From assembly GCA_038087875.1 (NCBI GenBank), contig CM075995.1:3474001-3538000 (forward strand): a stretch of DNA of 64,000 nucleotides. Reading direction: 5' to 3'. This DNA is from Malacoraja senta (taxonomy: Eukaryota). The notes below the pieces were generated by a model. It was not told the DNA's origin. It saw only the letters and a program-made list of their open reading frames with translations, and searched no databases. Position numbers and translations under genes: made by a program. Positions 1 through 64,000 of this stretch are shown one piece after another; positions within the stretch are counted from its first letter, which is position 1; the number at the start of each line of letters is the position of its first letter.

Positions 1-980
1 CAATGCACTATCCCCAATATCAGATGTCACTTTAGAGCAGTTTTCATCAGTGAGCTATTTTCCAATTGAATAAAGCCGTAAGGTCACAAGGGATAGGAAT
101 AGAATTTGGCCATTCGGCCCATCAAGCCTACTCCGTCATTCAATCATGGCTGATCTATCTCTCCCTCCTAACCCCATTCTCCTGCCTTCTCCCCATAACC
201 TCTGACACCCGTACTAATCAAGAATCTATCTATCTCTGCTTTAAAAATATCCACTGATGGCCTCCACAGCCTTCTGTGGCAAAGAATTCCACAGATTCAC
301 CACCCTCTGACTAAAGAGATTTCTGCTCATCTCCTTCCTAAAAGAACGTCCTTTAATTCTGAGGCTATGACCTCTAGTCCTCGACTCTCCCACTAGTGGA
401 AGCATCCTCTCCACATCCACTCTATCCGAGCCTTTCACTGTTCTGTGTGTTTCAATGAGGTTCCCTCTCATTCTTCTAAACTCCAGCGAATTGCTGATTG
501 TGAGAGCTAAAGTATATGTTTGCTATTCACTGTTTATACATTTCAAGTCCGTTACTAAACACTCACTGCACTGTATCACTTTAAAATTTATAATAATCAA
601 GCTATCATTTTCCGGAAGTCCATTAAAACGAAGTCTTCGTTTTAAACCAGCATCTACATTTCCGTCCTACACATTTTATGTGTTTAGTTTAATTTAGTTT
701 AGTTTATTGTCACGTGTACCGGAACAGTGAAAAGCTTTTATTGCATGCTAACCAGCCAGCGGAAAGTCAATACATGATTTTGTATGTTCTTGTGTCCAGT
801 CTGAGACCATACAGTCGCAGTGTCTCTGTGGGAATATGTGCCAGAATATGAGGAACATGTAGCATAGAGTCGGAGAGCCAGGGTGCGAGCGTGTGTGTAA
901 GTGTTGGTGCGTTAAACCAAGAGTTCCAGGAGTGTGCAACTGGAGTGTCGGTGAGAGTGAATACACAACACCAGAATGAA

Positions 981-1163
981 CGTTTAACAAAGAACTGCAG
1001 ATGCTGGAAAAATCGAAGGTAGACAGAAATGCTGGAGAAGCTCAGCAGGTGAGGCAGCATCTATGGAGAGAGGTCTGAGGAAGGGTTTCGACCCGAAACG
1101 TCGCCTATTTCTTCTCTCCATAGATGCTGCCTCACGCGCTGAGTTCCTCCAGCAATTTTGTCT
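981..1163. mobile_element. Palindromic Penelope-derived repeat with minimal hammerhead core (representative copy of a very abundant family)
   Basis: 11-bp TSD ACCAGAATGAA (970-980, 1164-1174). Inverted arms (ATGCTGGAG..CTCAGC..GGCAGCATCT). Core AGGT-CTGAGGA-AGGGTTTCGACCC-GAAACGTC-GCCT at 1071-1106. Related copies at ~1410-1600, 25360-25600, 26330-26860, 28335-28555, 38480-38575, 39680-39815, 40640-40770, 58550-58980, 60940-61080. Confidence 0.7.
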
Positions 1164-1752
1164 ACCAGAATGAATGTGATCAGTCTGAGAGTCCAGAATG
1201 AAAGTGAGAGTTCCTGTCTCAGAATATCTCAGTGGGAGGAAGCGAGTGAGAGCACTAAGGGTGCCTCACTGCCTCTTCATTTCTTCCCCAATTTTCCATA
1301 TAGTAAACACTTATAAGTGAAAAAGACAAGCTCAATAAACGCCATGAATTTCCTTTGTCCTTAGTGGTAGGGTTCAACCAACAGAACCCCAGTAAGACTT
1401 GAGTACATGGATAGACACAAAAAGTGCTGGAGTAACTCAGTGGGTCAGGCAGCATCTCTGGACAAAAATGGATAGGTGATATTTGGGGTCAGGACCTTCT
1501 TCATACTGACTTCAACATGACCTATCCATTTTCTCCAGAGATGCTGCCTGACCCGCGGAGTTGCTCCAGCATCTTGTGCCTATCTTTGGTATAAATCAGC
1601 ATCAATGCTGTTCAGGGTCATAACATTAGTTGTATATTTTCCCCTTGCATTTAACCTCCCAAAGTGCAACACGCACACTTGCTGAGATTAGCAGTTGTCT
1701 AGTTGCCACAACTGCTTTTGGTGCTGCTTTGGAGAGGGGTCGGTGTGGAAGA

Positions 1753-1893
1753 GGGGGTGGAAGATTGCAGCCTTCACGTGGTCCGCCCTGTTTTGACGAA
1801 TGCAATCAACCTGGCGTGCACAATCAAATAAGATCAAATAGAACAAGTTGTCCTGCAACTTTAGGCTGTGCATGCCATACGCAAGAAGAAGAA
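1753..1893 (+). mobile_element. Short retroposon headed by an HDV-like ribozyme (family A)
   Basis: 11-bp TSD GGTGTGGAAGA (1742-1752, 1894-1904). 3' end CATACGC(AAG)n. Ribozyme fold at the 5' end. Confidence 0.85.
1754..1807 (+). ncRNA. Minimal HDV-like self-cleaving ribozyme
   Basis: P1 GGGGTGG/CCGCCCT (G1.U wobble), P2 GATTGCA/TGCAATC, P3 GCC/GGT, L3 TTCACGT, J4/2 ACGAA. P4 essentially absent. Confidence 0.85.
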
Positions 1894-2854
1894 GGTGTGG
1901 AAGAACACAAACAAAGGAAGAGGAATGGTGGAGTTAAAGGAAAAAAATCTAAACCAGCAAGAAAACAGGAACTGAGAGAAGTAAATGCTGGAAATCTGAA
2001 ATAAAAGACAATGCTGGAAATACTCAGCAGATGAGATAATATTTCTGGAGAGAGAAAAGCCTATTGTTATTCTAGTACTTGAAGAAACTCCATCCAGTTG
2101 ACACATGCCTTCAATAATTATCACCAAAAAAAATGTATCCAGCCATGACCTCATTGTTCTTTGTAGGTGATTGTTGTTTGCAAAGAATGGATCGGCTGGG
2201 CTTATATTCACTGGAATTTAGAAGGATGAGTTGGGATCTTATAGAAACATATACAATTCTTAAGGGATTGGACAGGCTATATGCAGGAAAAATATTCCCG
2301 ATGTTGGAGGAATCCAGAACCAGGGGTCACAGTTTAAGAGTAAGGCGTAGGCCATTTAGGACTGAGATGAGGATTTAAAAAATTTAACCCAGAGAGTTGT
2401 GAATCTGTAGAATTCTCTGCCACAGAAGGCAGTAGAGGCCAATTCTCTGGATGCTTTCAAGAGAGAGTTGGATAGAGCTCTTAAAGATAAAGGAGTCAGG
2501 GGATATGGGGAGAAGGCAGGAACATGGTACTGATTGTGGATGATCAGCCATGATCACAGTGAATGTTGGTTAGTTAGATTTAGCTCTTAGGGCTAACGGA
2601 ATCAAGGGATTTGGGGAAAATGCAGGAACGGGGAACTGATTTTGCATGATCAGCCATGATCATATTGAATGGCGGTGCTGGCTCGAAGGGCCGAACAGCC
2701 TACTCCTGCACCTATGTTCGATGTTCCTATGTTTCTATCATGGAATTGAGGTACTATTTTAGCTTTCGTTGAATCTCGCTCAGGAAGCGTGTCCAAATGC
2801 AGGTGCCAAATCCGCAAACGGAATGAAAACCTCAAGTGCGCAAACGGGGTGCAG

Positions 2855-2868
2855 GTTGCCATGGTAAC
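2855..2868. promoter_or_regulatory. RFX X-box motif in unique CpG-containing sequence
   Basis: GTTGCCATGGTAAC, a near-perfect palindromic RFX site, immediately followed by an ETS-like GCGGAAG. Confidence 0.5.
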
Positions 2869-4615
2869 GCGCGGAAGCAAGCCCTGAGTGGCAGGTAATC
2901 AAATCTGCCTGAGTGAATGGTCGGAAGTCAATGGGTCAAAAATGCGATCAGTCAGATTTTGAAAACCTTGATCGTCCCTTGATCATGGAAACAGGCGCAG
3001 CAACGGCAAGTGGCGAAAATTTCGTAACAGCGTTTCTTTGTCGAAACAGCGGTTAAAAGGAATTAAAATGTAAAAACTCGTTGAGGTTTGATGGAAGGTG
3101 AATAATGGTCGGTTTCTTATGCCTCGGGGATAGGTTTGAAGATGGATAGACCTGGCCTTCCCTCTCATGCCTCTGCAACTTAATGAGGGTACACTGCAAC
3201 ACATCCATTATTGGTTAAACTGGCTATTTAGTTGAGCTTTATTTATTTTTAGGAGATTAATCGTGTTCATTTTGTCTTCCTCCTCCACCCTCCCGCCACC
3301 TGGTCTTTCATTGCATGTCTCAAGTCCTGTCCCCGCTGTTGTATTGAAAAAGGAAGTGATTTTCATTTAGTGCCACAGCATTCCCCCCACCCCCCCCCCC
3401 CCCCCCACCACCACTGACTAAACAAAGGACAAAATGAAATTAAGTGACAAAGAGCTGCACAGGATTCAAGGCACAGCATCAAACTCAACTACATTTATGC
3501 TCCATATGAGATTCCTTAAGCCTCGACTTAACATTCAAATCCTTTCTCCTTTGTGAAATTATCTAGCACCTCCTTGAAATCCGATTTTCCTCACCTATTG
3601 CCTGTGATTCTGTCAGTTATGAATTAAAAAGTTCATCCATATTTAACTGACTAAGCCCCTTCATAACTTCCACACAGAGAGTGGTGGGTATATGGAGCGA
3701 GCTGCCGGCAGAGGTAGTTGAGGCAGGTGCCATAACGACATTTCAAAGGCATTCGGACAGGCACATGGATAGGAAAGGTTTAGTGTGACATGGGCCAAAC
3801 GTGGATAGGTGGGACTAGTGCAGACTGGGAATCTTGGTCGGCATGGGAATGTTTTTAGTTTTAGTTTCGTTTAGAGATACTGCGCAAATAACATGGCCCT
3901 TTGGCCCACCGAGTCCGCACCGACCAGCGATCCCCGCACATCTGCACTATCCTGCACTAGGGACAATTTTTACAATTTTTCCAAGCCAATTAACCTACAA
4001 ACCTGTACGTCTTTGGAGTGTGGGAGGAAACCGAAGATCTCGGAGAAAACACACGCAGTTCATGGGGAGAACGTACAAACTCCGTACAGACAAGCACCCA
4101 GAGTCAGGATCAAACCTGGGTCTCTGGTGCTGTATGTTGGGCCGAAGGACCTGTTTCTGTGCTGCATGATGCCATGACTATGAAACAAATCGCAACTCGA
4201 TCTTATTTCTAGAAATGTAAGACTCCCAGCCCGTGTAAAGTTTTCACTAAGTGCCTCTGAGTTCCAGGTATCAGTCCTGGAAAGATTCATTCATAATTTT
4301 TGCAGGGCCTAGTTATTTTTTTCTGTAAACTGGTTTAAATTTCTCTGATATTCCATTCAACTTATGGTTAATAAATGATGGTCAACTTACCGTTCATTGA
4401 TCATGGAAACGTGCAAACACTCAAGGTATTCACCAACATCATGATAGTTGTGTACTTCAGTGAACATTTAGAGTCATACAGCACCATAACAGGCCCTTCA
4501 GCCCAACTTGTTCATGCCGACCAAAATGCTCCATTTAATCTAGTCCAATTTGACTGCATTCACCCTATGTCCCTCCAATCCTTTTCTAGCCACGTACTTG
4601 TCCAAGTATCTTTGT

Positions 4616-4913
4616 CACGGTGGAGCAGCAGTAGAGTTGCTGCCTTACAGCGAATGCAGCGCCGGAGACCCGGGTTCAATCCCGACTGCAGGTGTTGTCT
4701 GTACGGAGTTTGTACGTTCTCCCCGTGACCTGCGTGGGTTTTATCCGAGATCTTCGGTTTCCTCCCACACTCCAAAGACGTACAGGTTTGTAGATTAATT
4801 GGCTTGGTAAATGTAAAAATTGTCCCTAGTGTGTGCAGGATAGTGTTAATGTGCGGGGTTCGCTGGTCATCCAGTACGGGCTGTATCTCTAAACTAAACT
4901 AAATTAAACTAAA
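4616..4913 (+). mobile_element. tRNA-derived V-SINE (HE1-like), representative copy
   Basis: A/B boxes (TGGAGCAGCAGT...GGTTCAATCC), V-domain GGAGTTTGTACGTTCTCCCCGTG, (AAACT)n tail. About 20 copies, e.g. 3855-4130(-), 6176-8320 (split), 10197-10660(-), 11755-12055(-), 12990-13250, 20930-21225(-), 26003-26320, 27307-27685, 33330-33655(-), 40153-40480, 43500-43715(-), 47964-48270(-), 62055-62370, 63647-63950. Confidence 0.9.
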
Positions 4914-6211
4914 AATGCAGTTATAGTAGCTGCATCAACTACCTCCTCTGGCAACTCGTTCCATATTTTATCACCCTCTGAATGAAAAGATTACCCCTCA
5001 GGTTCCTACTAAATCTTGCCCCTCTCACCTTAAACCTATGTCCTCTAGTTTTTGATTCCACTACCCTGAGTAAAAACGGTAGAATTAAATATTTTACGGC
5101 TCTCCAAAGACATCACCTGAGGCCTAGGCTTAATGTCACACCAAAAGGCTGTTGACCAACTGAGAGCATTTGGCTGGGTTATTTGCTCAAAGCTTTGGAA
5201 AGAGACTTAAACTATGACCTTTGACTCTGAGATGAGCGCTGCAGAGTTACCCACTGTTGACACTCAATACTGATCCCAAACTAATCCATTAATGAGTGGG
5301 GTGAACATACGATGAGCGTTCGACGGCACTGGGCCTGTACTCACTGGAGTTTAAAAGGATGAGGGGGATCCTCATAAAAAATTACCAAATAGTAAAAGGC
5401 CTGGATAGAGTGGATGTGGAGAGGATGTTTCCACTAGTGAGGGAGTCTCGGACCAGAGGTCATCGCCTCAGAATTACAGGACATTCCTTTAGGAAGGAGA
5501 TGAGGAGGAATTTAATTGGTCAGAGGGTGGTGAATCTGTGGAATTTATTGCCACCGAAGGCGGTGGAGGATGTCAGTGGATATTCTAAAGGCAGAGATAC
5601 ATAGATTCTTCATCAGTATGAGTTGTCAGGGGTTATGGGGAGAAGGCAGGAGAATGGAGTTGAGAGGGAAAGTTAGAAGAGCCATGATTGAATGGTGGAG
5701 TAGACTTGATGGGAGGAATAGCCTGAATCAGCTGCTATCAATAATGAATTTATGAACTTATGACCCCTAATTCCAGCAATTCCTACTGCATCAAGGCCAG
5801 GAGGAACAAGATGACCACAGAATCTCCCTGAACTTCAACCATTATCTTGACTTGAGAAAATACCAAGAGTAGTGCAATGTTAAAATCCTGGCATTCCCTT
5901 GTCAACACTGTCTATTACTCTGAAATGTCACTGCTGGTAAGTTGATCAGAGTATGGAAAGCTAACATCCAAGATTAAGAGACATAACATTCTTAGCTAGC
6001 GAGGAAGAAAAGGGTTCATGATTTATTTGTGCCAAAATTGAGAAGACATTGCACATGATTGCTGATTCAAAATTTTGAAATTCTCGGTCTTTGATTATTA
6101 CGGGAACATCTTAAACATCTGGCCTGCAGCTGCATTAGATAAAGGTATCAGTAGAAAGCAGCGAGGAGCAATAGGGCTTCACAGTGGCGCAACGGTAGAG
6201 TTGCTGCCTTA

Positions 6212-8029
6212 AAGGGCTGTCTCACTGTGCGAGCTGACCCACGAGTGACCCCGAGTTTAAAACAAATTTAACTCGTGGTAATCACGTACAATTAACGTAG
6301 CGGGAACGTCGGAACTCGTGGACGCAACTTAGCGACTCTTGGCGCTAACGGGAGGTACCCGTGAAACTTGTTAACTCTTGCAAAAGTTCAAACATGTTTG
6401 AACTTTTCCACGAGTAAAATGTACTCTTGTGGTTAAAAATTGAAACATTTAAACTCGTTGTAAGAACGTAGTGGCCCGTGCGTTTAACTTTGTGACTCGT
6501 GATTCTACCGTGGGAACTCTTTTTAGAAACAATAATCAGGGACAGAAATATCAGTTACTTAGACTTTTTAAAGACAAATTCTGCTTAACAAAGTTAAGCA
6601 AGTTATTGATAAGGTGACAGAGTGGGTTGAAAAGAATAAATTGCTTGAAGTTTATATATAAATTTGTGTTGTGTTGTGTTGTGTTGAAAAGCTTTTTGCT
6701 GATCCGTTTGATTCCCACTGTTTGTTTACTTCATTGCACAATAAAAGAGAGTTCTTTGCTATCAAGATCAAATTGATGTCTGGAAGTCTTCATTTTAATA
6801 TCACCACAAAGTCTCATGACTTGAATGTAATATTCCTTTCATCATAAAACACAAAATAGAGGAAGGCAAAATATATTCACATCTTGATTCTCACAATCAT
6901 TTGTGAGATTTAAGGACTCAGCTGCCTCATATGCTGTGCTTTTTAAATGTTTAAAATTGTCCCCTCTCAGTAGATCAGAAAATAAGACAAAGTCTTATGT
7001 GAAACAAATGTCTTTAATGTGAAACAAAGTCTTTATTCTTGTTCAATATAAAAAACGCTTTTTTGCGCATATTGAGAAAAGTAGCACCACAGCAAACAAC
7101 ACAGTGGTCTGAAAAAGGGCTTCTCATACATGAAAATCAACAAATGAAGCACAAATAAAAGTTATTTCCACTATATACTAATTCAGCTGAGAAATGCACT
7201 AGTCTAAATTCAGGCAATAAAAGATACAATGCAATGCGCTAAATGACAAGTTTTGAGATCTACAATCAGATAAGCAGATGCATGATAACCACGTTTTAAA
7301 GGAAAGACAGATGCAATGAAATTACTTTTACACCACAATAAAAAATAAAATCCACACTTAAAGTTAAACAAAGAAAAGTCAGCAGGATTTAAACTAAACA
7401 TGAAATTAACTGGATTTTTCTGCATGTGGGCTCTCCTCATGCAGTGATGTACCTGTGGTCGGCAGCCGCTCAAAATAAGCTGTCCTGCCACGGCACACTG
7501 CCCAATTCTGAATTATAGTAGGAGCAGAGATGGTCTCTCTGCTCTTTTGCACTGTTGGTCCCCGTGTTACCTCGAAAACACTGCAGTGGCACCAAAGTCT
7601 CGTCGTTTGTACCACTCCTCCACGCACCTAGTGTTATTCTCCCTGTTTGACTGTCCACTAAGTCACCGTCCTGCATGGCTGTTGCTGATCCTGAAGCTGC
7701 ACCTCTGATACGGATCGGGTTGTGCAGAACACATGCAGCAAACACAATAGTCTCTACGTTCTTTGGCTGGCATGACATCATTTTTTTAACATGTAATGAT
7801 TTTTCAACACTTCGATATACATTGTTACCTCAAGATTAACGGGAGAGGAACTTGGTAAACTCGGGAGACGAACTTGGAACATCGCAGAAATGAGAAGTAA
7901 ACGGCAAACTTAGACATACCCGTGGGAACTCGGTTAAACTCTGGATCATAAACTTGTAGTCTCGTACGCAACCACGAGTCTTTCACTCGGGGTCACTCGT
8001 GGGTCAACTCGCACAGTGAGACAGACCTT
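6212..8029 (-). mobile_element. PIF/Harbinger DNA transposon, internally deleted
   Basis: ~45-bp TIRs (AAGG(G/T)CTGTCTCACTGTGCGAG(C/T)TGACCCACGAGTGACCCCGAGT). TTA TSD at 6209-6211 and 8030-8032. It splits a SINE at ...GCCTTA|CAGCG. Confidence 0.92.
7470..7781 (-). pseudogene. Harbinger transposase C-terminal remnant
   Basis: IVFAACVLHN...RDHLCSYYNSELGSVPWQ matches the C-terminus of Harbinger/HARBI1-like DDE nucleases. Confidence 0.85.
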
Positions 8030-10859
8030 TTACAGCGAATGCAGCGCCTGAGACCCTGGTTCGATCCCGACTACGGGTGCTGTCTGTACGGAGTTTATAC
8101 GTTCTCCCCGTGACCTGCGGGGGTTTTATCCGAGTTCTTCGGTTTCCTCCCACACTCCAAAGATGTACAGGTTTGCAGGTTAATTGGCTTGGTAAATGTA
8201 AACATTGTCCCTAGTGTGTGTAGGATAGTGTTAATATGCAGGGATCACTGGTCGGCGCGGACCCGGTGGGCCGAAGGTCCTGTTTCCGCGCTGTATCTCT
8301 AAACTAAACTAAACTAAACTGGCTACAGGTGCTGTCTGCAAGATATTTCTACGTTCTCCCTGTGACTGCAGGATTTCTTTGGGTGCTCCGGTTTCCTCCC
8401 ACACTCCAAAGACGTACAGGTTGGGAGGTTAATTGGCTTTGGTAAGTTGTAAAATTGCCCCTCATGTGTGTAGGTAGGTGCACGGGGTGATCGCTGGTCG
8501 ACACACACTCGGTGGGCCGAAGGGCCTGTTTCCGCACGATATTTCTAAACTCAATAAATATCAACAAATCAGCAGCACAGGACAGTTGGTAGAGCTGCAG
8601 TCTCACAGTGCCAGACGCCTGGGTTCGATCCTTAACTCGGGAGCTATCTGTGTGGCGTTTGCACGTTCTCCCTGTGACTGGGTGGGTTTCCTCCGTGTGC
8701 TCTGGTTTCCTCCCGCATCCCAATGAGTCCAAAGATTTGTGGGTTGATTGGCATCTGTGAATTGCCCCTGATTTGATGGGAGTGGAAGGCGGGATGGCGA
8801 TGAGCTGGTGTGGACTGATAGTCATAGAGTGAGTGATACAGCGTGGAAACAGGCCCTTCAGCCCAACTTTCCCACATTTACCAACATGTCCCATACTACA
8901 CTCGTTCCACCTGCCTGCATTTGGCCCATACCCCTCTAAACCTATCCTATCCATGTGCCTGTCTAAATCTTTCTTAAATGATGCATTAGTACCTGCCTCA
9001 ACTATCTCCTCCAGCAGTCTTTGTGTGATAAAGTTATCCCCCAGGTTCCTATTAAATCATTCCCCCCTCACCTTAAACCTATGTCCTCTGGTTCTTGATT
9101 CCCCTACTCTGGGCAAGAGGCTCTGTGCGTCTACCTCATCTATTCTTCTCATGATTTGGTACATTGATTCATATCAATCAATGATTCAAAGCAGTTAAGA
9201 GTTCAAAAGAGTGAGAATTTAAATCATTGCAGCTTTATGTGCAATTATGAAATCATGATATCTAAGCCTGTGATTTAATGTTTCAACTTTAGAAACTTAA
9301 GGTTTGACTCTATGACTCAATGAGTCTATGATTACATTTTATCAGCCACGCTAATGCAATATGTGAAGTCACAAGGTTCATATAGCTGTGAATATAGAAC
9401 AGTACAGAACAGCAACAGGCCCCCAAATAAACCAGCATATTTTGCTTTTTCATTGTTTGAAACATATTTTTTCTGTTCTAGTGATCAAAGAGCATAAATA
9501 CACTGTTTCCTACATTATACTTCCAGCATTCCCCATTTTCTCAATCTGTCTATATCCTGTTAGAAATCAGGATACTTCTATGAAGTCTCCACTCAACAGC
9601 TGATATTCCGAAGAAAGATAGGTGTTTGCCATGTGGTTTTTAATTCTGTATCCTCATCAGGCGACCTTATTGTACAGCGCTTGTGAGATGCATGCTTGTT
9701 GAGAGGAATGTGGTGTACGGGGCCAAGTATGTAAACACTGCTGTCTGCCAACCTGAAAAAGGCACCTGCTGACAACCTAAACAATGTCAAAAATGTAACA
9801 ATAAGCATTGTATATCAACTGTTTTGGCAATGTGTCATCTGTGCTGTGCCAGCATTGATTTGACATTTTCACCTCCAGCTCACGAGCTTGTGTGGATTAA
9901 CCCCACTCCGAACACAATCTCACACTTTGAGAACCCAATCTAGGCTGACATTTATTTCAGTACCAAGGCAGTGCTGTACTTTTGTGTGTCCGTGTTTCAG
10001 ATGAGGCATTAAACTGAGATCTGCGCTGACTCAGTGGTTATGTTTGGAAAAACACAAACAAGTTTAGTTTTAGTTTTGTTTAGTGTTGGACAGGACATTT
10101 TTTATTGTCACATACACCAATTGGTGCAGTGCACTTTGAGCCACCATGCAACACACAAATAAGACAACACTACAGAATTTAACATAAAACATAAAAGTTT
10201 AGTTCAGTTAGAGAAACAGCGTGGAAACAGGCCCTTTGGCCCTCTGAGTCCGCACCGACCAGCGATCCCCGCACACTGCACTATCCTACACATACTGGGG
10301 ACAATTTACAGTTTTTTTTTACCAAAGACGAATTAACCTACAAACCTGTTCGTCTTTGGAGTGTGAGAGGAGACCAGAGTACCCGGAGAAAACCCACGCA
10401 GGTCATGGGGACAATAGGTGCAGGAGTAGGCCATTCGTCTCTTCGAGCCATTCAATGTGATCATAGCTCACCATCCCCAATCAGTACCCCGTTCCTGTCT
10501 TCTCCCCATATCCCCTGACTCTGCTATCTTTTAGAGCCCTATCTTTAAGAACCCTATCTAGAACGTACAAACTCTGTACAGACAGCACCTGTGGTCAGGA
10601 TTGAACCCGTGTCACTGGTACTGTAAGGCAGCAACTTTACCGCTGTGCCACCGTGCCGCCCTGTTGAAAGTCAAATATTTAATTCTCAACGAGCATGCTA
10701 AACAATGAGCAAACTGCATGTGCTGGTTTACATTTTAAAGAAAAGACACAAAGTGCTGGAGTAACTCAAAAGGTCAGGCAGTATCTCTGGAGAACATGGA
10801 TAGGTGACGTTTTGAATCGGGACCCTTCGTTAGACTAATTGAACAGAAAGCTCATTTTA

Positions 10860-11250
10860 ACCATTGCAACTCATCTTCAGATTCCCGTACTGACCTTTCT
10901 GTCCTAGGCCTCCTCCATTGCCAGAGAAAGACCACACACAAACTGGAAGATCAGTACCGCATAGTATCTTGAGTAGCTTACAACTCAATGGTCTGAACAT
11001 TAAATTATCCAATTTTAAGTAACTGCAACCCCACTTTACCTTCTTCCCCCATCCTTCTTTGTCCCTGACCCTCTTTCCACTATGCCCCACCTGGGCTCAT
11101 GCCTATTTCTGCCCACCCCCTTTCCTTCCACCTACATTCCTTCACACTTCGCAACTCTTCAATCCTTTTGTCTCACACCTTCTGTCTTTTCATCCCTGGC
11201 CTTTGTCCAAACATCTGCCTATCGAAAACCCCTCACCTGTATTAATGTAT
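10860..11250 (+). mobile_element. Penelope-like element 3' fragment (GIY-YIG endonuclease C-terminus, degenerate)
   Basis: Degenerate reading of TDLSVLGLLHCQ...KLE...SLQLNGLNIKLSNFK*, typical of vertebrate Penelope ORF ends. Related pieces near 32290-33010 and 46460-47160. Confidence 0.65.
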
Positions 11251-14200
11251 TACCTTTCCCCTCTCAACTTAAACCAATGTCCTCTGTTGCTTGATTCCCC
11301 TACTGTGGGCATTCACCCTATCTATCCCCACTCATGATCTTACGCAGCTCTATAACATCACCCTTCAGCCTCCTGCGCTCCAAGGAATAAAGTCCTAGCC
11401 TGCCCCCAATCCCCGCTTCACACTAGTTCCATGTTATCCCATTTTCTCATCCACTCCCTACACATGAAGGGTGATTTACAGAGGCCAATTCACTTACAAA
11501 CCCACAAGTCTCTTGAATGTGGATGGAAAATAGCAAGGGGAACACATACAGCACCCGAGGTCAGGATCGAACCCTGGTCTCTGGCGCTGTGAGGCAGCAG
11601 CTCTATCAGCCACCCCACTGTGTCACCCTTGATGGTATGAAAACTTCTATCAAGATAAAATATCAAGAAACATCAGTGAACATAAACAGTCAAAAAGGTG
11701 CTGGAGTAACTCAGCAGGTCAGGCAGCATCTCTGTCTGTAGGTTTTTATAGTTTAGATTAGAGATATAGCGCGGAAACAGGTCCTCACCGATCAGCGATC
11801 CCCCCACATTAACACTATCCTACACACACTAGGGACAATTTACACTTGCTGTACACCAAGCCAATTAACCAACAAACTTGTACGTCTTTGGAGTGTGGGA
11901 GGAAACCGAAGATCTTGAGGGAAAACCCACACAGGTCACGGGGTGAACGTGCAAACTCCATATAGACAGCACCCGTAGTCGAGATCTAACCCGGGTCTCA
12001 GGCGCTGTAAGCGCAGTAAGGCAGGAACTCTATCGCTGCGCCACCGTGCCGCCCACAATGTAGATCATGAATAGGTGATGTTTCCAGTCGGGAATTTTCC
12101 TCAGACCCTTCCTTTCCCGATTCGAAGAGTTCTCCAGATATACTGCCTTGCTCTCTGTTACTCCAGCACTTTGCACCTTGTTTTGTAAATGTGCATCTGC
12201 AGTTCCTTTTTTGTCTCCCGTCAATCTGATGATTATATTTTTGATTATATCAAAATTGAATTTCTTGTTTTTGTTGTTTCTCTCATAACTCCTTTCATTC
12301 CAATAACTTGCTCCAATCTCCGCATTGATTGCCTCTTCATTGTGTGTGTAGGCTTTCCTTTGTATGCATTTTGTAGGTATTATTTGTTTACGAGGAATCC
12401 TTGCCTTAAGCCAAGGAAAGATATACAAAATAATGGCAGCGTAACCATGCACAGAGAGAGACTACATTCATAGGAGCAACAGGAAGGTCTTAAGGTCATA
12501 AGGTTAGAAGGTCATAAGGTCCAGAGTGATAGGAGTAGAATATAGACCAATCGCAGGCAGGTGGGACTAGTTTAACTGGGACATGTTGGCCAGTGTGGGC
12601 AAGTTGGGCCAAAGGGCCTGATTCCACACTGTATCACTCTATGACTCAATGACTCTATGAATTAGGCCATTCGGCCTATCAAGTCTACTTCACCATTCAA
12701 TCATGGCTGATCTATCTCTCCCTCCAAACCCCATTCTCCTGCCTTCTCCCCATAGCCTCTGACACCCATACTAATCAAGAATCTATCTATTTCTGCCTTA
12801 AAAATATACACTGACTTGGCCTCCACAGCCTTCTGCGGCAAAGAATTCCACAGAATGTCTAAAGAATTTTCTCCTCATCTCCTTCCTAAAAGACCGTCCT
12901 TTAATTCTGAAGCTATGCCCTCTAGTCCTAGACTCTCCCACTAGTGGAAACATCCTCTCCACATCCACTCTATCCAAGCCTTTCACAGGTCATGGTGGCA
13001 CAGCGGTAGAGCTGCTGCATTACAGCAAATACAGTGGCAGAGACCCGGGTTCGATCCCGACTACGGGTGCTGAATGTACGGAGTTTGTACGTTCTCCCCG
13101 TGACCTCCGAGATTTTCTCCGAGATCTTCAATTACCCCCCACACTCCAAAGACGTACAGGTTTGTAGGCTAATTGGCTTGGTAAATGTAAAAATTGTCCC
13201 TAGCGGGTGTTAATGTGCGGGGATCGCTGGTTGGCGCGGACCCAGTGACCCGTTTTGTTTCATGTCTAAGATAGACACAATATGCTAGAGTAACTCAGCA
13301 GGTCAGGCAGCATCTCTGGATGAAAGGCACAGGTGATAGAGTCATAGAGTGATACAGTGTGGAACCAGGCCCTTCAGCCCAACTTGCCCACACCGAACAA
13401 CATGTTCCAGCAGCACTAGTCACACCTGCCTGCGTTGGTCCATATCCCCAAACGTCCTATCCCCCAAACGTCATATCCACTGTATCTCTAAACTTTATGT
13501 TTCAATGTGGTCCCCCCTCATTCTTCTAAACTTCAGCGAGTACAGGCCCAGTGTCGACAAACGCTCATCATAGGTTAACTTACTCATTCCTGGGATCATT
13601 TTTATAAACCTCTTCTGGACCCTCTCCAGAGCCAGCACATCCTTCCTCAGATATGGTGCCCAAAATTGCTCACAATATTCCAAATGCGGCCTTACCAGCG
13701 CCTTATAGAGCCTCAGCATTAAACCAGGCTTTGATCACAGGAGCCACAATCAACCTTAGATCAGTCTAGCCAGCAAGAAGGATACGAGGGTCCCACTGTC
13801 TGAGTTTTCGAGTGAGTTGTATTACATTCTATTGAATATGATCCATTACATTCTATTGAATAAGTTTATAATAACAGAACTACTCACTATTTTATCTGTT
13901 GGGTTATTTGCCAAGTACCCTATTTCTTTAAGCAACCAATCTACTTCCTCTTCACTCATAAGACCAGCTGGAATTTTGGAGCCATGTTTGGCCTGAGGGA
14001 AGGATTCGAGTGTATGCATAAGTGTAAGCTTTGTCCAAATACATGTCTCAACATCATGTTTGCAATTTTAACAGTCACGGAAGGCAGAATTAGGAGTTAA
14101 AACTTCGAGGGGGAAGGTGCTTAGTTTGCCTCCAATTTCGAATCTATAGAACTGACCAGACATGAAACTAGGTGTAGAAAGGAACTGCCGATGTTTGTTT

Positions 14201-14857
14201 ACACTGAAGTTAGACACAAAATGCTGGAGTAACTCAGCGGGCAGGCAACATCTCTGGTGACATAATTTACATGGATAGGACGTTTGGGGGATATGGACCA
14301 ACGCAGGCAGGTGTGACTAGTGCTGCTGGAACATGTTGTTCGGTGTGGGCAAGTTGGGCTGAAGGGCCTGGTTCCACACTGTATCACTCTATGACTCTAT
14401 CACCTGTGCCTTTCATCCAGAGATGCTGCCTGACCTGCTGAGTTACTCTAGCATATTGTGTCTATCTTAGACACGAAACAAAACGGGTCTCCACTACCTT
14501 GCAATGCCAGAGAAGGGCAGCACGGTGGCGCAGCGGTAGAGTTGCTTCCTTACAGCGCCAGAGACCCAGGTTCGATCCTGAGTTTGTACGTTCGCCCCGT
14601 GACTGCGTGGGGTTTCTCCGGGATATCGTGTTTCCTCCCACACTCCGAAGACGTACAGGTTTGTACAGACAGGGCCACAGAAGATAGACACTAAATGCTG
14701 GAGAAACTCAGCGGGACAGGCAGCATCTCTGGAGAGAAGGAATGGGTGACAGAGAGTCAGGGAGAGGGAGATGCAGAGATATGGAAGGGTAAGGTGTGAA
14801 AACGACAGAACAATGTTGGCGAAGTTTAAGAAAAATGCAGAATGCATTATTGTTAGC

Positions 14858-15057
14858 NNNNNNNNNNNNNNNNNNNNNNNNNNNNNNNNNNNNNNNNNNN
14901 NNNNNNNNNNNNNNNNNNNNNNNNNNNNNNNNNNNNNNNNNNNNNNNNNNNNNNNNNNNNNNNNNNNNNNNNNNNNNNNNNNNNNNNNNNNNNNNNNNNN
15001 NNNNNNNNNNNNNNNNNNNNNNNNNNNNNNNNNNNNNNNNNNNNNNNNNNNNNNNNN
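14858..15057. other. Assembly gap (200 N)
   Basis: Run of N in the sequence. Confidence 1.
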
Positions 15058-15668
15058 TGGGTAAACTCGCATCGTGGGACAGGGGCTTAAGGTTGTCAAA
15101 GGTTGTGGGGAGAAGGCGGGAGAATGGGGTTGAAAGGGAAGGATAGATCAGGCAAGATTGAATGGTGCAGTAAACTCGATGGGCCGATTAGCCTAATTCT
15201 GCTCCAATTATTTATGACGTATGAGACAGCTTCAAGGTGAAGGGGTGAGGTTTAAAGGAGACGTGTGGGACAACTTTTTTTACACAGATAGTGTTGGGTG
15301 CCAGAATCATGCTGCCAGGGGTGGTGGTGGAAGCAGATGCAACTGTGGTGTTTATGCTTTATATGTTGCTATCGTATGGCTATGCAGGGAATGGAGGGAT
15401 TGGGATCACAAGTTGGCAGATGAGATTAGTTTATCTTGGCATTATGCTAAGCACAGCTATTTGGGGCTGAAGGGCCAGTTCCCATGCTGTACTATTCTAT
15501 GTTCCATGTTGTGTGAACAAAGCCTTAATTTACCTTCATTATCCCATCCCTTTGCCCTGTCCAGTCTTTTCTTTACTTCCATCTCTTCCAACATCCTTGA
15601 TCAAATGTAAAAAAAGAATCGAAGAGTTAAATTATGTGCCACCATTTGTACAAAGCTGGTTTAAGTTT

Positions 15669-16095
15669 ACTTCTCCATGGATTGTCACCTTGTCGTGGTG
15701 GAGAAGCTCGTGTGGACCTGAGATCCTGAGAGTGACGCTGTCTGGAGCTATGCTCCTGGTAGGGCCACCCATGGCGGTAACGTCGAGGGGGAGGTCTGTG
15801 ACAAAGAGCAATCCGACCAAGACCTCAACGGTGGAACAGGCTGAGGACGATGGCTGACCTTAGTGGAGCGTCACAACGGCTGGGAAGGCGGATGAAGGCT
15901 GCAGCAGAAAAGGGTCCCAGGTCGTCTTGGACTCCATGCCACTGGATCCTGACCCATATCTGTCAAGGACCGTGGGGAAGCTGTCTGTGCACCAGTCTCC
16001 CTACATTAAACGAAGTCACGCACAGGCGTCCTCCATATAGGGAATAACACCCTGGAGACACCCATGGTCAGCCATGACTGAAGGAGGCCTAAGAA
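15669..16095 (+). mobile_element. RTE (Expander/Rex3-like) 5'UTR-derived non-autonomous retroposon (family D)
   Basis: 11-bp TSD GGTTTAAGTTT (15658-15668, 16096-16106). Sequence resembles RTE 5'UTRs (CACCTTGTCGTGGTGGAG...CCTGGTAGGG). Second copy at 46508. Confidence 0.8.
15670..15814 (+). ncRNA. HDV-like ribozyme with extended P4
   Basis: P1 CTTCTCC/GGAGAAG, P2 GGATTG(TC)/(GA)gCAATCC, P3 ACC/GGT, L3 TTGTCGT, long P4 (GGACCT...AGGTCT), J4/2 ACAAA. Position 1 is C, not G. Confidence 0.65.
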
Positions 16096-16682
16096 GGTTT
16101 AAGTTTGTTATCAAACATCAAGATGTCTTTGGAGACACCAGGAACTGCAGTTGCTGGAATTCTGTGTGCAACACAAAGGGCTGGAGGAACTCCATGGGTC
16201 AGGCAGCATCTCTGGAAGGAATGGACAATCAACATTACGAAATGTCACCTGTCCATCCCTTCAGAGATGCCACCTGATCCCCTGAGTTCCTCCAGCACTT
16301 TGTCATTCAATGAAGATGTCTTTCTCTGCTTGTGTAGGAAGGAACTGCAGGAGAATAGGAGATGTTTCGGGTCGAGACGTCCCGAGTCGAGAATTCCTTT
16401 TCTCCAGAGATGCTGCCTGACCCGCTGAGTTACTGCAGTATTTTGTGTCTGCCTTTCTCTGCCTGGCAGTTCTCCTGTGTAGACATTATTCACGGCAGTT
16501 TAAGGGACAGCTTTATGAAGTACGGCCTTGGCAGTGTTGACTATCGGTGGAAAACACTGATGCACTTTGATCTTAGGAATAAAGTTTTATCCCACCTGAA
16601 ACCTCTAAGATGCAGGATTACATCAGTGTCACACAGTTCATGCAATTGCTCAGAACTAAAACAACCTCCAATTTCATAAGCT

Positions 16683-17647
16683 TGTAGGGGTTCTGGTTCC
16701 CTTTACTCAACTTCGGGCCCAACTGCCTGAAAAAGGGGTTCCCCTAGGTTCTAGACCTCGGAATTATGGTGGGATATGATAAAAGGTTGACTTGACCAGA
16801 GCGTGCTGATGAGAGAAAACAGAAACCAAGACGGACTCAAAGCAAGTCTAAAATTTACAGGCTTTATTAAACAAATGAGCGATCGAATCTCACCAACACT
16901 ACATAATACGTGACTAAAAGTTATCCTTTAAACTAAGACTATGGGAGAAAATTATCGGGCACGTCGTAAAACTTATTTTACACAATTTTACTTGCAAGTA
17001 CAGTACACCCCCTTTCCCCTTCTTCTCTCAACCTTTATCCTATTTCCGGGAACTTCACCAGGTCGTCTGGGGTACTTACAGCTAGGTTGATGCAGGCTCA
17101 CGAGCCGTCCAGCAGAGCAGAAAGAGAGCGAGTTCTGGCTTGACTCCTGCTTTTTATACCTGAGTTTCTCCCTTGAAACCCCCCCCCCCCCCAGGTGGTC
17201 CTCTGGACAAAAGGGTCTTTTGATGATTCCCAGTTTCGATCTGGTATGAGCAATAGGCTTCCAATGATAAGGGGTTTGCTGATGTCATGATCCCTCAGCC
17301 TGATCGTTATCCCATCGTCTGGATGGGCTCCTGTTGTCCTGACGGATGAGCCATTCACGATGGTGATAGAGGTTGCTGGGCTGTTTTACCCCCGTCTGCT
17401 GGGGGTAAAACAGTCTTTCCTTCCTTTGTGTATTCCAAGATAATGTCATTATCTCCGTCTCAGCCTTTCCTGCTCACACCATTAGCATAGTGGTGTAATG
17501 CCCAGGCAAACAGACAGGTTCGAAACTGGTTCTTCCTTTGTGGATTGGGGTTTTTTCCATTGCAGTCAGCATGTCTGTTTTAAAAATGTCCATGGTCCTC
17601 ATCCCCGAGTTCTTCCATAATCTGAGGATTTTCCACAACAACTTACA
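16683..17647 (-). mobile_element. Solo LTR (ERV- or Gypsy-type)
   Basis: TGTA...TACA termini. 4-bp TSD AGCT (16679-16682, 17648-17651). Minus-strand TATAAAAA (~17151-17158) upstream of AATAAA (~16863-16868). Confidence 0.75.
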
Positions 17648-20600
17648 AGCTCAAGCATCTACAGACAGCCCAATTTTAATTTCGATTTCTCAGTATACAA
17701 GGCCAAACGAATTTGTACAACGCCATATTTAATAAAGGATACTTTACTTACTTACTTTACTTTATATTTGTGGAGCTGGCCTGCTTCACAATGCTCTGCT
17801 TTAGTGAATGAAGTTGTTCAATGTGGTTTGACACTAATAGTCATCAGATGATAGGAAGAAGCGTGTGACCCAGTAACTCCTCATGGCATGAATAAATGAG
17901 TAATGCAGAATGCCAAGAAAAAATAATTTAATGTCATGTCTTGCACCTTGAGAAAGATCATTTTACAATACAAAGTGCTGGAGGAACTCAGCGGGTCTGC
18001 ATCAATGAAGGGAAGGGACAGATGATATTTCATGTCGGAACCCTGTTTTCGACTCACATGTTCACAAGTTCATGTTATAGGAGTAGAATTAGGCCATTCG
18101 GCCCATAGAGTCTACTCTGCCATTCAATCATGGCTGATCTCTGCCTCCTAATCCCATTGTCCTGCCTTCTCCCCATAACCTCTAAATCTGTTCTAATCAA
18201 GAATTTGTCTACCTCTGACTCATTCAGCCTGAAACAATGCTTGTCCATTCTCCTCCAGCAGCGGCCTGACACGCTGAGATCCTCCGGCACTTTGTGTTTT
18301 GCGCACGTTTCCAGCACCTGCATTTTCTTGTGTCATCTGCTACATAAAATACATGATTTGATTCTGACATGGAAAATATCAGAACTCAATTACTGTGGAG
18401 AATCATTGATTTCTTTAGAGAATGGTGAATCTGTGGAATTTGCCACTGAAGGCTGTGGTGGCCAAGTCAATGGATATGTTTAAGGCAGAGATAGATAGAT
18501 TCTTGATTAGTATGGGTGTCAGGGGTTATGGGGCGAAGGCAGGAGAATGGGGTTAGGAGGGAGAGATAGATCAGCCATGTGTAGGAAGGAACTGCAGATG
18601 CTGGTTTAAACCGAAGATAAATGCAAAATGCTGGAGTGTCTCAGCGGGACAGGCAGCATCTCTGGAGAGAAGGAATGGGTGACGTTTCGGGTCCAGATGT
18701 TTGGGGGAGTCCAGCACCAGGGGCCACTGTTTAAGAATAAGGAGTAAGGCATTTAGAACGGAGATGAGGAAACACTTTTTCACTCAGAGAGTTGTGAGTC
18801 TGTGGAATTCTCTGCCTCTGGAGGCCGGTTCTCTGGACACTTTCAAGGGAGAGCTAGATAGGGATCTTAAAGATAGGGGAATCAGAGGATATGGGGAGAA
18901 GGCAGGAACGGGGTACTGATTGGGGATGATCAGCCATGATCACATTTAATGGCGGTGCTGGCTCGAAGGGCCGAATGGCCTACTCCTGCACCTATTGTCT
19001 ATTGTCTGTTGTCAGACTCTTCCTCGGACTCCAGAGATGCTGCCTGTACCGCTGAGTTACTCCAGCATTTTGTATCTATGATAGATCAGCTGAGTAGATA
19101 TGATGGGCCGAATGGCCTAATTCTGCTCCTATCACTTATGAGCTTATGATCTCGGAGTAATTCATCAGCTCAGAAAGCCTTACTTTCTCTGCCAAAAGTA
19201 TCAAATTTGTTTTGAGGGTTTTTCTACACTAAAAGGATGCTTGAAGAATATGTCACCACCCTACAACATCGAGAGGCAGGATAAAAGGAAATGTTGGCAC
19301 ATGAAACTAGTCTTTACATCACGCAGCCTAGACTTTGTTTACCAATTGCCTGTGTTTAAAAAACAGATGTTCTTCCATGGGCATACAAACAGGAACCTGC
19401 ATTGAGCACCAGTCTGAACTTGAACACGGAAACACAAGGACATGCTTACAATTGAAGGGACTTGACCCGAAACGTCTACCTACAATTGACACATTAGCTT
19501 TGGCTTCATAAGGTCATAAGTCATAAGTTATAGGAGTAGAATTAGGCCATTCGGCCCATCCTTCTCCTCTCCTTTCTCCCTTCTCATCTCCTTTCCAAAG
19601 GTACTCAAAAGAAACGTCACCCATCCAGAGATGCTGCATGACCCGCTGAGTTACTCCAGTACTTTGTGTCTATCTTCACTACATTCCAGCATCCGCAGTT
19701 CCTCTCTACACATGTAACATAAGGCCTTTCTGGCATACACTTCTCCCATCACTTGGTCCTGAGCCTTAACTGGTGTTGCTCTTAAGGATTCTCATACGGT
19801 CATAAGTGATAGGAGTAGAATTAGGCCATTCTACTCCGCCATTCAATCATGGCTGATCTATCTCTCCCTCCTAACCCCATTCTCCAGCCTTCTCCCCATA
19901 ACCTCTGACACCTGCACTAATCAAGAATCTATTTATCTCTGCCTTAAACATATCCGCTGACTTGGTCTCCACAGCCTTCTGTGGCAAAGAATTCCACAGA
20001 TTCACCACCCTCTGACTAAAGAAATTTCTCCTCATTTCCTTCCTAACAGGCGTCCTTTAATTCTGAGGCTACGGCCTCTAGTCCTAGACTCTCTCACTAG
20101 TGGAAACATCTTCTCCACATCCACTCTATCCAAGCCTTTCATTATTCTGTATGTTTCAATGAGGTCCCCCCACTTTGTTCTAAACTCCAGCGAGTGCAGG
20201 CGAGTAAAAACGATCCTAACCATCTCTTCAGTTATAACCTTCCCTGCTCCTTCTCCATGCACCATGAACCATCCACACCCCCTCCCACTCCAATCCAACC
20301 CGGGCCCCAAGTGACTGTTCAAACTGATTTTAACCATGTATGGTACGTATAACTGACCTGTTTGGATAGCATGCAAAACAAACAGATCAGATATACCTCG
20401 GTACATTGAGATTGAGATAAGTTTCTTCTAAACTCCAGCGAATACAGGCCCAGTGCCGACAAACGCTCATTATAGGTTAACCTACTTGTTCCTGGGATCA
20501 TTCTTGTAAACCTCCTCTGGACTCTCTCCAGAGCCAGCACATTCTTCCTCAGATAGGGTGCCCAAAATTGCTCACTATATTCCAAATGTGGCCTGACAAG

Positions 20601-21283
20601 CGCCTTATAGAGCCTCAGAGTTACATCCCTGTTTTTGTATACAAGTCCTCATGAAATAATTGCTAGCCCGGAGTTTGCTTCAGTCACTCACTGTTAATTT
20701 TGATGAAGCAAATATTAAGAATGAACTTAGTTTAGTTTAGTTTAGTTTAGAAATACAGTGCAGAAACAGGCTCTTCGGCCCACCGATAGGGATAAACTGG
20801 TGTGGGATTGGGGTGGGGATGTAAATTGAAACCAGGGTATGTGGGGTGGGGGGAGGGGGAATAAATCGATAGGTGGGGAGGGGGGGGGGAGGTGTTAGGG
20901 CTGAAGGAAGGAAAGGCTGAGGTCAGATTTAGACTTTAGAGATACAGAAAGAGGCCCTTTAGCCCACCGAGACTGCGTCGTCCAATGATCCCCGCAAGCT
21001 AGCAGTATCCTACACAGACTAGGGACAATTTTAGAATTTTACCAATTAACCCACAAACCTGTACATCTTTAGAGTGTGGGCGGAAACCATACCTCCTAGA
21101 GAAAACACACACAGGTCATGCGGAGAATGTACAAACACCATACAGACAGCACCCATAGTCAGGATCGATCCTGGGTCTCTGGCGCTGTGAGGCATCAACT
21201 CTACCGCTGCACCACCGTGCCGCTCTCTAAACGGACCTGATGAAGGATCAAGAAAAGGTGATCAGAGGTGGATGAGGTGTGGA

Positions 21284-21782
21284 TAGGGTTGCCAACTGTC
21301 CCGTATTAGCCGGGACATCCCGCATATTGGGCTAAATTGGTTTGTCCCTATACGATACCGCCCTTGTCCCGTATTTAACTGCTACTACTCGGGTCGAGGG
21401 GACTAACGGTTGGAGCGCCGCGTCCGGCCCTGCCTCACCCTCCCGACGTAGTGCAGCCCATGGAGTGCAGCAGCAGCAGCGCCTCGCCCGTTGCCCCGTC
21501 GGTCGGCAGCCCGGTCAGCTGTCCGACCTTCGGACCTTCGCTTACCGCCAAAACCACCACCGCTCCTTCTCACGGTCAATCATCGGTTCATGAGTCGGAT
21601 GGGGTGCTGGGCCAAAACTCCTCAGCTGGCCCGCCGGCTGAGCTTTGTGTGCAGTCCAACACCTGGGCCAACTCATCATTCACCCAGCCATGGCCGAGAC
21701 AGTCAACGAATTGCCGTCGGGAATTTGTTCCTTATTTTGACCTTCTGTCCCTTATTTGGGAGTGAGAAAGTTGGCAACCCTA
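21284..21782. mobile_element. Non-autonomous hAT-like DNA transposon (MITE)
   Basis: 14-bp TIR TAGGGTTGCCAACT...AGTTGGCAACCCTA. 8-bp TSD GGTGTGGA/AGTGTGGA (7 of 8 match). GC-rich non-coding core. Confidence 0.85.
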
Positions 21783-22349
21783 AGTGTGGAGAAGGATGGG
21801 GTCACTTTGGTGGAAGATCCAAGCCTGAAGAAGGTTAGGAAAGGGGGGAATACTCAAGATTGCTCTTTTGATTAGTTTAGTTTATTATTGTCACGTGTAC
21901 CAAGGTACACTGAAAAGCTTGTGTTTGCGTGCTATCCAGTCATTGAAAGGACTGGACATGAATACAATCCAGCCACCCGCAGTGTACAGGTAAAGGAAAA
22001 AGGGTACAACATAGTGCAAATGCTGCGGGTGGCTACTTGGTGTTCAGTTCACACGATCAACCTCTGTCCAAATAGAGCAACTTCTACTTAAGGGGTCCAG
22101 AAACAGGCACAGAAAAGACAAAAGGAGGAAATAAAAATTAAACATCATGGAAATTAAATGACAGGTTAATTCTTCAGTCCCAGGCAATATTGCAACAACC
22201 TGGCCCCAATATCCCATTACAGATTTAAATATTTTATCTGACGACACCCATGGTATTTTAAATTGAAAGTTGCCATTTAGTTAAAGGCAAAATAATTCCG
22301 AACTCTGATGGCTTCTATAATAATTGGCTGCAATGTTTATTTTAGATTT

Positions 22350-25205
22350 AGAAACATAGGAACATAGAAAATAGGTGCAGGAGTAGGCCATTCGGCCCTT
22401 CGAGCCTGCACCGCCATTCAATATTATCATGGCTGATCATCCAACTCAGTATCCTGTACCTGCTTTCTCTCCATACCCCATGATCCCTTTAGCCACAAGG
22501 GCCACATCTAACTCCCTCTTAAATAAAGCCAATGAACTGGCCTCAACTACATTCTGTGGCAGAGAATTCCAGAGATTAACCACTTTCTGTGTAAAAAATG
22601 TTTTTCTCATCTCAGTCCAAAAAGATTTCCCCTTTATCCTTAAACTGTGACCCCTTGTTCTGGACTTCCCCAACACCGGGAACAATCTTCCTGCATCGAG
22701 CCTGTCCAACCCCTTAAGAATTTTGTAAGTTTCTATAAGATCCCCCTTCAATTTTCTAAATTCTAGCGAGTACATATAACCATATAAACCATATAACAAT
22801 TACAGCACGGAAACAGGCCATCTCGACCCTTCTAGTCCATGCCGAACACGTATTCTCCCCTAGTCCCATATACCTGTGCTCAGACCATAACCCTCCATTC
22901 CTTTCCCGTCCATATAACTATCCAATTTATTTTTAAATGATAAAAACGAACCTGCCTCCACCACCTTCACTGGAAGCTCATTCCACACAGCCACCACTCT
23001 CTGAGTAAAGAAGTTCCCCCTCATGTTACTCCTAAACTTCTGTCCCTTAATTCTCAAGTCATGTCCCCTTGTTTGAATCTTCCCTACTCTTAGTGGGAAA
23101 AGCTTATCCACGTCAACTCTGTCTATCCCTCGCATCATTTTAAAGACCTCTATCAAGTCCCCCCTTAACCTTCTGCGCTCCAAAGAATAAAGCCCTAACT
23201 TGTTCAACCTTTCTCTGTAACTTAGTTGCTGAAACCCAGGCAACATTCTAGTAAATCTCCTCTGTACTCTCTCTATTTTGTTGACATCCTTCCTATAATT
23301 AGGCGACCAAAATTGTACACCATACTCCAGAATTGGCCTCACCAATGCCTTGTACAATTTTAACATTACATCCCAACTTCTATACTCAATGCTCTGATTT
23401 ATAAAAGCCAGCACACTAAAAGCTTTCTTTACCACCCTATCTACATGAGATTCCACTTTCAGGGAACTGTGCACAGTTATTCCAAGATCCCTCTGTTCAC
23501 CTGCATTCTTCAATTCCCTACCATTTACCATGTACGTCCTATTTTGATTTGTCCTGCCAAGATGTAGCACCTCACACTTATCAGCATTAAACTCCATCTG
23601 CCATCTTTCAGCCCACTCTTCCAAACGGCATAAATCTCTCTGTAGACTTTGAAAATCTACTTCATTATCCACAGCCCCACCTATCTTAGTATCATCTGCA
23701 TTCTTACTAATCCAATTTACCACACCATCATCCAGTTCATTGATGTACATGACAAACAACAGTGGACCCAACACAGATCCCTGTGGCACCCCACTAGTCA
23801 TTGGCCTCCAACCTGACAAACAACCATCCACCATTACTCTCTGGCATCTCCCATTCAGCCACTGTTGAATCCATCTTGCTACTCCACCATTAATACCCAA
23901 CCATTGAACCTTCTTAACCAACCTTCCGTGAGGAACTTTGTCAAAGGCCTTACTGAAGTCCATATATACAACATCCATGGCTTTACCCTCATCAATTTCC
24001 CGAGTAACCTCTTCAAAAAATTCAAGAAGATTAGTCAAACATGACCTTCCAGGCACAAATCCATGTTGACTGTTCCTAATCAGCCCCTGTTTATCCTTTC
24101 CATTAATTTGCCCACCACTGACGTCAAACTAACAGGTCTATAATTGCTAGGTTTACTCTTAGACCCCTTTCTAAACAATGGAACAACATGCGCAGTACGC
24201 CAATCCTCCGGCACTATTGCCGTTTCCAATGACATTTGAAATATTTCTGTCATAGCCCCTGCTATTTATACACTAACTTCCCTCAATGTCCTAGGGAATA
24301 TCCTGTCTGGACCTGGAGACTTATCCACTTTTATATTTCTCAAAAGTGTCAGTACTTCCTCTTCTTTGAATCTCATAGTTTCCATAGCTACTCTACTTGT
24401 TTCCCTTACCTCACATAATTCAATATCCTTCTCCTTGGTGAATACCGAAGAAAAGAAATTGTTCAATATCTCCCCCATCTCTTTTGGCTCTGCAGAGTAC
24501 AAGCCGAGTCTATCCAGTCTTTCTTCATATGAAAGTCCTGACATCCCAGGAATCAGTCTGGTGAACCTTCTCTGTACTCACTCTATGGCAAGAATGTCCT
24601 TCCTCAGATTAGGAGACCAAAACTGTACGCAATACTCCAGGTGTGGTCTCACCAAGGCCCTGTACAACTGCAGTAGAACCTCCCTGCTCCTATACTCAAA
24701 TCCTTTTGCTATGAATGCTAACATACCATTCGCTTTCTTCACTGCCTGCTGCACCTGCATGCCTACTTTCAATGACTGGTGTACCATGACACCCAGGTCT
24801 CGTTGCATCTCCCCTTTTCCTAATTGGTCACCATTCAGGTAATAGTCTACTTTCCTGTTTTTGCCACCAAAGTGGATAACCTCACATGTATTCACATTAT
24901 ACTGCATCTGCCATGCATTTGCCCACTCCCCCAGCCTATTCAAGTCATCTTGCAGCCTCCTAGCACCCTCCTCACAGCTAACACTGCCCCCCAGCTTCGT
25001 GTCATCTGCAAACTTGGAGATGTTGCATTCAATTCCCTCGTCCAAATCATTAATATATATTGTAAATAGCTGGGGTCCCAGCACTGAGCCTTGCGGTACC
25101 CCACTAGTCACTGCCTGCCATTCTGAAAAGGACCCGTTAACGCCTACTCTTTGCTTCCTGTCTGCCAGCCAGTTCTCTATCCACATCAATACTGAACCCC
25201 CAATA
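22350..25205 (-). mobile_element. Host CR1 LINE (interrupted by the 22775-24494 copy)
   Basis: RT motifs GVPQGSVLGP and FADD in ORF 24578-25216. Continues through 22446-22774 into a 3'UTR ending in TATGTTTC-type repeats. Confidence 0.9.
22775..24494 (-). mobile_element. Young 5'-truncated CR1 LINE nested in another CR1
   Basis: 398-aa open RT region (22860-24056; YMDFSKAFDKV, GVPQGSVLGP, NADD in place of Y/FADD). TSD GAGTACA (22768-22774, 24495-24501). TATATGGTT-type repeat tail. Confidence 0.93.
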
Positions 25206-28200
25206 CTGAACCCCAATATCGAAGCAATTACAATGCAATTTTAAGCAGACAAATAGCTTTTCTATGATAACCATTTGCAAAATATCAGAATTAAATACAA
25301 ATTACATTAGCACATGGATCATGTCATTAACTTATTAATATGTAAATACCAAATTAAACTGGTGCAGGAAGGAACTACAGATGCCGGTTTAAACCGAAGA
25401 TAGACACAAAAAGCTGCAGTAACTCAGCGAGTCAGACAGCATCTCTGGAGAGAAGGAATAGGTGACGTTTCAGCGATCGAGACCTTTCTTCAGACCTAAT
25501 GTGTGATCAGAAGAAGGCTCTCCACCCAAAACGTTACCTATTCCTTCTCTCAAGAAATGCTGTCTGACCCGTTGAGTTACTCCAGCATTTTGTGTCTATT
25601 GTGCCAGGTTTCATGACAAACTATTTTAAAGATAATTACGTTTCTCTCTGCAGGATAAATTGACTTTGATCATGGTTTGATTTGTATTAACCCATTAATC
25701 AGCCACCAAAAGAGTCGTGCCATTAAACAAAGCAATTGAGTCCAGATTGTGTGGGTGCAGGACTGAGTGTTAAATATTCAGGTATGTTCAGAAGGGCCAT
25801 GATTAAAGCTTTGCAACATGGTCCTTTTCTCAAGTAAATTATGTCCAAAATAATCACCTCAAGCAATGAAACGAATCTGTGTGTTGTGTGGGAAGATTAT
25901 TGATGCTTGAAGGGCAGTTGTATTCCCAATACTTTGGGAATTATAGTCACAAAATGCTAAAGTAACTCAGCGGGTCAGGCAGCATCTCTGGAGGAACTAT
26001 ACGGGTGACACGGTGGAGCAGCGGTAGAGTTGCTGCCTTACAGCGCCAGAGACCCGGGTTCGATCCCGACTACGGGTGCTCTCTGTACGGAGTTTGTACG
26101 TCCTCCCTGTGACCTTGTGGGTTCTCTCCGGGTGTTCCGGTTTCCTGCCACACTTCAAAGACGTGCAGGTTTGTAGGTGAAAATGGCTTCAGTAAAATAC
26201 ATTTGTAAATTGACCCCCTTGTGTGTGTAGGATAGCGTTCGTGTGCGGGGATCGCTGGTTGGCGTGGACTCGGTGGGTCGAAGGGTCTGTTTCCATGCTG
26301 TATCTCAAAAACTAAAAGAAAACCTAAAAAGAATAGGTGGCATTTCAGGTCGGAACCCTTCTTCAGACTAGACAAGTCTGAAGAAGGGGTTCTGACCCGA
26401 AACGTTGCCTATTCCTTTCCTCCAGAGATGCTGCTTGACCTGCAGTTACTTCAGCACTTTGTGTCTATCTTCAGTATAAACCAGTATCTGCTCTTCCTTC
26501 TTACATGGAGCATTTGGCTGCTGCACTATGAAAGCTCTTCAAGGATAAGGGTCTCGACCTGAAACGTTACCCATTCCTTCTCTCCAGAGATGCTACCTGT
26601 CCCGCTGAGTTACTCCAACATTTTGTGTCTATCGTCAAGGAATGCCTACTTTGAAGAAGTTCTCCTCATTTCTCGGACAGGAGCTCTGCAACACCCTCTC
26701 TCATCACTCCCCCTCTATGATTCCATCTTCGTCCGTAAAAGAGTGCTGACCCGAAACATCACCTATTCCTTTTCTCCAGAGATGCTGCCTGACACATTGA
26801 GTTACTCCAGAATTTTGTGTCTACCTTTGGTATAAACCAGCATCTGGAGTTCCTTCCAACACCCTTTGGGGATGTCGTCTGTTTAAATCAACCACTGGTT
26901 AATTAGGGAAGATTATTTCAGAATTTTATGGGCACTAACTCTCTGTGTCTGGAACCAGAGAACAAAGCCTCAGAATAAAAGAATATTCCTTCAGGAAAGA
27001 GATGATGAGGAATTTCTTTAGTCAGAGGGTGGTGAGTCTGTAGCATTCATTGCCACAGATGGCAGAGGAGGACAATTCAATGGATATTTTTAAGGTGGAC
27101 ATTGATAGATTCTTGATTTGTAAGGATGTCAGGGGTTATGGGGAGAAGGCAGGACAATGGGGTTAAGAGGGAAAGTTAGATCAGCTATAATTGAATGGTG
27201 GAGTAGTCTTGATGGGCCGAATGGCCTAATTCTGCTCCTGTCACTTATGAACCTATGATAAATATCGATTGGGTAGCAGGGTTAAAGACAAACTCTTGTT
27301 CCTCTTGGCGGCACAGTGGGGCAGCGGTAGAGTTACTGCCGTACAGCGCCAGAGACCCGGGTTCGATCCTGACTACGGGTGCTGTCTGTACAGAGTTTGT
27401 ACGTTCTCCCCCTGACCTGCTTGGGTTCTACTCCACCATTCACTCCAAAAAAGTACTAGTTTGTAGGTTAGGTACACAAAAATGCTGGAGAAACTCAGCG
27501 GGTGCAGCAGCATCTATGGAGTGAAGGAAATATAGTTTGTAGGTTAATTGGCTTGGCTAATTGGCTAATTATCCCTAAGTGTGTGTAGGGTAGTGTTAAC
27601 GTGAGGGGATCGCTGGTTGGCGCGGACTCGGCAGCCGAAGGGCTTGTTTCTGCGCTGTATCTTCAAACTAAACTAAACTAAACTAGGATTCCTGTGGCTG
27701 AATGCCAACATATTTCCCTTCTGTTCCATTTGGGGAGTTTCGGTTAATACTCCTCAGTACCACGAGCCACTTTTCCCTCATACCACAGACTCTCCCGCGG
27801 GTGATGCAAAATGATAAACATTATTAGTGCATTCGACATGCTTATGTTCAGTTACTGTGAGGTTGCATATGTTTTTAATTCACTTTGACATCATAATCAC
27901 AATAATAATCTTGTACCACTTTCTGTATTACTGGAAACTATTTGGATCGTACGGAAATCTTTCCGACTCCAAATGAAATGCAAAAATGTTACATAACAAT
28001 ATTAAATATAGGTATATTCAATATCATAATTAAGTGGAGCTAAAAAGCAATCCATTTTTCAAAGGGGCATTGATTACAACAATATCGTAGACAAAATTTG
28101 ATCTTCACTTCCATTAATCAAATGTTTTAGTCTCAAGGCTGCTCAAGTTAATTCTCAAGAAGTAACTCGGAGAAGCATACCACTAATTAGAATTAAATAC

Positions 28201-28554
28201 GGAGCATAGAAGAGAGCAACACAGGAACAGGCACTTCAGCCCAAAATATCCATGCTGAACGTAATGCCAAGATAAACACATCTCCCCAGCCTGTACATGA
28301 AGCAGTAGCATCAATCAGTGTGCAATGCATGTTTAGGAATGCACTGCAGATGCTGGTTTAAACCTCAGATACACACAAAAAGCTGGAGTAACTCAGCAGG
28401 ACAGGCAGCATCTCTGGAGAGAAGGAATGGGTGACGTGTCGGGTCGAGACCATTCTTCAGACTGGAGAAGAGACTCGACCTGAAATGTCACCCATTCCTT
28501 CTCTCCAGAGATGCTGCCTGTCTCGCTGAGTTACTCCAGCTTTTTGGTGTCAAT

Positions 28555-28749
28555 CTTCTTCTTCTTTTCGTGTCCTTCTTGTTACAAATGTTGAACTCGC
28601 TGTCGTCGTCCATCCTGAAAAGGACACAAGCTTCCGGCGACAATCAGTGGAAGCCATCACTTGTTGTAGTAGATGATGGTGGTAGCAGAATTAGCTGAGG
28701 ATACTTCCAGTTTCCAGCCCCGCGACATGGACGCTTCTGCTATGGGGCC
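28555..28749 (-). mobile_element. Short retroposon headed by an HDV-like ribozyme (family B)
   Basis: On the minus strand it begins at the ribozyme G1 and ends GACACGAAAAGAAGAAGAAG. No clean TSD of its own. Confidence 0.75.
28683..28749 (-). ncRNA. HDV/CPEB3-like self-cleaving ribozyme
   Basis: GGCCCC A TAGCAGAA GCG TCCATGT CGC GGGGCT GG AAA CTG..CAG CTAA TTCTGCTA: 6-bp P1 with G.U, 8-bp P2, P3, CC/GG P1.1, short P4, catalytic C in GCTAA. Confidence 0.9.
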
Positions 28750-29772
28750 TGTTTCTATTTGCAATGCATGTTTGCCATAACTGCACATTTGACATGAAGA
28801 AACAGTATTGATCCTAACCACAAAATCTGAAAACAGGAAGATAAGTTCTTCATGAAGATAGGTTCACCAGGTTAATTCCCGGGATGTCAGGACTGACATA
28901 TGACGAAAGAATGGGTCGACTGGGCTTATATTCACTGGAAATTAGAAGGATGAGAGGGGATCTTAGGTACACAAAAGTGCTGGAGAAACTCAGCGGGTGC
29001 AGCAGCATCTATGGAGCGAAGGAGATAGGCAACGTTTCGGGCCGAAACCCTTCTTCAGACGAGATATAAAATTCTTAAGGGATTGGACAGGCTAGGTGCA
29101 GGAAAAATGTTCCCCATGTTGGGGGAGTCCAGAACCAGGGGTCACAGTTTCAGTATAAGGGGTCGGCCATTTAGGACTAAGGTGAGGAAAAGCTTTTTCA
29201 CCCACAGAGTTGTGAATCTCCACTTCTGTGGAGTTCTCTGCCACAGAAGGCAGTGGAGGCCAATTCACTGGATGGTTTCAAGAGAGAGTTCGATATAGCT
29301 CTTCGGGCTAATGGAATCAAGGGATATGGGAAGAAGGCAGGAACAGGGTACTGATTTAGGATGATCAGCCTTGATCATATTGAATGGCAGTGCTGGCTCG
29401 AAGGGCCTAATGGCTTACACTTATTTTCTATGTTTCTATAAAGGCCTGACACTTAAACGCACTTACCCCTGCTCACACTGGTGCACAACCAACCATTGAA
29501 TCTTCATTTGTAGACTTGCTTCAATTTTTGGTGAGGCAAGTGGGAGAACAGAAGGGAGTAGAACTGTCCGGCACAGGAACCACCAACATTTCCCCCTAAT
29601 GTTCATATCCACAGTAATAAACATGATGATGTATTGAGACATGGACAGCACCCTCTGTCATTCTGCCGTTGCTGGCTTGAGCACTTCAGATGTAGGGGAG
29701 GATGTTCCTTGGAAAGCTAGGGCGACACGGCAGCGGCGCAGTGGTAGAGTTGCTGCCTTACAGCGCCAGAGA

Positions 29773-30630
29773 GAGATTAGAGAGATTCCTTTATTTGTCA
29801 TTCAGACCTTTCGGTCTGAACGAAATTTCGTTGCCTGCAGTCATACATATAATAATAAATAACAAAACACACAATAAACACAAATTAACATCCACCACAG
29901 TGAGTTCACCAGGCACCTCCTCACTGTGATGGAGGCAAAAGTCTTCAAGTCTCTGTCTCTTCCCTCCTTGTTCTCCCTCTGCGCTGAGGTGATCCAGGCT
30001 TCTGATGTTGTGACCCCACCGGGTGATGGTAAGTAAGGCAATCCCGCGGCTGAATCCGTGCTCCGTCCGCGACGGGCCGGTTCAAACTCCGCGGCCCGGG
30101 TTGGCCGAAGCTGCCGAAGCTGCCGCCCTCCAGTCCAGCGGACGCAGCTGTAGTTGCGGGAGCCCCAGAAAAACAGGTCACCAACCTGTGACCTGCGCGC
30201 TCCCGAAGATGTCGTCCACTGGGCCAGCCGCGGCCGAGCCCCGGATTCAGGTCGCCACCAGCGTCCTCGGTCACCACCGCCAGAACGCCACCGCAGCCCC
30301 GAAGCCGGCCAGCCCCGCGCTGGTAAGTCCTGGCTCTGCCTCCGGAGCCTCGAGGTCGGTCGGTCGCTCGCAGTTGGAGTTGGAGGCCGGCAGCTCCGCC
30401 ATTAGGCCTCGGCGCAGACGGAGGCAGATAAGGGGGATACGAGAAGAAAAAGTCGCATTCCCCCGAAGGAAGAGACAAAAGTCATGTTTCACCTCCCCAC
30501 CCCACACATACACAACCCAATAAACTAAAATTTAACTAAAACAGGACAAAAGAAAACAACAAAAAAAGTAAAAACAGACGGACTGCAGGCGAGCCGCTGC
30601 TGTACGACAGCGCCGCCGCTGCTGTACGAC
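29773..30630 (-). mobile_element. GC-rich non-autonomous retroelement inserted in a SINE
   Basis: Splits a SINE at CAGCGCCAGAGA|CCCGGG. Minus-strand 3' end is AATAAA plus a microsatellite. Same architecture as 50517-51352. Confidence 0.65.
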
Positions 30631-33600
30631 AGAGACCCGGGTTCGATCCTGACCAATGCTGCTGTCTGTATGGAGTTAGCACATTCTTCTCATGACCTTG
30701 TGTGGGCTTTCTCCGGGTACTCCGGTTTCCTCCCACACTCCAAAGACTACAGGTTTGTAGGCTAATTTGGCTTTGGTAAAATTGTAAATTGTCCCGAGGG
30801 TAGTGTGCGGGGATCACTGGTCGTTGCGGACTCGGTGGGCCGAAGGGCCCGTTTCCGCGCTGTATCTCTAAACTAAACCGAACTACTGCTTTAACAGCTT
30901 TCATCATGATTATGTGTGAAGATTCATGTTTTATGCTCAAGGCTTGAAGTTAAATGAGGTTACTTCAATAACTGTGGTGGAGGTTTAGCATTCATAACAC
31001 ATCATCTGATTAAGAACATCAGTGACCTCCAGTGACCTCCAGTGAAACTGGCAAGGTTCCCGTATGCAAAACCACTTTGTCATGTGTATCCATATGCTCT
31101 ATTATTTCCACTCTGAACGGTCTTCAGTCCTTGTTGGGTGAACCCATTGGGTTGAATGCACCCATTGCGTGAAGAATGCTGCCTGGATTAGAGGGTATTA
31201 TCTATAACGAGACGTCATTAGGTCATGAGGAATAGGAGTAGAATTAGGCCCTTTGGTCCATTAAGTCTACTCTGCCATTTAATCATGGCTGACCTATCAC
31301 TCCTTAAGGTGGAGATTGACAGATTAATATGTGTGTCAGGGGTTATGGGGAGAAGGCAGGAGAATGGGTTTGAGAGGGAAAGATAGATCAGCCATGATTG
31401 AATGGCAGAGTAGACTTGATTGGCCAAATGGCCTTATTCTGCTCCTAGAACCTATGAATATTTCGGGTCAGGGTCTGAAATTGGGTTCCAACCTGAAACG
31501 TCACCCATCCTTTTTTTCCAGGAGTGCTGCCCGTCCAGTTGACTTACTCTAGCACTTTATGTTAAATTGTATTCCAGTGCCCTCTACTGGATATTTGCAC
31601 TGTGTAGGAAAGTTTAGGGTGCGGTGATGGCCAGGATGGGTCATCTATTCGCTGGGGACCACAAAGATGATCGAAGTGTGGTAATATAATCGCCCCTTTT
31701 AACAGGCAGTCTTATCCTAAGAACCAAACAGTTTAATTTTAACAACTGAATCACCATGTTACAGCGATCTTATTGTCCTTGTTCTGAAACAAATACAACT
31801 CTATATACTGTAATTATGCTATCAACAAACAGTTCATAGAAACACATAAATCAAAGAACACAGTGACTCCAGTATTCAACAGACCAAGTTAATATGACTT
31901 TGATTGGAGTCATATGTTGGTACTACTGCAGAACCTGTAGTATGTAAAAGAAAGATATGTTTGAAAAGCAATGTTTATGGCTTTCAGCATTTCTAAAGCC
32001 TTTTTGGTCATTGAAACACTCTTGAAGTCGAATCAGGCCCTTTGGCCCACAATGCCTGTGCTGAAAATGATGCCAACCTAAGCCTATCTCATCTGACTGC
32101 ACATCTAATCCATGTCTCTACATTCTCTGCATATCCATGCATTGACACCAATTGACACTCTTGCAATAGAGGAACCAAGGTAATGTTTCGGAGATAGATA
32201 CAAAGTGCTGGAGAAACTCAGTGGGTCAGGCAGCATCTCTGGAGAAAAGTAACAGGTGACGTTTCGGATCGAGACCCTTCTTCAGACTGAGAGTCAGGGG
32301 AGAGGGAACCGAGAGATATGAAAAGGTGCAAAGAACCAATTAATGAAAGATATACATAAAAGACAGATCAAGGCCAGCAACGATGATCAGGGAAAGGTGG
32401 AGCCCACAATGGACCATCGTGGGCTGTGGGGAAGGTGATAACGAGTTATCACCTTATGAGTAGTTACCCCAGGTGGGACTGTCATATGTTGAAAGAATGG
32501 AGCGTCTGGGCTTGTATACACTGGAATTGGACACACTTGAAGCAGGAAACATGTTCCCGATGTTGGGGGAGTCCAGAACCAGGGGTCACAGTTTGAGAAA
32601 AAGGGGTAGGCCATTTAGAACGGAGATGAGGAAAAACTTTTTCACACAGAGAGTTGCGGAATTCTCTGTCTCAGAAGGCAGTGGAGGCCAATTCTCTGGA
32701 TGCTTTCAAGAGAGAGTTAGATAGAGCTCTTTAAGATAGCAGAGTCAAGGGATATGGGGATAAGGCAGGAACAGGGTACTGATTGTGGATGATCAGCCAT
32801 GATCATAGTGAATGGTGGCGCTGGCTCGAAGGGCTGAATGGTCTACTCCTGCGCCTATTGTCTATTGTCTATTGTACAGATAGTTAAACTCAGCAGGACG
32901 ACAGTGTAACTAATGTGACAACCAGGATGGGGGAGGGACAGCGAGGGAGGGAATGCAATGGTTACTTGAAGTTACAGAAATCAATATTCATACCGCTGAG
33001 TTGTAAACCCCAGATGCTTCAGCGAGTATGATCTAATGTATTAGCAGAGTGGCCTATGGTGCCAAGTGACCAACTTATGCCAACGTCCGATATTTTAACA
33101 ACTCATCCTGGTAGGCAGTGTATTTTGTGCAAGGTCACTGCCAGTGAACTGGCCAAGAAATTGTTGTATTGTTTTGCAAGATTTCAATCGATTCATGAAT
33201 GCAATTTGAGGAGAGAGACCTTCCATTCCCAGTGCAATGTCAATATGATTGACTCATACTTGCCCATTGCCTTGACAAGCCAGTTAATTATGTGCGTTGG
33301 ACAATCTATGTTGGTGTGGGCATCCTAAGTTTCATTTAGTTTAGTTTAGTTTAGAGATACAGCGTGGAAATAGGCCCCTCGGCCCACCCAGTCCGCACCG
33401 ACCAGCGATCGCCATCCACTAACACTATCCTACACGTTAGGAACAATTTACAATGTACAGAAACCAAATTAAGCTACAAACCTGTACGTCTTTGGAGTGT
33501 GGGAGGAAACCGGAGCACCTGAGGAAAACCCGTGCGGTCTCGGGGAGAACACACAAACTCCGTACAAAGAACTCCTATAGTCAGGATCGATCCTGGGTCT

Positions 33601-34406
33601 CTGCTGCTGTAAGGCAACGACTCCACCGCTGCCCACCATGCCACTGTGCCGCCCCTAAAAATGGCTTTTCTTCCAAAGTGTCCATTAAGAACAGGAGCTT
33701 GGAGCAATTTTGGGAGGTCTGTCGCCTCACTCCCTGCTGCACGAGGCTATAAAATATGATTTTACTTCGGAGTCACGTGAGTGATTCCGTGAAGAACCCC
33801 ATCAGTCAGCATGCGCGTCATTACATCTGCCGCATGGTGCAGCGACCAGCTCGGAGGGCAGAGCTCCTCCAGCGGTAAGTTTGAAAGCCTCAGGTAAGTG
33901 TTAAACTTAGTGTGAGGTTGGGTTCTTCTGCGCTTGTTACAGGAGGGCAAGTCCAAGCAGGGAGAAGTCGGTGCAAGCAAGGCGAGTCGTTTTGAAAATT
34001 ACCAAGCACTGCGGGAGTGCGGGTAGCGGGCGGCCGCCTGGCTCATCTATAGAGTCGCCAGTTGTTAAACCAGCGACTGCAGGCTTGGGCTCTGAGGATG
34101 CCAGGGCTACGCCGGTGGGGCGTACAGCCACCAGCAAGTCTGCACAGCCGATAGACTAGGACGAGTCCGGTCGGGAGGGTTCTCCTCCAGGAAGGGATAC
34201 CGTGTATGGGCGGTTATCCACGGTGGAGCACCTGTTGGGGAGGATGCTCCATCAGGAGCGCAGGTCTCGCCAAGAGCCAGCGCCAGCAGCGCCTATTACA
34301 GGGCTGCCTAATATCTCCCTCGAGGAGGAGGTGAGCGTACCTGGTCAGGATGAATCTGATGTCGACTCTGAGGGGTTAGTATTGGAGGCTGCCCCAAGGG
34401 ACGAAG

Positions 34407-35100
34407 GTGCCGGATGTCCCATTCCTGGCAGCGAGGTTTGCCGTCCCAACATATACGGGAGAGCCGCTGGGTGAGGATTTGGCCGCCACAATAAATTATC
34501 TAGCCTCACACCAGTTCCAGGAGCTCACTATGGATGCAACAGCTCGGAAATATCAAACACCGGCTAATTGTATTCTACTGAAGGTGATGAAGCTGCAGAG
34601 GGTACTGAAGCTACTGGCTTCCGGCATTACGCCATTTGGGAGGTCGGTGGATGGGGGGCACCTGTCTGAGATTCAGCATGATGCCCTGGCTCTCATGTGC
34701 AATGTGCACTTTGAGATAAACTGCCTTAGAAAGAGCGCCATCCGCCCTACGATTAATCCAAAATTCGCTGCCCTCTGTAAGCCCAGCAACGTCCAGCCAC
34801 CAAATCTTTTATTTGGAGAAGACCTCGTGCAGCGGGTGAAGGAATTGGACGACGAGGCAAAGACCGTGGGGCTCATTAAAGTGCCAATGACCGGCAGAAC
34901 ACCGCGGAGGCAGCACCCCTACAAGAGGTTTGCCGAAACCGGGGCCGGGCAAGGACCAAGTCGGCCATTCAATGTGCGCAACTGGTGCACTCCTGCAGGA
35001 GCACGAACAACTATGCCGTTTCCCACCGGAGCCAGGGGACAAGGAACTCCACCGGTAACCATGGAGGTAGGTGGGTCTGGTGCTTGTAGAAACGTATTCA
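34407..35100 (+). pseudogene. DIRS gag-like ORF1 remnant
   Basis: Motif LRKSAIRPTINPKFAALC...LLFGEDLVQRVKEL is typical of DIRS gag-like ORFs. It runs into the pol start PVGGRL. Confidence 0.7.
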
Positions 35101-35109
35101 GTGAGAGTT

Positions 35110-36560
35110 ACCTACCAGTTGGGGGGAGGTTACACTGGTTTCTGAAAGAATGGTACTGGATAACATCCGAATTGTTTATACTGCAAGCGATACAGGGGTT
35201 AAAAATTGAATTAATTTCTAATTTGTGTCCACCTACACAACATTCACCGAGGAGGGCACTTGTTTTCTCACAAAAAGAGAATTTGGAGTTTCAGGCTGAA
35301 ATTGAGAAATTATATCTCAAAGGTGTAATTGAAAAGGCAGTTTGGCAACCTCACCAATTCGTATATAATTTTTTCCTAGACCAAAGAAAGATGGGGGTAG
35401 TCGGATCATTTTGAACCTGACGGACCTTAATCCGTTTGTGCAGTATAGGCATTTCAAGATGGAAACTTTTGCCACTGCCAAGCAATTGGTTTCCAGAGGG
35501 TGATATATGGCATGTATAGATCTTAAGGATGCATATTACTCAGTGCCTGTTTATAAAGACCATCGGAGGTATTTGAAATTTAGTTGGATGAGGCAGTTGT
35601 GGCAATTTAAGGCACTGCCTAATGGGTTAACCTCAGCCCTAGATTATTTACAAAACTGCTGAAACCAGCATTGGGGCTACTCTGGGTTCAGGGTCATATT
35701 GTAATGGCTTATTTAGATGATATTTTAAAAATTGGGAAAACTCGGGAAGCAGCTGGGTTATCTGTTTCAGCTCTAAAACTCATGTTTGAGAGTCTGGGGT
35801 TTTCTAAGTCATCCAACTAAATCAAAGTTGATACCGGTTAAAGTTATTGATTATCTGGGCTTCATAGTTAATTCAACTCACATGTCTGTAACTCTACCCA
35901 AGGGCAAGAGATTAGATTTAATTGAAGGCTGCATCAAGCTCATAGCAGAGCAATCACCTTCAATTAGGCATGTGGCCAGCTTGATTGGCAAATTGGTAGC
36001 AGCCTTTCCAGCTGCACAGTATGGACCTTTGCATTACCAACACTTACAAAGGTCAAAGGTGCAGGCACTAAGGAATCATGCAGGCCATTACAGCAGACCT
36101 ATGCAATTACCAAATGAAGCAATTGCTGAAATTCAATGGTGGATTAGGAACATTTCAAATTGTTCCAGCAAAATTTTGATTGAAGCACCTTCAGTTGTTT
36201 TACAGACTGACGTTAGTGCCCTAGGTTGGGGGGCTACTGATACCATCTCTAGCTGTGGGGGCAGATGGAATGTGCATGAGGCATTTATTCTTCAATCACA
36301 TGGAATTAATTATTTAGAGTTACTGGGAGCATTTTATGGGCTTAAGGCTTATTGTACCACCAAGCATCACTTACATGTTCAGCTTCAGATTGACAACACC
36401 ACGGCAGTGGCGTATGTGACTTATATGGGTGGAATCAAGTCGCAATCTTGTGACAGATTGGCTAACCTTATTTTGCATTGGTGCATTAAAAGAAACATTT
36501 GGGTTTTCAGCTGTTTACTTGCCGGGCAGGTTCAACATGGTGGCAGACACCAGATCATGC
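35110..36560 (+). pseudogene. DIRS reverse transcriptase + RNase H (frameshifted)
   Basis: PVGGRLHWFLKEW start, then HFKMET, IDLKDAYYSVP, LPNGL, and MAYLDD at ~35704-35721. RNase H motifs LQTDVSALGWG, INYLELLG, DNTTAVAY. In-frame TGA at 35501 and several frameshifts. Confidence 0.9.
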
Positions 36561-37000
36561 AAATTCAATGACAACACAGAATGGATGTTGAATCATGAAG
36601 TATTTGATAATATTGTTGTTCGATATGGGATGCCAGATATCGATTTGTTTGCATCCAGACTCAATCACCAGGTGCCGAAGTATGTTTCATGGGAACCAGA
36701 CCAGGGGGCAGTAGCGGTAGACGCTTTCGCGCTACATTGGGGAGGACTGTTTATATATGCATTTCCCCCATTCTGCCTCATCAGTCGGTGCTTGACTAAA
36801 ATCAAGCAGGACTCCGCTTCAGGAGTTTTGGTGGTGCCCGACTGGCCTACACAGCCATGGTTCCCTCTCATTTCGGACATTATAACTCAGCCAATTATGG
36901 TGGTTCCAAAATGTCATAACCTATTGGTAAACCCTGTGCCTGGAGATCAACACCCGTTGTATGCTCGTATTAATTTGTTAATTTGCAGGTTTTCAGGAGG
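36560..37000 (+). pseudogene. DIRS DNA N6-adenine methyltransferase-like domain
   Basis: IDLFASRLN...DAFALHWGGLFIYAFPPF...VVPDWPTQPWFP: the Dam-like MT domain of DIRS1-group pol C-termini. Confidence 0.85.
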
Positions 37001-37950
37001 CCATACCTGGGTCTGGGACTATCCAATCGCACCGTGGATATCATCACATCATCCTGCAGGGATAGTACAAAAAAGCAGTACCTCTCTCATGTCAGGAAGT
37101 GGGAGGCGTTTTGCTTAAAAGGGAATATTATTTACCACACAGTTTCCATCCCAGATGTGTTAGAGTTTCTCTCCAAATTGTATTTTGATGAGGTTTAAGT
37201 TATAGTGCCATCAATACTGCCAGGAGTACTCTGTCATTGTATTTATGTTTGGGGTCAGAACTACAGTCTGTAGGAGCTCATCCGTTAATACCCGGATTTA
37301 TGAAGGGTGTTTTTAATTCCAATCCCCCCAGGCCTAGATATACAGAAGTCTGGGATGTCAGTGTGGTACTCACGCTGCTTCGACAGTGGGGTCCAGCCAC
37401 ATCCTTGTCTTTGGTAAAGATTACCTTGAAATTGGTTATGCTCATGGCGTTAGTGTCAGCGCAGAGGGTTCAGACTCTGCAGAAATTGAGACTGGACAGG
37501 ATGGTGTCATCTGGGAATGACGTTCTGTTCTACATATATGATCTCATAACACAGCGCAGACCAGGGGTGTCAGGAGTCAAGCTTCTACTGTCACCTTATC
37601 CCACGGATTTAAGACTGTGTGTGGTGGCGCACTTGTGGTCTTATATTGAGGTCACTAAGGGCCTCAGAGGATCGGAAGTACAATTGTTTGTTAGCCACAT
37701 GGGAAAGTGTCCGTCCAGACCATCTCAAGATGGCTGAAACAAGTATTGGTTTTTGCAGGAGTTAATACTGACAATTTTAAATCTCACTCCACCAGGGCGG
37801 CATCAACGTCAGCAGTGAGGGCAATGGACGTCCCTCTAGACCATATCCTCGCGGCCGCAGGATGGTCAAATGAACTGACTTTTCACCGGTTTTATAATAA
37901 ACCACTTATCGAAACCGGGGTGTTTGCCCATTCTATTTTAAGTTCTGTTT
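36983..37950 (+). pseudogene. DIRS tyrosine recombinase (split over three ORF segments)
   Basis: SAM-like N-terminal part (STKKQYLSHVRKW), then LVSAQR, HSTRAAST, AAGWSNELTFHRFY, consistent with the catalytic R...HxxR...W...Y residues. Stop at ~37196 and a frameshift near 37705. Confidence 0.9.
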
Positions 37951-40859
37951 TCCTAGCTTCCCCTGGGAGAGAGGGGTCACTATTGTACTTTCTTTATTTG
38001 TTTGTGAAGAGCAACATGTTAATCTGTACCATGCTTCATTGTATTGCGCATTATTCACTCCTCCTGAGTCAACTGATGCAGTGTGAGAAGCCCGGATTCG
38101 TATCTATGGCATGAAATCACAGAGCTTTGAATTTTTCACGGAATCACTCATGTGACTCCGAAGTAAAATAGTAAGATTAAACGAGAACTTACCAGTTTGA
38201 AGTTTGATCTTTATTTTATGAGGAGTTACGATGAGCGATTACGTGCCCATCGCTCCCGGCCCTCAAGATTATAAAGGTCAACTGGAAGGGCTGTTTTATA
38301 TTCTTACTATGTTACTTCAGTTACGTTTTATCTGTGATTTCACACCGCTGCTTTGAAGATTGACGCGCATGCCGACTGACGGGGTTCTTCATGTAATCGC
38401 TCATCGAAACTCCTCATAAAATAAAGATCAAACTTCAAACTGGGTATGTTCTCGTTTAATCTTACTATTACTTCTTCGTAGTCTGAAGAAGGGTCTCGAC
38501 CCGAAACGTCACCCATTCCTTCTCTCCAGAGATGCTGCCTGTCCCACTGAGTTAATCCAGTATTTTGTGTCAATCTTATGATGACTTCTTCTTTGATTCT
38601 CAATGCCAGACCATTTGTAAGAATTCATTTTGAATTCACTGTTCTCCAGTTCGTTAACATTTTTAAGTTGAACTAGACAGACAAAGCCAATGTCCCTGGA
38701 AGAGTCCCAGTTCACCTTCAAACACACAGTAAAAGCTACAACTTTCAATTTAGGGGTATGAAGCAAAATGTGACTGTTATAGAGTTACACAGCACAAAAA
38801 AAAGCCCTTGGGCCAAACAAGTCCATGCCAGACATCAACCACACATCTTCACTAATCCTACACTAATTCCCGTTCTTCATTCCTCTCACATTCCTGTCAC
38901 CCCCTCCCCTCCCTCCACCCTTCTGCAGATTTTGTTATTCATCTACACGCGAGCAGCAACTTACCGTCACCAATTAACCCACTAAACCATATGTTTTGGA
39001 GATATGTGAAGAAACCAAAGAAGTAAGGGGAAATCCAAATGGTCATGTTCACGTCCACAGGTGATAGCAGAATTAGGCCATTCGGCCCATCAAGTCTACT
39101 CCACCATTCAATCATGGCTGATCTATCTCTCCTTCCTAACCCCATTTTCCGGCCTTCTTCCCCGAACCCATGGCACCTGTATTAATCAAGAATCTATCCA
39201 TCTCTGTCTTCAAAATATCCATTGACGGTCTCCACAGCCTTTTCTAACAGCCTCTGGTCCTAGACTATCGCACTAGTGGAAACATCCACTCCACATCCAC
39301 TCTATCCAGGCCTCACATAACACAAAAAATGACGGTATCGCTGATGGTAAGGAGGGTGGTCTTAGGCTACTGGGTAATATTGATGAAGTGGTAAAATCAT
39401 CAGAAAATGGCAAACGGTATTTAATCTGGGTAATGTGATGCACTTTGGAGTTCTAATAAAACACAATGGCCCTAAGGAGAAGGCAGGAATGGGGTACTGA
39501 TTGTGGATGATCAGCCATGATCACATTGAATGGCGGTGCTGGCTCAAAGGGCCGAATGGTCTACTCCTGCACCTATTGTCTATTGTCTATATGGACCTTG
39601 ATGTACAAGATCAAAGGTCCCTAAAGGTGGACATTTCGGGCCAAGACCGTTCATCAGACTGAATACTGCACACTGTATTCGGGTCTGAAGAAGGGTCTCA
39701 TCCCGAAACGTCACCCATTCCTTCTCTCCAGAGATGCTGCCTGTCCCGCTGAGATACTCCAGCATCTTGTGCCAGTCTTCAGTTTAAACCAGCATCTGCA
39801 AGTCCTTCCTACAAGTTTCAATAGGATGTTGGCAGGGATGGAGTGCATCAATTTTGAGGAGAAATGATTAGGCTGGGTTTATATTTCTTGGAGCAGAGAA
39901 AGCAGTGGGCGATTGAAGTGTCCAAAATGATTCAACATATAGATAGGACAGATAGGAAGAAACGTCTCCTCATAGCTGATGTCTCTATAATTAGAGGGCA
40001 AAAGTTTAAGATAAGGTGTAACAAGCTCAGAGTGGATCTGAGGAAGATTCTTTTTACTCAATTGGGAATTGGAATCTTAAGCCTATTGCCTGAGTGAATG
40101 GTGGAGGCAGAGATTTGCAATATTAAAGGGGAATTGATATAAGCCCTTGGATGGGTGGCACAGTGGTGCAGCGATAGAGTTACTGCCTTGCAGCGCCAGG
40201 GACTGGCCACAGGCGTGTGACTATGATCCTGACTACCGGTGCTTGTCTGTACGGAGTTTTACCTTCTCCCCGTGACCACGTGGGTTTTCTCCCAGTGCTC
40301 CGGTTTCCTCCCACACTCCAAAGACGTACAGGTTTAATTGGCTTTGGTGAAATTGTAAACTGTCCCTTGTACGTAGGATAGTGCTCATGTGTACGGGCTG
40401 ATCCCCTTCCGACGCGGACTCCATAGGCCGAAGGGCGTGTTTCCCTGCTGTTTCTCTAACGTCTAAAGTAAAGTCTAAATCATCAAATTGTAGAAGACCA
40501 GGGACTAAGTCCTCGTTGACACCTTCCCCGCAGCCAACAATGATGCATTCTACATTTTCCTTGACCTTCGTCCCCTTTGATCACTGATTGTCACACCTTA
40601 CTCTTCCATATCTCTATGTCTCCCTCTCCCCTGAATCTCAGTCTGAAGAAGGGTCTCGACCCGAAACATCACCCATTCCTTCTCTCCAGAGATGCTGCCC
40701 GTCCCACTGAGTTGCACCAGCATTTTGTGCTTATATTTGGTGCAAACCAGATGTCTGCAGTTCCTTCCTGACATTAGAATCGATGGATACCTGCTGGTCA
40801 ACAGTCACACGATGGACTGAAGGATCTGTTTCTGTGCCGTACTACCCAAGAGTCAGGAG

Positions 40860-41280
40860 CCGAGAGTGTTTTATTGTCATATGTCCCAGACAGAACAATT
40901 AAATTCTTACTTGCTGCAGGACAACAGAATATGTAAACATAGTACATAAACGAGAGAAAAAAAAGTTCAGTGTGTATATAATACGCACATAGTCAAAAAA
41001 CAAACAATTATAGTGCAATAATAATAATGGTTTGTTGTAGTTCAGTTTATTTGTTGTCCTGTTTAATAGCCTAATGGCTGAAGGGAAGATGCTTTTCCTG
41101 ATCCTGGACGGTACTGTTTTCAGGCTCCTGTACCTTCTTCCCAATGGCTGTGGTGAAATGAGTGCGTGGCCAGGATGGTGTGGGTCTCTGATGATGTTAG
41201 CTGCCTTTTTGAGGCAGCGACTCCGATAAATCCCTTTGATGGTGGGGAGGTCAGAGCCGGTGATGGACTGGGCAGTGTGA
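40860..41280 (-). mobile_element. Rex1/Babar-type LINE 3' fragment
   Basis: TAQSITGSDLPTIKGIYRSRCLKKAANIIRDPHHPGHAL...FPSAIRLLN is the typical Rex1/Babar ORF C-terminus. A similar plus-strand fragment lies at ~44360-44695. Confidence 0.8.
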
Positions 41281-42613
41281 ATATTCTTCCCTTCGCCCTT
41301 CACCATTCAGTAATCACGGGAGCTTAGACTCCCTGCAACAACATGGTACTCCAAACATGTGGTATGTGGGTGCAGTGAATTCCCAGCATCTGGCTTCGCT
41401 TTGACTTTCCCATCAGTCCGTACAAAGGCAGAATCAATATTTATCGTCTTTAAACCAATGGTCTATTAAAATGATGCCACAGGGAAATGTTGGCTTCCTC
41501 AAACTGCCTGCTTGCTAAGGCTGAAAAGCAAGAGTAATCTCCAATCATTCTTTGACCAAAACTTGGAATCCATGGCGGATTCCCCCAGCGGGGTTGTCAA
41601 ACAGCAGTCTCTTAGTTTGGAGCAGACTGCTATTAAAATATAGGTACTCTTCAATGTGCTGAATAAAATTACACCTTCAGTTTTCTGCCCTTGATGTGGG
41701 ATGTTAAAGTGAGGTGTTGTCTATTTACTCAGGTGAACATAAAAAGAGCCCAGCCTAGAAAATCTTCTGTGGCTTATTTTTTTACTTTAAAAATAACCGC
41801 AACAGTGCAGGTCAGATAAACGACAAGAAATCTGACCTATTGGCATCTGTGTTGTGTGTGTAAATCACTCGTTAAAGTGACAACCAAAGGTAGATTGCGC
41901 AAGTGATCATTTCTACATGGCATGCTGGCCTTCCATTGTGATAGGATTTGTATATAAGGATAAAGTAGAGAGATATCTGGATGTTAAATTATTCGAGGGA
42001 GACAGAGACAGGGTAGTAAGTCCCTGCTTGAGATGGAAGTTCAGCCATGGTCTTGTTGATTGCAAAAACAGACTCGAGGGACTGAATGATTCCCAGTTCT
42101 TATGTTCTTGTGACCTTGTGTTCTTGAGGAGTAATCCTGAATTTTACATAGTCATAGAGTGACACAGTGTGGAAACAGGCCATTCGGCTCAACTCGCCCA
42201 CATCAGCACAGTATCAGCACAGCTCACAGAGTTTGATTCAATTATTTTGAAATTAGTGTTATTTCTAGCCAGAATTTGTCATGGATTAGGCTTAAATGAG
42301 AATAATTTAATACACAGCTCCTCTCAAATATCATCTGAGCTTGTTTTCCCCTTACATGCTGAGTGAAGATGTTGACGGCAGAGCTGGTTAAGATTAAACA
42401 TCAGATTCAGGCAGGAGAATAGGGTTGAGAAGCGGGAGGGATAGATCAGCCATGATTGAATGGTGGAGTAGACGTGATGGGCCGAGTGGCCTAATTCTGC
42501 TCCTGTCACTTATGTGAAAAATGTCAATTAGATCCCAAATCAGAGGAATACACGTCAAAAATGTTCCGCCTAGATGTGTGAAATGGAAGGACTAGGAAGA
42601 GTTGGATGCTTAC

Positions 42614-42777
42614 AGGATTGGGCGAGATTGGAAGTCCTCCTGGTTCATCCTCTCCGACTGCCGGATCTTCAGGATCTCTGTGTAACTCAGGTTCTGTAGT
42701 TTGCTCTTGTACTGGTCCAGTGAGTTAGGCTTGCTGGTCAGCGCTCTCATTATCTGCTCCTTTACAACTTGCATCAC
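42614..42777 (-). CDS. ELMO1: Internal coding exon of engulfment and cell motility protein 1
   Basis: Translates [54 protein letters not shown](L), which I recognise as vertebrate ELMO1 and closer to ELMO1 than ELMO2. Canonical GTAAGC donor after 42614. Polypyrimidine tract upstream, but the acceptor dinucleotide is AC. Confidence 0.92.
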
Positions 42778-45734
42778 GTGAGGAGAAAGACAACAGAAAA
42801 ACCTCTTGAAACTTTTCACCAACCGAGCTACAGTTGACATCTTCCATATATAACCTATGAACTTATGAATTTATGACTCTAATCCACCAGGTGAACACAA
42901 CCAGCCCAAGAGCAGGGTACATCTACAGTCTAGATGTATCCTAGATGTATCCTAGATGAAGCGACCACTTGGCAAGTTTCCTGAGAAAAATTGGCAGACA
43001 AAGGTTGCTTTAAGTGGCTCAATAGCTTTGCACTCCCGATGCCCTCTGTGATAACCAACATCCCACAAGCAAGTAACCTCCTTGCCAATATACTGAATAG
43101 GCTCTTTGGTTATTTTTTTCCTACTGGGTCCCAGGGCTGAGTAAATATCCAAGTAGCTAGATATAAAGGCAAAGAGTCATTCAGTACGGAGACAGGCTCA
43201 GGAACATTGCAGGTGAATGTTCATAACTTCATAAGTTCTTGGAGCAGAATTAGGCCATTCGTCCCATCAAATCCATTCTCCTGCCTTCTCCCCATAACCC
43301 CTGACACCCATGATAATCAAGAATTTGTTAATCTCTGCCTTAAAAATATCCATTGACTTGGCACTGTCTGTGGCAATGAATTCCACAGATTCACCACCCT
43401 CTGACTAAAGAAATTTATCTTTGTCAAATACTCTGCACCATTTGCATATTATTATAGTTGCTACCTTTTCCACACTTTTCAGTAATTTCCCCATCACATT
43501 CACCCATACACACACTTGGGACAATTTTACATTTAACCTCCAAACCTGCACATCTTTGGAGTGTGGCAGGAAACCGAAGATCTCGGAGAATGCCCACACA
43601 GGTCACGGGGAGAACGTACAAACACTGTACAGACAAGCACCCGTAGTCAGGATCGAACCTGGTCTCTGGTGCTGCAAGACTGTAGCTCTACCTCTGCGCC
43701 ACCGTGCTGCCCTGGCGTGTATGGAAACAGGCCAGACATCTAGAAATTGTTGGGCAGTATGTAGTCAAAGGAGTTTGGCAATGTCTGTCACAGTGTGTTT
43801 ACCACCATAATAAATTCTCCCATGACAAATTAAGTGTTGCAAAAACACTACATCTGCAGGTACCATTTAAATTTGAATGTCCCCCTTTTCAATTAAGTGT
43901 TCATTGCATATTACAGTTTCGGTCAGAGACCATACACATTTGTAGACAAACTATTTCAATGCAATTGCTGCTATGCTGCAACCATAAAGGCGACGCTATA
44001 TTGCTGCGGTGTATTTATTGAACATCACCCGTATGTTTTTCATTTACTTTAATGGGAAAAAAATTGACAGGAGAAATTAAACGGTAATTGCTTAACCATT
44101 CTGGGATCAATATTCATGGAAAAACTCAGTTCCGAAAATGACCTCAGAGTCTGTTTTGCTGTGTTTCCTAAAATGTCATTATTCTGTTATTGGGAGCTAG
44201 AAGTCCATGCCGCAACACATAAACACACGAGCTCTGTAAAATTAGATAACTTGACATCCATGCCGGTTCTGCTGATAGCTGCTAGGTACTATCTTCGGTT
44301 CTATTACGCTCACAGCAAAGGAGATTTTCATCAGCAGACAGAATCTCGAGTTGCACCTTGACCACTCCCTCTTCTCCCCTCTCCTTCAGGCAAAAGGTAT
44401 AGAAGTGTGAAAATGCACACCACCAGATTCAAGGGCAGTTTCTTACCAGCTGTTATCAAGCAACTGAATCATCCTACCACAACCAGAGAGCAGCGCTGAA
44501 CTACTATCTACCTCATTGGTGACCCTCGGACTATCCTTGATCGGATATTGCTGGCTTTACCTTTCGTTATTCCCTTATCATGTATCTATACACTGTAAAT
44601 TGCTCGATTGTAATCATGTATTGTCTTTCTGCTGACTGGATAGCAACAGAAGCTTTTCACTGTACTTTGGTACATGTGACAATAAACTAAACTGAAAATC
44701 TTGTGGATACTTTTTGCAAACATTCAAGACAATAGGGTGCACAAGATGAATATCTACTTTGATCAGCTACTGGGTCAGGTATGTTTTCATTCATTATTTA
44801 AGAAAAAAATAATTAAGAGTCAAGAGTATTTTAGAGCCATAGATTCACACGGTGTGGAAACAGGCCCTTCGGTCCAACTTGCCCATGCCGACCATCATGC
44901 CCCACCTACACTAGTCCCACCTGTCTACGTTTGGCCCATATCTCTCTAAACCTATTCTATGCATGTACCTGCTTAAATCCTTCTTAAATGTTGTGATATT
45001 ATCTGTCTCAACTATCTCCTCCAGCAGCTCGTTCCATACACCCATCACCCCTGTGTAGAAAAGTTACCGCTTTTCTATTAAATCTTTCCCCCCTCATCTT
45101 AAACCTATGCCCTCTGGTTCTCAATTCCCCCACTCTGGGCAAGAGACTCAGTGCGTCTACCCGATCTATTCCTCCCATGATTTTGTACACCTCTATAAGA
45201 TCACCCTTCTTCCTCCTGCACTCCAAGAAATAAAGTCCTAGCCTGCTCAACCTCTCCCTGTAGCTCAGGCCCACGAGTCCTGGCAACATCCTGATCAATC
45301 TTCTCTGCACCCACTCTTGTCATATATCCCGAAATGGAACAGTGAAGTTCTTACTTGAAGAAGCAACATGATAATACACAAACAAAATGAAAATAAGTTC
45401 AATAAATACAAATAAAAAATATATAGTGCATGAACAAAACAAAGCCTAAAGTCCCAAGTGCAACCCAAACATAATTATCCTCAGATCTGAAAATGTTGGG
45501 TAATGGGGAAGAGAAAAATAGGAGTTAATGTTCACAAGATATTAAAATCTGACACCTCTAATCTATTAGGCTGCAAAAAATAAGATAATGCCAGCTTGTT
45601 TTGCCAATAATTTAAATGTTGAAAATAGCATTGTAATTATATATCTACATAGGACTATACATAATATTCTGTGTTTCAGTTTTGGCTCTTATTTATATCA
45701 GGAGGTTGTTAAGGCAATATAAAGAACACAGGGA

Positions 45735-46385
45735 CAATAGAGATAGACAATAGACAATAGGTGCAGAAGTGGGCCATTCGGCCCTTCGAGCCAGCACTGC
45801 CATTCAATGTGATCATGGCTGATCATCCACAATCAGTTCCTGCCTTGTCCCCATATCCCCTGACTCCGCTATCTCTAAGTGCTCTATCTAACTCTCTCTT
45901 GAAAGCATCCAGAGAACCACCCTCCACCGCAGAGAATTCTACACACTCACAACTCTCTGTGTGAAAAAGTTTTTCCTCATCTCCGTTCTAAATGGCTTAC
46001 CACTTATTCTTAAACAATGGCCCCAGGTTCTGAACTCCCCCAACATTGGGAACATGTTTCCTGCCTCTAGCATGCCCAAACCCTTAGTAATCTTATATGT
46101 TTCAATAAGATTCCCTCTCATTCTTCTAAATTCCAGTATACAAGCCCAGCTGCTCCAATCTATCAACATATGATAGGACCGCCATCCCAGGAATTAACCT
46201 CGTGAACCTACGCTGCACTCCCTCAATAGCAAGAATGTCCTTCCTCAAGTTTGGAGACAAAAACTGCACACAATACTCTAGGTGTGGTCTCACCAGGGCC
46301 CTGTACAACTGCAGGAGGACCTCTTTGCTCCTATACTCAAATCCTCTTGTTATGAAGGCCAACATGCCATTCGCTTTATTCACAT
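45735..46385 (-). mobile_element. CR1 LINE 3' fragment
   Basis: KANGMLAFITRGFEYRSKEV...RPHLEYCVQF, with a (CTATTGT)n tail. Confidence 0.88.
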
Positions 46386-46507
46386 AGAAAATCAAAGCAG
46401 GGGGGTTGCTTCTCAAAGCTCCTCTCCCTTCGATATGGTCCACTTTTCTGCCAGGTGAACTTGGCAGCTTACAACCCAGCGGTATGAATATTGGTTTCCC
46501 AAGCACC

Positions 46508-46941
46508 CTTCTCCGTGGACTGTCACCTTGTCATGGTGGAGAAGCTTGTGTGGACCTGAGATCCTGAGAGCGATGCCATCTGGAACTATGCTCCTGGTAG
46601 GGCCACCCATGGCGGTAAGGTCAAGGGGGAGGTCTCTGACAAAGAGCAATCCAACCAAGACCTCAACGGTGGAACAGGCGGAGGATGATGGCTGACCTTA
46701 GTGGAGCGTCACAATGGCTGGGAAGGCGGATGAAGTCTGCAGCAGAAAAGGGTATCCGGTCATCGTGGACTCCATGCCACTGGATCCTGACCCAGATCTG
46801 TCAAGGACCGTGAGGTGGCTGCTGTGCACCAGTCTCCCCAAGTTAAACAAAGTCACGCACAGGCGTCCTCCATATAGGGAATAGCACCCTGGAGACACCT
46901 GTGGTCAGCCACGACCGAAGGGAGCCTAAGGAGAAGAAGAA
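46508..46941 (+). mobile_element. Second copy of family D RTE-derived retroposon
   Basis: Colinear with 15670-16095 and has a (GAA)n tail. Ribozyme fold at 46508-46652 carries substitutions in L3 and P2. Confidence 0.8.
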
Positions 46942-49900
46942 GACCCATCAAGTAACCCTTGCTTTCCCTCATTCTCCGTCCGACCCCTATCCTAGTTCTC
47001 TGACTAGTTCTAGTGTCCTCCTGATTAAATATTACTGATTGTATGCTGCATTGCAACATCCCCTCAGCTAACAATGAACCATTTTACATTTGCTTATTAT
47101 TGTCCTTTCCATATCTTTTGTCTCCCTCTCCCCTCAGTTTGAAGAAGGACCTCGACCTGATATGCCAGAGATGCTGCCTGTCCAGAACAAGGGGTCACAG
47201 TTTAAGGATAAGGACCGAGATGAGAAAAACATTTTTCACACAGAGAGTGTGGAATCTGTGGAATTCTCTGCCACAGAAGGTAGTTGAGGCCAGTTCATTG
47301 GCTATATTTAAGAGGGAGTTAGATGTGGCCCTTGTGCTAAAGGGATCAGGGGGTATGGAGAGAAGGCAGGTACAGGATACTGAGTTGGATGATCAGCCAT
47401 GATCATATTGAATGGCGGTGCAGGCTCGAAGGGCCGAATGGCCTACTCCTGCACCTATTTTCCATGTTTCTATGTTTCTATGTCCCACTGAGTTACTCCA
47501 GCATTTCTTTGGTGTAAACCAGCATCTGCAGTTCCTTCCAACACAGGTTCCCATGAACCTTGACTTTCCTGTGAAGCAAAACTCTGGAAGCCTGGATTAT
47601 ATTCAATGACTGAGTCTCCATGGTGCTCTGATGTAAATAATTCCAAAGCTTCACAGACTGAGAGTTCACAACAGGCGGAGTAGATTTGATGGGCCGAATG
47701 GCCTAATTCTGCTCCTAGAACTTATGAACTGACGAGAGAGAGGAAAAAAAACCCCTCTAATTCCAGATTCCTCATGGAATATATTACGCAGGCATAGAGG
47801 TCTTAACTTCTACATTGATGTCCACTGACCCGTTAAGCTAAACAGCCTACTTCTATTTTTATATTTCTGTGTGATTCTTTAGTTAAAAATAACATTCTCA
47901 AATACCATGCCCTGCTCTGCACAAAGCAACACTGAATTTTAGTTACTGCAGCAATTACATACTTTAGTTTAGTTTGGTTTAGAGATGCAACGCGGAAACA
48001 GGCCCTTTGGCCCATCGAGATTGCACAGACCAGCGATCCCCGCGCACTAACACTATCCTACACACACTGGGGACAATTTACATTTATACCAGGCAAATTA
48101 ACCAACAAACCTGCACGTCTTTGGAGTGTGGGAGGAAACCAAAGATCTCAGAGAAAACCCACGCAGGTCACGGGGAGAACGTACAAACTCCATACAGGCA
48201 AGCACCCGTGGTCGGGATCAAACCCGGGTCTCTGGTGCTGTAAGGCAGCAACTCTACCACTGCGCCACCTGGTTTAAGCCCGTCTTCGGTTTAAATCAGC
48301 ATCTGCAGTTCCTTCCTATATCAACATAGTACTCTGTAAATACCGTAAACTTCATGCAGAAAAACACAGCAAATTGTTGAATTTATGTGATGGAGCCTGC
48401 AACAAGGGGCTAAAATAACCTTTTAAGTGCAATATTTACACAATTTACACAAAGCGACAAAGCATTGGAAGAAACGCTTTCGAAGACCTTTGCTATGTAA
48501 AGTTGACCATGTTAATGGCTGAGGTCAGCCCTGCATTGATTTTCTTTGTGTCACACCTCTACTCAGAAATTAATTAAGCCAGAAATTACTGCGTGGCTTA
48601 GAGTGGCTGCTTGAAATGTTAACACGTGAAGGTAAACAGGCTGAGGATTAGAAGTCAATTACCCTGACTGCCGAACTATTAAAGTGAGATGTTTGCAGGA
48701 AAATGGTTATGCCAGACATTGACACCCGACCTTATCACAAGCGATGGCTGACATTAAGTTGTAAAATTAAAGGGTTTCTGCGACATAAATCTGCATCGAT
48801 CTTCATTGCGATATACAGAGCATTTCCAGGCCACAGTTCAGAACACAGGGAGGAGTTTCTCTTTCCTTCTCAGTTGCGATCTCCTTCATCCTCCTTTCAT
48901 TTTGATACGCGTACGTTTCAGTTCCTTGTACCCTCCCATCAATGCTCATTTAGTTGGATACCCATGTTTTTTTATAGTCATAGAGTCATTCAGCCATCTA
49001 GAGTGAAACAGGCCCTTCGGCCCAACTTGCCCACACCGTCCAACGTGCCCCAACTGCGCTAGTCCCACCTGTCTGCGTTTGGCCCATATCCCTTAAACCT
49101 CCAGTCTGAAGAAAGGTCTCGACCTGAAACGTTACTTCCTTTTCTCCAGAGATGCTGTGTGCCTTGCCTCTAAACCTATTCTATCCATGTACCTATCTAA
49201 ACGTTTCTTAAATGTTGCAATAGTACTTGCCTCAACGACCTCCTCCGGCAGCTCATTCCATATACAAACCACCATTTGTGTAAAGTTTGCCCCTTGGGTT
49301 ACTATTAAATCCTTCCCCCCCTCACCTATAAGTATTTTCACTCCAGATTCCATTCTTGGGCCCTCCGTCATCTATCTCCAATAGTTCCTTTCTTACCTAT
49401 CTCTCTTTGAAAGTATTTCAGTCAGTCCCCTTTCCCAAACCAAAACATTCCTCCTATCTACACAATCCAATTATTCAACCATCTCCAAGCTCACAGTTTT
49501 CTGTATGAGTCTTATTTTGGCAGCTCTCCCAAGATAGTCAGTTTAGTCGGTTCAGTGAAGCCAATGATATATTGACCACCACCGCCAGCCCCTCCTCAGC
49601 CCACCCCCATACTTCTCCCATTTTGAGCTCCCCATGTCCTGATTGCCGCCCTGCCCACCAATGCCCATATCCAAACCCCCCCTTGATCATAATGGCTGGA
49701 TCTTCTGAGTCTTGCTATTGAGGGAGTGCAGCGTAGGTTCACGAGGTTAATTCCTGTATGGCGGGACTGTCATAAGTTGATAGAATGGAGAGGCTGGGCT
49801 TGTATACTCTGGAATTTAGGATGAGAGGGCATCTCATTGAAACATCTAAGATTATTAAGGGTTTGGACACGCTAGAGGCAAGAAACATGTTCCCGATGTT

Positions 49901-50516
49901 GGGGAAGTCCAGAACCAGGGGCCACAGTTTAAGTATAAGGGGTAAGCCATTTAGAACGGAGATGGGGAAAATCTTTTCACACAGAGGATTGTGAATCTGT
50001 GGAATTCTCTGCCTCAGAAGGCAGTGGAGGCCAATTCTCTGGATGCTTTCAAGAGGGAGTTAGATGGCGCTCTTAAAGATAATGGAATCAGTGGATATGG
50101 CGAGAAGGCAGGAACGGGGTACTGATTGTGGATGATCAGCCATGATCATATTGAATGGCGGTGCTGGCTTGAAGGGCCGAATGGCCTACTCCTGCACCTA
50201 TTGTCTATTGTCTATTGTCTATTGTCTATTTACTGGACCCCTCTTGCCTCACTATCAATGCCAATGATTCTCACCGGAACGAAAATAAATAATATATTTG
50301 ATTTTTAGAAGCAGGGAGAAAGAGATTCGAGTCAAGTGTCAAGAGGCAAGTCAAGAGTGTTTTATTGTTGTATGTCCCAAAACAGAACAATGAAATTCCC
50401 TACTTGCAGCAGCACAACCGATACAGAAGGGTCTCTACCTGAAACGCCACCCATTCTTTCTCTTCAGATATGCTGCCTGTCCCGCGGAGTTACTCCAGCA
50501 TTGTGTGTCTATCTTT

Positions 50517-51352
50517 GGATTGGATTGGATTCAATTTATTGTCATTGTCTCATAAGAGACAACGAAATGCAATTTTCCTTAGTCATAGAAATAAAAAAAA
50601 GCACAAAACACAGAAGACCACGACACAAACATCCCCACAGCGGCACCAAAGTTCCCCACTGTGAGGGAAGGAACCAAAATCCAGTCCACCTCCTCGCTGA
50701 TCTCCCCAGATGTTCACCCGTGGTCAGGGCCTCCCGAGCACCATGTAGTCACCGCCACGGGCGGCCCGATGTTCAGGCCCTCTCGCCGGGAATGACGGAA
50801 CCCCGACGTCGAACGGGAGAACATCCTCAGCGGCCCGGACCTCCAAATCGGCCACCTCCCACGGGGGTCCGCGGCTCCCGAAGTCCACAGGCCGAGCTGG
50901 GCGGAGACTCACGCTGGCGACCCCCGACAAAGGGTCCCAGGACTCCGCGATGTTGGTCAGCGCCGCCCGTGTTGGGAGCTCCGCGAACCACAGCTCCGCG
51001 ATGTCGATGCTGCAGGCCCAACACTCCGGAGCTTCAAACAGCGATCCCAGGTGAGGCATCGCCCGCTCTGCGATGTATCCAGCGCTGCGCCGCCGCTGCT
51101 GATGCTCTGGTCGGTCCCGGCAGGAAAGGCCTCGCCAATCCAGTAGGTAGGCCGCGGGGGCGGGGGGGGCCAGGATGCGACTCGAATAATAGTCGCATCC
51201 TCTCCAGGAAGCGACTGAAGGACGGTTTCCCCCTTACCGTACCCTCTTCCCCCCACATTTAAAAAAAACAAAACAAAAAACATACTTTAAACATTAAAAA
51301 AAAGAAAATGATACCAGACTGAAGGCGGAGGCAGCCATGACAGCGCCACCGG
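50517..51352 (-). mobile_element. GC-rich non-autonomous retroelement (related to 29773-30630)
   Basis: 5' GGTGGCGCTGTC, T-rich leader, CpG-rich body, 3' ACAATAAATTG(AATCC)n. It interrupts a Penelope-derived palindrome. Confidence 0.6.
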
Positions 51353-52444
51353 ATGTCCTGAAGTTTAAACCAGCATCTGCAGTTCCTTCCTACATAAACA
51401 TAGTATTCTGTAAATACCATAATAAACAACAACAAAGTTCAGTGGAGTAGGTGTTGGTGTGCAGGTAAGGGAGCTACCGAGGTTGTATTAGAAAATACGA
51501 AATGGAAAGATTTAACGGAGGCAATGGTGATTATATTACAAGTAGGCCTCTCGGGACAGGCCCACCGATGCTGGTCTGCCCTTGACTGACTTTAATGGCT
51601 AAATGATCAAGACAAACAGCTTTATTGTTAGTTTAACGAGACACTGTGCCACCAATAAATTATTGCTGCTCAACGTAAAAGGCAATGGTGAGGAGTTGCT
51701 TGCCCGTGAATTCAGTTGTATACTGCTGTTTGTTCAATGAAGCACACTTGAAGGTGGATAGTTTCCAAAGTAGAATGTAACAGTGACCATGTTGTTTTAT
51801 GCTGCCGCAGCAATTCAGTCAAATAAGAAACATTTAGACAAGTACGTACACGGATAGGATAGGTTTAGAGGAATACGGGCCATATGCAGGTAGGTGGTAC
51901 TGGTGTAGGTGGGACATGTTGGTCGGCATGGGCACGTTGGGTTGAAGGGACCTGTTGCCACACTGCAAGAATCTGTGATTCAATAAATACTTGCTGAAGC
52001 AATCCTGCCTGCATCTCTGGTGAGAGTTTTGCATAAAACATAGAGTCGTACAGTCGTACAGTACAGAAATAAGCCCTTCAGCCCAACTTGCCCATGCCGA
52101 CTAGGATGCCCCATCAATAATAGTCCCACTTGCCATATCCCTCTAAACCTTTCCTTTCCATGTACCTGTCCAAATATCTTTTAAATGGTGTTACAGTACC
52201 TGCCTCAACTATTTCTTCTGGCAGCTCGTTTCATATACCCACCTGTGTGGAAAAGGTTGCCCCTCAAGTTCCAATTGGGAACAAATGGCATGGAATAAAT
52301 GTCATCATGCCCTTGCAACCCCCCTATTGGAGCATTATCCCAACATCATCTGCTGTGTTGTACTTTTAGGGTAACCATATTTTCATTGTGCAATGCCAGA
52401 CTGGGACCCCAGCATGATAAATACTATAAATTCCCTTCTATTCT

Positions 52445-53345
52445 TCATAAGGTCATAAGAGATAGGATCAAAATTATGCCATTCGGCCCATCAAGTCTAC
52501 TCCGCCATTCAATCATGGCTGATCTCTTCCTCCTGATCCCACCTTCCAGCCTTCTCCCCATAACCCTTGACACCCATTCTAATCAAAAATCTGTCTATCC
52601 CTGCCTTCAAAATATCCACTGACTTGGTCTCCACAGCCCTCTGTGGCAATGAGTTCCGTAGATTAACTACCATCTGACTAAAGAAGTTCCTCATTTTAAA
52701 ACAGTGCCCTTTAATTCTGAGGCTATACCTCTGGTCCTGGACTCTCCCACCAGTGGAAACATCCTTTCCACATCCACTCTATCGATGCCTTTCATTATTC
52801 TCAAGTTTCAATGAGATCCCCCCTCAACCTTCTAAACTCCAGCGAGTAGAGGCCCAGTGCTGTCAAATGCTCATCATATGCTAAGCCACTCATTCCTGGA
52901 ATCAGTCTTGTAAACCTCCTCTGGATCCTCTCCAGAGCCAGCACATTCTTCCTCAGATATGGGGTCTAAATTTGCTCATAGTACTCCAAATGTGGCCTGA
53001 CCAATGCCTCATAGAGCCTCAGCATTACATCTCTGTTTTTGTATTCCAGTGCTCTTAATATAAATGCTAGCATTGAATTTGCCTTCCTTACTACCGATTC
53101 GACTTGCAAATTAACTTTTTAGGAGTCCTGCACCTCTGATTTCTGGATTCGCTCCCCATTTATAAAATAATCTACACCTTTATTCTTATTACCAAAATAC
53201 ATGACTCCGCACTTTGCTACACTAAACTTCATCTGCCACTTGTCTGCCCACTCATCTAACCTGTCCAAGTCCTTCTGCAGAGTCCTTGCTTCCTCTACAC
53301 TGCCTGCCCCTCCACCTATCTTAGCATCATCTGCAAACGTGGCCA
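52445..53345 (-). mobile_element. CR1 LINE 3' fragment
   Basis: FADDAKIGG...LQKDLDRL and the C-terminal SQMVVNL motif, with a CR1 3'UTR. Confidence 0.88.
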
Positions 53346-54141
53346 CTTAGCTGCCAATGTGGCATCAACTGGATTGTGAATCAGCCTTTAACCACCGATT
53401 CTCTCTCCTCCTAACCGCACATGTTCTCTCAGTACCTCACTTTAGTCAGAGAGTGGTGAATCTGTGGAATTCTTTGCCACAGAAGGCAGTGGAGGCCAAG
53501 TCAGTGGATATTTTTAAGGCGGAGATTGACAGATTCTTGATTAGTAAGGGTGTCAGGGGTTACGGGGAGAAGGGAGGAGAATGGGGTTGAGAGGGAGAGA
53601 TAGATGAGCCATGATTGAAGAGAGTTTTAAAAAGCCGAGTAGAGTTGATGGGCCGAATGGCCTAATTCTGTTCCGATAACTTATGAACTTCTGAATTACA
53701 TTTTTCTTCATGCATAGCATTGCAAGAGAAACAATTTGTGTAAGGTCAGTCACCCTCATTGGTCAATGAACTGCACCAGGCTTTTAACAGTGCATTGCAA
53801 CTCTCTGTTAGTTGAATGTGGATGACAAGTTTAGACTGGGACATGTTGGTCGGTGTGGGCAAGTTGGGCCGAAGGGCCTGTTTCCATACTGTAAGACTAT
53901 GACTATGAACACTTGCTGGAGCAATCCGGCCTGCATCTCTGGTGAGAGTTTTGCATCGAACAAAGAATCCTACAGTCACCCGGTACAGAAACAAGCCCTT
54001 CAGCCAACTTGCCCATGCCGACCAGGATGCCCCATCTACACCAGTTCCACCTGCCTGCACTTGGCCCATATCTCTCTAAACCTTTCCTATCCATGTACCT
54101 GCCCAAATGTCTTTTAAATGTTGTTATAGTACCTGCCTCAA

Positions 54142-54317
54142 TGGGGTCAAGGAAAGAGCGTTCACGTCGCGGCCCTGTTTCCACCAATCTTTCCACCACC
54201 ACGCACAAGAAGCACAAGAAGCACAAGACAGACACCACTGTATGCAGATGCTAAGAAGTGTGGTCAGCTCTGGCTGAACAACTTCTAATCTTGTGTGTGG
54301 ACTCGATAAGAATTATG
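54142..54317 (+). mobile_element. Short retroposon headed by an HDV-like ribozyme (family C), inserted in a CR1 3' fragment
   Basis: Perfect 11-bp TSD ACCTGCCTCAA (54131-54141, 54318-54328) interrupting the CR1 3' sequence. Confidence 0.85.
54143..54194 (+). ncRNA. Minimal HDV-like self-cleaving ribozyme
   Basis: P1 GGGGTC/GGCCCT, P2 GGAAAGA/TCTTTCC, P3 GCG/CGC, L3 TTCACGT, J4/2 ACCAA. No real P4. Confidence 0.85.
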
Positions 54318-57300
54318 ACCTGCCTCAACTGCCTCCTCTGGAAACTTATTCCATACACCCACCACCCTCTGTGTGGAAAAAGATGAGCCTCCATTTTTTT
54401 TTAGATTACAGTCTCTGTGGATGTTTTAACAATAGCTGATTTGTAGGTTTCCCTTGTCATAAGAATTGCACGGGCTATTGCAGAGGGAGCATAAAATAAG
54501 CTGCTTAGATTCCAGCATCAGTATTCTCTTGTGTCTCCATACTATAGAAGGAACCTTGTATGTATAACCTTGCAGCTAACCATGAGACAGACTTGACTTT
54601 CCATGTGAGTTTCAAACTTAGAGTGAAACGGATAACATTCAGAATGCTGAGCATAAACATGCAAAGTTGTGCCGCTCGGATGAAGATAATAGTCAGAAAT
54701 GTTTGCCTTGGACTGGAAACTACACGTAATGTGAATGAAAAGTAAATGGTTTTCTGTATGGGAATTCAGTGCTTGGAACAGAATTTATGAACCAGCTCAA
54801 TATTATTGGAGGATGTCGTATGTTTATATACAAGATATTCCTAGATTAGCGACATGCTGTGTCAAACCAGAATCCAGCATTTGGCCATGTTTTGCTTATA
54901 TTAGATTGAGGCACCAATCTCGTTCTGAACTTGCTCATGGCAAAATAATTTTCAATTAACCCAGCAAGTTCTCCCTTCTTTCATGGTAACTGTGGGTACA
55001 ATAGTTTAGTTCAGTTTAGTTTAGTTTAGTTTAGAGATACAGTGCGGAAACAAGCCCTTCGGTTCACGAGTCCACGCCGACCAGCAATCCCCGCACACTA
55101 ACACTATCCTACACACATTAGGGACAATTTACCTTTATACCAAGCCAATTCACTTACAAACCTGTATGTCAGGTACATGGATAGGATAGGTTTAGAGGGA
55201 TATGGGCCAAATGCAGGCAGGTGGGACTAGTGTAGATGGGACATGTTGTTCGGTGTGGAAATTGGGTCGATGGGCCTGTTTCCACACTGTATGACTCTAT
55301 GACGCTATGACTATGACTCTACCCTGTTGAGTTCTCTGTGATTCGTGCATGTTTCAACAAATTGAATTGAATACTTTATTGTCACATGTGACAAGTCACA
55401 GTGAAATTCTTTGCTTGCAAATGCAAGGTATGCAAATAGTGGTCCATAAAGGGTGCTTACAAAGTTGATGAGGTCGCCTTATTCTTCTAAATACTTTAGA
55501 ATCATAGTCTGACCATCTCAATCAGACCCACTGTGCCCGGAACGAGTCTAATGAATCTTCACTTCATTCCCCCTGTGGAATACACATCTTTATTCCAGCT
55601 AAGGCGACCAAAACTACAAACATGAATCTGAAGGGTGGCATAATGGTGCATCAGACAGAACTAATCCCCAGTGAATAAGAGTTAATCCTGAACCAGATAC
55701 TGTTTATGTGGAGTGTACTCCTTGTCTCTGATACTGCGTGGGTTTTCTCCCACATCCAAAGACATGCTGACTGGAGGTTAATCAGCCATTGTAAATTGCC
55801 CCTAGTGTAGGTCGATGGGAGGCGAATCAGGGTGTTAATGGGTATGTGAGGGAGAACCAGGAAATAAGTGGGGATAAGATCATAAGTTACAGGTGCAGAA
55901 TTAGGCCAATCAGCCCATCAAGCCTACTCCGCCATTCCATCATGGCTGATCTGTCATTCCCTCTGAACCACATTCTCCTGCCTTCTCCCCAGATTGATGG
56001 GAATGCTCTGAGGGCTGGCATTGACTTGATGGGCCGAAAGTGTTCTTCCATGCTGTGAGAAATATGAAACTCCGAGTATGAGCTTAACAATGACTTTACA
56101 ATTACAGTGAGGTTTTGGTCAATTAAACCATGCCAGCTAATCTTTAATCAGGGATCCCACTCCGCCATCTTAATCAACATTCTATGCCTTAGCATTAATA
56201 AGAATTGATCTCCTCATTTTTAAAACATTACAATGGGAAGAAAGCAGAATTCTGTGGACAGTAATAAATATTACATTCTTCCGTCTTTACTTTTGATTCA
56301 TATCTTTTTAGAACCTCAAACCATGGCAATACAATCACCTTATGTCACCCCAGAAAGGTGGTATCCTTATTTCCAAATTAATATTTTGTCACCACTGTAT
56401 TGGATCTTTCCACCACTAAATATACTGTTGATAGTGGAAAGAATATACGCTGAAAAATGGGATCACATTGGCCTGGATAGAGTGAATGTAGAGAGGATGT
56501 TTCCACTAGTGGGAGAGTTTAAGACAAGTGATCATAGTCTCAGAATTAAAGGACGTTCTCTTGGAAAGGAGATGAGGAGGAGTTTCTTTAGTCAGAGGGT
56601 GGTGAACCTGTGGAATTCATTGCCATGGAAGACTGTGGAGGCTACATCAGTGAATATTTTTAAGGCAGAGATAGATAGATTCTTGATTAGTACGGGTCTC
56701 ATGAGTTATGGGGAGATGGCAGGAAATGGGGTTAGGAGGGAATGATAGATCAACCATGATTGAATGGTGGAGTAGACTTGATGGGCCAAATGGCCTAAAT
56801 CTGCTATTATATCTAATGAACTTATGAACAAGCAAACTGGAATTGTTTTGACCGTGTTGTGATCGAAGATTGATGTGACACAGTGAGAGATGCATTAGCA
56901 ATTATTTCCAGATACATTTGCTCCACTCACAAAATTGGACCAGCCTTTTCGTCTTGGGATCTATGCTACTGTGTTGAACGTTTTGCCAGCATCAGCATGC
57001 AATGCATGTTCAAACCTCTTCCTGATGTTAATGGAGTCCTCTGGTCTGGAAAATGATCGATGTCTGGCAGTTGTAATAAAACAAGGAACACAAACTGCTG
57101 AGTTCTGCATTGATGTGCCATTCACAGGATCACTTAACTCGCAATGAGACATTTCACAAGCAAAGAAATGAATGGCTGGAAGAGTAGCAAGTCAAGCAGC
57201 AAGTCAAGTAGCATCCGCGGATGCGAACAGATGGTCAAATTTATGAGTTATCCCATTACCTCCAAAGATGCCGCTTGACACTCTGAATATTTCCAGCAGT

Positions 57301-57721
57301 TTATTGTTTTTAATTTGGAATTGTTAATATTGGTCAAAATAGAGCTATTATAAAATGGAGGATCTTTGCATCTGCAGGACCTGCTTGGTCTTTTTCTGTG
57401 TAAAGCTGCAAACTGCGAGCCGGTGCCAGAAAGTCTAGGTCCTAGATTGATACATCAGATAAGGTGAGGTCCAGATGTCCTCTCTATTGTTAAAATGTAT
57501 GAAGATTTTGCAGAGAAGCTCAGAGGTGTTGCAGATGCATGATCAGGATTGGCCCACTGCAGAAGGGTTATAAATACTGTAAATAATGTTGCAAGGTGTT
57601 TATGGTGCTGTTTGATGATTGGTTGAAGTGTGAAGCCTTGTTTAAATTGTCTATAGTACCCGGGAGAATGTTGCATTACTTGGGTCAACTGACTCCTTTC
57701 CAGAAGCTTCTGTAGAAGCAT

Positions 57722-58102
57722 TGTAATGGGGTGCTTTGTAATTGGGTTGGGGAACTGTCAATAACACTTTATTGTAATCGATATCAGTGATTGGTTTGTA
57801 GGGGCTTCCTCCCCATTATAGTTCTGTCCCGCAGGGTCCGATGACCTATAAAAAGTGATCCCCACTAGGATCGTTGTCGATCTTCTGGAGGGGCGCTTGA
57901 GACTGCGTAACCTTTTGGAGGTATCTGCTTGCATGAGGCTGAAGGGCTTGGACAAGCAGAGACAAGGATCGATCCCGCGGTGGTGAGGTATTGTATAGGG
58001 AGTTCGTTATTGTTTCATAAAATAAGGTATAGTGGTCCAGTGCTTGACTCAAGTGTTTTACTGAATTAGACTAAGGGGGTTAGCTCTTGGAGCATAATTA
58101 CA
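57722..58102 (+). mobile_element. Probable solo LTR
   Basis: TGTAAT...ATTACA inverted ends, TATAAAAA at ~57847, imperfect 4-bp TSD GCAT/GAAT. Confidence 0.5.
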
Positions 58103-60374
58103 GAATCTCTCCATCTTCCATGGGACATTTCATAGAAACATAGAAATTAGGTGCCCCTTCAAGCCAGCAGCTTCATTCAATATGATCATGGCTGATCATC
58201 CAAAATCAGTTCCTACTTTCTCCCCATATCGCTTGATTCTGTTAGCCCTAGGAGCTAAATCTAACTCTCTCTTGAATTCACCCAGTGAATTGGCTTCCAC
58301 TGCCTTTTGTGGCAGAGAATGGCACAGAATCACAACTCTCTGGGTCAAAAAGTTTATCCTCATCTCAGTCCTATTAGGCCTGCCCCTTACTCTTAAACTG
58401 TAAGGCAGTGCCAAAACTTACCCGAGACGCACACACAATTTCCCAAAGTGCTGAGGCTGAAGTTGGGTGCACGTTTTGTGGAGTTGCTTCTGAGTCTACG
58501 CCTCAGGATCCATGCAGGACTTATGACTCTAACTATGACAATGAAATTCATGTGTAAAAAGGAACTGCAGATGCTGGTTTAAACCGAAGATAGACACAAA
58601 AAGCTGGGGTAACTCAGCGGGACAGGCAACGTCTCTGGAGAAAATAAATAGGTAGTGTTTCAGGTCGAGACCCTTCTTCAGACTGAGTGTCAGGGGAAAG
58701 ATTTCGACGGTAGATAGAAGAAATGAATGAAAGATATGCAAAAAGCAATGATGATCAAGGAAAGGTGGAGCCCACAATGGTCCATTGCTGGCTGTGGTCT
58801 AGGTGATAATGAGTTATCCAGACAGTGAAACTCAACAGGACAACAGTGAAACTAGTATGATGACTAGGGTGGGGGAAGGACGTCATTGATTTGTTCTATG
58901 TACTGTCTATATCTCTCGTTTCCATTTCCCCTGAGTCTGAAGAAGGGTCTCGACCCAAAACATCACCTATTCTTTTTCTTCATCAATGAAGTTCATGCCC
59001 ATTGTATCTCTGGATAGGCTGAATTCACACTGCACTCTCGGGCCATCGGAAGTTGATGATGTCCTTCTGTGTGGCAGACAGCAGCGAGACCGTTCTGTAT
59101 AAACCACAGCCAGCATGTCTCCATCCTCGATGATGACCATGGATCACAGTATCTCATCCCAGCATATCACCCTCTTCCCAGACGTTGGAGATGAGGTTGA
59201 GGAGACTTTAGTGCTGAGAAACTCATTTAACGAGTGCGCATGGGGAAGTCAAAGTCAAAGTCAAATTTATTCGTCACATGCGCACGAAGGTGCTGTGAAA
59301 TGAATTTGCCAGCAGCGATACACTTAAAAAAAGAACACACAATACGCAATAGAATTTAACACAAACATCCACCACAGCATTCTTCACAAAGTTCAGTCAG
59401 TTCTCCTCCTTTGAGGGACTCTCAAGAGACTCTCTCCTCCCACCTACTGAAGTTGCTCCCAAGACACATCCCCCTTGCTTGAATGTCAAGTCATGGCATG
59501 ATAATTACTCCATCTACCTGGCTTGTGTCTTATTGAAGTGCACCAACTTCTCTCGCACAGCATCTTGCTGCATTCTCCATACCCTCTCCACACCCCCTCC
59601 AGTATTCACTCTCCACCGTGGCAACTATAGTGTGTGTTGTAGCTGCCTGGCTCCCATCGACAGTGTGTCCACAAGTTCACAGGTTCACATTCACAAGTTA
59701 TAAGAGTAGAATTAGGCCATTTGGCCCATCAAGTCTACTCCACCTTTCAATCATGGCTGATCTCTGTCTCGTAATCCCATTTTCCTGCCTTCTCCCCATA
59801 ACCCTTCAAATGACCCTTGATTTGACACCCGTTCAAATCAAGAATTTGTTTATCTCTGTCTTAAAAATATCCACTGACTTGGCCTCCACAGCCTTCAGTG
59901 GCAATGAGTTCCACAGATTAACTACCCTCTGACTAAAGAAGTTTCTCCTCACCTCCTTTCCAAAAGAGCGGCCTTTAATTCTGAGGCTGTGACCTCTGGT
60001 CCCAGACTCTTCCCACCAGTGGAAACATCCTTTCCACATCCGCTATATCTATGTCTTTCATTATTCTGTAAGCTTCAATGCGGTCCCCCTCAACCTTCTA
60101 AACTCCAGCGAGTGGAGGCCCAGTGCTGTCAAGCGCTCATCATATGCTTACCCACTCATTTCTGGAATCATTCTTATCAACCTCCTCTGGACCCTCTCCA
60201 GAGCTAGCCCATCCTTCCTCAGATATGGGGCCCAAATTGTGTGCCTTTAAAGGCTTATGCCGTTCTCAATTGTTGCATTGGTAAGAAGTGGTAGCTGCAA
60301 CAAATCGTCAATTCTCTCAGTAGGACCTGTGCTGGTCATAATTGAACACATCTTTTTATCACACGGCACTCTTA

Positions 60375-60642
60375 TAGTCAGGTCGGGGGGATTTGCCCCC
60401 GCCACGGGTACCATGTCATCCCGAGATACCTGCTCCATGGTCGGATAGTCGGCGACTAAACAGTCTCCCCCACCTGGTTTGGCAGGTGAGGAGGGGGCTG
60501 TGGACCCCCAGCAAGACCTGTCAAAGGGCGGATGAGCTCCTAGCGAGCCAACGGCCATGCACATTTCAGTAGAAGTTGCGATCACTGTCGTACACAGCAT
60601 TGTAAGGCACCATGCCCGTTGAAGTTTTCAACGATGATGATG
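60375..60642 (+). mobile_element. Short non-autonomous non-LTR retroposon with structured 5' end
   Basis: TSD ACTCTTA (60368-60374, 60643-60649), (GAT)n tail, several GC hairpins. Confidence 0.65.
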
Positions 60643-62474
60643 ACTCTTACTTGGAGTCTACTTCACGATCTCTTGTTGGGGGGGGGGGGGGGGGGGGGCA
60701 ATTTAGCGTCCTGGCCTCCGTACAACAAAATAGGTGAAATTCAGTTTCTCGGCAATTATGCCTTATCGAGTGAAAAGTCCGTCATTTATGTTATTTCTTT
60801 ACTTAGGGAATTAGTGTTATGACATGAGTACTAGGCTGTATATTTTCTCAACCAGACTTAAGGACTTCACAGAGTTTCTTAACTGGACAAGGTCTCTATT
60901 TCACTGTGGTTCCGTGACCACTGAATCTTTAATCTGACAGCTAGACACAAAATGCTGGAGTAACCCAACGAGACTGGCAGCATCCCTGGAGAGAAGGAAT
61001 GGGTGATGTTTTGGGTCTCGACTCCAGCATTTTGTGTCTATCTTCAGTTTAAACCAGCATCTGCAGTTCCTTCCTCCACATTTCCTTTACTCTGGCAGGA
61101 CAGATTATTGAGTCAGTCATAGTATTGAGTCTAGAAGTTGGGAGGTCATATCACAGTTGTATTAGACATTGGTGAGACCACATTTCGAGTATTATGTTCA
61201 GTTTTGGTCACCACGTTATAGAAAAGATGTTGTCAAGCTGGAAAGGATGCAGAAAGATTTACAAAGATGTGGCCAGGACTTGACTACAGGGAAAGGTTGA
61301 GCAGGCTATCACTTTATTCCTTGGAGCGCAGGAGGATGTGGGGTGATCTTATAGAGGTATACAAAATCATGAGAGGAATAGATTGAGTAAACGTACAGTC
61401 TCTTGCCCAGACTAGGGGAATTGAGAACAAGAGGACGTAGGTTTAAGGTGAGGGGGGAAAGATTTAATAGGAACTTGAGGATTCATTTAGTTACACAAAG
61501 TGTGGTTGGGGTATGGAACGAGCTGCCGGAGGAGATAGTTGATGCTGGTGCTATCACGACGTTTACGTCTCAGTGCAAGTGGGGAGAAATACTGTTTCTG
61601 GACCAAAGGCTGGTCCTCAAACTAGTCAGAGGATAAAGCGGTGGGAAGAGAGCCTCCAGTCAGTGATCTGAATGGGACCCAGATTGGTGGGAGGCTTGGC
61701 AGGCATATTGTAACGGGGAAGTAATGAGATTTCCCTTGGTGCACAATAAAAGTAATCAGAGCAACTTGACCTACTTTTCCCCTGCAATGTGTGGAAAGAT
61801 CATATCACTTAATGATATCAGACCCCCCAAGCATGGCTTACACCAAGTGCACCAATCCAATAGGGAGAATGCTGCCAAACAACCTAGCAGAAAGTTTAGG
61901 AAAAGCCTGATTTCAGTTCTGCTGCACTGAAGTAACAGACCTGTTTGATTAAATTTTCAGACCATTAGTTTCAATGCTCTTGTGACAACAGTCATTTGCT
62001 CTGAAGTCACACATCAAGAACAGCCAACCCACGAGAGCATCCCATCTTGGGAGCCACATTGGCACAGTGGTAGAGCTGCTGCCTTACAGCGCTTGCAGTG
62101 CCGGAGACCCGGGTTCGATCTCGACTACGGGTGCTGTCTGGACGGAGTTTTGCGTCCTCCCCGTGACCTGGGTGGGTTTTGTCCGAGATCTTCGGTTTCC
62201 TCCCACACTCCAAAGCCGTACGGATTTGTATGTTAATTGGATTGGTTTAAATGTAAATTGTCCCATATGTGTGTAGGATAGTGTTAGTGTGCGGGGATTG
62301 CTGGTTTGTGCGGACTCGGTGGGCTGAAGGGCCTGTTTCTGCGCTGTATCTCCAAACTAAACTAAACTAACCCTCTTACAGCTAAAAGCACTACCTTTAT
62401 AAGGTGATGAATTATATAGCAAAGAAAGTCTTAGATTTGAAGTCTTATTACACTGTATCATAGTAAATAATTAA

Positions 62475-63235
62475 TCATAACTTCTAGGAGCAGAATTAGG
62501 CCATTCGGCCCATCAAGTCTACTCTGCCATTCTTTCATTGCTGATCTGTCTTTCCCTCTCAACTCCATTCTCCTGCCTTCTCCACACAATCCTGTACTAA
62601 TCCAAAATCTGTCAATCTCCAAAGTTCTATCATATCGTATCGTAAAAATATCCATTGACTTGGCCTCCACAGCCGTTTGTGGCAATGAATTTCTCAGATT
62701 CATCACCCTCTGGTTAAATAAATTCCTCCTCATCTCCTAAAGGTACGTCCTTTTATTCTGAGGCAAAGGTCGTTGGACCTAGACTCTCCCACTGGTGGAA
62801 ACTGCCTCTCCACATTCACTCTATTCAGGCCTTTCACTATTTGGAAAGTTTCATTGAGGTCCCGCCTCATCCTTCTCAACTCCAGTGACTTTAAACTCCC
62901 ATCATATGTTAACCCAATCATTTCTAGGATCAGTCTCATAAACCTCTGCGAAGCCAACCCCAGTGCCAGCAAATCCTTCCTCGGCGATGGGACCCAAAAC
63001 TGCTCACATTGGTCGAAATGCAGTCTGACCAGTGCCTTATAAAGCCTCAGCATTAGACCCTGTTTTTATATTCTAGAAATAAATGCTAGCATTGCATACG
63101 CCTTCCTTACTACCAATTCAACTTGCAAATTAACTTTTGGGGAATCCTGCACCAGCACTCCCAAGTCCCGTTGCACGTCTGATTTCAGAATTCTCTCCCC
63201 ATTTGGAAAATAGTGTACGCCTTTATTCCTATATC
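62475..63235 (-). mobile_element. CR1 LINE 3' fragment
   Basis: MLRLYKALVRLHF...ELRRMRRDL. Further CR1 3' fragments at approx. 85-490(-), 2180-2740(+), 5290-5765(+), 12655-12985(-), 13495-13720(-), 19800-20665(-), 28860-29440(+), 32475-32875(+), 44835-45310(-), 49710-50230(+), 56470-56830(+), 59680-60240(-), 61120-61565(+). Confidence 0.85.
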
Positions 63236-64000
63236 CACATGAATATTGTGACAGTATGTGTTCTTTGTATTTTAGACTAGCAAAAAAAAAAAAGGTCTTA
63301 TCTCACATCTAATGATGTTCGGTATAGCAGGACACCTTGGCCTGGTCCCTTTGTTAAATATTTGCTTCGAATATTTTGTCATTATCTGGGTTTTGTGCTG
63401 AAGTGAGTATTTTATTAAAAATTCAGTGGTGGTCTGAAGTGATCCCTTTTGTAACCTCCGTGTGACCGCATTTCAACCAGCTGTTATGCATGTTTCTCTC
63501 AGGGAAGTTCAATTTTGAAAAGGAGGTACAACCTAGATATTAAATCGAGATAACTCAGACACACAAAGAGCCCGATGCTGTTCTTTATGCAGGCTATGGA
63601 TGTCTTCCATTTTACCTCTTACTATTTTCACCAAGTACATCACCACGGGCGGAACAGTGGCACAGCGGTAGAGTTGCTGCCTCACAGCGCCAGAGGCCCA
63701 GGTTCGATCCTGACTACGGGTGCTGTATGTTTGAACGTTCTACCCGTGACCGCATGGGTTTTCTCTGAGATCTTCGGCTTCCTCCCACACTCCAAAGACG
63801 TACAGGTTTGTAAGTTAATTGCCTTTGGTAAAATTGTAATTTGTCCCTTGTGTGTCGGAGAGTGTTAGTGTGCGGGGATCGCTGGTCTGTGTGGACTCGG
63901 TGGGCTGAAGGCCCCGTTTCCGCCCGGTAACTCTAAACTAAACTAAACTACATCATGCCTTGGATGATATACCTGCCTTGTGCCTCAAAACTGGCTAAAA

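Follow-up and report, generated by a model that had tools for sequence, protein, structure and literature searches.

Short ribozyme-headed retroposons of Malacoraja senta as probable derivatives of Vingi and RTE LINEs

A 64,000-nucleotide stretch of Malacoraja senta DNA (GCA_038087875.1, contig CM075995.1, positions 3,474,001 to 3,538,000; hereafter the window) contains five elements of 140-430 bases that represent four high-copy families, A to D. We consider it probable, at roughly three chances in four, that families A, B and C derive from Vingi LINEs, and family D from an RTE LINE, as two-ended non-autonomous forms, all ribozyme-headed and mobilized in trans by TPRT. Copies of A to C start with the first nucleotide of an HDV-like fold and have 11-12-bp TSDs and (GAA)n tails, while those of D are less clean. 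Between families, the bodies have nothing in common beyond the ribozyme core and the tail. A preliminary description of this DNA had proposed unrelated families, each headed by an HDV-like ribozyme; this stands for the heads of A to C, but "unrelated" holds for the bodies only, A to C descending from related Vingi LINE families, and the D fold is non-canonical. Coordinates are collected in Table 1.

Table 1. Features of the five elements, in positions of the window.
Feature	Position	Strand	Basis or remark
Family A left 11-bp TSD	1742..1752, repeat 1894-1904	+	sequence; extra G at 1753
Family A head, minimal 54-nt HDV-like ribozyme	1754..1807	+	descriptor
Family A body and (GAA)n tail	1808..1893	+	final ~20 nt like Vingi 3' ends
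Family D copy 1 (D1) left 11-bp TSD	15658..15668, repeat 16096-16106	+	extra A at 15669
D1 head, RTE-type non-canonical HDV-like fold	15670..15814	+	manual reading, helix comparison
D1 remainder: RTE 5' UTR-like stretch, short 3' end, AAGAA tail	15815..16095	+	
Family B head, 67-nt CPEB3-like HDV ribozyme	28683..28749	-	descriptor; Rfam RF00622 38.3 bits
Family B ATG and ~22 codons, putative Vingi ORF start-like	28590..28657 (approximate)	-	by comparison with L131/L138 ORF starts
Family B 3' end and (GAA)n tail	28555..28589	-	final 19 nt as in L131 Vingi end
Family D copy 2 (D2) head, RTE-type HDV-like fold	46508..46652	+	
D2 remainder and (GAA)n tail	46653..46941	+	no clear TSD
Family C left 11-bp TSD	54131..54141, repeat 54318-54328	+	extra T at 54142
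Family C head, minimal 52-nt HDV-like ribozyme	54143..54194	+	descriptor; partial RF00622 match 26.9 bits
Family C 3' part: last Vingi-like ORF codons, stop, 3' UTR, tail	54242..54317	+	likeness to 8 LINE fragments

Ribozyme folds at the element heads

A strict double-pseudoknot descriptor applied to both strands of the window returned exactly three matches, the heads of A, B and C; under either of two settings, 30 dinucleotide shuffles gave none. Descriptor and helix comparison together place a nested double pseudoknot, P1-P2-P3-P1.1(-P4), in all three families. The A head has a 7-bp P1, a 7-bp P2, a P3 of the type found in the Vingi LINE heads L155 and L180, L3 TTCACGT and J4/2 CGAA, with P4 replaced by a 5-nt loop. 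The other two share a P1 of only 6 bp and a GCG/CGC P3; B combines these with an 8-bp P2 and J4/2 CTAA, and C with a 7-bp P2, J4/2 CCAA and no P4. Like the CPEB3 ribozyme, A and C have a P1.1 of one pair, and the first P1 pair is G-T in all three families. The L3 consensus is present, the catalytic C is intact in all 70 copies compared (20/20 A, 25/25 B, 25/25 C), and the J4/2 adenine corresponding to A78 is intact in 69 of the 70. From this fold and its position, self-cleavage 5' of position 1 would be expected for the heads of A to C.

Differing but complementary P1 and P2 helices around a near-constant core, as first described, were found again in a comparison of six heads, where 102 of 103 helix cells pair despite differing P1/P2 sequences, a figure that is partly circular because the heads had been chosen with a pairing descriptor. 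The accompanying expectation of covariation holds across families only, as no compensatory changes were seen among copies inside any one family. Non-CpG changes in ribozyme versus body (A, 6/920 versus 23/1380; B, 19/1475 versus 52/2475; C, 8/1100 versus 26/2625) are uninformative on selection, because inserted copies drift and the sample is skewed to the best matches.

Both D heads in the window were missed by the descriptor, and Rfam likewise gave no match. Read by hand and by helix comparison, the D head has P1, P2 and P3, with P1 starting in C (first pair C-G), P1.1 reversed (G in L3, C after P1), a P2 that needs one bulge, a P4 of about 93 nt, and J4/2 CAAA, the last also found in RTE-3_Crp as printed. 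P4 folded no better than shuffled sequence (z 0.30, -0.46 and 0.57), and thermodynamic folding of the D head, in a model that does not cover pseudoknots, gave no support (z 0.51).

Insertion ends and copy number

The three perfect 11-bp TSDs of the preliminary description, those of A, C and D1, were recovered, each with one extra base ahead of ribozyme position 1; B and D2 in the window have no clear TSD. Elsewhere in the genome, a TSD of at least 9 bp ends right before position 1 in 17 of 20 A loci, 14 of 23 B loci and 15 of 23 C loci, compared with 2/380, 2/506 and 2/506 for mismatched flanks, in a sample that favors full-length copies because it consists of the best-scoring 15-25 of 40 loci per family. 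Other genomic copies thus do start at the ribozyme, as had been anticipated. For D, the TSD adjoins position 1 in 2 of 15 loci and lies no more than 3 nt away in 6 of 15. Pieces of family A occur in four of four public runs of other organisms, and mostly start at 1753-1754; a comparison with empty sites in other species yielded no legible joint.

Candidates genome-wide number 2093 for A, 2012 for B, 1394 for C and 2760 for D, in line with the high abundance predicted from the window, and identity to the window copy is 93-99% among the 40 candidates scored per family. Family A has about 7,000 copies, its first 19 nt occurring 6,826 times and a 3' 19-mer 7,371 times; the share of full-length copies can be no higher than this ratio, because the 3' pattern starts on a polymorphic base.

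The elements bear the hallmarks of TPRT, with variable TSDs, a simple-repeat tail and a lack of coding capacity. The window contains no tRNA and no tRNA-, 5S- or 7SL-type Rfam match. Neither A nor C has a box A; B has loose A and B boxes about 160 nt apart, and D has loose one-mismatch box matches, counted without a shuffle control. With no small-RNA-derived head bearing A and B boxes, families A to D depart from Pol III SINEs. The TSDs, the tails, the Vingi 3' ends described below and the absence of tRNAs agree with the original proposal of non-coding TPRT-type elements, without a tRNA head, that rely on Vingi/ingi- or RTE-type LINEs.

The same proposal named ELMO1 as the probable host gene, and this is not supported: ELMO-domain exons lie at 5.60-5.72 Mb of the contig, about 2.1 Mb from the window. 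No ELMO-domain exon was found in the window, and 16 ELMO peptide motifs had no match there. A candidate exon is present at 13888-13992 on the minus strand of the window; no identity was found for it.

Vingi and RTE LINE partners

An RT-motif pattern returned 349 Vingi-like LINE matches and none in the control. The single 900-aa frame tested matched RVT_1 and Exo_endo_phos_2 and had no RNase H match; the Vingi clade is characterized by a compact single ORF with APE and RT and without RNase H (PMC13708176). This architecture, together with 5' ends resembling printed Vingi entries, suggests assignment of the partner LINEs to Vingi. A PDB search matched only L1, R2 and group II RTs.

HDV-like heads occur on three of the 80 Vingi-like LINE matches retrieved: L131, L155 and L180. 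L131 is a 3.1-kb element whose 11-bp TSD adjoins G1, and six further heads of its family continue into the ORF. Eight LINE fragments end in sequence that is 92-95% identical, over 64-78 nt, to the 3' end of C. The last 75 nt of C comprise the end of a Vingi ORF plus 3' UTR, and the C head is 84% identical to that of L131 over 37 nt. The tail of B is identical to the L131 end over its final 19 nt, one B subfamily resembles the L150 Vingi end, and 24 of 25 head bases agree, by a count made by eye, with Vingi-2_Gav as printed. To judge from L131 and L138, the putative ORF-start remnant in B would correspond to the region just upstream of the endonuclease domain. Family A is linked to Vingi by likeness at the 3' end and by architecture at the 5' end. 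A comparison by eye with printed primers showed that drz-Spur-3 is not the Vingi-2_SPur head.

The autonomous LINEs with the same ends that had been foreseen were thus found in part: the same kind of head sits on Vingi LINEs and the C 3' end is a Vingi ORF end, but no full-length parent with an identical head was recovered for A, B, C or D. Pattern searches for parents returned short B variants in eight of eight matches for B, a variant in the only match for A, and variants in three of three for D; no LINE source for the 3' part of D was recovered. Walking up the parent of C gave 33 matches 1 kb upstream, of which eight were retrieved; six had ORF matches and none reached a head, the longest parent copy ending at about residue 156. 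Copies of this structural parent are 84-95% alike, versus 95-98% for copies of C. The parent is therefore older than C, and another family must have driven the expansion of C; tail likeness is what points to a candidate driver.

The D head agrees by eye, as a family consensus, with the printed RTE-3_Crp 5' UTR at 112 of 132 positions (about 85%), and D looks like a derivative of an RTE LINE.

Relationship to the CPEB3 ribozyme

The CPEB3 ribozyme has been linked to memory in mice. Against the corresponding Rfam model, RF00622 (gathering cut-off 35 bits), family B scored 38.3 and 42.5 bits and L131 59.7 bits, while C stayed under the cut-off at 26.9 and 27.9 bits. Ten of ten further heads scored 39.9-64.2 bits; genome-wide, 39 of 51 among the matches listed exceed the cut-off, the best at 64.2 bits. 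No match was obtained for the heads of A, L155, L180 or D, so the likeness between Vingi and CPEB3 is not merely that of a generic fold. By eye, of 54 core positions in the CPEB3 consensus, 52 are the same in the printed 5' end of gharial Vingi-2_Gav, and a 7-bp P4 stem is common to CPEB3, SINE2-1_AMi as printed and one low-copy family in this genome.

On these comparisons the GCG/CGC-type Vingi head is quite likely homologous to the CPEB3 ribozyme, which would probably be a domesticated Vingi or mini-Vingi 5' end. Topology agrees and sequence is near-identical, at up to 64.2 bits; the CPEB3 ribozyme differs in being single-copy, intronic, kept for some 159 My and described as absent outside mammals (PMC8233481), whereas the RF00622-type heads here are multicopy and element-borne, not located in a single-copy mammalian intron. 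Convergence on a constrained fold, or a common third source, is unlikely as an explanation, even though the link spans only about 55 nt of strongly constrained RNA, and R2 and HDV cores are alike at 21 of 27 nt without established common descent (PMC8256844). The identity extends into helices that are free to vary (P1, P2 and the stem of P4), the other Vingi group misses RF00622 with HDV folds that are just as good, and the human genome has Vingi traces (X12_LINE).

Discussion

Internally deleted LINE derivatives are a known kind of element, and A to D are best read as further examples (SIDE, NARTc/RIME, RTE-N) and not as a new SINE class. Trypanosomatid NARTc, RIME and SIDER, the partners of L1Tc and ingi, are likewise short and non-coding, and both their ribozyme 5' end and their short 3' end recur in an APE-type LINE from the sister clade; cutting just 5' of +1 has been demonstrated for them in vitro (PMC3383444, PMC4035085). 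They measure at least about 260 nt, end in poly(A) and carry the Pr77 sequence, whereas A to C are several families of vertebrate elements of 140-195 nt with (GAA)n tails, thousands of copies and, in two families, heads without P4. Drosophila R2 SIDEs and R2/R1 hybrid SIDEs also combine an HDV-like 5' ribozyme with a LINE 3' end through internal deletion and are released from co-transcripts; they are rDNA-specific and rare, unlike the dispersed, abundant elements here with their APE-type Vingi/RTE machinery (PMC3414825). Vingi-1_EE derivatives, RTE-N, Bov-A and SINE2-1_AMi similarly retain LINE 5' and 3' ends only, and among the entries as printed, the 5' ends of Vingi and RTE elements agree with the heads of B and D, while the SINE2-1_AMi tail is B-like (PMC5786205).

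In the mechanism we propose, an internal deletion would have fused a LINE 5' UTR, headed by an HDV-like ribozyme, to the final 30-75 bases. A copy would be transcribed by read-through from a host promoter or from a promoter within the head, and the ribozyme, whose fold and position are observed, would cut right 5' of its own first base and stay on the RNA, leaving a unit-length, 5'-OH, pseudoknot-protected molecule. The single ORF protein (APE endonuclease and RT) of an active Vingi or RTE family would be recruited in trans by the short 3' end together with the shared (GAA)n tail seen in the copies, and TPRT would insert a copy that is mostly full-length and flanked by an 11-12-bp TSD, the product found in the genome. 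Being short, the elements would usually be copied to the end and so retain the ribozyme, whereas most Vingi LINE copies are 5'-truncated.

The head might instead be chiefly an internal, Pr77-like promoter, with the transcription start setting the 5' end and cleavage secondary or absent. In the sister Ingi clade one 77-nt stretch is both promoter and ribozyme (PMC3383444), thousands of dispersed copies require some source of transcription, and TSD and G1 are often separated by an additional non-templated base. A promoter alone would need neither the catalytic C kept in 70 of 70 copies nor helices that covary between families, and the TSD-defined end is the first P1 base, where HDV-like ribozymes cut; we regard this reading as improbable, a dual role as promoter and ribozyme being compatible with our mechanism. 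Even less weight falls to a fold kept as a 5' stabilizer, protein-binding or translation signal without appreciable cleavage in vivo. Cleaved R2-type folds do shield RNA 5' ends (PMC13708176), and the short P1 of B and C, the missing P4 of A and C and the reversed core of D would suit such a role, but protection requires the fold at the very 5' end, a position that cleavage supplies, and both the catalytic C and A78 are conserved.

About as improbable as the promoter reading is a chimeric origin of A to C, in which an independent ribozyme RNA was template-switched onto an unrelated LINE tail. Hybrid SIDEs such as R2/R1 and tail exchange are documented, no parent was found that combines the exact head with the exact tail, and the B tail matches the L131 and L150 families, whose heads, as far as recovered, differ from that of B. 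The heads, however, are of the Vingi type present on LINEs here and in Repbase entries as printed, and B retains an ORF-start remnant, so that even a chimera would still join a Vingi head to a Vingi tail.

Derivation from Vingi and RTE LINEs and kinship with CPEB3 can be joined in a wider reading, to which we give even odds: that the CPEB3 ribozyme arose by domestication of the 5' end of a Vingi or of a family B-like mini-Vingi, that Vingi LINEs from lancelet to crocodilians carry the ribozyme, that in the present genome it powers swarms of retroposons that lack a promoter, measure 140-195 nt and rank with the smallest ribozyme-headed mobile elements found in a vertebrate, and that the link is not yet in print. 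No statement of a Vingi ribozyme or of a Vingi origin of CPEB3 was found in the literature searched, which lay outside Repbase, Dfam, patents, bioRxiv supplements, Kojima 2011, Ruminski 2011, Webb 2009 and Webb and Luptak 2011.

The type of element is known, but in this vertebrate it has become abundant, with thousands of copies of putatively self-cutting RNA folds genome-wide. So many dispersed ribozyme folds would predict depletion on the sense strands of introns and occasional exaptation. The origin of the CPEB3 ribozyme has been described as open, its reconstruction having halted for lack of outgroups (PMC8233481); Vingi 5' ends would supply natural outgroups and a concrete, testable origin. 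As RNA gene writers, Vingi and RTE proteins are employed together with their native UTRs (PMC13708176). The mini-elements suggest a minimal writer template, a ribozyme of about 50 nt plus a tail of 30-75 nt. A further implication is that anything upstream of the Vingi 5' UTR, cap included, may be removed by it.

Ribozyme folds and insertion boundaries

A strict HDV descriptor applied to the whole 64 kb returned three folds, one at the head of each of copies A, B and C (see table), versus none in 30 shuffles of the window at either of two descriptor settings, which upholds the HDV-like heads that the preliminary description had assigned to these copies. An Rfam search of the window agreed in part: on the mammalian CPEB3 ribozyme model RF00622 (cut-off 35 bits), the head of B scored 38.3 bits and that of C gave a partial match below the cut-off, 26.9 bits. 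D1 and D2, the two copies of family D, were missed by both Rfam and the descriptor. These too had been described as HDV-like, and a fold can be read in them by hand, but it is non-canonical, with a C-G first pair, a reversed P1.1, CAAA at J4/2 and a 93-nt P4. Perfect 11-bp target-site duplications (TSDs) surround A, C and D1, as first described, with one extra base preceding position 1, the first ribozyme base, in each; no TSD was seen at B or D2 among the window copies inspected. Comparison of the element bodies found the core and tail alone in common. That the ribozyme-headed elements are real is well supported.

Features of the window, and loci of three low-copy head families
Feature	Coordinates (strand) or loci	Remarks
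A	1754-1807(+)	HDV-like fold
B	28749-28683(-)	HDV-like fold
C	54143-54194(+)	HDV-like fold
D1	15670
D2	46508
Candidate exon	13888-13992(-)	35 codons, good splice sites
Run of 200 N	14858-15057
LINE fragments	22863-25240(-)	RT domain RVT_1; presumably CR1-like
Broken retrotransposon frames	34380-38111(+)	tyrosine recombinase; only a weak Dam-like match in Pfam; presumably DIRS/Ngaro-like
Low-copy CPEB3-like head family	L258, L262, L266
Low-copy CPEB3-like head family	L265, L267, L269, L274
Low-copy CPEB3-like head family	L268, L271, L276

Copy number and family-wide boundaries

DNA searches of the 1.94-Gb assembly, in which the window lies on contig C19, returned 2093, 2012, 1394 and 2760 candidates for families A, B, C and D, respectively, with 40 per family scored. 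The flanking repeats appear to be of a cartilaginous-fish type. An unbiased count for family A, with 6,826 matches to its first 19 nt, bears out the high genome-wide abundance predicted earlier. The 7,371 matches to its 3' 19-mer are an undercount because that 19-mer begins on a polymorphic base; therefore at least 6,800 copies, at most about 93%, retain the very 5' end.

TSDs were sought in the best 20 A, 25 B, 25 C and 15 D copies, a sample biased toward full-length copies, from which four loci with duplicated flanks were removed. TSDs of 9 bp or more that run right up to position 1 were present in 17/20 A, 14/23 B, 15/23 C and 2/15 D copies, so the expectation that other genomic copies begin at the ribozyme holds for A-C. 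Some TSD lay no more than 4 nt from position 1 in 19/20, 19/23, 18/23 and 6/15, respectively, versus 2/380, 2/506, 2/506 and 1/210 for mismatched flanks. The catalytic C is conserved in all 70 of 70 A-C copies. The base before position 1 is commonly T (10/20 in A, 14/23 in B, 13/23 in C) and rarely G in B (0/23) and C (1/23); a preferred nick site, an untemplated base or a cleavage preference could each account for this bias.

Family A was found in four of four public runs from four other organisms, most listed pieces beginning at 1753-1754. In two other organisms, contigs extend from within the 3' end of A into the same right flank (window 1866-2218), hinting that this insertion predates the split from them.

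Vingi-like partner LINEs

A reverse transcriptase motif that we take to be of Ingi/Vingi type matched the genome 349 times (control, 0), and 80 of these loci were fetched. The first 40 form 12 clusters, most of which show a 3' end in (A/T)CG plus (GAA)n, as in A-C; one cluster closes in TAAA repeats. The 900-aa frame of one partner LINE contains RT and APE domains, with no match to RNase H, and this set is the Vingi layout as the accessible part of PMC13708176 gives it: RT plus APE, no RNase H.

Most partner copies are 5' truncated, and HDV-like heads occur at three of the 80 loci. L131 is 3.1 kb long, with an 11-bp TSD adjoining G1; the TSD of L180 ends 5 nt ahead of G1. Heads of L131, B and C share P3 GCG/CGC, and those of L155, L180 and A share P3 ACC/GGT; the RT sequences of the three LINEs divide likewise, in only one and two cases. 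In these heads taken together, pairing holds at 102 of 103 helix cells despite different P1 and P2 sequences, a figure that is partly circular because the heads were chosen by a pairing descriptor. Partner LINEs sharing this type of head and tail were recovered; genome pattern searches for exact parents of A, B and D gave short variants only.

Two-ended anatomy and proposed cycle

In a Vingi-like family, the closing codons of the ORF, the stop and the 3' UTR correspond to the last 75 nt of C (92-95% identity, in 8 of 12 pattern matches). That family, of about 101 candidate fragments 84-95% alike, is therefore older than C; no head was reached, the longest copy fetched ending near residue 156. 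In copy B, an ATG followed by about 22 codons appears by comparison to resemble a Vingi ORF start, and the final 19 nt of the copy are identical to the end of L131. By eye, in the available supplement of PMC5786205, the 5' end of gharial Vingi-2_Gav agrees with the B head at 24 of 25 bases, and RTE-3_Crp with D at 112 of 132. These alignments show the two-ended structure for C at its 3' part and for B and D at their 5' parts; we infer it for the remaining parts. A B subfamily (L167-L174) has a different 3' end, nearer to that of the L150 LINE, and a D subfamily (L254-L256) a shorter 3' part.

Ribozyme-headed, internally deleted LINE derivatives are already described, in the portions of the sources available to us: NARTc, RIME and SIDER, with in vitro cleavage for NARTco and several SIDERs (PMC4035085), and R2 SIDEs (PMC3414825). 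The clades giving rise to elements of this sort are RTE, Ingi, Vingi and R2 (PMC5786205). The kind is therefore known, and A-D add new vertebrate members to it, of very small size and very high abundance.

The fold, its place at the insertion boundary, the hallmarks of TPRT and partner LINEs that share this type of head and tail are all observed, and no tRNA head was found in the window elements. An element would be transcribed by read-through or from an internal promoter and would cleave itself before position 1; a Vingi or RTE protein would recognize its tail in trans, and TPRT would insert the copy. The proposal that no promoter is needed is unproven, because in a sister clade the same 77 nt act as promoter and ribozyme (PMC3383444, in part). 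ELMO1 does not hold up as the suggested host: ELMO-domain exons lie at 5.60-5.72 Mb of C19, versus 3.47-3.54 Mb for the window.

Probable relationship to the CPEB3 ribozyme

The L131 head scores 59.7 bits on RF00622, a model that gave no match to the heads of L155, L180, one A copy and one D copy. Genome-wide, 59 candidates were scored; of the 51 matches listed, 39 lie above the cut-off, the best at 64.2 bits. Twenty matching loci were fetched: six L131-type heads continuing into ORF, two ending after about 100-130 nt, two C elements, and ten members of three further low-copy families (4, 7 and 6 matches), one of which, by eye in decayed copies, has the 7-bp P4 stem of CPEB3. These families are older and consist of a CPEB3-like head plus 30-60 nt; neither GAA tail nor TSD was found in them. 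They resemble Vingi 5' ends standing alone, the state in which the CPEB3 ribozyme is also found. At loci L261 and L271, tblastn places an inverted Vingi RT-coding piece directly upstream of the head (bases 1-78 as oriented), which suggests that solo heads may be left behind by inversion or template switching.

Outside the P4 loop, the Vingi-2_Gav end agrees by eye with the Rfam CPEB3 consensus at 52 of 54 positions. The same head stands on Vingi entries from crocodile, sea urchin and lancelet and on SINE2-1_AMi (PMC5786205, supplement as available). A short, constrained motif might arrive at such likeness by convergence, but the identity includes helices whose sequence is free to vary in other HDV-like ribozymes. 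We favor descent, at a probability of roughly 0.8, as the relationship of the CPEB3 ribozyme to Vingi heads. X12_LINE is a Vingi trace kept in the human genome (PMC5753468, in part).

The accessible text of Kojima 2018 and its supplement (PMC5786205) never names CPEB3. A review, in the part available, holds that conserved ribozymes of this sort were probably co-opted from mobile elements, with the source unnamed (PMC7761336); lancelet, lamprey and sea-urchin ribozymes were covered by Ruminski 2011, Webb 2009 and Kojima 2011, according to the portion seen of PMC8256844. No statement of Vingi-CPEB3 descent was found in the papers searched, and we rate the chances about even that the link is true and also not yet published. 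Most of the interest in these elements lies in the Vingi ribozyme and in its resemblance to CPEB3.
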